Below, piece by piece: positions 1 through 64,000 of a stretch of 64,000 nucleotides of DNA. Within the stretch, counting starts at the first letter, position 1. The number at the start of each line of letters is the position of its first letter. A program made the translations under genes and the position numbers. This DNA is from Emiliania huxleyi CCMP1516. Taxonomy: Eukaryota. Under the pieces are notes generated by a model. It was not told where the DNA came from and did no database searches. It worked only from the letters and a program-made list of their open reading frames with translations. The stretch lies in contig NW_005201183.1 in assembly GCF_000372725.1 (NCBI RefSeq), positions 5,972 to 69,971 of the forward strand, written 5' to 3'.

Positions 1-11
1 TGGACGTACGC

Positions 12-210
12 CGAGAAGGGTCCGAGAAGGGTCCGAGGAGGGTCCGAGGAGGGTCCGAGGAGGGTCCGAGAGGGGTCCGAGGAGGGTCCGAGAAGGGTCC
101 GAGAGGGGTCCGAGGAGGGTCCGAGAAGGGTCCGAGAGGGTCCGAGAAGGGTCCGAGGAGGGTCCGAGAGGGTCCGAGAAGGGTCCGAGGAGGGTCCGAG
201 GAGGGTCGGA
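12..210. repeat. ~11-bp minisatellite (GGGTCCGAGRA), probably intronic in the SAP gene
   Basis: About 18 tandem units are visible, followed by a G-rich tract to ~330. Confidence 0.9.
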
Positions 211-339
211 GGAGGGGCAGCGGGGCAGCGGGGAGGGGCGTGGAGGGGGGAGGCGGGGAGGGGGGGGAGGCGGGGAGGGGGGGGAGGCGGGGAGGCGGGG
301 AGGCAGGGGGGGGGGGGGGAGGCGGGGAGGAGGTAGGCA

Positions 340-604
340 TTCGCCTTCTGGTGCTCTCCTCCGAGCGCCGCTTGCGTCACCGCGTCGTGGAGCGCGCCTA
401 GTGCCCAGGCTGGCTCAGTAGACCTAGTGGGTGTGTCACTTTCCACCGTACGGGTGTTGAATTGGCTAATGGGTGTTTTGGGGATGCTCGTGCTCGCAAG
501 CGCGCCATCCTCCGCCGAGAGGCCAGCCGGTGCCCCGTCGTACCAGGTCGAGTCGAGGTCGGCGCTGCCCCGCCGGTAGCCGCCAGTGCCAGTGTACCTG
601 CCCT

Positions 605-640
<36 letters not shown>

Positions 641-1346
641 CGCGCCCCCCCCGCCCGCCGCCCGCCGCCTCGCGCTCCGCCGACGCAAATAGGTCGTCAA
701 CCCAAGACGCCCCTCCTCCCCCTCCCCCTCCTCCTCCTCCCCCCCCTCCTCCTCCGCTGTCGGGCAGCGAGTCGAGCCCCTCGGCCCACTTCATCATGGC
801 GGGGTCGCCGCCGCCGCCGCCTCCCTCCGGCGCGTCGAGCCCAACCCTCCCCATCCCCTCCAGCTCGCCCAGCACTGCGTCGAGATCGTCCGGCCCGTCC
901 CACCCCGCGCCCGCGTCGAAGAAGAGGTCCGCCTCGGCGTCGGCGTCGAGCGCAGGCGGCGGCACGTCGAGCAGGTCGCCGAGGCCGAGCTCGCCGAGGT
1001 CGAGCTCGTCCGCCTCCTCGAACTCGAAGCCGCCCTCCCCGCCACCTGCCGTAGCAGGCGCCGCCTCAGCCTCGAGCAGCCGCGTCCGCAGCTCGTCGGC
1101 TTTGCCGCTCGCCGGCAGCCCCGCCTCCTGCGCGGCACAGGGCCGGTGAAGGTGCTGCTGTACATGCATCGAGAGAGAGAGAGATAGAGACGGCCACGCT
1201 GGTCTACTCGAGCGCACCTTGCAGGCCTGCTGGAGCTCTCGGTACGACATATCGCCCGCGGCCACGTCGAGCGTCACCGCGGCACGCGCGAGACCGATGG
1301 CCGGCGCGCGAGTCGGCGACCAGCCGATGGAGAGGAACGAGAGCAT
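340..1346 (-). CDS. SAP-domain protein (spliced; continues beyond the left edge)
   Basis: ATG at 1346. Removing GT-AG intron 1128-1217 gives MSYRELQQACK|EAGLPASGKADELRTRLL (SAP motif), then an acidic/Gly-rich region. A probable further exon lies at ~340-398. Not in the ORF track. Confidence 0.65.
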
Positions 1347-1687
1347 GTCGACGGGGAGAGGGCTGCTCGCTCGCAGACAGAGCGAGCTTCAGTTCGAAAG
1401 AAAAACGCGCTCCTGGTGCGTCGGCGCCAAAACAGTTGGAGCTGGCGGCGCGGCCGCGGCAGCCTTTGTGCGAGTTCTATCGATTCATCTTATTCTCAAT
1501 CCTCCCACCACAGCATCACCCCAGCACTGACCACTGCCCCCGCCCGCCCTCGCCCGCTCGCCCTCTCCCGCCCGCCCTCGCCCGCCCGCCCTCGCCCGCC
1601 CGCCCCCGCCCCCGCACTTGCACTTGCACTGCACTCACCCTCGAGCTCCGTCCCTGCTGCCCTCATCTCAATCTCGGCTCATCTAAA

Positions 1688-1807
1688 GAGGCTTCGGCCA
1701 GCGGGCTTCGGCCAACGAGGCTTCGGCCAACGAGAGGCTTCGGCCAACGATATTATTACTGCTCCGCTCAGCGCCGCGAGTCACAGACAGACAGACAGAC
1801 AGACAGA
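1688..1807. repeat. Four GGCTTCGGCCA(A)CG units plus an (AGAC)n microsatellite
   Basis: Directly visible in the intergenic region. Confidence 0.8.
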
Positions 1808-1909
1808 AAGCTCGGCCAAAGCCAGCGCAGGTGTTGTACATTTGCAGCATTCTCATTGTCTCACAAGCTGGGCCTACGGCTTTCTTGGATGAGTGCGGCG
1901 CTACAGCGG

Positions 1910-4257
1910 TCACTGCGGCCATTCGAAGAACTTCTGGAGCGCGGAGTTGACGATGGACTTTCCGTTACCATCGTGCGTGCCCTTCTCCGACGCCCTCCAG
2001 AAGTTGCACCTGCTGAGCCCCGACGCAGTGCCGTCGCCGGCCCGCCCCGGAGCCTTGAACAGGCCAGGGCGTGTGTGAGGGAGCTTTCGCATCTCCTGGA
2101 TGCCCAACGCGCGGAACTCGTTGATGAAGTCAGGGAAGGTGCGCTTGATGAAGGCTGCAACCGTTCCGATTCCTGCGTCCTCCCCCTTAGCGATCTTCAG
2201 GAGCTTCACGAACTCGTAGCGGTACGTAGTGCCGAGCTTCCGCTCCAGTTCCTTGGTAGACATAGCGCACGCCTCTGTCACCCACTTCGGGCACTTAAGG
2301 CCCCCCTCCGCCCCCGCCGCCCCGGCGTTCTCCTTGTCGGCGTCAGGCGGGACCAGCAGCGACGCGCTCTCGGCCTGCGCCCCCGCTGCCTGCGTCGCGC
2401 CCACCAGCAGCAACGTGTCCTCGGCCGCCTCAGGCGACAGGTCGTCGTCGAGCGCCTTCTCCACGGCGTCGGCGGCAACCTCCGCCGCCTCGGCCGCCTC
2501 GTGGAGCCACGCCCTCCGGATCGCGCGCTGGATGCGGACGGCGGCCGCCCGGCGTGCCTTCGTGCGCTGCATGGCGAGCTTCCGCACGGCGGTCGCGCAG
2601 CGCACGTTCGACTGGATCGAGACGATCGCGGCCATGGCAGAGGCGAAGGAGGCGCGAGGAGCCGACGCGCGCCACGCCGCCTGCACGCGCGTGGCGGCTG
2701 CCGCATCGAGAGCAAGCGCACGCCGAAGGGCCTGGCCGCGAAACACCGCCTGAAGACGGCGCGAGCAGCGCTGGCGACGCAGCTCCGAAGCCGCGGCGGC
2801 GCGGCGCACCGCCGCCTGCACACGCACTGCGGCGAGGGGCTGTGCCGCCTCGAGCTGCCGCTCGAGACACTGCACCTTGGCGAGCGCGGCCTCGTGCTGC
2901 TGCATCTCCGCCGAAACCTCCTCGCGGATGCGCCGCTCGTCGCCTGATAAATTAATCAAAGAATAATCAATTAATTGATTAATCATTTAATTACTCGTGG
3001 ATGCGCCGCTCGTCGCCAAGTCTCTCCGCCTCGACCTGCTGCAGCCGCTCCCGCAGCACCTTGAGCTCCGACTGCAGCGCCTGCTCTCTCGCGAGCTGCT
3101 CCGCCCTCGCTCGCTCCTCGTCGGCCAGGCGCGCCGCCTCCTCGGCAAAGAGCCGCTCGCCCCCCGGCTGGCGCGCCACCCGCGGCTTGGAGACGATCGT
3201 CCGCGCGCGCGAGACGGTGTAGAGCGTCGAGAGCGTCTCGACCGCATTCGGCTCGGCCGGCGAGGCGCAGGCGAGCATGAGCGTCTGGGTGGCGCCTGTC
3301 AAAACTCAATCTTTCTTAATGAAGAATGGAGAGGCGGCGGCGGTGGCGGGGCACAAGGGTCTGGGCGGCGCCTCCGAGGCGGCCGGCGAGGACCTTGGTG
3401 AGGGAGGAGCCGTTGTACGGCACGTGCGCCGCGCGCGTGCCCAGCGCGTGGAGCACGTGGTTGAGGTGGAAGAGCGACAGGTTGATTTGGATGCCCTCCT
3501 GCCGCACCTTTCCCTCGGTGCCGGCGCGCTTGGGGCGCTCCGAGCCGGCGAGGTCGACAAAGGTGAGCTTGGGCCGGAGCTTGCCGGAGGCGCCCTCGCT
3601 CTTCGGGTCCGCCAGACTCAGCTCCACCGAGAGCACCGCGTGTGACCGCGACGAGTGCTCGTTGAGCCGCGTGCTGCTGGTGGCGCGCGCCGCGGCGCCG
3701 CTGGCGAGCAGCGCCGTCAAGTCGGCGGCGGACTTGAGCTCGCGGCTTGCGGCGGGGAGGCCCCAGCCCGCGCCGTCCCGCTTGAGGTGCAGCCGGGGCA
3801 GCTCGCCGTCCGCCGCCGCCGCCGCCAGCAGGTCGTGCACCGCGTCCTCGTAGATTTGAACAAAGCTCGCGTGCACGGAGGCGCCGGGCGGCAGCCGCTC
3901 AAAGATCTGCTTGACCGACATCTGGATGAGGCCGTCCACGCGGGCGCCCGTGCCCGATCCCATCGTGTGCGTCTTCCCCGAGCCGGTCTGCCCGTACGCG
4001 AGCACCGTCGCGTTGCAGCCCCGCAGCACGTTCGGGAGCAGCGTCGGCGCGATGCACGCGTCATAGACGGACGAGATGCCACCTTCGGGGCCGCCCACGT
4101 GGTCAAAGACGAAGGGAAACGGCGCGCTGTCGAGCACCACCTCGGGCTTCTCCGGCTGCGGCTGGTGCAGGCACTCGGAGCCGCGTGGCTCGTGCGGCAG
4201 CAGCGGCCGCACGACGAGCGCGACCTGGACGTGCTCGGAGCGACGCGTTGACACCAT
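1910..4257 (-). CDS. Kinesin motor protein with coiled coil and IQ-like motifs (3 exons)
   Basis: Motifs GQTGSGKT, NEHSSRSH, DLAGSE and HVPY. GC-AG introns 3296-3371 and 2944-3016 restore the frame (LGG|ATQTLMLACASP; LG|DERRIREE). The start may be further upstream (4473). Confidence 0.85.
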
Positions 4258-4482
4258 CTCGCCATCCGCGTTCGGGCCGCAACTGGGATTCCCCCTGCGC
4301 GGGCGGACGGGGGGAGTGGTTGGACCCGGGCGATGGCACCACGGGGACGAGGAAGAGATGCCTCGCCTCCGCGGGGTGGCCGGAGACCCCATTCGCATTG
4401 TGGTTGGTCCTGCGAGGCCACGGGAGAAGTGACGGCGTTGGCGGTGGCCGCGGGCAAGGGATGGCGCAGTCATCGGGAGAGG

Positions 4483-4515
<33 letters not shown>

Positions 4516-4828
4516 GGCGCCGGCCGCGGCGGCGCGGGGCGCGGGGCACCACACGTCGGCGAGTTTTGGGGCCGTTCAAGCACCTGGAATGGAGGGTAAG
4601 CCCGCTGACCGTGGGGGCGGAGCGCTGTTCTTCTTTTTTCCATCCGCTGTTGAGCGTGAAGATGGTTGGTTGGTCTCTGGGAGGAGGTTTTACAACTCAA
4701 GTCCTCTGGAGAGCATTTTTCCAAAAGGGTATGGCGAGTTCGCCGTCGAAGGGACAGGGACGTGTCCAAAGATAAACGTCACGATCGCCTCACCGATTCG
4801 AGGCGGCGTTGCTGGCTCTGTGCTGGCG

Positions 4829-5808
4829 ATGCACAGGTTGCTCGCTCTACGCTCTCGCTGCCATGAACGGCGATCCCTTCTCGACCGACCCAGTGGTGCA
4901 AGAGGACTACAACCTCTTCCCGATGCGCTGCGACGCAGCCTCATGGCCGTGCACTCAACCCGTCGTTCGAAGCACAGCGCCAGCCCGTGGCGACCAGAGA
5001 TGGACGCTTTTGTGCTATTACGCCATGTTCGCGACAAAATCTCATTACCAAAGGTGGCAGAGCAGTGGCCGTTTCCACCACCTGCAAAAAAGTCGCGTGC
5101 AATTCTGCGTCGATGGCAAGATGTGCTCCGAGGCCTCGCCGGTATCGACGAGCTGATGTGCGGAATGTGCGAGGAGCAAGAAATGAGCGAGACGCAGCTG
5201 AACAGCACCGAGGTAAGCCTGCAGCCGTGGATCGAGGACGCTCTCGTGAAGCTGCACGCGCGAAATACGTGTCGATGAACTCAAACTACACTCCGTGGAC
5301 GATCGAGGAGGACCACCTTCTGTTGCTCTCGTACCAGAGCGGCGCGAAGATCACTGAGATTCGCGTGAGTAGCCGATCCGCCGAAGCAATCAAGCTCCAG
5401 CTACGCCGATTTCAGAACGTCACGCCACGGGTACGCGACGCGCACCACAAGAGCCGCTGCGACCCGGAGGCGCCGTATCAGTACCTGCAGCACGACATAT
5501 GCTCGACCCTCGCTCTACCGATGTGCAGCGGCGGTACACTATTGCATCGTCGTCCCAACGCTGAGTCTCCTTCTCCTGCTGGTGGGCTCTGGCCTGTGCC
5601 TCGAGGCCTGTGCAGTGGCAGTGACCACAATCCATTATCACCCCGCCTCACTCAGCGGAGCGCGGGAAGGCCAGAACCCAGAAGCCACTTGCACTTCCTT
5701 TCGAGTCTTTACTCTTTTCGGACGCGGCTGCGCTGGCCTCGGCAGCTTTTTAGCGGCGGCGAGCTTGTTCTTGGAGAGAGTAACTCAGCCGCTCAATATA
5801 TACAATAA
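4829..5808 (+). pseudogene. Myb/SANT-like repeats split across two frames
   Basis: SPWRPEMDAFVLL...AILRRWQDVL lies in one frame and PWTIEEDHLLL...RSAEAIK in the next. The frames overlap at ATGA 5275-5278. Confidence 0.4.
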
Positions 5809-6359
5809 AAACAGACCTAACCGACAGAACACCTCGTTCATGTTCTCCTCCACGCGCAGAGTGGTAATTTCTCGCAGCTGCGAGACAAGTTTTCTCGGAG
5901 CGACAGCCTCAAAGACAAAAGGGTGGATGGGTGGGGGACGATTGCGGGCGAGCGCCAGCGCGCCCCAGGAACGGTGGGGTGCCCTCGACCGCGCGTCCGA
6001 GTCACTTGGGCGGATGAGCGAGCGGCACATGGCCCGACAAAGAGAAATCGGAGTCTGGCGACGAGATCGATAAAAGAAGTGCAGCGTTTCCTCTGAGGTG
6101 CCTCAGAGGTGCGCCACACCTCTGAAGGTGTCTTTCAGAGGTGTACTTCAGGAGCAGAGCTGACGTCAGTCTGTGCGCGCTCCCTCTCTCCTCGTCGAAA
6201 CTCCATTTTCTCGCATCTTGGCTCTCTCAGCCCCAGCTTTGAGCGCCGCGGGCCGCGGGCCGGGCGCGGGGCGCGACACTATAGCTTGTGCCGAGACCCA
6301 CCATGCAAAAGGATCAGCCGAACGCAGCGCGCTAACGCGCTGCTGGCCGCCCATCCGGC

Positions 6360-6586
6360 TCAGCGGTGCAGCGAGCACCGGCGGTTGGCGCAGCGCGAAG
6401 CCGGCGCCGGCTTGCCCCAGCCGCAGTTACGGCACTCGTATGGCATCTCGTCGTCCTCCCAGTCTTCGTCGGTTGTGTCGGAGGACGAGATCCCCTCCTC
6501 GGTCTCCTCGGTGTAGTCGGAGGACGAGTAGTCGTCGTCGTCGTCCTCCTCCTCGCCGTCGTCCTCGCTGTCGTCCTCGCCCTCGC

Positions 6587-6623
<37 letters not shown>

Positions 6624-7123
6624 CTCGCCTCCCTCCTCGTCGACCAGCGCCGCACCGTCCTCATCGCCGTCTGCGCCCTCCTCGGCTCTACCTTCATCGT
6701 CTTGCGCCTCAGATGGCCCCGCCTGCTGCAGAGAACAAACGTGAGTACACGGTGCGCGGATTGTGGCAACGCGCACGGCGTCGCACCTCGGCCCCGGAAG
6801 CCGAGGCAAGCTCCTGGAAGCGCGCGCGCGTCAGCCGCGCCTCCTCTTTTGCCTCCTCATACTGTCGCTTGGTCTTGCGCTCCTTGTCCTCCGCATCGGC
6901 CTGCAGCACTGCTGCAGCATACCGTGCGGCAGACTCAGCGTCAGCGGTCCCGGCGGCGGTCGCCGCCGACGCGGCGGCGGTCGCCGACGCCGCGGCGGTG
7001 GTCGCCGCCGACGCGGCGGCGGCCGACGCCGCGTCAGCGGCGACCTTCTCTCTGTCGGCGGTGTCCTTCTCCGCCCGGATGCGTTCAATTCTCCTGCTCC
7101 AAGTTGAAGACGACGGGTGCCAT
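6360..7123 (-). CDS. Coiled-coil/acidic protein with C-terminal Cys zinc ribbon (apparent +1 frameshift near 7088)
   Basis: MAPVVFNLEQE/IERIRAEK joins if one A is removed. GT-AG intron at ~6725-6786. Asp/Glu tract followed by YECRNCG...RCANRRC. Confidence 0.55.
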
Positions 7124-9456
7124 CGCACGGGCGACTGCGGGGCGCGGCGGAGGGCTTGCACAGGCGCGTGGGCGCGCGGCGCGCGCGCGCGGGCTCGCTA
7201 GCGGGGTGCGGTGGGCGAGGTGGTAGCGGAGTCGGGTATCACCGGAATGGAGGGTAGGATTCCTATCTGCCCATAGGGGTGGTTGAGGGGTTGAGGGTTG
7301 AGGCCCCCCCTCAACCATCTGGTTGACGGTTGAGACCCCCCGTCAACCCTTTAGTTGGGGGTTGAGGCCTCCAGGGCCTACTCTATTCACAGGCTCGCGC
7401 GTGATCACAACACACAAGATAAACTGGAACAGCCCCTGCCGCCAAAAAATCGCTTCGCCTGCGGCGCGCTCTTGCGCTCCTCGTACCTCGAGCGCAATCC
7501 ATAAGTAGGAGACGCTCACTGTCGCCATTCAGGCGCCTGATCTTTCAGCAAAGCGATGGCCTACCTGGTACGAGTTCAGATGCGCGCCCGGCAGAAGACG
7601 CGTGTGATGCCGCATGCAGTGGAATGCGCACAGAGAACGGACGGCAAGAGAAGGCAAGGGAAGGAAGAGAAACGGCTGGTGAAGCTCAGCTCACGGCGTA
7701 GTACTGCGTAAGCAACCGCGGTCACTAACCATCCACGGCAAGAGTCACGGGTGAATGCTGCCGCATAAAGCAACAGAGTCGCGCTTGGCGCGATGGTCTT
7801 GTCGCGGTTCACGACTTGACGTTGCACACGGTCATAGACGCAGGATCTATTTGGCGAGTCTCAAGCAGCAAAAGTAGGCGCGAGAAATTAATGTCGATCC
7901 TGAGATCTCAATTTTGGCGCTAGTTTCGTTTTCTGGTACATCACGACGACTTGCTTGGGTCTCATGTAGCTCGACGGCTCTTGGACGGCTCTTTCTGGTT
8001 GCTTGGATCAGACAGTGCTATCAGTCAGCAACGCAATGCCGAGAGCAGGGCGGCCTTCGAGGAGGGTCAACTAAGCTCCTGCTGCATATCGAGCATGGAA
8101 GGCGGCCATTGCTGATTGCTCAAACCTGTTCGAGTTGGCCTCCGGGAACAAGGGTGCGTGGCCGGCGCGGTCTGGTTCACGTGCAATGAGGGTAACGCCA
8201 TCAAAATCGCGATCATGGGCCGACATGCCTCCGACATTTCTCAAGGCCCGGACGGAAGCTCTGGCCTCTGCAGACAGCCAGACCGCTCTGCGCGGTCGGA
8301 CCGACTTTTTCAGACTTTACTATTCTGGATACTGAGGGTATGTGCTGCTAGATCTCACTGAGCTGAGCTCGTATCTGCCTTTTGCAAAAGAGTTTTGAGT
8401 TCGGTAATGTCTCCGGAGACGGAGGGCCGCGTCCGCGGACGGCCATGACTCGGCCGGGACCGCCCCGTGGGGGCCTTCGATGCACGATGGCTGTCAGCGC
8501 CATTCCGGGCTTTGCATCACACCTCCCATTCACGCACGGAGGTCGTAGCTGAAGCAAGTACTCGTAAAAACGGCGCGTCAAATGCAGCATCCAGGCGTCT
8601 AAAGAAGACGACATGAATCGTCTCACAGATAATGTGTGTTCAGACCTTTGCGCGGGGGGTGTGAACAGCCATTCCGCGTGGTTGAGGGGTTGAAGGGGTC
8701 TGTCAACCACTTGGTTGAGGGTTGAGGCCTCTGTCAACCACGTGGTTGACAGGTGAGAAGAGAGAGAGAGTCGTGATTTCTTGTTGGTTAATAAAAATCT
8801 CTCTCACAGGTGAGGCAATCGGCCTCAACCACCGCTATGAGTAGATTCCTAAGCCCGCTGACCGTGAGGCGGGAGCGAGGATCTCGGAGGCCCTTCCGAC
8901 CCCTCTCGAGCCCTCCCGCCACGAAGATCCTCCCTTTGTCCGACCGTCCCTCCGAGCCCACCCGGCGCCCGAGCCCTCTTGCCTATCACCCGAGCTCGGG
9001 GGGGGCGGCGAGCCCTCCTGGACCCCACCACCCCTCCCGCCTCGCCCAGCCCTCCTGACCCCTCTCCCCGGTGGACCGCTCCACCCTCCCAGCGCGCTAG
9101 CCCTATGGGACCCTGTGGAGCCCTCCCGACGCCGATCCGACGGGGACCCCTCCAGCCCTGTGGGCTGGCGAGCCCTCCGGTCGGAGGGGTGGAAGTGGGA
9201 GGGCTCGAGGACGGACCCCTCTCGCTCCGGGAGGGTGGAGGGGTGGAGGGTGGAGGGGTGGAGGGGTGGTTGAGCCCTCTAGCTCTATCGATATAGCCCT
9301 ACCCCTCCCGCCGTTTTAGGGCTTGCCCACCCGCTATGCTATCAGTTTGTACACCGCAAGAGAGTCAGCTGTTCCCACAGCAGGCTGGAAGTACCCGGGT
9401 ACCTCGCCAGCCTGAGGGACGCTTGGGAGGAGCGCCATCTTCTCTCGTTTCCCAAA

Positions 9457-10422
9457 ATGGCGACGGCGTCCACGACAGCCGTCGCCCAGCAGGCCGTGGA
9501 CACGACTCTCGTCTCCTTGATCGACGACCACCTGACGCACACGTTTTCATTCCTCAAGCTCGAAGACCTCATCCACGCGAGCTCGGCGTGCAAGCAGTTT
9601 GAGGCGCTGATCAACAACGAGCGACGCCTCTGGTCTCACATCGTCTTCCCCAAGGCCGCCTCCAAGGTGATCACAGACTGCCAGCTGGCGGCCCTACTCA
9701 CACGCGTGCACGCCAAAGAGTGCACGACGCTGCTCCGCCTCCACTTCAGCGACATCAGCGGCCGCGGCCTTCTCCCTCTGTGCTCGGGTGCGCTCATCAC
9801 CCTCGATCTGCGCCAGACACACGGGCCTTGCGCGCACTACCCAAATGAGCGCACATACTGGGACGGCGAGGCGCTCGTGACGCTGCTGACGAGCCTCGAG
9901 GAAGGCGACACCGCAGGCGGCCACGGCATTCATGTTTTCCTACCCACAGTCATGGAGCCAGACAGCGTGGGCCACCCGTGGGTGCCGCTCGTGTCCGACG
10001 AGGCGACGGAACGGCGCATCAGGGGCACAATGCTGTCTCTGAAGGCGATGGGACAGCAGGCGTGCTGCATGTGCGACGGCAGCGACGAGGACTCCGCGTC
10101 AGACAGCGGCGCAGCCGTCGAGGAATGCTCGGTCTGCCTCAAGACCCACTGCACAAGCTGCGCCGGCTTCTACTTCTGTACGGCGTGCTCGTTCACCGCC
10201 TGCGAGGCGTGCGCTACCGACCTGCCCAAGAAATACTCCTGTGACAACGGAGATCAGTGCCGCGGGATGTGGCGCTGCGATGTCTGCGAAAACATCCCGG
10301 GGACTTGCTTCGGCTGCGGAGGCAAGTTTTGTGACAGCTGCGGCCGACAGGACGACGAGACGCCTGAGGCCGAGTTTTACTGCAAGCGCTGCGAGGCCGA
10401 GTACTGGGAAAACAACGACTGA
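9457..10422 (+). CDS. F-box protein with C-terminal Cys-rich (CxxC repeat) domain
   Basis: LIDDHLTHTFSFLKLEDLIHASSACKQF...LWSHI is an F-box pattern. Many CxxC pairs. Single exon. Confidence 0.8.
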   Translation: MATASTTAVAQQAVDTTLVSLIDDHLTHTFSFLKLEDLIHASSACKQFEALINNERRLWSHIVFPKAASKVITDCQLAALLTRVHAKECTTLLRLHFSDISGRGLLPLCSGALITLDLRQTHGPCAHYPNERTYWDGEALVTLLTSLEEGDTAGGHGIHVFLPTVMEPDSVGHPWVPLVSDEATERRIRGTMLSLKAMGQQACCMCDGSDEDSASDSGAAVEECSVCLKTHCTSCAGFYFCTACSFTACEACATDLPKKYSCDNGDQCRGMWRCDVCENIPGTCFGCGGKFCDSCGRQDDETPEAEFYCKRCEAEYWENND

Positions 10423-10819
10423 CATGCGCACGGCTCGCGATCCGAGGTAGTGGACTCGTCGAGAGACGTCTCTCTCGGAGTCTGGCTCCGGCTTCACACC
10501 TTCACTTGAGCATCTCTCCATATGCGTCTCCATGGCCGGAACGGAACCGTCAGCGTTTCGCCCGGCTGGTGCGTGGTGGTCTCGCGCGGTTTTATTTTGG
10601 ATCACAGAACACTTGCGGAGAGCTGTGGTGGAGAGTTGTGGGGGAACGCCTCCTTTCGCAAGATTTTCCTTGCATGCTCAAGGTACAACGCCCCAGGGCC
10701 CTGCAGTAGGTGCCCCCTATTTTCATCTTTGTTCGCTTCGCTGCGCGGCCTGGGGATAGGTAGGCGTTGGCAAGACCCCCTATCTGGCAAGGAGCCGGAA
10801 ACCCGCACGTGGGCGTCCA

Positions 10820-13150
10820 ATGCCAGCGGCAAGCGGTCCGGACGCCGTCGCGAAGGTCCGGCGTAAGGCCGACGCGCCCATCACTGGCAAACACCGCACT
10901 GCGGCCACTAAGGGCAAACGCCGCAACGCCGAGTCTTCCACTGACGGCAAGCGCTGCAAGGCTGATGCGGGCTGCCGGGAACTCGCGGCTGGCGCTGCCG
11001 CCTCGTCTGCCGCTGCCTCCGCCTCGCCTGCCGCTGCCTCCGCCAGCTTTTCGTCCCTGCCCCTGCTGGCGACACTGCGGCTCGCCCTTTCCGAGTCGTT
11101 TCCGTTTGAGCAGCTGACTCCGGTGCAGCAGGCCACCATTCCGGCCGCCCTCGCCGGCCGCGACGTCATCGCGCGCGCGAGGACCGGGTCTGGTAAGACG
11201 CTCGCCTTTTTGCTGCCCGCGATCCAGCGGGTCGCGGCGGATCCAGACCAGCCTGGCGTGCGGGCTGTCCTGGTCTCCCCCACGCGCGAGCTAGCCACCC
11301 AGACCGGCGCCGTGTGCGAGGCGCTGCTCTCCCACATGCCCCGCGTGTCGTGCCGCTGCGCCGTGGGCGGGACGAGCGTGCACGGCGACGTCGCCGCCTT
11401 GCGCGGCTCACTCTGCCCCGGCATACTCGTCGGCACGCCTGGCCGGCTCAACGACCTGCTGTCGGGCGGGCACGGCGCGGCGTCCGCCTTCGGCCGCGTC
11501 GCCTGCCTCGTCCTCGACGAGGCGGACCAGCTCCTCGCCCTCGGCTTCCGCCGGCCGGTCGAGGCGGTCGTTGCCTCGCTCCGGAGGGCTGCCCACCCGG
11601 CGGCGCCTCCGTGGCAGACACTCCTCTTCTCAGCCACCCTGCGCGGAGACGTGCGCTCGCTCGCCGCCGCCGCGCGTCGCGGGTGCGCGCCGCCGACGGC
11701 GGCGGAGGACGACGACTTGCTCGTCGCCGACGCCATCGGAGCGGAAGCGCCGACCAACGCGGCGGTCGAGCAGGCCGTGACGGTCTCCCCGCCGGCGGCC
11801 CTCGCGGCGGAGCTGGTGCGGACCCTGCTGGCGCTGCGCTCGGACCCGGCCGCAAAGGTGATTGTCTACGCCGGCGCCGCGCGCCTCGTCTCCTTCCTCG
11901 CCGCGCTCTGCCGCCGGATGGGGCTCGGCGGCTCCGCGCCGCTCGAGCTGCACGCGCGGCTGCCTCACGCGGAGCGCGCGTCGGCGGACCGCCTTTCCTC
12001 GCGGCGGGAGGGGGGGGGGGGAGAGCAGCGTCTCTTCACACCGGGGTGTGCGCGTGAGCAGGTGGACGCCGCCTTCCGCGCGAGCGAGGGCGGGCGGCTC
12101 TTCCTAGAAGCACTTGGAGCGCTTGGAGTGCAGTGAAGCAGACTCCGTCTTCTTGTACCCCAACCCACACTCGAGAGGACACGGACTCAGCTGTATTCGA
12201 CTGTGTTCAGCCGTGTTCAGTCGTCTTCGCCTCCCTCGTAGTCACACGGTGCTCTGGATTCACTGCACAGCACCGTCTCCCCGCCCTGAGGCTGAGAGGA
12301 GAGAGGAGAGAAGGGAGAGGAGGGTGTGCTGATCTCGGCCGAGCTCGCGGTGATGGCGTATTCACCTCGCAGGCTCCTCTTCTCCTCGGACGTGTCTGCG
12401 CGAGGGCTCGACTACCTAGAAGCGGGGAACGTGTTCATGTATTCCAACTAGCGCCCGAGAGGACACGTATTCCGCCGCATTCAGCCGTATTCCGCTGTAT
12501 TCACTGTCTTCCTCCCCGTTGTCTTCACGCGGTGCTCTGAAGACGCTGCACAATGCCGTCTCCCCGCTGCACAATGCCGTCTCCCCGCCCTCATGCCGGC
12601 GTATGCACCACCACGCAGGCTTGACTACCACGACGTGACTGCCGTCGTCCAGCTCGGCGCCCCGCCCGACCGAGCGACGTACATCCACCGCGTGGGCCGC
12701 ACCGGACGCGCCGGCGCTGCGGGAGTCGGCCATCTGCTGCTGGCCGAGAGCGAGGCGTCCTTCCTGACTTGCTTGGGCGGGCTGCCGCTGACGCGAGCCC
12801 CGCCGCTGCCGCCCGCCGCCGCCGCGCTCCTCGAGCCGCGGCTGCGCGCGGCGCGCGGCGCGCTCCCCGCGAGCCTCGCCCAGGAGGCGTACGCCTCGCT
12901 GCTGGGGGTCTGCTCGGAGCCCGGCTGCTTGCGCCGGCTGCGCTGGAGCAAGGAGGACGCCGTGCGCCACACGAACGCCTTCGCCGCCGGCGTGCTCGGC
13001 CTCGCCACGCCGCCGCCGCTCGACGCCGCGGCGCTCCAGCGGATGGGCCTCGCCGGCGTGCGCGGCGTCGCGGCGAAGACAACGTCGCTCTCGTGCTTCT
13101 CGGTGGCGGGTAACGCGCCGCGCCACAAGGGGCGCTGCGACCTCGGCTGA
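10820..13150 (+). CDS. DEAD-box RNA helicase (Mss116/DDX18-like), 4 exons
   Basis: Q motif, ARTGSGKT, PTRELA, TPGRL, DEAD, SAT, ARGLD and HRVGRTGRAG. GC-AG introns 11984-12061, 12097-12372 and 12406-12618. Confidence 0.9.
12022..12061 (+). mobile_element. Degenerate copy of the 39-nt intron-forming core
   Basis: AGCAGCGTCTCTTCACAC...GCGTGAGCAG at the 3' end of helicase intron 1. Confidence 0.55.
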
Positions 13151-13824
13151 CGGGCGTCGCTCTGGGACCTGGGGTAAGTTGGCCGTAGCCCCGGCAGGCT
13201 GGCCCCACCTAGCGCAATGCGCCGCGACCGATATGTGAGGGGGCGGCGCCCTCGGTACGATGCCGCCGTCGCCACGCAAGATCCTAGTGCGATGTGCAGT
13301 GCGATTTGCATTTGGAAATCACGTGTCTTCTTTGCAAAATTCGCCGTGTTTTACTGCGAGTGTCTCCGCTCAAGTGCGTCCGCTCTCCGCTGCGGGACCT
13401 GGGGGTCCACATAGACATAGACCACACCACACAGATCACAACCGTCGCCTCATGCGTCACCCCGCGCCCGGCCGCGCTCCGGGGGGCCGCTCCCCCGCGT
13501 CGATAGTAAATTGACTCCGCCACGACATATAGGTCGCAGCACCTCCCCCCAAATTTCTATGTGAATCCTCCCGCTCTCGCGCGCTACCCAACCACGGCAA
13601 CGCGCGGCCACGATAACGCATACCTTGTAAGGTAAGGGTATTGCGTGCGTACCCGTAGCCGTACACAACTCTACTGTATCACATGAAAACCTCTCCGGAG
13701 TGTCTCGTCGAGAACATCTCTCTCGAGAGATTCGATCTTACGCCCGCGCGCGCCGCGCTGAGGCAGCGCTCGTGCGCACAAGAAATTTGGAGTCACAGCG
13801 ACCGTGGCCTCTCAGCAGCGCTCT

Positions 13825-15726
13825 CTATGTAGAGCGCTCCTGGGCCGCATCCGCCGCCATCCTGGCTGCAACCGCCCTAGCCATCGACGCGACCGCAGCG
13901 GCACCCCTCGCCTCTGCAGCAGCACGCCTCGCGTCTGCAGCGGCCCTCGCCTCATCCAGCGCCGCCTCGGCCGCCGCCAGCGCCGCCTCGGCAGCCGCTA
14001 GCGCCGCCACGGCCACCACCTCCTCCGCCTTGTCCGCCTCTGCCTCCTCCTCCGCCTCGTCCGCCTCCGCGTCCAAGCGCACCGCCTCGGCCACCGCTGC
14101 CGACGCCGCTGCCTGGCTCTCCGCCGTGATGCCGAGCCGGATCCTCTCCTCGTGACACTTCTCGAGAAGCCTCATCATTTTCTCCTCCTCGGCCTTCTTT
14201 GCGGCCTCGGCTGCCTCCGACGGCGACTCGGACTCCTGCGACAGCCCAGCCGCGCCCGCTCCGCCGCCCTTCTTCTTCTTCTTGCCCTTCTTGCCCTTGG
14301 CGCGTTTCTCCGCCTCGACCTCCGCCAGCAGCTCGTCGGCGTGCCGCGCCGCCTCCTTCTCCTCCGCCGCCCTCTGCGCCGCCCTCTCCGCCGCCCCCGC
14401 AGCCCACGCCGCCTCATTCGCCGCCTTCTCGGCCGCCGCATGCTCCTCGAGGGCGCGCACGCACTCGGCGTGGCCCTGTTGCTTGGCGTACTGCAGCGCG
14501 GTTGTACCCTTCTCAGAGCGCAGCGTCATGTCTGCGCCCCCCCGCAGCAGCTGACGCACGACGGTGGGGTAGCCGAGCAAGGCGCCAAACATCAGCGCAG
14601 TGCCGCCGTTGGGGCCTTTCTGATCGACCTCCGCGCCGTGCCGCAATGCCAGCTCGACCAGCTTCTCGCGGCCGTTGGTGGCGGCGAGGCTCAGCGCGGA
14701 GCCACCATCGCTCTTCTGCAACGAGATATCTGCACCGCGCCGCAGAAGCGCCTCGGCCAGCTCCGCGTAGCCATAGACCATCGCAACCATCAGCAGCGTC
14801 ATGCCGCTCGCACACGAGCCGTCACCAAAGGTGTACTCGAACGTCGCGTCGACCCGCCCGCCGTCGTCGAGCCACGCCAGCACCGGCGTCTCGTCGCCTC
14901 GCTCAGCCGCTAGCACGACCTCCTTTGGCACTGCCTCGCTGCCCGGCGTGGCCCCCGCGCCCTCGCCGCTGGAAGCAGAGGCCGCAGCACTGGCGCCCGC
15001 CGCCGCCTCGCCTGCGGGTGCGCCGCCCGCCCCTGCGCCGCCCGCCTCGGCCGACAGCGCCTTGATCCGAGCTGCCGTCACCTCCCCGAGATACGTCCTG
15101 AAGGCCTCGTAGCACTCGGTGTGGCCCTTCTCCTTGGCAATCTGCAGCGCCGTCCTGCCGCCGCTAGAGCGCAGCGTCATGTCAGCGCCCGCCCGCAGCA
15201 CGCGAAGCACCACGGCGGGATGGTTGTGGATAGCGGCCCCCATCAGCGCGGTGCCGCCGAGACTGCTCTGCAGGTTGATCGCCGCACCGTGCCGGATCAG
15301 AGTGTCGACAATCCGCTCGTAGCCTTGGTAGGCGGCCTCCATCAGCGCAGTGACGCCAAGCTTGTTTTGCAGATTGACCTCCGCGCCGTGCCGCAATGCT
15401 AGCTCGACCATCTCCTCGCGGCCGTTCACGGCGGCGAGACCCAGCGCATAGTAGCTGCCGGCGCTGGCCAGCAATGAGACATCCGCACCGCGCCGCAGAA
15501 GCGCCTCGGCCAGCCCCGCGTGGCCATTGGACATTGCGACCATCAGCAGCGTCATGCCGCTCGCACACGAGCCGCCATCAAAGGTGTACTCGAACGTCTC
15601 GTCGACCCGCCCGCCGTCGTCGAGCCACGCCAGCACCGCTCCCGATTGGCCATCCTTGGCGGCCTTCCGAATGCTTGCAGGGACGTCGCCGCCGCCGCGC
15701 GTCGACGGAGGAGGCTGCGCGGACAT
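13825..15726 (-). CDS. Ankyrin-repeat protein (two tandem ANK modules, Lys patch, Ala/Glu coiled tail); paralogue 1
   Basis: Repeated GxTAL(M)xAAxxG...LLxxGADxxL motifs in an intact single ORF. Confidence 0.9.
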   Translation of the reverse strand: MSAQPPPSTRGGGDVPASIRKAAKDGQSGAVLAWLDDGGRVDETFEYTFDGGSCASGMTLLMVAMSNGHAGLAEALLRRGADVSLLASAGSYYALGLAAVNGREEMVELALRHGAEVNLQNKLGVTALMEAAYQGYERIVDTLIRHGAAINLQSSLGGTALMGAAIHNHPAVVLRVLRAGADMTLRSSGGRTALQIAKEKGHTECYEAFRTYLGEVTAARIKALSAEAGGAGAGGAPAGEAAAGASAAASASSGEGAGATPGSEAVPKEVVLAAERGDETPVLAWLDDGGRVDATFEYTFGDGSCASGMTLLMVAMVYGYAELAEALLRRGADISLQKSDGGSALSLAATNGREKLVELALRHGAEVDQKGPNGGTALMFGALLGYPTVVRQLLRGGADMTLRSEKGTTALQYAKQQGHAECVRALEEHAAAEKAANEAAWAAGAAERAAQRAAEEKEAARHADELLAEVEAEKRAKGKKGKKKKKGGGAGAAGLSQESESPSEAAEAAKKAEEEKMMRLLEKCHEERIRLGITAESQAAASAAVAEAVRLDAEADEAEEEAEADKAEEVVAVAALAAAEAALAAAEAALDEARAAADARRAAAEARGAAAVASMARAVAARMAADAAQERST

Positions 15727-17484
15727 ACACGTGCACTAGCTGGGTTCCGGCTCCTACCCGGAGGGGTAGTCTCGGAGCGACTGACTCGCGCCAAAACGCC
15801 CTACCTACCGGAACCCTGAGTGGCTCGCTAAACGCTCGCCGAGCCAGGTTATGCAACGAACACACATCTGCGCACACGTGCAAGGGTGTCTAGCCTTAAT
15901 AAAGTGGCGCTCACACTCTCTCCGCCTCTTGTGGATCGAACTGGACAGTGCTCAGTGGACTCGCGAGCTCGCATGTCCGCGCGTGTCGTTCCCGACGGAT
16001 TCGCGCGGTGGGTGGCGTCGATAGCCAAAGAGCTTATCGCGCAGCCGATCGAAGAGCCTGTTCTGATCGGCTCGCGAGCCCTGGAGCTCGCAGCCATCGC
16101 CATGGTCGCGAAACCATCGCGCTGGGCGGCGCGGCGGGTGGGGCGGCAGCGGGGCACCAGGAGATGGTGCCGTGGGCAGCGCTGCGGGGAAGGGAGGAAG
16201 GGGCGGAGAGAGGGAGGAGGGGGGGGCGGCTCGCCTGCCGCCCTCGAGCCGCGACAGCCGGTGCCGTGGCCGGCCCGCCTTCGAACGTGAAGGGGGGACG
16301 GCCTCATGCCGCCTCACCGCGCGACGCGGCGGCCGGCCGCCACCTCAAAGGAGGCCTCTCGCGCTCGAAATACGTGCGAGGCACCTGCCGAAGGGGGTGG
16401 GGTGGTCGGGCGGTCTAGGGGAAGGCGTCTCCGGTGGGTGGGCGCCGCTCCTACAGCGCGCGGGGCGGGGAGGCCGACTGCGGCGGTGATACGGTCGCGC
16501 GCGCGGGGCGTGGAGGGCCAGGGAGGTGGAATCCGGGCCGGCGGAACCTTCCGATTTTTGACGTGATTAACTAGCCCGAGGCTGGCCGGAGAGGATTGAG
16601 ACCTGCGATTCTTGTTTTTCCGCTGCTCGAGCCGGCCAGCCGTGCCTACGGCGAGAAAAGGAGCGTCCGACCCGGTCCGATCTCGCGCTCCAGCGGGAAC
16701 GCCGAGCGCCTCGGACGCCAAGCGGAAACGGCGTTCGGAGGCGGGGCGCGGTGGCGATCACCGGTCGGCGCCTTCGCGGCCGGCCGGCCCGGTGGGTCGC
16801 CACGGCACATGCGCCGCGCGCCGTCGCCAGGCCCCGCCGCCGCCCCGCCAGAGCAGCGGCGAGATGGGAGGCGGTCGGCGGGTGACATCGGCTCTTCGAG
16901 CGAGCTTTCAGCTCACTTTGACGACGCTAGGAAAATCAATTCGTGGAATCCAGTTCGAGATGCAGTGAGGCGGAGCCTACCCTGCCCCGCCCTTGTGAGG
17001 CAGGAAAGTGACGACTACCCCGTACGCCCGGTTGCATCATACCCCATCGCCGACCGCCCATTCCCCCCTCCTCGTCCCCCCCCTGTTTTTTTTGGATTTT
17101 CTTTTTCTGGTTGGGAAAAACTGGCCGGACCGGATTTTGGGGCGGATGACGAGAGCACGAGACGCGTCGCCTCGCTTTGGGGTGGCTGATGAGGGGCGCC
17201 GTCCCGATTTGGTCCACACTCTGTCACTTACCCCTTGCAAGAAAACGAGAACACCTGATCAAAGACTCAACGACAAACGCGTGAAAGCTGGCAAGCGTGC
17301 GTTGGCCGTTGGCGTTGCCCATTTTACACCCCGCAGGGCAAGCATCAAGCAAGCGAGCAGCCGCCTTTTTGGGGCAGCATCCAAGCCAGCGCGGCGGCAG
17401 AGCCAACAACAGTCGTGGCGGCCCTCCGCTTAACGCCAGTGGGAACGACCATCTTTTGATTTGTACGTACCCCCTCCTCTCCCC

Positions 17485-18882
17485 CTACTGAGCCCCCTTT
17501 GTAACTCTATTTGGGCCGCGTCGTGGAATTGACATGCGCTTCGAGTATGCAACGAGAAGATCGCGCACATACTGCTTGACGGCGCGTTTCGAAAGATGCT
17601 GCTTGACAAATTGTCGTGCGTTCGCTGCTATGTTTTTGGCGATAAGCGGCGACTGGCGCAAGCACTCGGCGGTAGGGAAAACATATCGGGAAAGAGAGCC
17701 AAGTGCATTCTCGGCAGGGACAAAATCGTGGTGTGGGCGAAGCAGTGGGTAGAAGAACTCGTACCAGTCCGTGTTTGTGACCACAGGAACTGAGCCACAG
17801 GCGAAGAGGTTCTTGAATCGGTTGGAGTAGGAAGGCCAGGTACCACCCCCCGGAGAAAGCAGGTACTGGTAGTGACATGCGTCGCTGCGGCCTTGCCGCT
17901 CTGGCCACGTGGGGAGATCGCATTTTTCAACTCCCCCTCTGAATCCGATGGCTTCGGTAAGAAGCCCGGTCATCATGGAGCCATTGGCGGTCGCAGCGCC
18001 TAAGCACCAGGCGGAGTTTCGATATGTATTTCTGGTGCCCACGAAATGCATTTTGGGTATCCGCTGCGAGAAGTCCTTCTCAGCACTCAGCAAGAAGTGC
18101 TCATTGCGTTCGATAAGGTCCCAGAATTCTGGGAAAGTGTGGTCTGGCAGCAACAGGATGCGCGAGTCCTCCGATCTGCGAGAAGCCATGAAGATTGGCG
18201 CGCGGCGAAGCTCCGACCCAGATTGCACAGGAGCCCACTCTTGTTCCGGAGCTAAATCTGAGAACAAAATGATGAGGTCAGCATCGGGCAGCGGCGAGTC
18301 CCGGTGCACTTCCCGAAGAATCTCAAGCACCTGCGCTCTTCTTCCGATGTCACTGCCAGAATTCAGAACGCGCATGCCTCCGGCCCGGATCGTCACCCTC
18401 GCTGACGTCTTCTGTTTGGCAACGCTCCAGGCAGCGTCGACCATTTGACTGGTTATATTCGCGTAAGGTGCCATCTGCCAGCGGATGACTTCTGCGTACG
18501 AACGCATGCCCACGGGGAATCTCTCTGTCACATCGTGCCTCGTTTTGAAGCGCCCAGCCTTGCCCACCGGTGTCCAGTCGATTCCGTCCCATTCCGGTCG
18601 CTCTGTGGGATTGCCGCGCTGGTTTGAGAGAACGCCCTCCCAAATGGAGCGATTCGCACGTTGCAGGCAGAGTTGAAGTTTGTCACTCGCGCCGTCGAGG
18701 CATCTGGGGGCACCAGCTGGCGCGCAAGCGTCTGCTGGCGCGGCGGCGGACGCACGTAGTCCGAACTTTGGAAATCGGCGGGCGCTGGTGTTCGTGCCGC
18801 CGCCGCCGTCGCCGACTGGAGCTTTTGCGGGTGCCGCCGTCGTGGCCGCGGCTGCCACGAGAAGGAGAGCGACGGCTGACAT
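17485..18882 (-). CDS. Glycosyltransferase family 90 (CAP10/KDELC-like) with signal peptide
   Basis: YQYLLSPGG..SYSNRFKNLFACGS..WYEFFYPLLRPHHDFVP..AKNIAANARQF. N-terminus MSAVALLLVAAA. Intronless. Confidence 0.85.
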   Translation of the reverse strand: MSAVALLLVAAAATTAAPAKAPVGDGGGGTNTSARRFPKFGLRASAAAPADACAPAGAPRCLDGASDKLQLCLQRANRSIWEGVLSNQRGNPTERPEWDGIDWTPVGKAGRFKTRHDVTERFPVGMRSYAEVIRWQMAPYANITSQMVDAAWSVAKQKTSARVTIRAGGMRVLNSGSDIGRRAQVLEILREVHRDSPLPDADLIILFSDLAPEQEWAPVQSGSELRRAPIFMASRRSEDSRILLLPDHTFPEFWDLIERNEHFLLSAEKDFSQRIPKMHFVGTRNTYRNSAWCLGAATANGSMMTGLLTEAIGFRGGVEKCDLPTWPERQGRSDACHYQYLLSPGGGTWPSYSNRFKNLFACGSVPVVTNTDWYEFFYPLLRPHHDFVPAENALGSLSRYVFPTAECLRQSPLIAKNIAANARQFVKQHLSKRAVKQYVRDLLVAYSKRMSIPRRGPNRVTKGAQ

Positions 18883-19449
18883 ACACGTACACGTGTGTGT
18901 GCGGCGCATCGGTTCCTCCTTGCCGCTGCCCCCGGCAACACACGCATCTCGAAAAAAAGTCGTTCAAATAAGCTGAGGCGGAGCCGGCGGAGGGGGGGGG
19001 CGAGCCGAGGACAATAGAGAGGCCGCGGGTGCGGGCACGACTCGCCGACCAGGGAGAGCGGGCTCGAACCCCCGGGGGTGGAAGTGAGTGTGACCCAATG
19101 CCACCGTTCTCGCCCGGGGCAACCCCGGCCGGGCCGTCGACGCTCTCGGAGGCTGCGGTACCAGCCGGCGAAGCGGAGTCGAGGCCACAGCCGAGGAAGA
19201 GGCATCAGAAATGACTGCAGAGGCAGTCTGGTAACGCCCGGAAGGCGAGCAAGGGACCGGGACGAGCCGAGGACTCGCCCCGACAGGGCCGACAGGCGAA
19301 GGAAGGGACTCTGGGACCGGAGTCGGGCGGGCGCACATGAGGCGTACCCGTGTACGTACGTGGAGTACAGTGTTGTGTGTCCGTTAGCTCCGAGTAGAGG
19401 GGGCGTTCTGCAGTTAAGGGGAAACCCGGTACACGGAACTAACCCTCGG

Positions 19450-19607
19450 AGACCCGTGTTTACTTTACAGCCCTTGCCCTGCGAACGCGCACCCCCGGGG
19501 CTAGGGCTCTCTAGCCCGTAACCCGATGCCAATCATCCGGCCCGCTGGGTGCGCTTCTTAGCTCCCCGGCCCTGGATGTGCGGTTAATGACTGCACTCCA
19601 AGTGCTC
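19450..19607 (+). repeat. Dispersed repeat family A (GGGCTAG...CTAGCCC hairpin; ACTGCACTCCAAGTGCTC)
   Basis: Near-identical copy at 47160-47324, with a partial duplicate at 47097-47150. Partial copies at 53107-53119 plus 53873-53967, and inverted at 12107-12137. Confidence 0.8.
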
Positions 19608-19783
19608 TGCGGGCCTCCCGCCGCCATTGATGGGCTGTGCGTGACCGCCGCAGCGTGCGCTAGCAGCGCCCTCTCGCCTGCAGCGGCAGCTGCCGCGGCT
19701 GCCACGAGAAGGAGAGCGACGGCTGACATACACGTGCTCCTTGTGCGCGGATCTCGAAAAAAAAGTGCTGGGCGATTTCGGCC

Positions 19784-20451
19784 ACGCGGCCACACGCGCT
19801 GGCGCGCACGGCAACCGGGACTTACACGCGCGACACGAGGGACTGCGTATCCTCGCCTGCCTCGGGGGAGAATAGCCGCCCTCACCCGCTGCCGCGCATC
19901 GAGCTCGGCGCGGGGCTGATACGTGTCATTCTGTGCCGGCGCGTATCTTAGCCAAGATACGCGGCCACACGTGCAGACGCGTATAGCGGTACTCGCGCCC
20001 ACACGTGCAGCCGCCTATCTTGGCCAACATAGGCGGGCGTGAGCGCGTGAAACGGCCTGTTGGCGAAGGCGACTCGCGCTGGCACGTGCACAGAGGGATG
20101 TTCACATACGCGGCTACACGTGTGGGCGCCTATCTAGGGGAACACACGCGCCCCATGCGTGGGCGTGTATGTCACGCGGTACGCGGCTGCGAGTGCAGCC
20201 GCCTATGTTGGCCAAGATAGGCGGCTGCACGTGTGGGCGCGAGTACCGCTATACGCGTCTGCACGTGTGGCCGCGTATCTTGGCTAAGATACGCGCCGGC
20301 ACAGAATGACACGTATCAGCCCCGCGCCGAGCTCGATGCGCGGCAGCGGGTGAGGGCGGCTATTCTCCCCCGAGGCAGGCGAGGATACACAGTCCCTCGT
20401 GTCGCGCGTGTAAGTCCCGGTTGCCGTGCGCGCCAGCGCGTGTGGCCGCGT
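19784..20451. mobile_element. Foldback/MITE-like element with 253-bp inverted arms
   Basis: 19784-20036 is the reverse complement of 20199-20451 (about one mismatch seen), with a 162-bp spacer and internal palindromes. Confidence 0.8.
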
Positions 20452-20528
20452 ACCTTAGCTAAGATACGCGCGCACGGGCGTGGGTGGGTAAAAACGGGTC
20501 ACTTTGCGGGGTTTGCCGCCTTCACTCG

Positions 20529-22124
20529 ATGGGCTGCTTCTCCAGCCGCGTCGAGGCCCCGAGCGAGGAGCTGCCCGGCCCTCCCGCCGCCGAACGCGAC
20601 GCCCCGACGCCCGCCGACACCGCCGCGCCGACGCAGCCGCCCGCCGCCCTCCCCTCCGCCGCCGATCTCGTTGATTTTTATCAGCGCCGGACCGTCCGCC
20701 CATCCAGCCCGGCGGCCGCAGCAATCGTACTCGCTTTGCGGCACTCGCGGCAGGTCCGCACAGATCGTTTCTTTTACGAGTACAATCTGAAGAAGTGGCG
20801 CGAGTACGGCGGCGGCGACCTGGAGCCGGTCCTCGCGAACGGCGCCGTCGCCCTCCTCGACGCGCAGTGGATCATCAGCCACGCCGAGGCGGGCGGCGTC
20901 CTCGCCCACCGCCAGGCGCTGCCCAAAGAGGCCTTCCTCTCCCTCGCCGACCTCGTCGAGGCGACACCTCCTCGTTTTAGCCTCCTCCCAGTTGCCGCGC
21001 TTTCCTACCCGTGGCTGACCAAGGACCACCCCGACCCGTGCGGAGCCAACCTCGCCCGCTTCGCAAGGGCGCTCAAGGCCCTACTCACCTATCGGTGCAT
21101 CTCGCGGCTCGGCGTGTTTTGGGACTTCGGCTCGCTACATCAGCACCCCGACCCCGCCAGCGGCGTCATGCGCACCGAGGAGCAGAACGCGCTCTTCAAG
21201 CAGGGGCTGGGCTGCCTCGGCACGCTCTACTCCCACCCGCACACGACCGTGCTGCGGCTGACCTCCTTCCCGGACGGCCACAAGGCGGAGGACCAGGCCG
21301 AGGGCACCAACGTGGCCAAGTACTTTGACCGCGGGTGGTGCTTCACCGAGAGCAGCTGGGCGAGCCTGACAAAGGCCGGCCGGTTCTCGCTCGACCTCGG
21401 CAAGATGCGCGACGGCGAGGAGTACCGCGACTACGGCAGACTCATCAAAGACTGCACCCAAGACGGCGGCCGGCGCCCTCCGCTGCTGCCGTCTGCGTTC
21501 GCGGCGGAGCTGGAGAAGAAGAGCTTCACCAACGGCAAGGACGACAAGCCGCTCGTGAAGCGGCTGTACGAGGCCGCCTTCGAGGAGCAGTTTGGCAAGG
21601 CGACCGAGCTGTTCTACACCGAACTCGGCTGGGGCGACGCGGAGGCGGCGCAGCTGGCGGAGGTCCTCGCGAGCGGGGCAGCGCCGCGGCTCGAGGAGCT
21701 CCGTCTCGACTCCAACCAGATTGGCGACGAGGGCTGCAAGGCGCTGGCCGCCGCCCTCGGCAAGGAGGGGGCAGCGCCGCGGCTCGAGGCGCTCTCTCTT
21801 CCCTGCAACAAGATTGGCGACGAGGGCTGCAAGGCGCTGGCCGCCGCCCTCGGCAAGGAGGGGGCAGCGCCGCGGCTCGACAGGCTCTATCTCCGCAACG
21901 AGATTGGCGACGAGGGCTGCAAGGCGCTGGCCGCCGCCCTCAAGGAGGGGGCCGCCCCGCGCCTGGAGGCGCGAGACGCCCCCCCTCGCCACATGCCCCT
22001 CCCCCCGCCTAATGCTCATCGCACCTCCCCTCGCGTGCAGTTGCTTCAGGTGGGCGTCGAGAACATGGCGCAGCCTGAGCTGGTGGCCGTGTGCAAGGAG
22101 CGCGGCATCAGGCTCTACGGCTGA
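20529..22124 (+). CDS. HET-like domain + RI-type leucine-rich-repeat protein with N-terminal MGC acylation motif
   Basis: ALSYPW..HPDP, VFWDFGSLHQ and YFDRGWCFTE motifs, then LRRs (LEELRLDSNQIGDEGCKALAAAL x3). Probable in-frame GC-AG intron 21969-22040. Confidence 0.8.
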   Translation: MGCFSSRVEAPSEELPGPPAAERDAPTPADTAAPTQPPAALPSAADLVDFYQRRTVRPSSPAAAAIVLALRHSRQVRTDRFFYEYNLKKWREYGGGDLEPVLANGAVALLDAQWIISHAEAGGVLAHRQALPKEAFLSLADLVEATPPRFSLLPVAALSYPWLTKDHPDPCGANLARFARALKALLTYRCISRLGVFWDFGSLHQHPDPASGVMRTEEQNALFKQGLGCLGTLYSHPHTTVLRLTSFPDGHKAEDQAEGTNVAKYFDRGWCFTESSWASLTKAGRFSLDLGKMRDGEEYRDYGRLIKDCTQDGGRRPPLLPSAFAAELEKKSFTNGKDDKPLVKRLYEAAFEEQFGKATELFYTELGWGDAEAAQLAEVLASGAAPRLEELRLDSNQIGDEGCKALAAALGKEGAAPRLEALSLPCNKIGDEGCKALAAALGKEGAAPRLDRLYLRNEIGDEGCKALAAALKEGAAPRLEARDAPPRHMPLPPPNAHRTSPRVQLLQVGVENMAQPELVAVCKERGIRLYG

Positions 22125-22379
22125 AACGTGAAAGCCTCTCCAACCCCGGCCAGGCGGCAAGGCTAGGCGCGGGGCCCGGCGGGACAGACGCGCGAGCACG
22201 GCAGAGAGCGACAGACCCTGCGGCTGCGGATCACGACACAGCGACGGTGGGGTCGCGCGCGGGTGGGTTTGTGCGGCGGGGGGGAGGGGGAGTTAGGGGG
22301 GGGGGAGAGGGGGGGGGGGGCGGGGGGGGTCTATGAGAGGTTGAGGTGTTCACAGAGCGTTGACTCGCAGCAGAACGAG

Positions 22380-22945
22380 TCCGTGGCCCCCCCGGTTTGG
22401 ACGAGTGCGCGACGCGGGCGAACCGCTCGAAATGGCCGGTAGCTCGCGCTGCCCGCGGCCGCCCCGGGGGTTTTGGGTAGAGTATTGCTAAATCTCTCTA
22501 GAGCCTCTCTGTCACACCCTGTGCCTGCCGTCTTACGTCTACATCTCGTTCCATTTGTTGTCGCGCTGTGACGCTTCATACGAAAAAGAGAAAATCTCGA
22601 CAGCGAGGCCCAGGCCCCCGAGCGGCCCTCTGGCTCTGCGAGTCGGCCCCACCTCCCCTTCGCTTCGCAAAATCCTCTTTTACGACCTCCGACTCGTCCC
22701 GCCGCACCTGCTCCGCGGCGCGTTACATATGCGAGTAGATAGAAAAAGAAAGCTACCAGTGACGTACGCTCAGTTGCTTCCTTTGCTTTGTTGCCACCAC
22801 CCGTTGCCCTGGCCCGCACCCGCCAAAGAGGAAAGACCTTTGCTCCCGCAAGGTAGGTAGGTAGGAAAGGTGAAGAACAGTCAGGCTCGGACTGGACACC
22901 AGCGTGTTATGGGTGGACGCGGGACAGATGATGACGGCACGCGTG
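22380..22945 (+). repeat. Dispersed repeat family B (degenerate copy at ~54080-54430)
   Basis: Shared blocks GGACGAGTGCGCGACGCGGRCGAACCGCTC and GGTGAAGAACAGYCAGGCTCGGACTGGACACCA...ACAGATGATGAC. Confidence 0.7.
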
Positions 22946-23232
22946 AGCGACACACAGACACACACAAGCTCACAAGACACTCAGCCAGCTGGGCTGCCAC
23001 ACGTCACGAGTAAGCGTACGGCACTGCGCCACTCGCGGCCACGTCCCCCCCGTCGCCCCCCCCGCACTCAAGGTGCCAAGGGCACAAACAACAGCACAAC
23101 AACACACAGACAGGCGACAGGGCACGCGACGTGTGAGACTAGAGCAGGCACCTCCGCCTCTAGCAAACTCGCCGGCCGGCGGGGCACGGACGAGAGCACA
23201 TGCATGTATGTGGGGTCAAGTGAGGTGTCTAT

Positions 23233-24108
23233 CGTCTGAACCACAGCGTGTCCCGACTCGACCGCCGGCGTCCCGGTCCGGGGGTGTTTCTCTTCCTTAT
23301 CCTTTACCATGTAGAGCAAGGCCGAGGGCGGGCCCTTTCGGGCTCGGGCCGCCCTCTCGCCCGCACCTCTGCGGGGCTTGCACGTGGTAGCGGCGGCTCA
23401 AGATCCCAGCGATCTCGAGTTCTTCACGCTATCCACTGCGCCGCGGCTTCGCCGCGCCCATCCAAGCCCAGGGCTTGGTTTGCTGATAACCGCATCTCGC
23501 TCTGCGCATCTCTGAGGCTACCCGCGCGCCGACTGCTACGCGCGCGGCGAGAGGCGCACCCCATCGGGGACAGGATTGAGGCCCCTGTACAAGCTCGGCA
23601 ACGCTGCCGTCGTTGCCCTCCCGAGCCCTCAGCACGATGCCGCACATTGCGTAACCCGTTCTGCGCACATGCCGCAGGGAGGAGTTTTCACTCTCCCGTC
23701 CGAGTTTCTCCTTCCTGCAGGGCGAGAGACATCAGCCTCTCTACTTCCAGGAGAACATCTACGCCACACGCTATCCCGACGGTCCACAACCCACACTCTC
23801 GCTGCAGTCGATCCAGCCCTCGCACTCCCCACTGGAGATCTAGCCGAGGCCCCGGCGGACAGGATTGGAGCCCCTGTGCTGCGTCTGTGGTGATATGTGG
23901 GGGACACTTTCTCCTCCCTATTCATGTCAGTCACTCGACTGCGTCGAGGGGGGGGACGTCTGAACCACAGCGTGTCCCGACTCGACCGCCGGCGTCCCGG
24001 TCCGGGGGTGTTTCTCTTCCTTATCCGTTACCATGTAGAGCAAGGCCGAGGGCGGGCCCTTTCGGGCTCGGGCCGCCCTCTCGCCCGCACCTCTGCGGGG
24101 CTTGCACG
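23233..24108 (+). mobile_element. Non-autonomous miniature LTR retroelement (TRIM-like), complete
   Basis: 152-bp LTRs at 23233-23384 and 23957-24108 (one mismatch). PBS TGGTAGCGGCGG at 23385. [14 protein letters not shown] at 23946-23956. 5-bp TSD TCTAT at 23228-23232 and 24109-24113. Confidence 0.9.
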
Positions 24109-24346
24109 TCTATGGGAAGCTCCCTCTTGCGCTAGGGACCGCAAGTGCGGCTGGACATCGATGCAGAAGAAATCTTTCGGATTGGGGGTCCCCGATCCGG
24201 GCATGCATAACGCGCGTCGTAAGATTGGATTGATCCCCTATCGCCCTGCAGCCCGAACCCTTCCTACCCGAGGTCGTCCGCTGGTCCACGCGCAAGTTGG
24301 CGAGCGCGCTCATCAGCGCGACCAGAAAGGCAAAAGGTCACGCAGA

Positions 24347-25723
24347 ATGCTTGCGCTCCGAGAAGCAGCCGGCGCGGCGCTGCTCCTGCAGCTCGCTCGG
24401 CTCCTCATCGTCGACTCGGCCCGCCGCGCCTCTCTTCCTCCCGTCACCGCAGTTGGTCTGCTATGCTACTCTTTTGCGGCTGCGGCGGCCGCGCTCGGCG
24501 CCCTTCCTCCCGCGAGCGCTGCGACGCTGGAGCCATCAGCCTTGGCAGCGTCGCCCGCACGGCTGCTCGCCTCGCTGCTCCTCTACCGCTCGCTCGCGGG
24601 CCTCGGCTGCCACCTCTGGCTCTGGCTCGCCGCGTGCGAGCGGCTCGAGCCCGCTCTCGGCTCGCGCCGGCTGCTGGTTGTTTTGCTGCTGTGCACTGGC
24701 GGCGCCGCCGCGCTGGCCGCCGCGACCGTGCCGCCCGTGCAGCGCCGCTACGCCTCCTCCCTCGCGCCCGCCACGCTCTTCGCCCTGCTCCAGCTCTGGG
24801 CGCAGTCGTCGCCAGAGTCGACCGTCACGCTGGTCAGTGTGCGGCTGCAGACTCGCAGGCTGCCGTGGGCTCTCCTCGCGGCGGTGGCGATCCTGGACGG
24901 GGTGACGGCCGCCCTATCGCCGCTCCTCGGCATCGGCGCCGCCGCCATCTACCACGCCCTCGTCGGCCTTCCGCACAACGCAGTGCTGCCTCCTCCGCCG
25001 CCGCCGACTCCGTCGCTGCGCCGGCAGGTCGCCGGCGAGGGAGACACGACCACGGAGCACGCTTCCGGCGCCGCCGCCGCCGCCGGCGGCGGCGGCGGCG
25101 GCGCGAATGCGGCCGGCGTCGCGCCGGACGAGGCCGAGGGTGGCGGTGGGACCCGCTCCGGGCGGGTCGCCCAGGCGGCGCTCATTGCAGTGGGGGTGGC
25201 GCTGCTGCTCGGCGAGGGCGGCGGCGGCAGCGGCGCCGCCGCGCGGCTGCAGGCGCAGTGCGGCGTGCTGAGCTCGCTGGCGGATTTGACCGAGCCGCTC
25301 ACGGCGCAGCTGGTCGCCAACTTCACCGCCCTCCGCCTCGACGCCGCCGCGGAGCCGGAGGGCGGGGAGCGGGCGTTCGAGTGGCTCGCCGCGCGCTGGA
25401 GGCTGCTCCCTCACGGCAGGGCGGCGGCGGCATACGCCGCGCTCGCGGAGGGGGGCGAGGAGGCGGCGGAGCGGAGGCAGGCGCTCTATGTCGAGCAGCT
25501 CGACCGCGAGGTCTCCGCCCCCCCCTCTCCCTCTCTCGCACACACACACACATCACAGACTCACACACGCACACAAAGCACCCTCCCACTTGCCACCCTC
25601 CCACCCGCCCCCCGGCCACTCGCCCACGCACTGATCCCCTCCCACCCGCCTACCCAGGTCTCCGCCCTCGTCGCGGAAGTCCTCCCCACGCTCGACACCA
25701 ACTCGGCGCAGGAGGACGACGAG
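24347..25723 (+). CDS. Der1/derlin-like (rhomboid superfamily) membrane protein, 5' exons; may continue into the next feature
   Basis: LPPVT..., LQLWAQSSPESTVTLVSVRLQTRRLPWALL...LLGIGAAAIYH is a Der1 pattern. Intron 25511-25657. 3' structure uncertain. Confidence 0.6.
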
Positions 25724-26081
25724 GCGCCGCCCCGCCCGCCCCGCCCGCCCCGCCCGCCCCCCCGCCCGCCGCCCCGCCCGCCGCCGTGGCCGTCGCCGCG
25801 CCTGCCGACGCGACCGCCGCCGCGTTTGCCGCCGACCGCCGCCGCCGACCGCCCGAGCCGCCGCCGCCCGCTCGCTGTTTGCGGCCCGTCGCCAGCTCGA
25901 CGCCGCCGACTGGTTCTCGTGCGTGCGGCGCGGACAGGCTCTGAACGAGGATCCCTCAGGTGATCTCGCTGCTGATGCGACAGTTCTCGTTACCTTCAAG
26001 TAGCTGACCAGGTAGGTGAGCACGCGTTGAAAGACCGGCGTGAGCTCGTGATGCACGACGCGAGCCTCCCTCGAAGCGAAG

Positions 26082-28593
26082 ATGGAGGCGTTGCGCAAGC
26101 TGCTCGACGGAACGGGCGGGCGCGGGGCTGCGCGGGCGCTAGGGGAGGAGGACGAGGACGAGGAGGGCGAGGGGGGGGGCGAGGGGACCGAGGCGGGGGC
26201 GGCGGAGGAGGAGGGCGGCGCGGCGGGCGGGGCGGAGGAGCCGACCCTGTCCTCACTGCTCAACGCGACCCTCTGGTCGTTTGACTTGTCTGCCGAGAGC
26301 AACTCGAGCGGCACCGCAAAAGGAGTTCCGCTGCCGGAGGTCGGCCGCCCGCCTCCCGGAGCGCTGCCGGAGCTGGTCTCGTAGGCGTCGCGGCGGAGCT
26401 GCTCTCGGAGCTCGACCTCGACGATCTAGATCTGACGGCCGAGTCGCGACCGCAGTTCGAGAGGGCGGTGGCGGCGCACGTGGCGGAGCGCGAGGCGGCG
26501 CGGGCCAGCGCGAGGTACGAGTCGCTCGCCGCGGTGGCGGCGCTCCTCGGTGGAGGGGAGGGAGGGGAGGGAGGTCAGGGAGGTGATGGAGGGTAGGGAG
26601 TTCCGGGCGGGCGAGGCGCCCCGGAGCGCGCGCGCTGGCCGCTGCTCGACGCGGCGGTCTCGCGCGCGCTGGGCCGCCTCCTCCTGCCCCCAAACGCGTC
26701 GGACGCCTCTGCGCTCGCCGCGCTGCGATCCGGACTCCACAACCTGAGCGAAAGGGCCGCCGGCGAGCCGGGCGGAGGCGGAGGGGCTCCGCGCGAGGGG
26801 CTGCTGCGCGACGCGCTCCTCCGCGAGGCGACGGCCGCGGCGCGCGCGGCGGTGCGGCGGCAGTGGCGCAGGGAGCTCGCGCTGAGCCGGCTGCAGAAGC
26901 TGATGGTTCCGCCGGAAGAGGAGGAGGGGGGGGCTCTGCCGCCGCCGGAGGGAGAGGGCGAGGAGGAGGGGGGCGAGGAGGGGGGCGAGGAGGGGGGCGA
27001 GGCGGGAGCGCCAGCCACATGGGAAGGGGACGGGCCTCGCTTGGTGGGCGACGTGTACGGCGGCTTCGAGGAGCAGGCGCGCGTGAGAGGGGCGGCGCTA
27101 GGCGGGAGATACGGGGAGATACGGGGAGATATGGGCGGCGCTAGGCAAGAGACGTGTGCGGACCTCTGACATGTGCCATGTCCACCCGGCGTGCCAGGCG
27201 CGCGAGATGAGCGGCGTCGAGCTGACGCTGGACGTGCTTCGAATGGCCCAGGTCGAGCGGGACGCTCGGCCGCACCTCGGCCGCACCTCGGCCGCACCTC
27301 GGCTGCCTCTCGGCTGCCTCTCGGCTGCCTCTCGGCTGCACCTCGGCTGCACCTCGGCTGCCTCTCGGCTGCCTCTCGGCTGCCTCTCGGCTGCCTCTCG
27401 GCTGCACCTCGGCTGCACCTCGGCTGCCCCTCGGCCGCACCTCGGCCGCACCTCGGCCGCACCTCGGCTGCACCTCGGCCGCACCTCGGCGGCACCTCGG
27501 CTGCACCTCGGCGGCACCTCGGCTATATCTCGTCAGGTGGAGGAGGACGCGCTCTCCAAGAAGGCGCGCGCTGCGCTCGACGCGGCGGTCAGCGCCTTCC
27601 GCTCCTCGCTCGCGCCCGAGGCTGCCGCGCAAGACGGCGGCGGGCGGGCGGAGGTGGGGCGTGGGGAGGTGCGCTTGGCGGGCGGCGGGGCGGGCGAGGA
27701 GGCCTCCCTCGCCGGCTGGCGATCCGACATGTGGGCGGGCGCTTGGGCGGGGCTTCGGGCGAGCGAGCTGATTGCCGTCGGCCTCGCCTCATCGCGGGGC
27801 GAGGACGAGCCTGACGACGCCAACGGCGCCGCGTCCGCGAGCGCCGCCGCAGAATTGCGAGTCGTCGGCGCAGGCGACGGGTCCGATTTTGCGTTGGTTG
27901 TCGGCCCCCCCCCCCCCCCCCCTCCCCTCCTCCAAACCCCCTCCTCCCTCTCGCCGCCTCACCGCCGCGCCGCGTGGACCGACCGCCCCCCCCGCTGTGT
28001 CCTTCCCCCTCGCGGCAGGTGCTCGCGTCGCTCATCCACGGGGCCGGCGGCCGCGCGCGACTCGCCCTCGTCTGTGGGCGCGGCGACGCGGCGGACGGCG
28101 GCTGCAGGCTGGTCACCGAGGTGCGGCGGAGTGCGGGCGGCGAGGCGAGCGCCTCGTGGGCGGCCGCGCGCCGCAGGATGACGGCGCTCCTCCGCGGCGG
28201 CGAGGGCGGCGGCGAGGGCGGCGGCGGCGGGGTGCACTACCGCCGTGACGCCGACGGGACGGTGCGTTGCGGTTTGCCACGGCTCCTTCCTGTACCCTGT
28301 CGCATCACCCTCTTCCGAGACGTGGTGCGCGCCCCCCCCCCTCTGCTCGTCCGCAGGTGTGGATGTCGCTCGCGGTCGAGGAGGGCGTGCCGATGAGCGA
28401 GCAGTTCCCGGGGGGCGCGTACGGCGCCGGGGCGGCCGCAGACGGCGAGGGCGCGCAGTGGTTCACGTTTTGGCCGTTTGACTCGCAGCAGCAGCAGCCG
28501 ATCTGCGCCTTTCACGGGCCTGGCGGAGAGACCGACTCGGTGGGCAGGCCCGCGGCGGAGGCGGCGGTGCAGCACGTCGCGCTCTCACGGTGA
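26082..28593 (+). CDS. Multi-exon protein of unknown function (possibly the C-terminal part of the Der1-like gene)
   Basis: Codon-biased exons are joined in frame by introns such as 27077-27197, 27252-27536, ~27897-28018 and 28322-28356. Stop at 28593. Confidence 0.55.
27265..27523. repeat. Intronic 11-bp minisatellite (CTCGGCYGCAC / CTCGGCTGCCT)
   Basis: About 23 tandem units inside intron 27252-27536. Confidence 0.9.
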
Positions 28594-29286
28594 GGAGAGG
28601 TGGAGCTGAGGAGGACGCCGGAAAAGGGTTCTCGGTTCTCGGCTCGGGTTCTCCGCACCGCTCCTGCCCGACAAATGCAGGCGCGCAATCCGCAGAGAGG
28701 GGTGTCGCAGAGAGGCGTGTCATGGTAGATAGAGGTGTGTGAGGGGTGGCGTGGTGAGACAGAGCCAGAGAGGCGGGGGTGGGGGGCTTGGGGGGGGCTA
28801 TCTGTGGTCTGTGAGAACGCAGGTAGTAAAATTGTTCTCACCAACCAACTCAGTAAAGTCTAAACGAGAACCCAAACAAACACGGGGAGGGGGGAGACTT
28901 TTAGGGTACCCCTGGGGTTCTGAGGGCCGGATTTTTTTAAGACCTTTTAAGAAATGAGGAGGTTTGGGGGCTCAAATTGCCATTTAAGAGATTGCAGGCA
29001 CGGGGGGTCCCTCTTTTAAGACCGTTTAAGAAAATCGGCCTCACCGGAGGGAGCCTACCCTGAAGAGCACAGCCGGCGACGGACCTTTAGAAGGCGCCGT
29101 CGTCCTCATAAAGGTGGGCACTAGGGTGGGCACGATCGGGGGGACAGTCGAATCCGCGAGCACCGTAGTGCTCGCCGAAAAGACCATCCCCATCATCCCA
29201 ACCCCCCGGCGACCCCCTCCGCCCTCGCCGCTTGCCCCGCCAACGGGCACTGCGCGACCCACCCATCTCATCAATCCAGTTCCAGA

Positions 29287-30675
29287 TCAATTGATCTTCT
29301 TGGGCAGCAGCTGGTTCGACAGGTCCTCTCCGTGGCCTAGGCAGCCGCTTTCGCCCTTGCCCCAAGCGAAAGTGGCGCCGTCAGTGGTGATAGCAATGCT
29401 GTGGCTGCTTGCAGCGAACACAGCGACGACGCGCCGCCCAGCCAACGCCTCGATCTTCTTGGGCAGCAGCTGGCTCTGCTCGTCGCCGTGGCCCAGCCGG
29501 CCAAAGTTGCCGCAGCCCCAGCTCCAGACACCACCGTCGGCGGTGAGGGCGAGGTTGTGCGCGTCTCCAGCCGACACGACGACGACGCGCTGGCCAGCGA
29601 AGGCCTCGATCTTCTTGGGCAGCAGCTGGTCCTGCAGGTCTCCGTGGCCCAGCTCGCCAAAGCCTCCAACGCCCCAGCTCCAGACGGCGCCATCGGCGGT
29701 GATGGCGATGCAGTGGCTGCCTCCAGCCGACACAGCGACGACGCGCCGCCCTACCAACGCCACGATTCTCTTGGGCAGCAGCTCGGTCTGCCCGTCGCCG
29801 TGGCCCAGCTTGCCACGGCCTCCATCGCCCCAGCTCCAGACGGCTCCGTCGGCGGTGATGGCGAGGCTGTGCTGGTAACCAACCGACACAGCGACGACGC
29901 GCTGCCCCGCCAACACCTCGATCGTCTTGGGCAGCAGCTGGTTCTGCCCGTCGCCGTGGCCAAGCTTGCCGCAAAGACCAGCTCCCCAGCTCCAGACGGC
30001 GCCGTCGGCGGCGAGGGCGAGGCAATGGAGGGACCCAGCCGACACGGCGATGACGCGCTGGCCCGTCAAGGCTTCGATCTTCTTCGGCTGCCACTGGGCC
30101 TGATCGTCGCCGTGGCCCAGCTGGCCAGAGCCTCCCCAGCCCCAGCTCCAGACAGCTCCGTCGGCGGCGAGGGCGAGACTGTGCGCGTGTCCAGCCGCCA
30201 CGCTCACGGCGCGCTCGCCGCCCAGCGGGGAAGGGAGGCGTGTCGGCGTGTTGAGCCGCATCACGCCCTCGCCGTGCCCGAATAGCTCTGGAGCGTAGGA
30301 CGGCGCCGAGCCGCACGACGAGAGCCGCCCCTCGCCGTCGATGAAGAGGCTGCTCCGATAGCCTGCCGCCACCCTCGCCGGCGGGTTGGCCTCGCGCAGC
30401 AACGCCATAAAGCACAGCCACCGCACGACGCACTCGTCCTCTGGCTGCGCCGGCAGCTCGAAGCCGCGCTCTTGCGCCCACAAGCGGATGCCCTCCAGCG
30501 CCAGCGAGGCGTGGAAGAGCAGCGAGACGGCCGCGACGCGAGCGATGTCGGCGGGGTCGCAGCGAGAGATGACGCGCGCGAGAAGCTCAAGGGGCAGGTC
30601 GGTGAGGGGGCAGCGTGCGGCGGCGGCGGAGGCGGCGGCGAGGCGGCGCGAGCGGCGTTGTGGGGTGCTGGACAT
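29287..30675 (-). CDS. F-box-like + RCC1-repeat protein
   Basis: LTDLPLELLARVI... followed by about six VSAGxxHxLALxADGAVWSWGxGxxGxLGHGD repeats. Confidence 0.88.
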   Translation of the reverse strand: MSSTPQRRSRRLAAASAAAARCPLTDLPLELLARVISRCDPADIARVAAVSLLFHASLALEGIRLWAQERGFELPAQPEDECVVRWLCFMALLREANPPARVAAGYRSSLFIDGEGRLSSCGSAPSYAPELFGHGEGVMRLNTPTRLPSPLGGERAVSVAAGHAHSLALAADGAVWSWGWGGSGQLGHGDDQAQWQPKKIEALTGQRVIAVSAGSLHCLALAADGAVWSWGAGLCGKLGHGDGQNQLLPKTIEVLAGQRVVAVSVGYQHSLAITADGAVWSWGDGGRGKLGHGDGQTELLPKRIVALVGRRVVAVSAGGSHCIAITADGAVWSWGVGGFGELGHGDLQDQLLPKKIEAFAGQRVVVVSAGDAHNLALTADGGVWSWGCGNFGRLGHGDEQSQLLPKKIEALAGRRVVAVFAASSHSIAITTDGATFAWGKGESGCLGHGEDLSNQLLPKKIN

Positions 30676-30682
30676 CGCGAGG

Positions 30683-31130
30683 AAAAGAATTCTTAAGTTA
30701 CAAGCCTCTCTCACAGCACACTGGCACGACAAGGGCGCAGACTGGCGCGTACTGGCACACACACAGGCTCACCACCGGAGCCGCCTAAGCGACTCCGTTA
30801 AGAACGGCAATGCACTCCGCACCATGCACAATGCCGCTCTCCCCGCACGCTAGCTCGTTCACCGTCTGCCACGCCACGGCGGTGTGGAGGACGACAGACA
30901 AGCGCTGCATCTGCAGCCCGTGCCAGTTCTTGGTGGTCCATGTGACCTCGTCCAGGTGCTGAGCGTGCGAAAGTTTATTGCTCAGCTGGTTCGCCGCCTC
31001 CCTCAGGGTGCTGCGAACCTCCTTTCCAAAGCCTCCGAAAGCCTCAAAATCAAACAAACGTAGATCGCAATCCTGCTGCCGCGCAAAGGGGTAATCGCCA
31101 GGCTGCTCCGTGAGCTTTCCCTTGGAAAAG
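30683..31130 (-). mobile_element. 5'-truncated RLE-type (CRE-like) non-LTR retrotransposon 3' end
   Basis: FDFEAFGGFG...QMQRLSVVLHTAVA is an RLE C-terminal pattern. Stop at 30785. 3' UTR ends TGTAACTTAAGAATTCTTTT. Confidence 0.65.
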
Positions 31131-31229
31131 AAATAACGCCGCGGAATCAACCGGACAAGCGCGCACTTGGCGGCGGCGCGCCCGCTTACAGTATGGCTAA
31201 GGGCAACAGGGCGGAACCTGAGCAGCCTC

Positions 31230-31497
31230 TCACGCCACTGCAGGGGAGCCGGGACGTGCTCCACCGCACGCCTCTTCCGACAGGTATATTGGGTGCGCGA
31301 CGCGATCCACTTCAAACTCTGGATAACTCCGCGCCGCGCCACAAGAGAAGTGCACTAGGCCACAGCCACTCGCCCCAACGACGCCGTCCCCATCTCCTCG
31401 CGAAGCCGACCCGCCCGCGGCGGACCCCCCACCTCGTCCTCGCCGAGCTCGAGCGAGCGCTGCTGCGACTGCTGCTGCGGTGCCGGGTGCCGCTGCC

Positions 31498-31528
<31 letters not shown>

Positions 31529-32330
31529 TTGCTGCTGCCGCCGTTCGCCCACAAGCCTGACATGAGGGCGAGGGTCGCCTGGCAACAGACTTGGGGCAGT
31601 CTATTTGGTCTAAACTCTCGCACCTGTCGAGTTCGGCGCGCAGCTCTACCGCCACGGTGGTGGCCTCTGCCTTTGCCGCGCGCTCCTCGTGAAGCTGAGC
31701 AGAGGGCGGAGTGGAGGGAGGGCGCAGCCAGTTACAGGGCCGCGCCGGGCGAGGGAGTCTAGGCACGCGGGGCGGCCGTCGCACCTGCCGTGTCACCTCG
31801 CGGAACCCCTCGTTCTCTGCGACGCGCTGGCTCTCGAGCTGCGCCAACCGCCCCTCGAGGCTCCCGATCACCGCCTCCTGCGGCACACGAGCGCACGCCG
31901 GACCTCGGCCGTGCTGGAGATAGGCGCGGAAGGGGGGGCGTGCGCACACAAACCAGCTCGGGGACACGCGAGGCGGCGGCCCTCCCCTTGGCCTCGGCGG
32001 CACGCGTGGCCGTGTTGGCCGACCATACCGCCTGCTCGTCGCGCTGCATCTTCTCCTCGAGCGTGGCGATCTCGCGCCGGAGGCCTTGTATATCCCTGTC
32101 CCGCTCGGCGAGGAGGTCGCGAAGCGCCTCCACCTCATCGCGCGCGCACGAAACCTCTGCCTGGAGCTCGCTCGCGCGTTCAAAGTGGTAGGTGCCGCCT
32201 GGCCGGCGCAGCAACCTCCTCATCTCTGACTCAAGCACCGGTAGCACGCCGCGTAGGCTCGTCTGCTGCGCCGCCTCGCGCGCGGTGCGTAGCGCATCGA
32301 GGCAAGCCTCGGCGCGGGCACGGCATGGAG
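31230..32330 (-). CDS. Coiled-coil protein (spliced; ends uncertain)
   Basis: Heptad exons (VEALRDLLAERDRDIQGLRREIATLEEK; EAVIGSLEGRLAQLE; LHEERAAKAE) are separated by probable introns. Confidence 0.45.
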
Positions 32331-32363
32331 GCCACCTGATGGAGCGATTGGGGTCTGTGCTGA

Positions 32364-32505
32364 TACCGGCGATTACCGTGGGTGGTGCCCTGCACTCATC
32401 TCGTGTAGCAGCAAGGTCGCTATGGGTGTCGCTTTACCGGCGATTACCGTGGGTGGTGCCCTGCCCTCATCTCGTGTAGCAGCAAGGTCGCTATGGGTGT
32501 CGCTT
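32364..32505. repeat. 71-bp tandem duplication
   Basis: 32364-32434 and 32435-32505 differ by one base. Confidence 0.9.
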
Positions 32506-34152
32506 GTTTACGAAGAGCTGCTCCTGGCGTCGGCTATGGGCGAATATTGTTTTCAAAGAGCTTGGTGCAATGCGTTTTGTCACATTGCCGCACACCTTGC
32601 GGTGGTCTCGAGCACCTCACGGAGCTCGACCTCGCAGCGCAGGATATCCGATTGGTAGGTCTCGGCCTGAGTCGCCAGCTCTGATGGGCGCGGAAGGCCT
32701 TCGAACGCGGCTCGAAGCCGCTGCGGGGACCTCTCTGAGGCATGCATGGTGCCGCGTCTCGGGTTGAGCGCCGGGAGGGAGTGAGAGTGGCCGAGCGTCC
32801 TTCTGGGCGCGTCAGGTCGCCAGCTGGGACGCGCGCCATCGTCGCCGGCGCGAAGGCGAAGCCGCTGGCCGCTCGCATTGGCGACGGCGGCCTCGAAGCC
32901 ACTGCTCGTTTGGGCGGCGCTCTCTCGCGCGCGCATGTATCGCATGTATGTGCACCGTGTCAGCTGAAACGACTCACAAAGCTTCACAATCAGACGACAC
33001 AGACACAGATCACTCGGCGAAGAGTCATAGACATACGGCGTCAACACTCGGACGGCACACTGGGTTCCAGGAGGGCGATCGTTAGCTCTCAGCTTAAGAA
33101 AGAAACAAATCAGTAACCAGCCTCCGGCGGGGCCCCCCGCTACCATCCAAACCCGAGAACAAAGCGCGCCTCCTGCGCGCCTCTCCGAGGCGCTGCGCAG
33201 ATGGTCTACGAATCATAGAGGCTCAAGTGACAAGTCCACACACACACGCGCGGGGGACACACCGCGGTCACCCGCGGGTGCCATCTGCCATACACAAAGC
33301 ATTACTCTCACGACACACGGGGATCGGGTGGAGCGGCGGCGGCGGCGGCAGTGGCATGCGCGGGCGGACGGACGCGGACGGGGCGGAGCAGCGACCGCCT
33401 GGGCGGACCGCTGCTCTGTCTGCCAGAGCGCGCCGTCTGTGCGCAGCTCGAGCGCGGTCAGGTGCACAGGGAAGCGTGGCGGCGCGGGGAAACGCGGCGG
33501 CGGTGGCGAGCAGGCGAGCGGCCCGCGCGCGGCGAGGCGGACAGGTGATCGGCAGGCGGGTGATGGGCCGCAGAGTGACCGCGCCCAGCGATCGGAGGCG
33601 AGCCGATCGTCGCTCGGCCGCAGCTGACCTCGAAGGCGTGCGGAGCGCGACTGTCGGTGTCGGGGGGCGGCCGTCATGTGGCGAGGAGGGAGGACGACAA
33701 GTGCGCGTACGGCTCGCTCTTCATCGGGCAGTCGAGCGGACGGGCGTCGGTCAACGCAAAGAGGGCCGGTGAGGCCGGCGAGATTCGTTGCGAGATACGG
33801 TTCGCGCCCAAACAAGTTTGGACGCTCTGGGGACGCGCCGAAAAACCAACTCGATGGAAAGGGGGCTACTGGGGCGGCCAATTCACACCTCGCGGGACTA
33901 CTTATGTTTTCGTAAACGTAGTCGTGGCCCCCCGCTACGTCGCACGAGTGCAACTGGGTAGCGGGGGGCTAAAAGGGTAAGAATCTCCACCTTGAGAAAT
34001 AATTCATTTAAATCAAAAAAATCGAGCACAATTGCGTTACATGGGCATGGCCGGGGTTTCTGCACCGAACGATCTTACTTTCGGTCTATCGAAAGTGTTG
34101 ATCGATAAAAATTCTTTTTGTAACGTCTCGCCAGTCCCACCAGTTGCCGCCC

Positions 34153-37100
34153 ATGGCAGCGAGCGGGCAGCCGCGCAAGCTGCAGGAGCAGGTGGCGCAT
34201 GGCGGCCCCGTTCGGTGCGTGCACATCGGCCGCAAGTCCGGCGGCGTGATGGTGACGGGTGGCGACGACAAGAAGGTGAACCTCTGGTCGGTCGGCCGCC
34301 CCAACGCGATCCTGTCCCTCGCGGGCCACACCAGCAGCGTCGAGTCGGTCTCCTTCGACTGTTCGGAGCGGACCGTCGTCGCCGGCTCGGCCGGCGGCAC
34401 TCTGAAGATGTGGGACCTCGAGCACGGCCGCGTGGCGCGCACGCTCACCGGCCACCGCTCGAGCGCCATCACGGTCGAGTGGCATCCGTACGGAGAGTTC
34501 TTCGCGTCGGGCTCGGCAGACACGTACCTCAAGGTGTGGGACATGCGCCAGCGCGCGTGCATCCAGACGTACCGGGGCCACGCCGGCGCCGTGCGCAACC
34601 TCCTCTTCTCTCCCGACGGCCGGTGGGTGGTCTCTGGCTGCGACGGAGGCGAGGTCAGGCTGTGGGACCTGACCGCGGGCAAGCTGCTGACGGAGCTCTG
34701 CACGCACGCGGGCGCCGTGTCCGCTCTCGCGATCCACCCGACCGAGTTCCTTATGGCGACCGCCGCCGCCGACCGCACCGTCCGCCTCTGGGACCTGGAG
34801 ACGTTTTCGCCGGTCGGGGCGGCGCTGCCCGAGCCCGGCGGAGGGTCGCGGCGGGTCGCCTTCACGCCAGACGGGAGCGCGCTGCTCTCGGCGGGCGAGG
34901 AGTCGCTGCGCGGGTGGGGGTGGGAGCCCGCCCGCTGCCATCTCCACTCCGAGACACGCTGGTCGCGGCTGTCCGACTTTTGCATCGTCGGGGGCGGCGG
35001 GGGCGGAGGAGGGGAGCGGGAGGGAGGAGAGGGGGAGGTGCTGGCTGCGGCCCTCCACGAGTGCGTGGTCACCGTGTGGGGAGTCCGCCTCGACGAGCTG
35101 CGCGGGCTCGGCCACCCTCCGCCCGCCGGCGCGGCTCGACTCGAGGGCGGGGGGAGGCGCGAGGGCGCGAGGCACGAGGGCGGAGCCAACCACCTCGCCT
35201 CCGCCTCCTCCCGCCCCGCCTCCGCCTCCTCCCGCCCCGCCTCCGCCTCCTCCCGCCCCGCCTCCGCCTCCTCCCGCCCTGTCCCCGCCGCTCGCAAGGC
35301 GGCCCCCGCTCCCGCCGCCCCTCCCGCCGCCGCTCCCGCCCCTGCCGCTCCCGCCCCTGCCGCATCCGCCCCTGCCGGCCCCGACACTGCTGGCCTTGAC
35401 GAGGGCGACGAGCTGTCGGTGTCCGCCTGCGCGCGTATGCAGATCGCCGGCTGCCGCGCCCAGATCGCCGCCGTCCGGCGCGGAAGGTCCGCCTGCCACG
35501 GCGCTGCAGCTGTCTCTGGCGCCGCCGCCGCCGCCACAGCGGCTTGCTTGAGGCCGGCGGACTTCGCCGCCGCCGACGTCCCCGCCGCCTCTCTGGCGGA
35601 GGGGGGCGGCGCTCGCGAGGCTGGCCGCGGGGGAGGCGGCTGCAGGGCCGCGTGCGCGGAGCAGTCGGAGCCGCTCGCCACCGCAGGAGGACGGCACAAG
35701 TCGGTCGGCACGTCGATGGGAGACTCTCTCTGCGGCGGCCTCGCGCCGGCGGCTTCCTAGACACTTCCTAGACGCCTCCTAGACACCTCCTAGACACCTC
35801 CTAGACACTCCCTCGCCTCCTCCCACGAAGAGTGACGCGCCTCTCGCGCGCGCGCCACCCCGGCGCCGGCCCCCCTACTGACGCACTCCCGCTTCCGCTG
35901 CCGCGCCGAGCGAGAAGCTCCTGTGGTGTGAACAGCGTCTCTCCACACGTACTGCTGTGAACAGGCGACTGCCGCGTCGAGCGAGAACCTCCTGGGGAAT
36001 GCGCAGCTCCCTCCGCCGCGATACCCCGCGACGCGCGCGCGCAAGGCGGCGTCGGCCGCACCGGCGCCCGCGCCCGCGGCGGCTGGCTGTGGCGAGGGCG
36101 GGGCGGCGGGCGGCTGCGGCGGGGCGCGGGTCGGCGAGGCGCGCGGGCTCGAGGAGGCGCGCGGGCTCGAGGAGGCGCGCGGGCTTGACCCGTCCGAGGC
36201 GCGCGGGCTCGACCCGTCCGCATTCCTGCCGCGGGCAGGGGGCGGCCCTGTGCCCCGAGACGAGGAGGCGCTGCTGTCGGCGCTGCTCGCCCCGTCGCCG
36301 CTGCAGGTCTCTTGCCTCTCGGCGCGGCTGACGGCGCTGAGGGCTCTCGGCTGCTACCACGCGGCGGGCGACTTCAAGGCGACGCTGCAGCCTCCTCGGT
36401 TGGGCGGAGGGGGGGGGGGGGGATTGGGCTCCTTCTCTGACCCTTCCTGCGGCCCTTGCCGCCAGGCGATGCTGCAGCACCTCGCGCGGCTGGGGGATGC
36501 GTCCGTCACGGTGGACGTGTTGCGCACGGGCACGTTGCGCCGCGTCCCGCTAGACCTGGAAGGGGCGCTGCTGCTGCTGCCCACGCTCACTCAGCTCCTC
36601 GCCTCCTCCCACGAAGAGTGACGCTTCCTAGACACTTCCTGGACACCTCCTAGACACCTCCTAGACACCTTCTAGACACCTCCTAGACACCTCCTAGACG
36701 CCTCCTAGACACCTCCTAGACACCTCCTAGACACTCCCTCGCCTCCTCCCACGAAGAGTGACGCTTCCTAGACACCTCCTAGACACCTCCTAGACACCTC
36801 CTAGACGCCTCCTAGACACCTCCTAGACACCTCCTAGACACTCCCTCGCCTCCTCCCACGAAAAGTGACGCGCCTCTCGCGCGCGCGCCACCCCGGCGCC
36901 GGCCCCCCTACTGACGCACTCCCGCAACACGTAGGCACGCCGAGGCGTCGCTCGACGCGCTCTCGCTGGTCCTCTCAAGCTTTGGGTCGGTGGTGGCCGC
37001 GGCAAGGTCGGCGGCGACTGGCGGCGTCGGCGTTGATCTGAGCGGCGAGGCGCGCGCGCGCCGGTGCCACGAGTGCTACGACCACTTCGACGCGATCCGA

Positions 37101-37167
37101 CCGCGGCTGCGGGAGCTCGCAGCGGGCGACGGGGCCACGCAGCGACGCGCGGTGGACTTGCTGCAGG
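34153..37167 (+). CDS. KATNB1: Katanin p80 WD40 subunit (3' end runs into the gap)
   Basis: N-terminal WD40s ([47 protein letters not shown]) and C-terminal con80-like [13 protein letters not shown]. Introns 35749-35964, 36379-36465 and 36618-36934. Confidence 0.88.
35926..35964 (+). mobile_element. 39-nt intron-forming core
   Basis: GTGTGAACAGCGTCTCTCCACACGTACTGCTGTGAACAG ends exactly at the intron acceptor. Confidence 0.75.
36625..36842. repeat. Intronic 11-bp minisatellite (CCTAGACACCT) interleaved with copies of the exon end
   Basis: Directly visible. The same unit occurs at 35755-35808. Confidence 0.9.
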
Positions 37168-37432
37168 NNNNNNNNNNNNNNNNNNNNNNNNNNNNNNNNN
37201 NNNNNNNNNNNNNNNNNNNNNNNNNNNNNNNNNNNNNNNNNNNNNNNNNNNNNNNNNNNNNNNNNNNNNNNNNNNNNNNNNNNNNNNNNNNNNNNNNNNN
37301 NNNNNNNNNNNNNNNNNNNNNNNNNNNNNNNNNNNNNNNNNNNNNNNNNNNNNNNNNNNNNNNNNNNNNNNNNNNNNNNNNNNNNNNNNNNNNNNNNNNN
37401 NNNNNNNNNNNNNNNNNNNNNNNNNNNNNNNN
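37168..37432. other. Assembly gap
   Basis: 265 N. Confidence 1.
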
Positions 37433-39199
37433 TACCCAGCCCCACCCACCACTCATTGTGTGTGGGGAACCTGCCTACCCACCCCCGCCTACCTGTTGTA
37501 CGTGGCGGCGTCCGGGTTCTCCTCGCCGCCGTACTCCGGCGTGCCCGGGTCGCGCGTCACCGTCATCGGCGAGCGGAGGGCGTCGCTGACGAAGTAGTAG
37601 CCCGAGGTCACCTCCCCAACCGAGGCAGCGCATCATGCGGACGATACTCAATAGTGGTGAATGATGAACAAGTAGGGGCGGAAAATTGTGTTTTGCGGTG
37701 CACAAAATTCTTTTTCGCGTGTACATATATGGGGGAGGAGCGAGGAGGCGCTGGCGGCGCGGGTGGCGAGCGCACGCGCAGATGGGGATCGGCAGGACGG
37801 CGGAGCCGAGTGCGGCCTTGGGGTCGGAGGGTCCGGGGAGGGCGGGGTGGGTCGGGACGGGGTGGGGCTTTGGGGAGGGGAGGGTCCGGGGAGGGTGGGG
37901 TGGGCCGGGGCGGGTTGGGGAGGGGTGGGGCGGGCCGCGGGTGTCGGAGGAGGGGAATTCGGACGGCGGCTTTTGTGGCGAGGACGACGCCTTCTACGGA
38001 AGCCGTCGTCTGCGCCTTGTCTGTCGTGTGAATCGTGCGTGTGCGACCCCTTGTTGGCGCCGAAATTACTTTTTTCGCCTCTCAGCGCTCGGCTCCTGGG
38101 TTCGGACTTTTTGCGGGGTAAGTATGGTAGCATCGGCCAACCCACCTCGAGACCATACCCCCCCGCCTGCTGACAGACCTCCAGCCTCCCGCCGACGGGA
38201 CCCCCCCCCCCCCACCCCCTCGCCCCACCGCCGGCCGCCTTACTGTTAGGCTCCAGGAGGCTGCAACCAATTTGGTCTTGGACGGCTGGCGTTAGAGAGA
38301 TCTTTTGCCGAGCAGTCTGAGCGACGGCTATGTGTTGATTCGCGCGACATTGAGGCGCTCCGCAACCAGAAGGGTGTCGGCGATTGGAGCGTGGAGCAGC
38401 TGCAGCAACTCCGCGACACGGGCGCCTGTTCCTTCCTACCTCATGGCGCTGCGGGCTCGTCGGCAGTAGAGGGAGGGGCCGAGGGACCATACCCCCACCC
38501 CTGTCGAGGGCTAGCCTTGGGCGGTCAGGACCATACCCCCCCACCCAAGCGCATACCACACCCCGCAAAAAGTTGGAACCCTACCTGACCTCCCACTTCA
38601 GCCTTCCACTCGAATACAACCCTCTCCATCCAGCTCTCCTGAGGCCTAAGGTGTTAAAAAATGTAGCGAGCACACACCAAGTGCGTATATCACTCAAAAG
38701 CCAATGTGTACGCCAATGGCTCGCTTCACGAGAAGCGCCGGCTCAACTTTGCGTCGGTGCAGCCTGGCGACCTTGTACTTTTTAGAAATGAGCCACACCT
38801 GGCGCAAATGAGCCGCTTTCTAAAAAGTACAAATGAGAAACGATGGTTGCGCGCGCTTCTATACCAAGACATGGCCAGGACTGTGTGCCGCAGAGCGCAC
38901 ACACATGTGCCCGCACCGCCTGCCCTCCCACCACACCTACCGGGGATGTGAGGGCACTGGCGCCCAGACAGGCCGTGGAGAGCAAAGCGTCTAATTCTAC
39001 ATGCGAGGTTGGCGATCGGCGCGCCAGGTGTGGACTCGCACCGAAGGCAGTGTACATGCGTCCCAAATGTCGTGCGTGCCTACAGCTCTCTCCTCGAAGG
39101 CGCGCAGCCCGACAGGCCCCCCTAGGTGTTGCGCCGCTAGATGCCCAATTCCGTTTTCATCACGAGGCCACCACTCTTCCCATCTTGTCTGGCGCAATC

Positions 39200-40948
39200 C
39201 TAATCGCTCACGCCACACGGCGCAAGCAGGCCCATGGCGCCCCCTCCCGCAAACCTGCCTTGGGGGTCCAGTTGCAGTCGGTATGAGTTGAACGCCTGCT
39301 TCGTAGCGTCGGTGTAAATGTTACACACCGACGCGGCAGCGAACGCTGTCACGTACTCGCTGTCGTCGGCCTCGAAGCCCCACTCCTTCGCAACGTGCGG
39401 CACGGCTCCCAACGGCATCAGAGCCTTCTCCATGGCGTAGAAGGCCTTCATCATGTCCTGATTGTCGGCTGGGTCCGCACCAAGGGTGCTCGGCGAGAGG
39501 AACTCGACGACTCCGTATGTGCCGGGGGGCACGATGGTCAGAGTGGCGTCGTCAGTCACACGCACGAAGCGCATCTCGAAGGGGAAAGACCAGGTGAAGG
39601 TGGGCGTAGATGCCGCCGCCGCCGAGCGCGCGACAGCATCCGACCTCATAACGTCGAGGGCCGCAGACAGGTTGGAAATTGGTACAAAGTATGCGGCGTA
39701 GTAGATGTTCCTTGGAGTGGGATTCATCCCCAGAAAACCGTCGTTGCCAACGTTCTCCGCCAGCCCCCGCCGGATGACCCTGAAGGTCTCCGGTGTCAGA
39801 ACGGATGCAGGGAGGTTTAGTGGGAGATCGGCCGCACTTGGTTGCCCCCACCGAGCGATCGACTCAAACAATGGCGCCTGGATGGAGAAATCAGGCTGCA
39901 GTGGCTCCTCTGTCCCCTCTGTGTTGAGCTGAGCGTACTCGCCGACCGTAGGTGTTGCGGATGGAACGTCGGGAAAAGTTGCGTTGCCATTCATCAAAGT
40001 GACAACCGCTCCAAAGCTCACCTGCTCAGGCGAGGTCGACATGTCCATGAAGAACTGCCCGGAGAAGGCTGATTGGCTCCCAGCCGCTGCGCCGGGCGGC
40101 TGGAGGCCAGCCATGGCGTCGGACACTACAAAGTCCCAGAAGTTGGCCTCGCTCCATGGAAAAGAGCGGCTCACGTAGATCACCTGGAAGGCAGAGACGG
40201 AAAGCAGCGCGAACTCGATCGCCGTGATGATTCCGAGCAGGCCGTACGAGTTGCGCCACATGCGAAGCTCAGATTCTGAGGTGATGTGGTGTATGACCCC
40301 ATCCGCCGTCATCACGCGGAGACTCTTAATGTTCTTGCTGACAAAGGACGCTTCATAGACGCCGCCATGGACGCTGTTCGCGACCATCCCGCCCAGCTGG
40401 AAGATCGGGAGCGCCGTCTGCGTCGGAAGCGTGTAGCCTGCGGGCCGGATGCGAGAGTAGAGCTTGAACTCGCTCCAGCCCGCGTTAACACGCACGGTGG
40501 AAGCGGGCTCGTTGAGCTCGTACTCCCAGTTGCTAGGCGCGGTGTAATTGGCAAGCGAGACCACGATCGTGTTCTCGTCGGTGCCGTCGGTCACCGCCGC
40601 AAACTGCGTGCCGGTCGCACCGCCCGGCCGGACTGTGTAGTTGTGAGCCTGTGCATACTCGAGGATCTCTGCGAGGTCCTCGTCGCTACTAGGCATGAGC
40701 CAAGGCACGCACGTGCGGAAGCTTTGTTGCCAGTTTGACCAGCGAGCCCCGTACGCGCCCCCGGGGGCAAAGTAGGGTGCGTCGGCCTGCGCGCTCCCCT
40801 CGCCGCCCGATGCGGAGCACTGTTTGGAGAAGGAGGTCTCCGAGTTCAGGGTTGGCTGCGGAATGCTGGCAAACGTCGGGAAACGCTCGGCCGGGACGGG
40901 GTTGGCTGGGTTCGTAACCACCGCGGGGAGAAAGAGGGGCAGGATCAT
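39200..40948 (-). CDS. Secreted FAD-linked oxidase (VAO/gulonolactone-oxidase-like)
   Basis: Signal-like MILPLFLPAVV; WSNW..P.S.EDL..IL; VRVNAG; QLGGMVANSVHG; YGLLGIIT; FPFEMRFV; PHVAKEW; LDPQGRF. Confidence 0.85.
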   Translation of the reverse strand: MILPLFLPAVVTNPANPVPAERFPTFASIPQPTLNSETSFSKQCSASGGEGSAQADAPYFAPGGAYGARWSNWQQSFRTCVPWLMPSSDEDLAEILEYAQAHNYTVRPGGATGTQFAAVTDGTDENTIVVSLANYTAPSNWEYELNEPASTVRVNAGWSEFKLYSRIRPAGYTLPTQTALPIFQLGGMVANSVHGGVYEASFVSKNIKSLRVMTADGVIHHITSESELRMWRNSYGLLGIITAIEFALLSVSAFQVIYVSRSFPWSEANFWDFVVSDAMAGLQPPGAAAGSQSAFSGQFFMDMSTSPEQVSFGAVVTLMNGNATFPDVPSATPTVGEYAQLNTEGTEEPLQPDFSIQAPLFESIARWGQPSAADLPLNLPASVLTPETFRVIRRGLAENVGNDGFLGMNPTPRNIYYAAYFVPISNLSAALDVMRSDAVARSAAAASTPTFTWSFPFEMRFVRVTDDATLTIVPPGTYGVVEFLSPSTLGADPADNQDMMKAFYAMEKALMPLGAVPHVAKEWGFEADDSEYVTAFAAASVCNIYTDATKQAFNSYRLQLDPQGRFAGGGAMGLLAPCGVSD

Positions 40949-41655
40949 GATGACGCACTCCTGCGGACGGAGGCAGTCGGTCCGATGAGCGGATGGGCTC
41001 GGCCGAACGTACTGGGCGACAGGCACTACAGAGGGCCGAGAGCAAATCTGGCCACAAAGAGTTACGGAGGTGCCATACCCGGTTCTCTACTCTGAGAGCG
41101 TCTTTGAGGGGGCATGGAGAGGAGGGGGGCTCAAGAGGGCCGCACCTACTCGCAGCGTACGCAGCTTGAGGCCCAGCCTGCAAGACGCCGCGGCGGTTCC
41201 CCTCGCCCCACCTTGTTTTCGACCTGCGTGCGCACGAGACGGCGGCCGAGCGTCAGCAGCATAAAATGGGATGAGCACGGCGCGGGCTCGCTTCGGGCGC
41301 CGCGGGAGCGCAGTAGGCATGGAGGCGATTCGCGGCTGCGCGCTGGGCCGTCGCTCTGCCCGCGATCCGGGTGTGCGCCAGATTCTAGTCGCTCGAGCCT
41401 CGGAACGAGCCGCGCGCGGGGCGTTTGCAGCAAGGGAGGCACAGGCACGAGCGCGCTGCAGCGCATGGGGTGTTGGGCCTTCTTGCGGCCGGGCACGCTC
41501 GCGCAAATGCCTACACGCGTTGCGGGGCGCGGAGGAGAGGGGAACCTGAGAGTTAACGTGCAACAACAGGCGCCGTGCACAACCACGAGAAGAGAATTTT
41601 TAGCAATACCAAACAACTCTAACACTCCCACGTCATTTGGGGCCTGGAGCCCTGT

Positions 41656-42630
41656 TCACGCGCGCGCGAGACGTGCAGACAGGGTTGCCAGGTGAGAGCG
41701 AATGGCGCGGTTCACGCCTCGCACAACAGAGAGAGAGATGCGCTCTGTGGTGGGACATAAAAGAGAGCGAGTACTTGGGCGAGTAGGCTGTGCGGTCAAC
41801 GCTGCCGCGCGCGACTTTGCGCGCGAGGCGGCGCAGCTTGAGAACGGCGGTGGGCGAGAAGCCGCCGCCGAACGTCTCGTGGAGCAGCAGGTTGAAGTTG
41901 TTGCGCTTGACAAAGATCGCGTCGTGGTAGAAACCGCGATGCGCGCGCGCCTTGACGTAGCCGTGGCCGGTCTTGTGGGAGAAGGGTTGGCCGGGCTGCC
42001 CGCGCGCCTTGCAGCCCATGTTTAGGCGGCGGGCCTTCTCTTCGGTGTTGCCGAAGGCGTAGGAGTGGCCAACGGAATGGGGCGTGCCGCCACTCGAGGC
42101 GTTGCCAACGCCCGGCGAGGAGGTCTTGAGGAGGGGCGTCCAGAGCTTGATTTCATTCACTTCATCGCACCCCCCCGGTCCCGCATGGGGTTCTGCGAGG
42201 TCAGTCTTGTACCCCTCGTTGTACTGCCGGGTGAGCTCTGGTTTCTCCTTGTCGCCGTGCACGACCGGCGCGTTGGCCGGGGCGCGCATCGCGTCCGCCC
42301 AGGCGGCGAGGACGCCGTCGTGGGGCCGCTGGTGGTGGGCCTTGTTGTAAAGGTAGTCGCCGAAGAAATCGACTGGCATGCCCCGCTCGAGCGCGACCCG
42401 AAGGGTGGGAAGCGCCGCGGAGAGCCAAAGGCCGAGCTTCCGCTGGAGCTCGTCCTGGAGGGTGTCGGAGGAGAGGGCGGTGGCGTACGTACCGTCGACA
42501 CGGACATCGAAGGCCTTGCCGGCGAAAGGCGTTGAGGCGGAGACGAAGCGCGCGGCTTCGCGGTTGTTGACGGCGCTGTCTCCGACGGACGGGTTGTTCT
42601 TGACGTGCCCAGTGTCGTGCGAGCGAGTTT
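41656..42630 (-). mobile_element. 5'-truncated, frameshifted RLE-type (CRE-like) non-LTR retrotransposon
   Basis: AARFVSAS.., DFFGD..QRPHDGV, NTEEK, FNLLLHETFGGGFS, and RISLSVVRG after a frameshift near 41750. Confidence 0.7.
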
Positions 42631-42960
42631 CCTTGGTAAATTCTTTTCGTGGGTGGGCGCCGGAGTGGGAGTGGTGGTGTGACTGCTCCTGTGGTGCGGG
42701 CGACGGCTTCTGAGGAAGCCGTCGCCCGCGCCTCGCCTGTCGCGTGAATCGTGTCGTGCGACTGCCTTGTTGTAAAATTCTTTTCGTGCGGTCGAGTGCA
42801 CGGAGCTAAGTGCCTCGCCGTCCTCGCGGGAGTCGCTTAGGCGGCTCCAGTGGTGTACCTGTGTTAGTGCCAGTGCGCGCCAGTCCCGTGCCCAGTGTTG
42901 TGCGAGGGAGTTTTGTTGTAAACTTCTTTTCGTGCGAGCGCCCCTTTTAGAATTCTTTTG
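42631..42960 (+). mobile_element. Head-to-tail stack of short retroelement 3' tails
   Basis: Segments end in ...TAAA(A/C)TTCTTTTCGTG at ~42651, ~42788 and ~42934. Segment 42790-42930 encodes VHGAKCLAVLAGVA*, matching the end of the 30.8-kb element. Confidence 0.65.
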
Positions 42961-43155
42961 AGAGCGCCTTCGTTGTTAATAATACAAGCCCAATGGTCCC
43001 TTTCGAGCGGTCCCCTGTCGCAGTCGCACACACGCACACGCCGCACCGCACCGCGCGCCCGCCCGCTGCCCCGCCCAGGCGGGAAAGAGATGAGGAGATG
43101 GGACAGCAAAGGAGGAGGCACAAACACGTATGGGCGGGTTCAGTTGTGCGGCGTA

Positions 43156-44088
43156 CTCGCATAATGTGGGTAAACGAAAAAGTAGCGCCCAATTCGTCTA
43201 CGTACGGCTTAGTGTGTGGTTGGGGTGGCCTCAGGCATCCCCAAGGGAGCCTCTGCGGTGCCACATAAGCAGCTTAGTGATTGTCGAGACTTTAAGGGAT
43301 TCGTTTGAAGATCTCGCAAACAAGACAGACACTACTATGGTCACCAGTAAACGAAAATTCGACTTTGAGGGATAATATCTCAACAGACTGGGTGAGAGCA
43401 AGCATTATTATTGCATATTAGGCCGCATAAGGTCAGACTTGACCCCACAAGCATCCAGAACCCGATGCTCCGGCTCGACTGTGCCGGCACACTGCCTCCT
43501 CGCGCACGCGGCTAGCAGGCCGTTGCGGCCCGTGGTGCACCAGAGAGAGAGGTCGACGCGTTGCCCCCGCTGGCGACCCCGCGCGGCTCAGGCCGGCCAG
43601 AAGGTGTGTGGTGACGGCACCGTGGCAGGAGTGCGGAGATGAGCTCGCCGAACGCGAGCAGCAGATGGCCAAAGTGTGCCAGCGCGAGAGCCTCGCGAGC
43701 GGGCGCAGAAGGAGCTCGCCGTGACACGATGCCGGGCGGTGGTGGTGCTCTGGCGACTGTGCACAGTGGGCAAAGTCAGGCTGCAACAGGGCAGCACGAT
43801 GGTAGTGCCCTGCTGCAGCCTGGCCTGACATGCACAGGGCGAACAGAGACACTACTATCGTCTGGCGCTCGTCACCGAATCTGGGCGAACTTCGACCGCC
43901 GCCACAGCTGGCCACGAGCACGCAGCGACAAAATGCTGACTGTACGGAAGTTGAGGCTGGTCGAGAGGAAGAGGCTGCCGTGCGAGCCGGCAGCTGGCTG
44001 GCTCGGGCGGACTGACTCCGGCGTGTTTTTTCGGCTTCTTCTTTCATAGTAGCGTATACGCTACTTTCGTTTACCCACATTCTGCGAG
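43156..44088. mobile_element. Non-autonomous TIR element (Tc1/mariner-like, TA TSD)
   Basis: ~31-bp TIRs CTCGCAKAATGTGGGTAAACGAAA(A)GTAGCG, flanked by TA at 43154-55 and 44089-90. Confidence 0.7.
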
Positions 44089-44155
44089 TACTCCTAATCT
44101 TTTTCCCTCCCAGCCGACGCTCGCGCTAGAGCTCTTCTCGTCGCTCGCCTCTCGG

Positions 44156-44458
44156 ATGCTCGTCGGTCGAGGCGTCGTGTGTGCCCTCTGCGTCGCCGCC
44201 TCGACATTCCATCCTCCGGCACTCGCTGCACAAATTGACAGCAGCTCGCCGGCCGCAGTCGCTGCTATCTCGACGGACAGCGCGCCCGCGCGAAGCCGGG
44301 ACGGCCGGTTCGTCGAGGTTACAAAGCAGCAGGCTGAGGCACTCAGGGAAGCGGCGAGCAAGGAGAAGTTGCCGACACCGCCGCCCGGGTCGGACCTCGA
44401 GCAGATGCTTTCGGCCGGGGGCGGCGGCAGCACCGATCCACGGGCCCATGCGAGGTGA
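44156..44458 (+). CDS. Small protein with signal-like N-terminus
   Basis: MLVGRGVVCALCVAASTFHPPALA... with plausible composition. No family recognised. Confidence 0.4.
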   Translation: MLVGRGVVCALCVAASTFHPPALAAQIDSSSPAAVAAISTDSAPARSRDGRFVEVTKQQAEALREAASKEKLPTPPPGSDLEQMLSAGGGGSTDPRAHAR

Positions 44459-44517
44459 GAGTGTGAGTCTGAGACGCGCGCCGCGCCGAACCACTTGTTA
44501 CTTTTTACAATCGAATC

Positions 44518-46818
44518 TCATCTCCGGCAGAGCGCCGCCGCAGGGGCGGTCGGCAGCGCCAGGTGGCTCCGCACAGCATACGCGCTGACTGCGCGCATGA
44601 CTCTATCGTTATGGTCCGCCGCCATGGCTGCTCCTCGGCGCCTCCCGCCGCCGGACGGGTCGGCTTCCGAGCCTGCGCGCCGCTCGACGGCGTCGCGGTT
44701 CGCGCCTGGCGATGCAGGGGTGCTACGTCGGAAGGGAAGGGGCGGAGTGCGGCGGAGGAGGCCCGCACCGCGGCGACGCTCGAGCTCGCGCCGGGCTGCC
44801 GCCTCCTCGCGCGTGCCGGCTGTCCCTCGCGGGAGCCGCGCCTCCGCCGCCTCCGCCGCGCGCGGCGCCTCCTCCGGTGCGCGAGGAAGCTTTGCCGGCG
44901 CCCCTTCTGCAGGGCCCGACCCGGCCGCCGCCGCCGCCGCCTCCCGCCCGCCCTCCGCCCAGCGCTGGAGGGCCGCCTCGGCGGCATCTACCCACGCGGG
45001 CCCGCGACCGCCCTGCTCCGCGCCGCCTCCCGCCACCGCCTCCCCGCCCCACCGGCCGGCCAAGCCCGCCGTGGCGAGCAGCCGGCGAAGCGCCTAAACG
45101 TGTCAGCAAGAGCTCGCGTCTGATGACCTAGGGTTAGGCTTAGGGTTAGGGTGAGGGTTAGGCTTAGGGTTAGGGTTAGGGTTAGGGTTAGGGTTAGGGT
45201 TAGGGTTAGGGTTAGGGTTAGGGTTAGGGTTAGGGTTAGGGTTAGGGTTAGGGTTAGGCTTAGGCTTAGGGTTAGGGTTAGGGTTAGGGTTAGGGTTAGG
45301 GTTAGGGTTAGGGTTAGGGTTAGGGTTAGGGTTAGGCTTAGGGTTAGGGTTAGGGTTAGGGTTAGGGTTAGGGTTAGGGTTAGGCCTAGGGTTAGGGTTA
45401 GGCTTAGGGTTAGGGTTAGGGTTAGCAAGCGCCTAGCAGTTAAAGCAAGAGCTCGCTTCTGAGGCCCACGGCCCACGAGCGACAGCAGCCGGCGAGAGGC
45501 GCCTCGGTCGCTCGGTCGGCGCTAGGCGGGAGATATGGGGAGATATGGGGAGATATGGGGAGATATGAGGCGCCTCGGTCGCTCGGTCGGCGCGTGCTGC
45601 TTCCTCCACCGCCTCGAGGCTGGCCGCCTCGAGCCTCCTCCGCAGCGCGAGCACCTGCAGGGCGGGAGCAGGGTGGGAAGGGCGGGGATGCGGGAGCAGG
45701 GCGGGAAGGGCGGGGATGCGGGAGCAGGGCGGGAGGGGCGGGGATGCGGGGCAGGGCGGGAAGGGCCGCCGGCAAGCGGCGCGAGGCAAACGCGCCTCCG
45801 CGGAAGCCGCGGCGGCGGCGGCCGACGCCTCCTCTGCCGCCTCCTCCGCCGCGCCCGCCCGCCGGAGCAGCGCCGCCTCGTCGACTGCGCCGCAGGCTGC
45901 CGCCGCCGCGCCGCCGGGGCCCGCTCCGGGGGCTCCAGACTCACCGCCGCCGCCGCCGCCGCCGCCTCCCTCGCTCCCGCCCCCGCCAGTGTCGGACGGC
46001 CCATCGCGTCGCTCGAGCGCGGCGGGCAGGAGAGAGCCGCCGCCCGCACGCTCCGGCGCGGTCGACTGCGGCGCGGCCGGCTGCAGCGCCAGGGACTGCA
46101 GCGCCGCCTCGGCACGAAGCGAGCGCGACTCGGCGGCGTCCGCCTGTTCACAGCAGTGGGTGTGAAGAGACGCCGTTCACACCCCTAAACTCTGCGCGAC
46201 TCGGCGGCGTCCGCCCTCGCCGTCGCCTCTGCCGCCGCCGCACGCGCCTCCGCCACCTGCTCCGCCGCCTCCGCCACCGCCTCGGCCGCCGCCTCCGCCC
46301 GCCGCCTCCCCTCGGCCGCCTCCAGCCTCGCCGCCGCCGCCGCCGCCTCCGCCTCCTGCCGCTCCGCCTCCGCCTCGATGCGGCCGCGCCGCGCCTCCGC
46401 CACCCACGCGGCGCAGGCGGCGGCCGAGGCAAGGCCCTGCTGCGCCGCCTCGAAGGGATGGAGGTCCGGGGCCGGGTCGGGGATGCGCATTCCCGAAGCC
46501 CCGCACGGGGCGAAGGAGGCGGAGGCCGAGGCAAAGACGGTGTCGTCGGCGCGCCGCCGGCTGCTCCCCCGCGGAGAGCGGCGTGCCGCGCCCGCCTCGA
46601 GCGCTGCACCGCCCGCCGCTGCAGCCGCAGCTGCCGTCTCGAAGCGCGCCCGCGCCGCCGCCTCTGCCGCCGAGTGCCGGAGGACCGACGCGGCGGCGGC
46701 TTCGAGGCGAGCGCGCGCCTCTACCTGGCACCGCTGGTTCTGACGGTCGCATATGTCGTAGCCATGCGAGGCCGTCGGCGGCGGCAGCGGCGGCGGCGGT
46801 GGAGCTCGTGGCGGTGGT

Positions 46819-46856
<38 letters not shown>

Positions 46857-47057
46857 AGATGCAGCAGCGGCGGCGGTGGTTGAGGCGGCGGCGGCGGCGG
46901 CGGCAACTGCGGCAGCCTTTGCACGTGCAAGCGCCTTTTGCTTTGAAGCTAGGCTGGCTTCGAGCGCCTCGCAGCGTCGCTTCGCGGAGGCGGCCTCTCG
47001 ACGAGCCGCGCCGGCTGCCGCCTCGGGCGACGGCCGGCGCGACCTGCGAGTCGACAT
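44518..47057 (-). CDS. Ala/Glu-rich coiled-coil protein, 4 exons
   Basis: Introns 46144-46214, ~45656-45795 and 45094-45573 join in frame (ATAR|ADAAESRSL; DRATE|ALRRLLATAG). Confidence 0.6.
45129..45425 (+). repeat. Interstitial telomeric array (TTAGGG)~49 with TTAGGC variants
   Basis: Directly visible. It lies inside predicted intron 45094-45573. Confidence 0.97.
46144..46182 (-). mobile_element. 39-nt intron-forming core
   Basis: Sense GTGTGAACGGCGTCTCTTCACACCCACTGCTGTGAACAG, flanked by perfect 22-nt direct repeats 46123-46144 and 46194-46215. Confidence 0.8.
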
Positions 47058-47431
47058 ATTCGTTTGTTGTGTATTCGGGAAAATAAATGGTAACTTTCTC
47101 AGCTCCCCGGCCCTGGATGTGAGGCTGCTGACTGCACTCCAAGTGCTCCAAAAACTCGGGGACCCGTGTTTACTTTAAGGCCCTTTCCCTGCGAACGCGC
47201 ACCCCCGGGGCTAGGGCTCTCTTGCCCGCAACCCGACACCGATCATCCGGCCCGCTGGGTGCGCTTCTCAGCTCCTCGGCCCTGGATGTGAGGTTAATAA
47301 CTGCACTCCAAGTGCTCCAAGTGCGGGCGCGGGTGCGGGATGCGGTGCGGTGCGTGCAATCGTGTGTTTGGCGTCATGTTGTGTGTGCCTTCGCTTGTTC
47401 CTATATTAACAACGAAGTCTAGCTCAAAAAA

Positions 47432-47570
47432 TAAGAATTTTACAACAAAAGGCGGTCGCACGACACGATTCACGCGACAGGCGAGGCGCGGGCGACGGCT
47501 TCCTCAGAAGCCGTCGCCCGCACCACAGGAGCAGTCACACCACTCCCACTCCGGCGCCCACCCACTCCCC
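47432..47570 (-). repeat. Hairpin-containing dispersed tail repeat (copies at 42650-42785 and, diverged, 37980-38078)
   Basis: Near-identical reverse complement of 42650-42785. 15-bp stem GCGGGCGACGGCTTC/GAAGCCGTCGCCCGC. Confidence 0.8.
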
Positions 47571-47683
47571 ACCTCGACATCCCCACCCCACCCCACAACC
47601 CCGCCCCCCCCCCGATAAGAAAACGAGAATGTTCAAAAACGGAGCTCGGATGACTCATGAGATCCGCTTGGCTTTGCACATCG

Positions 47684-50603
47684 TCAGAAGAGGCTTGAGG
47701 CTGGCCGGCTCAGCGTGTACATGCCATCCACAAAGCGCGAATTGTTTTGAAGCCAAACCGGCCAATGCAGCACCGAAGCAAGGACCTTCTCCATCGCGCG
47801 CTCTGGGTTGGGCAGGCCCGCTGCAAGCTGCACGATGCCGTAGCGCAGCGTGTCGGCGTGTCCAGAGTTGTGGGCGTACCCAAAGCTGGTGAAGCGGTGC
47901 ACGCGGCTCTTGGGCACGAACAGCTGTACCGCCAGGGACTGGATAATCAGGTCATTCCACCGACTCATGAACATAAGGCCTGACTCATCGAGTTCGTGGA
48001 GCAAGTTCTGTATATCTGGCTCCAGGAAGCGCTCGATGTTGGCCACAAAGAAGTTGTTATAGAAACCGAAGAAATCCTTGCCGCAGTTCTCGTGCAAGAA
48101 GCTGCGTTCGCGGCATGCGTTCGCCTCGAAGAGCCACTTTGGCTGCAGCTTCATTTTGCTCACGTACAGATTGACCCATTCCCACCACTTGTCGCCATAA
48201 TTTCCGTTGCCGTCCCAGCCGCCGCGCTCCATGGCCACATTTCGGTACGCGTAGTCGAAGCCGCGCGAGCGCATGAAGGAGAAGAGGTTGAAAGGGATCT
48301 CACTCAGCAGGAGCGAGTCGTCGTCGAGCCGGCACACCCACTTGTACCCCATATCGTGAAGCGTCGGCCAGATCCGCACGGCGTACCACCGGATCATCAT
48401 TCGGTATCCATCCGACTCTGTCGATCTCCAAGCGGAGCGGTTCGACAGGGCCAACCACTCCGGGTAGACCTTCCAGTTGTCGCCCTTGAGGTGCAGGAAG
48501 CGGATTTCTCTCCGGCCCGCGGCAACGGCCTCTTGTGTCTGGGCATCGAAGTCGCCCGAGTGACAAATGCGCACGTCGTCCCGCTCTCGCTTGTTGTAGT
48601 AATGGTAAAAGTAGCGCAATGTCCGCCTCAGGAGCGCCACCGAGTCACGACCGTATGAAGAGTGGTTACCGTTCTGCGCCAAGATCACAAAAACACCCCG
48701 CCCGCGCTCGGCGTGCATCCTCTCAGCGCTGCTGCCTTGGCTCGCTGTTCCGTTAAATTCCGCAGGAGCGCTGGGAATGACGGCTTCCTGCGCGGCACAC
48801 TCAGCCGTCTCGCGATGCAGACCGATCTCGTAGCAGCAGATACTCGGGTCTAGACCAAGCTGGGCGAGAATCGGATGGACAGTGCGGTCCCACGCTGCGC
48901 CTGGATTGGCGTGCAGGTACCAGAAGCGGAAGCCCATCTTGACGACGTAGAGATCCCAAAAGGCCGCCATGCGCCTCAGGTCAGCCGTGGTGTTCATCTG
49001 CAGCGTTCGCGACACGTGTATCTCCAGGATTATGGTGCAGACCTTTTCAAGTACTGAGGGCATGCGAGTTGCGGCGTCGACGAACGCCTCCCATTCGCAT
49101 CCTTCGCAGTCGATCTTGAGAAGCTGGATGAGCCGCGTGGTGTGACCGAGCCTCTCGCGAATTGCGTCGAATGGCAGCACCTCACCACCGAGCGCTCCAT
49201 AGCCTGCCGTTACAAGGGAGCCCGCTTTTCCGCGGAGCGCGCCCAGCCCCATGAAGTGGAAGTGCACATTCTTGGTCTTATGCGCCTCGTGAGCAGCCCG
49301 CGTCCGGGTCGTCGGGTCGAAGGCGTGCACCTCGAAGCCCCTCGATGCGGCCCAGTCTTCAAAAGTCCACTGGTTAGCGATGCCAAACGAGTAAACGAGC
49401 CTACCCGCCGCTGCCACGGGGAGATACGAATCGCACAGGAGCGTTGCATCTGACTCGCATCTTCCCAGTAGAGCTTTGCGTCTGTTGCAGGCCGTCGGTG
49501 CCTCAATCAACGCGCTCGGACACCGCGATGTGCTCGGGTCCTTGTTGCAACAGTGGGCCCACATGGGGTGCGCGAACCAGCTGGCGCTCGGACTGCTCAC
49601 CCACCACCCCGCCGTCTCGATGCACGGAGCATTGACCTGTACCGAGCGCCACAGACCTTTGTGTGGGTTGCGCCACAACATGGCCTCCTCCGCAGTGAAC
49701 CCGTCCGCCAGCGCGGTCCTGAGCGAGCGCGTCGCTTCGAGGCTTGGGCAAGCCTGGAACCCCGCGAGCACGCTCACAAAGTCGACCAGCTGCGTTAATG
49801 CGCTGGCTGGCATTGAATGAAATACCCACTGCGTTGCCAGGTATTGAGTCAACGGGTGGTCTGGTGGGGCGCAGGAGCAGTTGTACGCTGGGAGACCAGG
49901 CGGATGTCCGCAGCGCACCCTGTGCCCTGCACAACGAAACACGCCTCTGCAGTTTGCGACCCACATGCTTCCGCGCGCATGGTCACACCCAAAGCTTCGC
50001 CCATGCTCACACTGCGCCTTGCTCGTCTGCCTCACGAGCTTGCAGCCCTGCAGCCCTAGTCTGGCCTTCACAGGAGCGGTCGGGAGGGCCGTCGCGTCGG
50101 GCACAACGATCGAAGAGAGGAGCCCGTCAGAGCCGCGCGAGGAATAGGCGAAGGCGCCGCCGCTCGCGCCCGCGATGAGGCAGGTGAAGACGGTGCAGAG
50201 CACGTTGTGCCAGCAGAGCTTGGGCCACGAGAGCCAGCCGGAGGCGGAGACGGAGCTCTTCCGCGTGGCAGTCGTGGTCGTCTTGGGGTTGACCGTCTTG
50301 GGCTTGACCGTCGCGCCCTGAACAGGGGCGCGATACTGGCTGTGAGCGGTGAGCAGTTGGCGGAAGCCGCACAGGCGGCGAGAGCACCGAGTTTGTGGCC
50401 GACGGCGTGGAGCCGCGGGGCGCCTTGCCATGCCAGGCGCTCGCCGCCGGGGCGGGCTCCTCCTCCGGAAACTTCTTGATCGACCGCAGCGTCTCGACCG
50501 CCGCCGGCTTGAGGGCCGTGGCGACCTTGGTGGCTGGCACCGGGTCGTTCTTGATGGCCGGTGCCGGTGCTGGCGGTGCCGGTGTCGCCGGTGTTTTTGC
50601 CAT
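47684..50603 (-). CDS. Type II membrane protein: Cys-rich module + FkbM/METTL24-like methyltransferase + GT15 (Kre2/Ktr) mannosyltransferase
   Basis: TM helix VLCTVFTCLIAGASGGAFA; VYSFGIANQWTFE..VHAFDPT..LLKIDCEGCEW; GYRMMIRWY..YKWVCRLDDDS..FYNNF..RWNDLIIQSLAV. Probable 5' exon from ATG 50603, with an intron ending at 50318. Confidence 0.8.
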
Positions 50604-52000
50604 CCTTGAGCGAGACGGGCTCGCAGTTCGAGTCACCGTTCACAGTTGTGGCTGCGAATTGGACTTGGCTAGGTGGGATGCAAAGGCCGACAGGGGAACG
50701 CGATTTTATTTTTCTTTTTGTGGTGTCAAGGGCGCCTAAAAGAAGGCGCCACCGCCCGCGTTTATGTATGCTATGACTCGGCTTTTCAAACGCTGTTGCA
50801 ATGCAACACACACAGGTACAGTTCTTCTCAGTACTTTACCATCTCACTCACGCGCTGCTGCGTCCACAAGTGCCAAATCATCTCGCCGTAAATGAAAAGG
50901 GCAAGTCCTCCTCCTCCTCCCCACCGCCCTCCGTCGCCGGAGCGCGCGCCCCCACCATCAGCCGGCCCAGCTCCGCCTGCCAAGCCCACGCCTCACCCGC
51001 GCCTTCCCTCGCGGGTGCCGTCGCGCCGCGCGCGCCCAACTCTGCTGGCACACGGCACGCGTCGTCATTCAGCCGCGGAGAACAGGCGGTGCTGTGCGCG
51101 AACGCGCGCGATCTCGTACTTTCAAGGCTGGATCCGGCCATTCCAAGGGTATACCTTTGAGAATCCCCAGCGTCCCTCCCTCCTAGTCACAATCTCAATA
51201 TCTCGACTCTCCAACACGAAGTGCTGCGATCGGGGGTGGCCCATTTTTTCCCTTCCCCCTCGGGAGAGGGCCGAAGAGAGGCGCCCGTGGGGACCCCGCA
51301 ATTCCATTCCCCCCTCGGAGGGCCGGACTGAGGCGTCGAGGGCCCCGCTCTTTCCTTCGCATAGTGGCCACTCTTCGGATCGCTGGTCGAGCGACCCGGG
51401 GCGGATGCCCCGCGCGCCTGACCCAGGCGCGAAAACGAATCTGCGAGGCGTGGCCGCTCATGCGGCCCGATGGGGAGGAGCGGGGCGGACTACGGGGATC
51501 GGCTTCTTACACAGCCCTTCCCTGCAGCGAGCCACCTCCAACCCACCCGCGCTAGGTCTCGGGTTTGACGCATGGGGTCACTCCCGCGAAACTCGTGAAC
51601 TAGCCGGGGCAGTCGGAGAAGGGGCAACTCCGTGCACTGACGGTCGGCCGCCAGAAAACACGCCTGCGTGGATCGCGTCACACCAATCCTCTCGCTACCC
51701 AACGCGGCCAAAGGATATGCATAAAGGACAATCCTGGGGGGGGTTGTTTTTTGCTGTGCACGGCGTCTCTTGGAGCCGAGAGAACCTGTCGTCCGGACCG
51801 GCCGTAAACGTGTGCTCTGCGGCTCTGCTCTCTGGCTGCAGCTCGTCCCCCGGGACCTAGTACGGGTCAGCCCCGCGCGACCTCGGGAACTAGCCGGTCC
51901 CCGCGTCCCTTGAGGCTGGCTGCTGCTCCGGTGGTCACGCTGCCCTGGACGCTGGGGAGCGTGGACTCGCCTCGTCGAACGGGCACAGCGGCGCCGCACG

Positions 52001-53014
52001 ATGGCGGGGGTCGCAGTGTGCATCACGGGGCAGCTGCGAGCGTGGAGGCTGGTGGCAAGCCATCTGGTCCAGATCGTGCGGCCGCGGAGCGGTGCGGCCG
52101 ACGCCTTCTTCTGCGGTCCGCGCGACAGCGACTTCCTCTCAGCGCGCGCATTCTTGCGGCGCAAGCTGCTGGTGGCGGAGACAAGCATGCTCGTCTACGC
52201 GAGCGCGGTGCGGGTGGCTCCCAATGCCACTTGCACAGCTGAGCGCCTCCTCTCTGCGTGCGACCGGGGCAACTGCAGCCGCAACGGGCTCCTACAGTTC
52301 AACGGCTCGGCGCTGCCACGGCTGTCGCGGTGCGGGTCCAGATCGCCCACGGAGTGCAGCGGCGCGCGCTCCTTCCTCGTGCAGAGCTTCCAGCAAGCGG
52401 CGTGCCGGCGCATGCTTCTCGCTCGCGAGGCGCGCGACGGGCGCCCGTTCAGCGCGGTCGTCCGCCTGCGTCCCGACACGGTGCTGCTGCAGCGAGGGGC
52501 GCTCGAGCAGCTGCACGGCATCCGCCCCGCGCCCGCCGCGCACAGGGTCCTCCATCTGTGCGACTACCTGCAAGCGGGCGGGCGCGACGCCATGCTCGCG
52601 GTGCTGCGCACGATGGCGTCGTACGACGCGGCCGCGGCGCGTGGGCAGGTCATGCCAGACCTGTTCGGCGTGATGGCCGCGCTCGCGCAGGCGGTCAAGG
52701 CGCCCTTTGAGAGGCTGGCGCTGGCGGGGAAGCCGCTGGCGTGCTGCCTGGCGCGAACGGCGCGCGACCCTGCCAACCGCTCCTCCACATGCTTCGCCGT
52801 CGTGTGCGAGAGCGCGGGGTTCGGCCTGCGAGCCGACACGCCGCAGCCTGGCGCCCCCACGCGCCAAGCGTCGGTCACGGGGTACAAGGCGATCACGGGT
52901 CCTGGGCCGGACGGCCTCTGGGCGGCCGCGCGCGGCCTCGGATGGCGCTACGGCCCGTCGGCGTGCGGCGTGTGCCGGCCGGGGAATGAAAGGAAGCGGA
53001 GCGGCGTGCGGTGA
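52001..53014 (+). CDS. Uncharacterised putative glycosyltransferase-like protein
   Basis: N-terminal AVCITGQLR and internal FSAVVRLRPD motifs, typical of an uncharacterised algal/viral family. Intact ORF. Confidence 0.6.
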   Translation: MAGVAVCITGQLRAWRLVASHLVQIVRPRSGAADAFFCGPRDSDFLSARAFLRRKLLVAETSMLVYASAVRVAPNATCTAERLLSACDRGNCSRNGLLQFNGSALPRLSRCGSRSPTECSGARSFLVQSFQQAACRRMLLAREARDGRPFSAVVRLRPDTVLLQRGALEQLHGIRPAPAAHRVLHLCDYLQAGGRDAMLAVLRTMASYDAAAARGQVMPDLFGVMAALAQAVKAPFERLALAGKPLACCLARTARDPANRSSTCFAVVCESAGFGLRADTPQPGAPTRQASVTGYKAITGPGPDGLWAAARGLGWRYGPSACGVCRPGNERKRSGVR

Positions 53015-53119
53015 GGTCCCAAGCTGGTGGTCGTTCGGCACAACTATGGTCACTCTGGGAGACGTCCCTAAACCCCAAAAAGCACGATTCTGAAGTTGGG
53101 CCCTCTGACTGCACTCCAA

Positions 53120-53872
53120 GGCTCGTTGAGCGAGTATATGGGCCACGATGTCTCAAAGATGAGGGGTTTTGACTCCTATAGGCTCCTGACGCTATCCCTG
53201 GCAGCTCTAATGACCGGGATCAGTAGTGCTATGATAGAGGGTGCCCAGACTAGCGCAGGAGCTGCCACACTCGCCCGGACCGTCCCCCTCTGGGGCCGGT
53301 TCCGCAGCCAGCGAGAGCCGACAGCGGGGCCGTGCCGCGGGTGCCTACTGCCGAGTGCCACAAACACTGCGCCGTCCCGCCACCACCTACAGGCTGTCTT
53401 GTGTGATGGTTGGGATGTCCAAACGCCACCATCTTGGCTCTTGCGACCTCAAACCCGCGAGCTGTATGGGTGGTCCTGACGTCGACAGACGCCCGATGAC
53501 CACGGTGAAGCTGAGCCGGAACGCGTCGACAAGTCTCGTCTGAGCCCGTGGCGGTCGCCGGCTGAGTCGCTGTGCACGGACTGGTACCTCAGGCGTCACC
53601 TCCGCAGCCTCAGTTCTCAAACTCCACCACCTCCGCCAGGACGCCGTCGGTGGCACGTTCGGCGGCGTACTTTCTGCAGCTCCATCTCGAGTACGGCGTC
53701 GAGCCTACTCACTCCTGTTGGTTCGGCACACTCGGTGGGGTCCACTGAGTGTGCCGAACGCGCGAGCGGTGCGTCCCGGCAGCGCGCGCAGGCTGCGGAG
53801 CTGCAACAAACTCGAGACACGCTTTTTGGGACATTTTCGACGCTTTTGGCCCATATACTCGCACAACAAGCC
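53120..53872. mobile_element. Non-autonomous TIR element inserted in repeat family A
   Basis: 26-bp TIRs GGCTYGTTGWGCGAGTATATGGGCCA at 53120-53145 and 53847-53872. CCAA duplicated at 53116-19 and 53873-76. Confidence 0.7.
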
Positions 53873-54519
53873 CCAAGTGCTCCAAGTGCTTCGCGTTTCC
53901 TGGCGAACGCGCACCCCCCAGGGGGCTAGGGCTCTCTCTAGGTCTAGCCCGCAACCCGATCCCAATCGACGTGTACACCCTGGCGGTTCGGTTGCGGTTC
54001 GGGTTCTTGTTGTGAGCTGTGTGTGAGCTGTACACGGAGCGAGGGTCTGTACCGAGGCGTACAGGAACGGTACAAGCAAGACTGCGGCCCCCGGTTGGGA
54101 CGAGTGCGCGACGCGGACGAACCGCTCAATAAGGTCGGGGCCCCGTCCCTGTCCGCTCTCTGTCGGCGGCCTGAGAGAATTTAAGCAATCCAAAGTTTTT
54201 GTTTGTTGCGCCTTGTGACGCGGCATGATTTCTTTCTCAGTGCACGCCAGAGAGAGAGATTTTTGAAACCCAACAAGAAATCACGGCTCTCACGCCAGTC
54301 CCGAAAGAAGGAAGAGAAGAAAACAGTCGAACCATGTGGTTAGCGTTAGGTAGGAAGGTGAAGAACAGCCAGGCTCGGACTGGACACCAACGCGGTATGG
54401 GTGGACGCGAGACAGATGATGACGACGCACAAACCCGTGCCCATAAAATCAATTTTTTCTTGCAGGGTTTCCACTGTGACTCTTCAAATAAAAAGAATTC
54501 TGTGTCGCACAGTGCACAG

Positions 54520-54663
54520 CTGGCTGGACACAGCTGGCTGGACTGCTCCGTCATGATCGCGTGCGACGGGTGCGCCGACTGGTTCCACCCGGCTTGCGTC
54601 GGCATGACCATTAAGCAGGCCGCCGCACTAGATTCCTACGTGTGCGGCCAGTGCAAGCTGTGA
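54520..54663 (+). pseudogene. Orphan PHD-finger exon
   Basis: MIACDGCADWFHPACVGMT...YVCGQC*. The first Cys pair and upstream exons were not found. Confidence 0.55.
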
Positions 54664-55487
54664 GGCACTGCGCCTCGCGCCTTGCGCTGCTGGAAGGAAG
54701 CTCTCGGTAGCTGCCTAGGCGTCCGGAGTGGAGCCGTCGAGAGCGCGGCCATTGATCCGAGACACTTCCTGTGAAGGCCGGCTTGTGGAAGCAGCACCAC
54801 ACCTGTGCATCCGACACCGTACATGCACATGTACATGTGACTGCGAGACAGAGGGGAGGGCTCGTAGCGAGCGGGCCGCCAGCAGCAACACGGCGCGGGC
54901 GGCCAAGCTCTTTTCACAGCGCGAAGTGTGAACAGCTCCACGAATATATAATGTCCCAGGCATAGTTGTACGGGTTTGGAATTGCGCAGGAAGTGGAGCT
55001 GTGAAGCTGTCCACACTGGTCCACACCAACCCATTCAGGGGAAGCCCAAGTGCAACTCTTCTTTACTTGAGCACTTGAGCACTGGATAGGGTCAATTCCG
55101 CATGGTACGGGACCCCTCGATCGTCTCGCCCTCCCTCTCTGGCGTGTTCATTGGGGGGGGTCATAACAAACACGGTACAGGATCGAGGTGCACGCTGCTG
55201 AAGCAGTGTCGTCCCCCCTCTCCCCGACGGCGATGGCGGTGTGACCGATCGATCTTCTTTACTACAAACTAGCCAAAAACCACGGTGTCCCCTCTCCCCC
55301 ATTCTCTACGGGCAGCCATTAGTCGGCCCCCGGGCCGCTGCAGTCCACCTCCCTCTCTCGCAGCCGCCGCCACCGCCGCATCCGCCTCGTCTCTCTCTCC
55401 CCTCGCTCGACCGCGTCGAATTCATTGGGGAGCGCTTTCTTCCCAAGGGTGGCCGGAGAGACGCCTGAAGGCCTCTGCCCGCTTCCG

Positions 55488-55700
55488 ATGGCGCTCGTCA
55501 TGTCGGGCGACGACGTGCAGCAGCTGCGGCAGGAGTACGCCTTTTGCAAGGACGAGATGATTTCGAGCAGCGCCGCCGCAAAAGACATCATCGCATTCAC
55601 GGAGCAGACGGCGGAGCCGCTCAGACCCGACTATCCACCGTCTCAGAATGCGTGGATCGGTGGCAAGCGAGGGTCCAAGGGCTCGTGCACGATATGTTGA
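55488..55700 (+). CDS. Heterotrimeric G-protein gamma subunit
   Basis: 70 aa. VQQLRQE..SSSAAAKDIIAFTEQTAEPL..NAW is a GGL pattern. C-terminal CaaX (CTIC). Confidence 0.8.
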   Translation: MALVMSGDDVQQLRQEYAFCKDEMISSSAAAKDIIAFTEQTAEPLRPDYPPSQNAWIGGKRGSKGSCTIC

Positions 55701-55929
55701 TCGGCACGCTTTACATCCTCGCTGTCCTAGAGTGGCCGGGCCAGCCGTCTATGTACTACGAGCGCCTGCAGAGAGAGACCGCCCTGTGAGACTTCTTGCA
55801 TGTTGGGGTATTTATCTGGACAAAAAATGCTTTCCTTCTCCCACCGCGTCACGCGCCGCCGCGCTGCCGACCGGCAGTACTGTAGTGCCAATGGGGCCTA
55901 GCCCTCCGCTCATACAGCATGCCGGCACA

Positions 55930-58021
55930 TCACGGCGCGGCCGCTGCCTCATTCGCCTCTCCTGCCGCCGTCTCCGTCGCCTCTCCGGACGCCTCGTCCA
56001 CGACGGCGCCGCTTCGCAGCAGGTAGAAGGCGCAAGTGCGCTCGCACAGGTCCGCCACGCGTGAGGCGGCGGAGAAGCCGTCGGGCGGCGGCGCGTCGCC
56101 GCAGCCGTCCGCCCACGAGACGGCGCACACCGCGTAGCCGGACGTGTCGACCACGTCGCGGCAAGGCGTGCCGCACACCTCCGCTGCTCGGTCCTCGAGG
56201 CCGGCCTCGACGCGCGCGAGTGCCGCCGCCTGCCGCCTCACGTCCTCCACCGCCGCGCGCACCTTCTCGCTGTTCGGCGCCATCCGCTGCGCCGACTCGA
56301 AGTCTGCGAGGGCCTCGGAGAGGCGGCCTTGCTGCGTGCGCGCGGTGGCGATGCCCTGCTTCGCCTCGTCAAAGTACTCCGAGTTTGCGAGCGCGCCCTG
56401 GTAGAAGAGGTCGATCGCCTCGGCAGGTCTCGACTGGCGAGCGCTCAGCCGGCCGAGGGAGAGGAACGGCCGCGCGTCGGTCGGTGCAGCCGCAGAGGCG
56501 CGTCGGAAGGCGAGCTCCGCCGCGGCCTCGTCGCCGGTCGAGAGGCGCGCCTCGCCCAAGTTGAGCCACGGCAGCGCCTCGGACGGCCGCAGCTCCGCCG
56601 CGTGCTCGTAGGCGTCCGCCTCCTCGCCGAACCGCTCCAGGTCAGCGAGTGCGGCGGCGAGGTTCACCCACGCGTCGAAGTCGCGCGGCACGAGGCGCAA
56701 CGCGGCCTGGTACGCCTGCACCGCCTCGGCCGTGCGGCCCTGCGGAGGGGCGGCGCCGAGCGAGAGGTGGGGAGAGGTGGGGAGAGGTGGGGAGAGGTGG
56801 GGAGAGGTGGGGAAAGGTGGGGAGATACGGGGAGATACGGGGAGATACGGGGAGATATGGGGAGATACGGGGAGATATGGACCTGCGCGCGGAGAGCGAC
56901 GCCGAGCGAGAAGTGGGCGTCCGAGTCGAGCGGCAGCAGCGCCGTCTGCGCCTTGAGCTCCTCCTCCGCCTCTGCAGGCCGGTCGAGGCGCAGCAGCGCG
57001 TCGGCGCGGTTGGCGTGGCAGAGGGAGCAGTGCGGGTTGAGGCGCAGCCCCTGCGCAAACAGCCGGTCCGCCTGCTCGAGCTCGGGGGCAGTCGGCGACG
57101 GGGCGAGCAGCAGCCGGTTGCCACGCTCGTTGAGCCGCCTCACGTGCTCGACTCTGTCTGCGAGCGCGATGAAGCCGCCGAGGACGTACCGGAGGCCGGA
57201 GGAGACAGCGTGGCCCGCATGCCGCACGGCGCCGGGCCGGAAAGTGACCATGCCCTGCTCCATCGGCAGCACCTGTTCACAGCTGGACGTGTGAAGAGAC
57301 GCTGTTCACACCTGACCATGCCCTGCCCCATCGGCAGCACCGCCCGCAGGCTCTCGAAGTACGTCCCTCCCCCCTCGAACGAGGAGGAGGGCGAGAGCGC
57401 CACCGTAAAGGCGAGTAGCGCGTCGTCGATGTGGACGTCGGTCGCGGGGTGCGACTCGTTGTACTTGAGGATGGCGACCGAGTGCGCGCGCAGCTGCGCG
57501 GTCGAAGAGACGTGCGCCGGGAAGAGCTGCGCCAGCGCCGGGTACAGCTTCGTCTCGAGCGCGCCGTTGAACCAGCTCAGCACACCCGGCATCTCCCTCA
57601 CCCAGGCCTTGCCAATGCGGTACTTGCCCGACTTTGTGCTCGGAAGGCCGCCCCCCTCCGCCTCGGCCAGCGCCACCACCTCGTCGCACTCGGCCGCCGA
57701 GAAGAGCGGCGCCTCCGTCACGTAGATGGAGTGCTCCTCCTCGCCGGCGCCCTCGACGATGTCGACCAGCGGGCCGTGGCCGAGCGGGTGGCGGCTCATC
57801 TGGGGCAGAGCCACCTCCGCCGCCGCATCGCCGCAGAAGAAGTGCCGGCACGCCTCGGCAGACTCGCGGTTGTGGTCCACCTCGTTCGCAGAGAGGGCGT
57901 CAGAGAGGGCGGCGTCGGGCGCCTCGGAGCAGCTCGCGCCGCCTGGGTCGACGCAGACGCGCTCGGCAGCCACGGCCGCGGCCAGCAGCGCGACGCCCAT
58001 GACGAGACTGGGATGGCTCAT
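55930..58021 (-). CDS. Secreted 2OG-Fe(II) oxygenase (prolyl/lysyl-hydroxylase-like) + TPR repeats + Cys-rich tail, 3 exons
   Basis: Signal peptide; HIDD...FEGGGTYF...HAG...RYVLGGF; TPRs. Introns 57273-57340 and 56740-56882. Confidence 0.85.
56762..56880. repeat. Intronic 10-bp minisatellite (GGGGAGAGGT then GGGGAGATAY)
   Basis: Directly visible. The GGGGAGATAY unit also occurs at 27104-27135 and 45527-45566. Confidence 0.9.
57273..57311 (-). mobile_element. 39-nt intron-forming core
   Basis: Sense GTGTGAACAGCGTCTCTTCACACGTCCAGCTGTGAACAG, flanked by 29-nt direct repeats 57245-57273 and 57313-57341 (one mismatch). Confidence 0.8.
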
Positions 58022-58129
58022 CACAGCAACGCGCGTTTACACTCGCGGGAGCGGTAAGCGGAGGCGTGTTCACCCGCGGCGAGGCGCAAGAGGCAATGGA
58101 AGCCGCAATGAAAAGCACGTGATTTTTCT

Positions 58130-58220
58130 TTGTGAGCCGGTATGGTGCCAGTACGCGCCAGTCCGCGCCCTTGTCGTGCCAGTGTGCTGTGAGAGAGGCT
58201 TGTATTTTAAGAATTCTTTC
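58130..58220 (+). mobile_element. Solo 3' tail of the RLE retroelement family at 30683-30785
   Basis: GTGCCAGTACGCGCCAGTC...GAGAGGCTTGTA.TTTAAGAATTCTTT is near-identical to that 3' UTR. Confidence 0.7.
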
Positions 58221-58582
58221 TCTAAATCGATATTCCAAAGTTGGATCGAAACGGAAGAGTTATGAAGTCAGTCCCGGCATCCGCGGGACGCAGCAGCCAG
58301 CAGGGTCAGCAGCAGCTCCCCACACACCCACACTCTCTCTGGTGTCTAAGAGATGCTCGCAGTCTGTGGCATTGAGCTATGCCACTTTCCCGCGCCACCG
58401 CCCACCCTTCGTTCGGCTGTGTGAGCAGCTCCCGGCGGGACCTCGAGGGACTGCACGCGCGCCCGCGCGGCGGGGCCCAGGGGCCCAGCCCACAGCCATG
58501 ATCGTTCACAAGAGAACGCACCCCAGAGTACGAGAGACCCTTCCCCATGGCTGTCCTTGCGCCAGCTGTCCTTGCGCGCGGG

Positions 58583-60577
58583 CTAGGCCGCCTCCCGCGC
58601 CCTGGCCCTCGCAGCGGCAACTGACGCGCGCCTCGCCTTGGCTGCGGCGAGCGCCGCCTCTGCCGCCGCTACTGCCGCCTCGGCCGCCTCGGCCGCCTCC
58701 TCCGCCTCTGCGGCAGCCTCCTCCTCCTCTGCGGCCGCCACGGCCGCAGCCTCCGCCTCAGCCTGCCGGCGCGCCTCCGCTGCCGCCTCCTCGCCCTCCT
58801 CCTCGCCCGCCTCCTCGCCCTCCTCCTCGCCCTCCTCCTCGGCCGCCTCCGCCGTCTCCTCGTCACCCTCCTCCTCGCCCGCCTCGCCCGCCGCCTCTCC
58901 CAGCGCCTCCGCCAATCCCGCGACCGACGTCTCCGGCGTGATGCCGAACCGGATCCTGTCCTCGTGGAGCTCCGCGAGAAGCTGGAGCAGCCCCTCCCTG
59001 TCCAACGGCGCGGGCTTGGCTGCCGCTGCCTCCGCCGGCGCCTCGGACTCCTGCGACGGCCCAGCCCCGCCGCTCCCGCCGCCCTTCTTCTTCTTCTTGC
59101 CCTTCTTGCCCTTGGCGCGCTTCTCCGCCTCGACCTCCGCCAGCAGCTCCTCGGCGTGCCGCGCCGCCTCCTTCTCCGCCGCAGCCCGCTCCGCCTCCCT
59201 CTCCGCCGCCCCAGCAGCCCACGCCGCCTCCTTCGCCGCCTTCTCGGCCGCCGCCTTGGCCGCCGCATGCTCCTCGAGGGCGCGCACGCACTCGGCGTGG
59301 CCCTTCTCCTTGGCGTACTGCAGCGCGGTCTTGCCCTTCTCAGAGCGCAGCGTCATGTCAGCGCCCGCCCGCAGCAGGCAGAGAAGGGCGGCGGGATGGC
59401 CGTTGTGAGCGGCGAGCATCAGAGCGGTGTCGCCGTTGTTGTCCTGCAAGTCGATCTGCGCGCCGTGCCGCAACGCCAGCTCGACCAGCTTCTCGCGGCC
59501 GTTCGCGGCGGCAAGGCTCAGCACGGTGCCACCGTCGCTCTTCTGCAACGAGACATCTGCACCGCGCCGCAGAAGCGCCTCGGCCAGCTCCTCGTGGCCA
59601 TGGGCCATTGCGACCATCAGCAGCGTCATGCCGCTCACACGAGAGCCGCAACCGAAGGTGTACTCGAACGTCGCGTCGACCCACCCGCCGCCGTCGAGCC
59701 ACGCCAGCACCGGCGCCTCGTCGTCTCGCACAGCCGCAAGCACGACCTCCGTTGGCACTGCCTCGCTGCCCGGCGTGGCCCCCGCGCCCTCGCCGCTCGA
59801 AGCAGAGGCCGCGGCACTGGCTCCCGCCTCCGCCTCGCCTGCGGGTGCGCCGCCTGCCCCTGCGCCGCCCGCCTCGGCCGACGGCGCCTTGCTCCGAGCT
59901 GCCGCCACCTCACCGAGATACGTCCTGACGGCCTCGCCGCACTCGGTGTGGCCCTCCTCCTTGGCAATCTGCAGCGCCGTCCTGCCCGCCGCAGTGCGCA
60001 GCGCCATGTCTGCGCCCGCGCGCAGCAGGCGGAGCACGACGGCAGGGCGGCCGAAAAAGGCGGCGCCCGTGAGCGCAGTACCGCCGAGATTGCACTGCAG
60101 GTTGATCCCTGCGCCGTGCCGCAGCAGCATCTCGGCCACGCGCTCGTGGCCTTTGGCGGCGGCGGCCATCAGCGCGGTGACGCCGTGCTTGCGGTCCTGC
60201 AGATTCATCCGTGCGCCGTGCCGCAGCAGCATCTCGACCACCTGCACGTAGCCCGAGAGGGCGGCGACCATCAGCGCCGTAATGCCCTCGCTGTTTTGCG
60301 CGTCCGCCTCCGCGCCCCGCTTCAGCAGCAGTTCGACCTTCTCTTTGTGACCGCATTCGGCGGCGATCAGCAGGAGCGTCCAGGCATGCACCCCGCCACG
60401 CACGCACGTCGCATCAACCCGCCCAGCCCCGCTGAGCCACAGCTGCACCTCGTCGACCTTGCCGTCCTGAGCCGCCCTTGCAATCCTCTTCGGCAGCGCG
60501 AGCGGCGCAGAAGTAGCCGCCGTTGAAGCGTGCCCGCGCCGGGACGCGGCCGAGCCAGCCTTCGTTCGGCCGAGCAT
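58583..60577 (-). CDS. Ankyrin-repeat protein; paralogue 2
   Basis: Intact 664-aa ORF with ANK repeats, the same linker and a similar tail to paralogue 1. Confidence 0.9.
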   Translation of the reverse strand: MLGRTKAGSAASRRGHASTAATSAPLALPKRIARAAQDGKVDEVQLWLSGAGRVDATCVRGGVHAWTLLLIAAECGHKEKVELLLKRGAEADAQNSEGITALMVAALSGYVQVVEMLLRHGARMNLQDRKHGVTALMAAAAKGHERVAEMLLRHGAGINLQCNLGGTALTGAAFFGRPAVVLRLLRAGADMALRTAAGRTALQIAKEEGHTECGEAVRTYLGEVAAARSKAPSAEAGGAGAGGAPAGEAEAGASAAASASSGEGAGATPGSEAVPTEVVLAAVRDDEAPVLAWLDGGGWVDATFEYTFGCGSRVSGMTLLMVAMAHGHEELAEALLRRGADVSLQKSDGGTVLSLAAANGREKLVELALRHGAQIDLQDNNGDTALMLAAHNGHPAALLCLLRAGADMTLRSEKGKTALQYAKEKGHAECVRALEEHAAAKAAAEKAAKEAAWAAGAAEREAERAAAEKEAARHAEELLAEVEAEKRAKGKKGKKKKKGGGSGGAGPSQESEAPAEAAAAKPAPLDREGLLQLLAELHEDRIRFGITPETSVAGLAEALGEAAGEAGEEEGDEETAEAAEEEGEEEGEEAGEEEGEEAAAEARRQAEAEAAAVAAAEEEEAAAEAEEAAEAAEAAVAAAEAALAAAKARRASVAAARARAREAA

Positions 60578-60794
60578 ATAACGGGCGGGGTTGCCTTTAA
60601 TTCGCGCAGTTTTAATTTTGATGGCGGGAGGCCTGTTTTCCTTCTTTCTTCTTTCTGGGACGACAAGGGCGCGGACTGGCGCACTCTAGCACACACATCT
60701 GTGTCTTGTTTTGCCAACATACCTACACACACATCGGAGAGAGTTACAGAGAGAGAAGAACAGCGATCGCCACCTCGCTGGCCTCTTCGCAAGG

Positions 60795-60916
60795 ACAACT
60801 TCAACCTGCTGCTCCACGAGACGTTCGGCGGCGGCTTCTCGCCCATCGCCGTTCTCAAGCTGCGCCGCCTCGCGCGCAAAGTCGCGCGCGGCAGCGTTGA
60901 CCGCACGGCCTACTCG
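60795..60916 (+). mobile_element. Internal fragment of the 41.7-42.6-kb RLE retroelement
   Basis: NFNLLLHETFGGGFSPIAVLKLRRLARKVARGSVDRTAYS is nearly identical to 41779-41900. Confidence 0.75.
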
Positions 60917-61266
60917 GAGCTGCGGCGAGCTGCGGCGAGCAAAGGGCGACAGGCAAATGAAGGTCGGTTCGGTCTCTTTGACGGTAGGGTCTTCGAACAC
61001 GATGGCAGTCTCCCGGCCCTCCACCCAGCTCCCCACACACTCTCTGGTGTCTGAGAGATGCTCACCCTGTGGCATTGGCTATGCCACTTTCCCGCGCCAC
61101 CGCCCACCCTTCGTACACGGCTGTGTGGGCAGCTCCCCGGCGGGACCTCGAAGGACTGCACGCGCGCCCGCGCGGCGCGGGGCCCAGCCCACAGCCACGA
61201 TCGTTCACAAGAGAACGCACCCCAGAGTACGAGAGACCCACTGCGCCAGCTGTCCTTGCGCGCGGG

Positions 61267-63373
61267 CTAGGCCGCCTCCCGCGCCCTGGCCCTCGCAGCG
61301 GCAACTGACGCGCGCCTCGCCTTGGCTGCGGCGAGCGCCGCCTCTGCCGCCGCCGCCGCCGCTGCCGCCTCTGCCGCCGCCGCCTCTGCCGCCGCTACTG
61401 CCGCCTCGGCCGCCTATGCCGCCTCCTCCTCCGCCTCAGCCTGCCGGCGCGCCTCCGCTGCCGCCTCCGCTGCCGCCTCCTCGCCCTCCTCCTCACCCTC
61501 CTCCTCGCCCTCCTCCTCCTCGGCCGCCTCCTCGGCCGCCTCCGCCGTCTCCTCCTCGCCCTCCTCCTGGCTCGCCTCGCCCGCCGCCTCGGTCTCTCCC
61601 AGCGCCTCCGCCAACCCCTCGACCGACGTCTCCGGCGTGATGCCGAACCGGATCCTGTCCTCGTGGAGCTCCGCGAGAAGCCGGAGCAGCCCCTCCCTGT
61701 CCAACGGCGCGGGCTTGGCTGCCGCTGCCTCTGCCGGCGCCTCTGACTCCTGCGACGGCCTAGCCCCGCCGCTCCCGCCGCCCTTCTTCTTCTTCTTGCC
61801 CTTCTTGCCCTTGGCGCGCTTCTCCGCTTCGACCTCCGCCAGCAGCTCCTTGGCATGCCGCGCCGCCTCCTTCTCCGCCGCCGCCCACGCCGCCGCCCTC
61901 TCCGCCGCCCCCGCAGCCCACGCCGCCTCCTTCGCCGCCTTCTCGGCCGCCGCCTTGGCCGCCGCATGCTCCTCGAGGGCGCGCACGCACTCGGCGTGGC
62001 CCTTCTCCTTGGCCCACCGCAGCGCGGTTGTACCCTTCTCAGAGCGCAGCGTCATGTCTGCGCCCGCCCGCAGCAGGCGGAGCACCACGGCGGGATGGCC
62101 GTTGGCAGCGGCGAACATCAGCGCGGTGCCGCCCTCGATGTTCTGCAGGTTGATCGCCGCACCGCCGGATCAGAGTGTCGACAATCCGCTCGTAGCCATA
62201 TTGGGCGGCCTCCGTCAGCGCAGTGTTGCCACTTTCGTTTCCCTGATCGACCTCCGCGCCGTGCCGCAATGCCAGCTCGACCAGCTTCTCGTAGCCGTTC
62301 ACAGCGGCGAGACCCAGCGCATAGCTGCGGCCGGCGCTGGTCAGCAATGAGACATCCGCGCCGCGCCGCAGAAGCGCCTCGGCCAGCCCTGCGTGGCCAT
62401 CGACCATTGCGAGCATCAGCAGCGTCATGCCGCTCGCACGAGAGCCGTCAACAAAGGTGCACTCGAACGTCGCGTCCACCCGCCCGCCGCCGTCGAGCCA
62501 CGCCAGCACCGCCGCCTCTTCGCCTCGCTCAGCCGCGTCCACGACCTCCTTTGGCACTGCCTCGCTGCCCGGCTCGGCCTTTGCGCCCTCGCCGCCCGAA
62601 GCAGAGGCCGCGGCACTGGCGCCCGCCGCCGCCTCGCGTGTGGGTGCGCCGCCCGCCCCTGCGCCACCCGCCTCGGCCGATGGCGCCTTGCTGCGCGCCG
62701 CCGCCACCTCGCCGAGATACGTCCTGAAAGCCTCGACGCACTCGGCGTGGCCCTTCTCCTTGGCAATCTGCAGCGCTGTCTCACCGTCCATGTCGCGCAG
62801 CTTCATGTCTGCGCCCGCCCGCAGCAAGCGGAGCACCATGGCGGGATGGCCGTAGAGGGCGGCCAGCATCAGCGCGGTGCCGCCGTTGTTGGCCTGCATG
62901 TTGATCTCTGCGCCGTGCCGCAGCAGCATCTCGGCCACCTGCTCGTGGCCGTTGGCGGCGGCCATCATCAGCGCGGTGATGCCTGCGCTGTCCTGCAGGT
63001 GGATCCCTGCGCCGTGCCGCAGCAGCATCTCGGCCACCTGCTCGTGCCCGTGGGCGGCGGCGGCCATCAGCGCCGTATCGCCTTCGCTGTCTCGCGCGTC
63101 CGCCTCCGCGCCGCGCTTCAGCAGTAGTTCGATAATCTCTCTGTGACCGTGTTCGGCGGCGATTAGCAGGAGCGTACAGCCACTCACACCGCGATGCACG
63201 CACGTCGCGTCAGCCCGCCCAGCCCCGCTGAGCCACAGCTGCACCTCGTCGACCTTGCCCTTCTCCGCCGCCGCCTCGATCCTTTTCGGCAGCGTGAGCG
63301 CCGCAGCAGTAGCCGCCGTTGAAGCGTGCCCGCGCCGGGACGCGGCCGAGCCAGCCTTCGTCGGGCCGGGCAT
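61267..63373 (-). pseudogene. Ankyrin-repeat paralogue 3, disrupted
   Basis: 2-nt deletion near 62165 (ATCCGG[CA]CGGTGCG relative to paralogue 1) and an in-frame TAG at 61414-61416. The 3' flank duplicates that of paralogue 2. Confidence 0.75.
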
Positions 63374-64000
63374 ACAGAGGGGCGGGGTGTGCAGGGCGCA
63401 CTTCTGTCCTCCCGCGCTGGCTTCGAAAAAGGGCACTTTTTCGGTGCTGGTAGCCCCCCCAAAACAGGCGCGCGCAGCGCGCCCAGGGGCGCCGCAGGCG
63501 CCCCAAGCGGCGCGGAGCGCCGCCGCAGGCGGCGGACAGCAGGTGCGCGAAATTAAACGCCATTTTTGGTTCCGCGGTTTTGCCACTAACATTGAAATCC
63601 GGTACAAAACGACTTAGCCGAAACAGCTGACAGACAGACAGAGAGCACACACGTTCGAGACGGGGGTGCGCCGACCGCCGTCGCGGACCCAGTAGAGCTA
63701 GATGGTCCCACATGATGCGCCCTTAGCCTCTGAGCTCGTCCTAGACATTTTAGGGAAGCGTGGGCAGACCAGAACGCGGCCACGGCGACGCTCCGAGGCT
63801 GTCAGCAGCGCTGGCGGCGATCGTGGCGACGGCGCCTCGCCGCTGCAGCGGCACAGAATCGAGGAAGTGGCGTTGGTGGCAGCATCAATGAGATATGAAG
63901 GCGGCCGTAATGCTGGTGGCGCCTTCGAGGGCGGCGGAGAGGGCGGTAGCAGCGACGGCGGTCGAGTCATGTGGCAGGGGTGCGAAGTGCAGCAGGGAGG

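Follow-up and report, generated by a model that had tools for sequence, protein, structure and literature searches.

Introns of Emiliania huxleyi that begin with a copy of the next exon: long duplicates, repeated fillers and a candidate route to intron gain

The 64,000-nt stretch of Emiliania huxleyi CCMP1516 DNA analysed here (contig NW_005201183.1, positions 5,972 to 69,971; the window) raises the question of why introns should begin with the same bases as the exon that follows them. A sequence-only reading of the window listed thirteen such introns and proposed, as a general rule, that introns are continually gained by a staggered cut, duplication and filler at exonic G/GC or G/GT sites (slash, splice junction), which would also explain the abundance of GC donors. 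The origin of new spliceosomal introns is a long-standing question, as for most of them the source cannot be traced. All thirteen intervals have GC/GT...AG ends when read in transcript orientation, and the match counts given for 2944-3016, 3296-3371, 46144-46214 and 57273-57340 are correct once shared upstream bases are included. The thirteen introns and one predicted mirror-type case are listed below, with evidence other than the sequence itself in brackets.

2944..3016, minus strand: intron in a kinesin gene, 73 nt, GC-AG (RNA contig); 2994-3016 duplicates exon 2921-2943 (22/23 plus a shared G), and 2944-2993 is AT-rich filler.
3296..3371, minus strand: intron in the kinesin motor domain, 76 nt, GC-AG (RNA contig, homologs); 12 of the first 13 nt agree with the next exon, and an AG is shared.
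11984..12061, plus strand: intron in a DEAD-box helicase gene, 78 nt, GC-AG (homologs); a duplicate and a piece of family A filler, both decayed.
12097..12372, plus strand: intron in the DEAD-box helicase gene, 276 nt, GC-AG (homologs); weak short duplicate (6/7).
12406..12618, plus strand: intron in the DEAD-box helicase gene, 213 nt, GC-AG (homologs); 10/11 duplicate.
25511..25657, plus strand: predicted intron, 147 nt, GT-AG (both ends called by the gene finder); 10/10 duplicate plus a shared AG, filler C/A-rich.
27077..27197, plus strand: predicted intron, 121 nt, GC-AG; 7-nt duplicate plus a shared CAG.
27252..27536, plus strand: predicted intron, 285 nt, GT-AG; decayed duplicate (11/14).
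35749..35964, plus strand: predicted intron in a katanin p80-like gene, 216 nt, GC-AG (family A, allele L006); a later insertion of ~140 nt (about 35752-35890) splits the duplicate, and allele L006 lacks the insertion and has a 26-nt duplicate match.
36379..36465, plus strand: predicted intron, 87 nt, GC-AG; 12/13 duplicate plus a shared AG.
45094..45573, minus strand: predicted intron with telomere-like repeats, 480 nt, GC-AG; just 4 nt agree with the next exon start, and the donor is straddled by a 71-nt unit with a 24-nt real duplication.
46144..46214, minus strand: predicted intron, 71 nt, GC-AG; duplicate 46194-46214 (21/21 plus G), family A filler 46144-46193.
57273..57340, minus strand: predicted intron, 68 nt, GT-AG (family A); duplicate 57313-57340 (27/28 plus G), and a 40-nt family A filler (57273-57312) with an internal inverted repeat and the acceptor at its end.
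56740..56882, minus strand: predicted mirror-type intron, its 3′ end resembling the upstream exon end (gene finder and inspection by eye).

With the donor fixed and 124 unrelated predicted exon starts as the comparison, empirical p is at most 0.016 for 11 of the 13 introns, the other two giving 0.048 (45094-45573) and 0.16 (35749-35964); the set was picked by hand, and these values are no unbiased test. About 12 further probable window introns called by the gene finder of this analysis show no clear duplicate by eye, and in a first window-wide duplicate scan without a filter the signal was swamped by tandem repeats. RNA and DNA contigs were compared over window positions 2501-9200, which hold two of the thirteen introns, neither of family A, and RNA agrees with the predicted junctions at both. 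At intron 3296-3371 an RNA contig leaves out precisely 76 nt (3290 to 3367), and the loose end of this contig at 2994 is the upstream exon, a 73-nt skip of intron 2944-3016. Homologous proteins are ungapped over the three DEAD-helicase junctions and the kinesin junction at 3296. Where RNA, homologs or Pfam domains back a site, mis-mapping of its junction is rejected.

The fillers between duplicate and acceptor recur. One filler (family B) is common to 12097-12372, 12406-12618 and the metagenome locus L051, a 10-mer minisatellite fills 27077-27197 and 45094-45573 in opposite orientations, and the 11-mer tandem filler of 27252-27536 is found again in L022, L023 and L027. For family A, a search pattern that includes neither acceptor nor duplicate gives 126 matches in 120 metagenome loci (numbered with L), and near-identical intron sequence sits at many unrelated loci; the same pattern has no match in viral contigs and prokaryote genomes. 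Among the 95 distinct copies with tail and flank that form the set for duplicate tests, 74 carry a duplicate of the next exon above the 99th percentile of shuffled pairs (0.8% of shuffles), with shifted controls at the same loci scoring in 1/90 and 2/91 cases, and 21 have no significant duplicate.

The anatomy of the 74 duplicate-bearing introns is uniform in size and variable in its parts. All but two (72/74) are 65-75 nt long, duplicate length varies (mostly 16-36 nt, median ~25 nt), and identity over duplicate positions 2-18 is 0.88-0.97. In 63/74 the intron and the following exon open with the same dinucleotide, and there is no consensus downstream of the donor. The filler tail ends in AG in 92 of the 95 copies and the 5′ end of the filler is ragged, with a longer duplicate accompanied by a shorter linker (rho -0.88, n=36, sum 26-36). 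Both filler ends are a 9-nt direct repeat, and the inverted repeat is internal, with no terminal inverted repeats.

Family A copies mostly lie in genes and in the sense direction. A codon model seeded on window genes places 55 of 65 copies in coding sense, and 51 of the 65 are both in sense and open after intron removal, an open frame alone being weak evidence as several frames stay open in this GC-rich DNA. Removal restores conserved proteins exactly where Pfam domains span the site: of 15 pairs, three have domain coordinates that run on across the insert (L049, L098, L119) and one is consistent with this (L073), the others having no match on at least one side. In L008, L012, L068 and L108 the filler is inverted and another AG is used, and the L012 filler matches a neighbouring intron ~30 nt away, locally inverted. 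Of 80 repeat-flanked copies, 59 were given splice sites that fit the predicted coding strand by an orientation-free script; it misjudged strand or offset at several loci, and is used for these four inverted cases alone.

The same geometry of duplicate plus filler occurs with fillers unrelated to family A. In 124 non-family introns predicted by the gene finder of this analysis, which is crude (acceptor correct in 29/35, both ends in 17/35), a duplicate scores in 33, with a control rate of 2.5%. Matches at positions 3-12 number 4.39, where permutations matched for phase and dinucleotides give 3.23 +/- 0.13, and the following exons start with G(C/T/A) in 87/124 cases, versus 30% after exonic AG. 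A mirror rule, in which the intron end resembles the upstream exon end, is not significant in this set (2.92 vs 2.77 +/- 0.12). Chance is ruled out as the origin of the duplicates by the shuffled, shifted and phase-matched controls. The observation that intron starts repeat the next exon start is thus confirmed, and aligning the two against shuffles gives the excess expected by the earlier reading independently outside the window, in metagenome copies as well as in non-family predicted introns. The duplicate pattern is widespread; with 33 of 124 non-family introns scoring, the claim that it is universal goes further than the data.

The earlier reading had arranged the duplicates from perfect to decayed, like an age series, and this holds on two counts: filler decay correlates with duplicate decay (rho 0.38, n=118), and non-family duplicates are found mainly in short introns (23/53), with 7/33 in medium and 3/38 in long ones. 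Alleles differ in such units at L085/L033, L029/L117, window/L006 and L076/L010. In the first of these a 71-nt unit present in L085 is missing from L033, where assembly collapse is unlikely as five substitutions and a 4-nt gap mark a separate haplotype. For the claim of continual gain, this polymorphic unit bears out ongoing activity and not gain at new intronless sites, since it is stacked on an existing acceptor. Single-unit sites yielded no allele that lacks the intron.

Rather than anonymous repair DNA, the fillers form repeated families with bases traceable to other introns. Variants in linker and tail are co-inherited in 14 linked pairs, against 3.6 in permutations (maximum 14 in 2000), and in L010/L035 and in L092, L119/L015 the linker matches the exon-derived copy of the other gene. 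Exon starts are also more similar within the 14 linked pairs (2.71 vs 1.64 bases, p 0.0025), pairs that are few and mutually non-independent, and same-tail pairs taken alone give p 0.11. Homology-guided choice of targets over the whole of family A was set aside, family-wide sharing of exon starts being weak (p 0.02-0.36, sampling with replacement having inflated the control). Because fillers carry bases apparently inherited from other introns, the data suggest templated copying.

Insertion as duplication plus filler at exonic sites is supported at G/G(C/T/A), a wider range than the G/GC and G/GT first proposed. Exonic G/GC, G/GT and G/GA occur at 63:15:22 and donors at 36:23:6, with G/GG almost unused. 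The supply of G/GC targets (63%) upholds part of the proposed account of GC donors; supply alone does not suffice, as the two ratios differ, which indicates that spliceosome preference shapes the donor ratio. The available part of PMC4028052 gives 56-65% GC donors in E. huxleyi and ascribes them to overall GC content. An insert-and-duplicate process likely helps explain this majority and offers a mutational account of it: GC donors would prevail since GC-rich exons offer G/GC more often than any other usable site, and the spliceosome is tolerant of it.

Taken together, the reading of the window as a record of intron gain is partly supported, and it is moderately probable that introns here are made by copy-and-duplicate insertion, with the duplicate giving the donor and a copied filler giving the acceptor. 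An exon stretch of 15-35 bases would be duplicated around a short filler, for which the 3′ half of an existing intron, or else some other short repeat, likely served as template. The event could start with two offset nicks or with a template switch during replication or repair, and joining may proceed through microhomology of a few bases. Selection would then keep inserts that start G/G(C/T/A), end in AG and reach ~65 nt, and later the duplicate would decay and the intron lengthen through further insertions. Under pure selection, non-genic copies with arbitrary ends are expected to be abundant, and few are seen, although metagenome assembly may hide such copies. A bolder version, possible if tentative, derives most E. 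huxleyi introns from a single process, still active and guided by junctions. It would place a copy of one intron's 3′ half at a cryptic G/G(C/T) site in another gene, with a built-in length of ~70 nt and possibly by way of a splicing intermediate and a reverse transcriptase. If so, the GC-donor majority and the repeat-filled introns would be its fossil record, and exact intron loss would have a matching route in recombination between the paired repeats.

Non-LTR retroposition by target-primed reverse transcription leaves a long variable target duplication, a fixed 3′ end and a truncated 5′ end with microhomology. Family A resembles non-LTR/SINE products in its long, variable duplication, fixed 3′ end and ragged 5′ end, and differs in lacking a poly(A) or simple tail, in a 40-50-nt cargo that ends at the acceptor and in having some inverted copies. 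An RNA-templated origin is a rival reading, in which a nick-primed reverse transcriptase (target-primed as in LINE/SINE, or by template jumping) would copy 40-50 bases of an excised intron or intron-retaining transcript from the AG end, a second nick 15-35 bases off making the duplication. The AG-fixed tail, the ragged 5′ end, the long variable duplication, the sense bias, the likeness of exon starts in linked pairs and the common intron retention in E. huxleyi described in the available part of PMC4028052 speak for it. It is nevertheless doubtful, given the inverted fillers and the locally inverted copy, the missing poly(A) tail, an Rfam scan of six loci with no match and a scan of 30 window ORFs in which no reverse transcriptase appeared. 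The filler is also not unusually stable as RNA (folding z -1.3 to +0.75, no more than shuffles), and a structured-RNA role for it was dropped on this ground.

Renewal of existing introns, in which a new duplicate-plus-filler unit stacks at an old junction and recombination between repeats deletes the old unit, or slippage or conversion re-copies the exon start, is unlikely. Stacked or tandem units do occur (L001, L007, L015, L079, L085, L090, L117), L029 has perfect tandem copies where its allele L117 has one decayed copy, and intron 3296-3371 is present at ~95% identity in contigs of three other runs, not on record as RNA. Renewal leaves origin unexplained, however, as the duplicate must pre-exist, and most family A copies are single units within conserved domains. 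Two proteins of relatives (P0122, P0127) continue through each of the three helicase intron sites; this argues weakly against renewal, as their gene-calling method is undocumented (both lose similarity at another helicase site, as in an unspliced reading). A classical MITE-type introner mobilised by a DNA transposase is highly improbable: the filler is repeated, its hairpin is found in a longer non-intronic repeat (L005, L045) and PMC12130899 (supplement file 8) gives one E. huxleyi family the score 'co-opt 5' carry 3'', but a variable duplication in place of a fixed 3-9 nt largely refutes this reading, and the ragged 5′ end, the absence of terminal inverted repeats and the identical geometry with unrelated fillers also oppose it.

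Compared with known systems, copy-and-duplicate insertion shares with introners the repeated intron-forming inserts and the division of splice sites, where the insert brings one and the target duplication provides the other. Introner families of E. huxleyi are on record: the table of PMC9860276 (Gozashti et al. 2022) lists five, two of them of 70 nt (19 and 158 copies), and that of PMC12130899 (2025) lists fam24, with 5 copies, '10bp terminal direct repeats' and the score 'co-opt 5' carry 3''. By description alone, family A is likely one of the catalogued families. Introner target duplications in these papers are generally 3-9 bp, with '?', 'N', 2 bp, 4 bp and NA for E. huxleyi, whereas the duplicate here is ~25 nt, a third of the intron, adjoins an inherited linker that is ragged, and is seen again beside unrelated fillers; no published description of the long duplication was found. 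In Daphnia pulex, the available part of PMC4202315 describes intron gain by staggered double-strand break repair, with 33 repeats of 4-12 bp in a set of 90 new introns whose sources are mostly unknown. As described there, a direct repeat of the adjacent exon lies at the far intron end, and later nested insertions with their own repeats and decay with age are likewise shared; the E. huxleyi repeats are 2-3 times longer and nearly always place the exon start at the donor side, and their fillers group into families. Tandem genomic duplication and intron transposition or reverse-transcription template switching, as outlined in the available part of the review PMC3443670, also let a duplicated exon give a splice site or an existing intron give splicing signals. 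The product here is a hybrid unlike either alone, with an exon copy as the 5′ third and an intron copy as the 3′ half, and each young intron includes ~40-50 nt of foreign filler bearing the acceptor, whereas tandem genomic duplication would build the entire intron from exon sequence and take both splice sites from the duplicate.

Both halves of these young introns are traceable: the neighbouring exon accounts for the 5′ third, and a different intron or a repeat for the 3′ half. With two internal clocks and parent-daughter links in each intron, the process becomes datable and mappable with public strain genomes. In practical terms, repeats of this length can confuse read alignment, assembly and gene prediction; two exons of the window helicase are missing from the public gene model P0121.

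The pairing of a duplicate, in which the 5′ end of an intron copies the start of the next exon, with a filler, the remaining 3′ part carrying the acceptor, is a real, strong and widespread pattern. The window is eukaryotic with a GC content of 60-75%, and the top match of its DEAD-box helicase is an Emiliania huxleyi CCMP1516 model (C-terminus 76/76 identical). All 13 introns cited in the sequence-only reading have GC/GT...AG ends, and the identities reported for them were confirmed in the sequence. Excess similarity over controls is also found in this hand-picked set, with 11 of the 13 at p ≤ 0.016 against 124 unrelated predicted exon starts, and introns 45094-45573 and 35749-35964 at p 0.048 and 0.16, respectively. 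In the RNA comparison, which covers window positions 2501-9200, one contig has an exact 76-nt skip at intron 3296-3371 and a loose end at 2994 corresponding to the upstream exon of intron 2944-3016; contigs from three other runs include intron 3296-3371. Homolog alignments are ungapped at three helicase junctions and at the 3296 junction. About a dozen more likely window introns have no clear duplicate. At 11984-12618, the public E. huxleyi helicase model (P0121) omits two short exons between the GC-AG introns, both of which homologs keep.

A filler of ~40 nt with an internal inverted repeat (hairpin), ending in the AG acceptor and here called family A, is common to introns 46144, 57273 and 35749, with a decayed form in 11984. 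A search pattern of 23 letters from mid-filler, free of acceptor and duplicate, matched 121 stretches in metagenome contigs, of which 120 loci (L001-L120; 68% GC) were kept from five assemblies, two overlapping ones giving most; L006 matches the window at 97-99%. From 126 matches, 95 copies remained after removal of 11 lacking the 3′ tail and 20 that were redundant or too close to a contig end. In 74/95 copies the duplicate exceeds the 99th percentile for shuffled pairs, compared with 0.8% of controls and with 1/90 and 2/91 shifted same-locus controls. The tail ends in AG in 92/95 and is followed by GC in 49, GT in 32, GA in 7 and other bases in 7. In L004, L020 and L024 the hairpin loop runs in the opposite orientation to the acceptor tail, and a flipped class comprises 8/126 matches, some within a longer repeat. 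The hairpin, flanked on either side by sequence resembling the tail, is also seen inside a longer non-intronic tandem repeat with units of ~175-180 nt (L005:2285-2963, L030, L045, L088, L102, L093, L055), a possible source of the filler.

Of the 74 duplicate-bearing copies, 72 have a length of 65-75 nt, and the median duplicate is about 25 nt. The exon-start dinucleotide equals the donor dinucleotide in 63/74, G precedes the donor in 58 of the 65 introns with a G(C/T/A) donor, and sequence past the donor merely mirrors the exon. The linker, the ragged bases 5′ of the hairpin, is longer where the duplicate is shorter (rho -0.88, n=36). Placement is on the sense strand in 55/65 according to a codon model seeded from two window genes, and recognisable motifs reappear once the insert is removed. 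In a Pfam test of 15 pairs, coordinates over the insert are 205|207 (L049), 74|76 (L098) and 260|261 (L119) and are consistent in L073, the other 11 having no hit on one or both sides.

Copies alike 5′ of the hairpin are also alike in tail variants (14 pairs vs 3.6; maximum 14 in 2000 permutations), and these linked pairs, few and mutually non-independent, share 2.71 vs 1.64 exon-start bases (p 0.0025); across the whole family such sharing is weak. A linker that matches the exon-derived duplicate of the other intron is seen in L010/L035 and in L092, L119/L015. Four copies are opposite-strand introns with the filler inverted and a different AG used, and the inverted filler of L012 matches a neighbouring intron ~30 nt off. 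We take these observations to mean that fillers are copied from a template and joined through short homology at the junctions, which is easier to envisage for a DNA template. An RNA template would likewise suit the constant AG terminus and the uneven 5′ terminus.

The rule had been proposed for introns generally, and a simple gene finder built without any knowledge of duplicates extends it in part beyond family A. The finder is crude, as it recovers the acceptor in 29/35 family A introns and both ends in only 17/35. Its 316 predicted introns were reduced to 197 past coding filters, 187 distinct, 153 non-family and finally 124 in loci. Scores of at least 6, 8 and 10 are reached by 33/124, 23/124 and 16/124, against 2.5%, 0.44% and 0.06% of controls. 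Similarity over matched shuffles likewise holds for predicted introns, a search-free comparison of positions 3-12 giving 4.39/10 matches vs 3.23 ± 0.13 (highest 3.84 in 2000) under permutations matched by phase and dinucleotide, and 2.7-3.15 with an in-frame shifted exon. The exon starts are GC in 47, GT in 33 and GA in 7 (87/124), compared with 30% for the bases that follow exonic AG; eukaryotes in general prefer G at exon starts, which may account for part of this excess. In the predicted introns, the mirror comparison, of the intron 3′ end with the end of the upstream exon, gave no significant excess. At the predicted intron at window 56740-56882 (minus strand) and in L016 and L116, the acceptor instead comes from the duplication, which is of the mirror type or spans the junction. 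Duplicates are found mainly in short introns (23/53 at ≤80 nt, 7/33 at 81-130 nt, 3/38 longer), and fillers include AT-rich sequence, 10- and 11-mer minisatellites and other families, 25/46 matching another intron in the sample. Decay of duplicate and filler is correlated (rho 0.38, n=118; fixed windows may contribute), in agreement with the suggested series from perfect to decayed.

The explanation of GC donors by duplication stands for their origin and not for their tolerance by the spliceosome. Exonic sites beside predicted introns number 2971 G|GC, 714 G|GT, 1031 G|GA and 1297 G|GG, and family A donors are GC, GT and GA in 36, 23 and 6 of 65. GT is therefore used ~2.3x above supply and GA ~2.4x below, and by our own estimate from these counts supply yields a GC majority only if the spliceosome takes GC at roughly 0.4x the GT rate. 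The family A ratio is near that of 241 curated E. huxleyi junctions (56% GC, 40% GT, 4% GA) in the relevant passages of PMC4028052, which ascribe the donor shift to genome GC content and give retained-intron reads for 89% of 535 introns.

Alleles differ by insertions. A 71-nt unit in L085, a 32-nt perfect duplicate plus AT-rich filler placed at a pre-existing acceptor, is absent from L033 (flanks 543 matches, 5 mismatches). Two introns have unequal counts of duplicate-plus-filler units between L029 and L117, a ~140-nt insertion within window intron 35749 is lacking in L006, and L010 lacks 82 nt that are inserted in L076 together with a duplication of 10 nt. Therefore, insertion with duplication is active and extends beyond new introns. 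This bears out the activity behind the proposed continual gain, but the L085 unit lies at an existing acceptor, and a perfect duplicate need not mark a new position. We infer gain at intronless sites, at which two relatives' proteins (P0122, P0127), reading through three helicase sites, hint. Window 32364-32505 holds a 71-nt near-perfect, filler-free tandem duplication equal in size to young introns.

For E. huxleyi, the relevant part of PMC9860276 lists at least five introner families, four with a '?' and one with an 'N' for target duplication; for introners in general, it puts the usual length at 3-9 bp. PMC12130899 describes at least three E. huxleyi families. One of them has terminal direct repeats of 10 bp and a duplication of 2 bp, co-opts its donor and carries its acceptor; it is probably family A. 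Daphnia repeats span 4-12 bp in the pertinent section of PMC4202315. No long duplication in E. huxleyi was found described in the mostly open-access literature covered, which includes parts of PMC11282704, PMC11782384, PMC3443670 and PMC6157073. Compared with introner and break-repair intron gain, the present introns differ in their long donor-side duplication, traceable fillers and narrow birth size.

Within an intron, window 45129-45425 carries ~50 telomere-like 6-mer repeats, and an L029 intron has a similar end. In the katanin p80-like gene, two introns share an 11-mer repeat plus unique tail, at 36594-36934 (plus strand) and 35752-35890, containing a branch-point-like motif. Upstream of this gene, ~1 kb (33105-34107) is swapped for a short unrelated stretch in L006. 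Long reading frames in the window include:

13828-15735, minus strand, ankyrin-repeat reading frame
58586-60685, minus strand, ankyrin-repeat reading frame
62042-63613, minus strand, ankyrin-repeat reading frame
47687-50632, minus strand, 982-codon open frame combining PF13383 (methyltransferase domain) with PF01793 (glycolipid mannosyltransferase domain)

The ankyrin-repeat frames at 58586-60685 and 62042-63613 appear within a local duplication. Repeats at 4700-6300 and 7200-9200, present in DNA runs at hundreds to thousands of times the kinesin gene depth, are probably mobile elements.

Follow-up and report, generated by a model that had tools for sequence, protein, structure and literature searches.

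Results

The window analyzed here is a 64,000-nt stretch of Emiliania huxleyi CCMP1516 DNA in which an oxygenase-TPR gene and a coiled-coil gene on the minus strand, and the katanin p80 and DEAD-box helicase genes on the plus strand, contain related intronic sequence. The shared core is 39 nt long and lies in the oxygenase-TPR gene at 57273-57311; it comprises a weak 7-bp hairpin, a branch-point-like TTCAC (the branch-point consensus being yUnAy), and a tail ending with the acceptor AG. Both this copy and those that a preliminary description had placed in katanin p80 (35926-35964, 36/39 identical) and the coiled-coil gene (46144-46182, 34/39 identical) are confirmed, the best core match across 30 simulated windows being 22-25/39. 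The helicase copy it had also named is less clear: the ungapped match of 23/39 falls inside this null range, but a 16-nt exact piece at 12026-12041 and a profile score of E 9.7e-5, versus a best null E of 1.2, speak for it. All four gene copies are indeed in sense orientation and end in GAACAG or GAGCAG. Two partial core-like motifs, at 54909-54935 and 8659-8669 in apparently non-coding DNA, are weak (E 0.024 and 3.4, respectively).

In the oxygenase-TPR gene, contigs of runs X1, X10, and X13, which come from three studies, skip exactly positions 57273-57340 (68 nt, CT..AC), a minus-strand GT-AG intron made up of a duplication and the core. X10 and X13 are RNA on record and X1 is RNA by our guess, and contigs of the DNA run X4 contain the insertion. 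The reading frames of the gene join only after removal of these 68 nt. Splicing takes place at the very junction, 57273/57340, that had been predicted. The intronic copy of the 29-nt duplication (57312-57340) begins with the GT donor and matches the exonic copy (57244-57272) at 27/29 positions; RNA joints place the latter in the mRNA, and its region shows no indel relative to 11 other haptophyte-type orthologs. Removal of the unit is thus exactly scar-free in this gene. The 39-nt core as an intron on its own (57273-57311) is ruled out, because the RNA skips 68 nt and unit lengths in the wider family are uniform modulo 3. Intron 2 (56740-56882, minus strand, 143 nt, GT-AG), supported by an RNA joint in X1, X10, and X13, consists of a 10-mer array and, after it, a duplicate of the end of the upstream exon, from which the AG comes; this is the mirror layout of the core introns with a different insert.

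The katanin p80 intron at 35749-35964 (plus strand, GC-AG) is skipped as exactly 216 nt in one RNA run, X10, again at the predicted junction. It contains a duplication, a nested block, and the core, and the duplication is ~33-38 nt long, with an indel and the 139-nt nested block. Exon start and intronic copy differ by this indel, and the scar-free removal that had been described does not hold here as it does for the oxygenase-TPR gene. The nested block (35752-35891, plus strand) is bounded by a 6-nt repeat and matches 36788-36925, part of a later katanin intron, at 136/138 positions; in the window, a 138-nt block of the later intron has thus been copied into the first one. Other alleles are without the block (a joint in X4 skips 139 nt, and it is missing from L006, a sampled locus that is an allele of the window's katanin gene), and the intron there measures 77 nt. 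The window's own nested-block junction occurs in none of the contigs listed, and the block may be a mis-assembly of the window. A further plus-strand GC-AG intron of 87 nt (36379-36465), with a joint in X9 and X10, starts with a decayed copy of the next exon's start, and all four joint-supported introns of the oxygenase and katanin genes show a duplication remnant. The katanin intron at 36600-36925 consists of tandem units of exon-end copy plus 11-mer array, part of which recurs in intron 35749-35964.

Other introns of the window are predicted from sequence and, for the next two, reading frame. The coiled-coil gene is predicted to contain a 71-nt GC-AG intron (46144-46214, minus strand) built of a 21-nt duplication (46194-46214), 11 nt of unrelated filler (46183-46193), and the core. 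The helicase gene is predicted to contain a 78-nt GC-AG intron (11984-12061, plus strand) with a degenerate duplication and a 5'-truncated core (12026-12061); since its length is a multiple of three and it is free of stops, retention is also possible. The 20-29-nt copy of the exon start reported upstream of each core is accordingly found in the oxygenase-TPR (29 nt) and coiled-coil (21 nt) genes, but not in katanin, where it is longer and interrupted, or in the helicase, where it is degenerate. Two predicted minus-strand GC-AG introns have other inserts: 27-nt duplication plus 10-mer array at 45503-45573 (71 nt), and duplication plus AT-rich filler at 2944-3016 (73 nt). A pure tandem duplication of 71 nt, 98% identical and insert-free, lies at 32364-32505; an obvious splice-site pair for its scar-free removal is lacking, and it was set aside. 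The window also contains a perfect 253-nt inverted repeat (19784-20036 and 20199-20451, with a 162-nt spacer).

Scanning metagenome contigs (57 of 64 parts) with an exact 23-nt hairpin pattern that is blind to the 3' end gave 121 loci in 113 distinct contexts; exact-pattern scans of viral contigs and genome contigs gave 0 matches. All family counts are of sampled metagenome loci rather than genome-wide, and the sample is biased by the exact seed and by assemblies that favor genes. One locus, L072, shares 99% identity with the E. huxleyi protein EMIHUDRAFT_201303. By pattern, 86 of 111 seeds are sense copies with a tail ending AG|GT, AG|GC, or AG|GA. Three more have an inverted loop and a full tail, five look like inverted inserts that still end AG|GY, four lie in a longer repeat, two are too short, and 11 are unclassified; inspection by eye gave three more repeat copies, about five more sense copies, and one inverted copy. 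In L004, L020, and L024, the hairpin loop has the opposite orientation to the tail, a form that template switching at an inverted repeat would produce. Summed X4 contig depth over the core is 17,622 in its bin versus about 10-13 in unique exon, a figure that is not a copy number; there is a hint here of a core present at very many loci.

A first count of 197 ends included 93 false ends of the palindrome read on the opposite strand, leaving 104 copies with the end pattern CAG/TAG; the katanin/L006 variant escapes this pattern. These 104 copies are followed by GC in 53, GT in 41, GA in 5, and other dinucleotides in 5, with GT/GC expected by chance in 18%. The duplications of L028, L059, L090, L101, and L111 start with GA, implying GA-AG introns; one GA donor has been verified in E. 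huxleyi, according to the available part of PMC4028052. A clear duplication accompanies 71 of the 104 copies (mismatched-pair null 1.2%) and 33 are without one. In these 71, unit length is 61-84 nt (median 69; 23/23/25 by remainder modulo 3), and the target at the duplication start reads G|G[CT]G. Matched duplication length is 16-45 nt (median 26). A codon model that called 12 of 14 held-out exon windows correctly places 83 of 99 copies in sense orientation, which bears out the sense bias suggested by the four genes. Removal of the whole unit restores the frame in 50/63 cases and in 30/31 of the confident ones; Pfam matches, to varied families, lie on at least one side of 15 of 43 junctions, and the two-sided matches are contiguous in 4/4. 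About 92 kb of flank yielded 21 further core copies without the seed pattern, neighboring core pairs lie on one strand in 24/24 cases, and tandem duplication-plus-core arrays occur, one site having 1 unit in L029 and 3 units in L118.

Together these data uphold the view that the core is a multi-copy family that forms real introns, with the acceptor carried in the core and the donor taken from a long duplication; as also noted earlier, it has no terminal inverted repeats, unlike short-duplication introners. The constant part of the core is the branch-point-like TTCAC plus the acceptor. Of the GTGTGAA...TTCACAC hairpin in the preliminary description, the weak 7-bp stem exists, but it is broken in the katanin copy and no core copy folds better than its own shuffles (z -1.14 to +0.07); with the 5' arm intact in only 9/21 unseeded copies, the hairpin is not needed, and we reject it as an unproven functional structure.

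Junction sequences give clues to the template. Intronic and exonic duplication copies are about 95% identical over the first 18 nt and about 45-55% identical next to the core, which is preceded by at least 5 unrelated nt in 29/66. Shared upstream bases track core subtype (3739 pairs among 87 copies; permutation p 0.0005), and 8/3739 pairs share at least 8 upstream nt versus 0 in the control; L032/L116 have 16 nt in common and L010/L035 13 nt. The filler matches another locus's own duplication in L010, L032, and L061, that of L061 being the end of L105's own duplication. On the 3' side, general exon-start sharing past the AG is not significant (p 0.81); an exon start of 11-12 nt is common to L029/L118, L038, and L121, and in L121 three codons of the exon have in this way been exchanged for synonymous ones, different from those retained in the intronic copy. 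Copies thus have flank bases in common on the 5' side and occasionally on the 3' side, so that the template must extend beyond both the core and the excised intron. There are also 3'-truncated core copies joined at microhomology, 5' truncation in 12/21 unseeded copies by a crude test, and inverted inserts with full duplications (L008, 37/37; L068, 36/36; L109, 36/38). Neighboring pairs have identical tails in 3/24 cases versus 2.7% (p 0.026, for pairs that are not independent), so that local copying is weakly supported.

A search for spaced direct repeats with any insert showed that the layout extends beyond the core. Core-free spaced direct repeats give the same 65-79-nt peak, and the 112 duplication units of the sampled loci hold the core in 57 and other inserts in 55 (9 AT-rich, 2 telomeric, and 44 other, mostly 10/11-mer arrays). 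The duplication-plus-insert layout is therefore common to the core, 10/11-mer arrays, AT-rich fillers, and telomere repeats, which is new. Among the 91 units of 64-80 nt, 89 could be removed by GT/GC/GA-AG splicing without a scar (chance 41-69%), including 35/36 that are core-free, as against 6/14 below 64 nt and 4/7 above 80 nt. Longer duplications go with shorter inserts (rho -0.77). We interpret the floor near 64 nt as the effect of a minimum intron size on a process whose products vary more widely in length. In L029 (4-95) and L106 (157-270), telomere-type repeats lie between direct repeats of 23 and 30 nt; these units measure 67 and 79 nt, respectively, and are predicted to splice without a scar.

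Empty alleles were sought at individual sites. No empty allele of a core-bearing intron was seen at nine twice-covered sites in the loci, nor in DNA run X4 at the oxygenase and katanin sites, and none of the nine sites shows the same duplication with different inserts between alleles. Orthologous oxygenase proteins from 37- and 53-kb contigs (P0026, P0030) read through the intron site; no orthologous oxygenase DNA was found among the viral contigs searched. At the L072 site, two relatives (P0054, P0059) read through and break off later, and a third (P0060) breaks off exactly there and may have an intron at that site. These protein, rather than DNA, comparisons suggest that read-through relatives have no intron at the orthologous oxygenase and L072 sites.

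A tandem and dispersed repeat of ~356 bp contains the same hairpin without duplication or acceptor. Its units carry alternating GTGAA/TTCAC motifs, with two hairpin-like copies each; it is tandem in L005, L089, and L103 and partial in L030, L042, L045, L055, and L094, and seven non-intron core copies lie within it (L005, L030, L042, L045, L055, L094, and L103). One repeat copy folds well (z -3.5). An Rfam search of the seven non-intron loci gave 0 matches, and Pfam searches of 49 ORFs in flanks of up to 700 nt detected an HRDC domain and a low-complexity match, with no reverse transcriptase or transposase domain. We consider this repeat a likely source of the core.

Discussion

The introns described here are real spliceosomal introns, composed of a ~30-nt duplication of host exon and a ~39-nt insert that carries the acceptor, with splicing observed at two loci. 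We propose, with a probability of roughly one half, that they arise by host templated fill-in at a short gap or staggered break, in which microhomology switches synthesis onto an existing copy and back, followed by selection for spliceable units. Synthesis would fill in the target segment and then jump, at microhomology, to the AG|G[CT]G junction of a donor, which could be genomic DNA or unspliced pre-mRNA. The donor (core plus a few flank bases) would then be copied, the strand would re-anneal about 20-35 nt away, and the target segment would be copied a second time. The AG|G[CT]G end of the donors would favor targets whose first bases can serve as a splice donor. Selection would retain exonic products only when the unit is at least ~64 nt and spliceable. 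Each new intron would be a possible template, so that the core could spread without a transposase of its own, and the core itself was probably derived from the ~356-bp repeat. Direct repeats around filler from another locus, with microhomology at the junctions, are what is observed here and what defines templated insertion at repaired breaks.

The apparent inverted inserts (5/111) and the inverted loops (3) are as expected of a double-stranded template. Sense copies with an acceptor dominate, and apart from the seven copies in the 356-bp repeat very few lack an acceptor. Neutral copies are thus scarcer than untargeted repair predicts, since many intergenic or antisense intronic copies would be expected, and a link to transcription or splicing must be added to the fill-in model. 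A hypothetical transcription-coupled gap of about 30 nt in the template strand would fit both the size and the exon bias. Nucleotide excision repair leaves a gap of about 30 nt.

It is also possible, though we think it unlikely, that the introns are made by target-primed reverse transcription, with a retroelement- or telomerase-like enzyme nicking the strands 20-35 nt apart and copying an excised intron or unspliced pre-mRNA from its 3' end. The variable long duplications, the 5' truncation of 12/21 unseeded copies in the crude test, the nearly fixed AG end, and the telomere-type inserts in 2/112 units would all suit such an enzyme, and the reads found across 478 of 535 inspected E. huxleyi introns in the available part of PMC4028052 indicate a supply of templates. 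Our data nevertheless show neither a poly(A) nor a simple-repeat tail; carry-over beyond the AG (L038, L121) and 3'-truncated, microhomology-joined copies exclude a fixed excised-intron end; the loop-inverted forms fit DNA better; and the 49 ORFs within 700 nt of the seven non-intron copies encode no reverse transcriptase domain. The family accordingly shares variable duplications and 5' truncation with non-LTR elements and SINEs, but not a fixed 3' end with a poly(A) or simple-repeat tail. The preliminary description had suggested a mechanism such as target-primed reverse transcription or break repair templated by a small RNA. A fixed small-RNA template is not supported, as copies carry flank bases of other copies and Rfam has no match near the non-intron copies.

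Less probable still is a two-step origin, in which introns are born as a duplication plus any filler and the core, as a good branch point and acceptor, later overwrites the 3' part by ectopic gene conversion. Such conversion would explain why cores occur almost only at working acceptors, the in-register fillers, and the 33/104 copies without a clear duplication, but the inverted inserts with near-perfect duplications (L008, L068, L109) look like one-step products and no pair of alleles at the nine sites differs in the insert within a shared duplication. A non-autonomous DNA transposon or Helitron-like element, that is, a classical introner whose transposase recognizes the GTGAA/TTCAC motifs of the 356-bp repeat, is very improbable: the motif recurs there in alternating orientation, one copy folds well (z -3.5), and most typed introners are DNA elements in the available part of PMC9860276, but the duplications span 16-45 nt against the 3-9 bp cited there, there is no fixed 5' end and no terminal inverted repeat, Helitrons leave no duplication (PMC12130899, available part), and unrelated inserts have the same layout.

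Returning to templated fill-in, that shared layout suggests a wider proposal, which we hold slightly more tentatively than the mechanism itself: the bloom-forming alga E. huxleyi may build many, perhaps most, of its introns by one host pathway in which ~30 bases of transcribed exon are duplicated and the middle is filled with any template. Products above the minimum size would become introns and then templates, giving self-propagating families without a transposase or fixed element ends. The recurrence of the layout with unrelated inserts makes host DNA repair, rather than a classical jumping gene, a likely maker of new introns.

Introners with co-opted splice sites and 3-9-bp duplications are established (PMC9860276, PMC12130899, and bioRxiv 10.1101/2020.10.14.339549, as far as their available text goes). 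Like them, the core introns are multi-copy, carry their acceptor, take a GT, GC, or GA donor from the duplicated target, and usually leave mRNA length unchanged. Similar introns occur in many unrelated genes (113 contexts; 15/43 junctions with Pfam matches) and are spliced out with coding restored (RNA joints at 2/2 loci tested, frame in 50/63, 4/4 domains contiguous). Unlike introners, they have variable duplications of 16-45 nt, no terminal inverted repeats, a ragged 5' end, and flank carry-over, and only the 3' ~39 of ~70 nt is common between introns, whereas PMC9860276 requires similarity over roughly the whole intron. In place of the fixed 3-9-bp duplication and terminal inverted repeats at fixed ends of MITE-type elements, there is an internal 7-bp stem; 71/104 copies have a long duplication, which Helitrons do not make; and the whole-intron copying without duplication of fungal introner-like elements, for which reverse splicing has been proposed, is not seen. 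The core introns thus fail the defining features of the DNA-transposon, Helitron, SINE, and fungal types and appear to be one output of a broader duplicate-and-fill process.

Part of this family may already have been catalogued. Emiliania is absent from the main texts of both PNAS papers (PMC9860276, PMC12130899), and their supplements list families of unknown mechanism. That of PMC9860276 gives 653 introner copies for E. huxleyi CCMP1516 in five families of mean length 70, 70, 37, 37, and 37 with TSD '?' or 'N'; that of PMC12130899 lists E. huxleyi fam4 (45 copies, gt-ag, splice positions 113/150, 4-nt TSD, 'co-opt both') and fam24 ('10bp terminal direct repeats'). Judged by lengths and descriptions rather than sequence, these families may include our core: 70 and 37 correspond to the true unit and to the core from its second GT, and the identical 8-mers at the two ends of the core would look like a 4-nt TSD. 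Unlike the core introns, the listed families are labeled as LTR or unknown and are given no long duplication. At L072, the one locus where a public gene model was checked, the junction is correct, contrary to the idea that such models call a 37-nt intron. A 14-nt motif occurs in no paper text searched, nor in the searched supplements of PMC12130899, PMC9860276 (part), and PMC4839659 (part), and the available portions of PMC10290126, PMC7486954, PMC13334186, PMC6157073, and PMC11282704 contain nothing on long-duplication introns; the mutation-accumulation data of PMC7486954 leave indels out. In the literature searched, we found no description of introns with long duplications, or of a ~70-nt unit common to them, in Emiliania. 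The 2013 E. huxleyi genome paper reportedly mentions 10-11-bp intronic repeats.

Closer precedents come from repair. The available part of PMC3296678 describes introns of Daphnia, Aspergillus, and Drosophila gained when double-strand breaks were repaired with filler DNA flanked by direct repeats, and that of PMC7407515 describes templated insertions of alternative end joining. The introns studied here resemble these gains in having direct repeats around filler copied from elsewhere, junction microhomology, and no element-encoded enzyme; they differ from such scattered single events in that one insert recurs at >100 sampled loci, the repeats are long, unit size is narrow, and products can give rise to additional copies. 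Tandem genomic duplication is also named as a source of introns in the accessible text of PMC3296678. There, too, a duplicated exon segment gives a splice site and splicing restores the coding sequence, but here a foreign insert of ~40 nt contributes the other splice site and the branch point, so that the duplication can be far shorter than the intron.

The origin of spliceosomal introns at genome scale is a long-standing question, for which transposon-type introners with short duplications are the bulk sources on record, repair-born gains being known as scattered cases. The length of the footprint found here allows target, donor, and switch points to be read for each event. If general, the pathway would be a bulk, enzyme-independent source of introns that tends to escape current introner screens, which require whole-intron similarity and filter low-complexity families. 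A general pathway of this kind would also help to explain the GC-donor excess of E. huxleyi, given as 56-65% in the available part of PMC4028052.

The telomere-type inserts have a parallel of their own. Interstitial telomeric repeats are inserted at repaired breaks, and in 2/112 units telomere-type inserts likewise lie between direct repeats; unlike typical interstitial repeats, they share the size class of the other inserts, and splicing is predicted for them. Within the window, an internal array of ~50 TAGGGT telomere-type repeats (45129-45425) adjoins the coiled-coil gene. Three paralogous blocks (14349-15761, 59176-60282, and 61875-63078), 76-92% alike over 300-nt stretches, contain internal repeats of ~100 nt.
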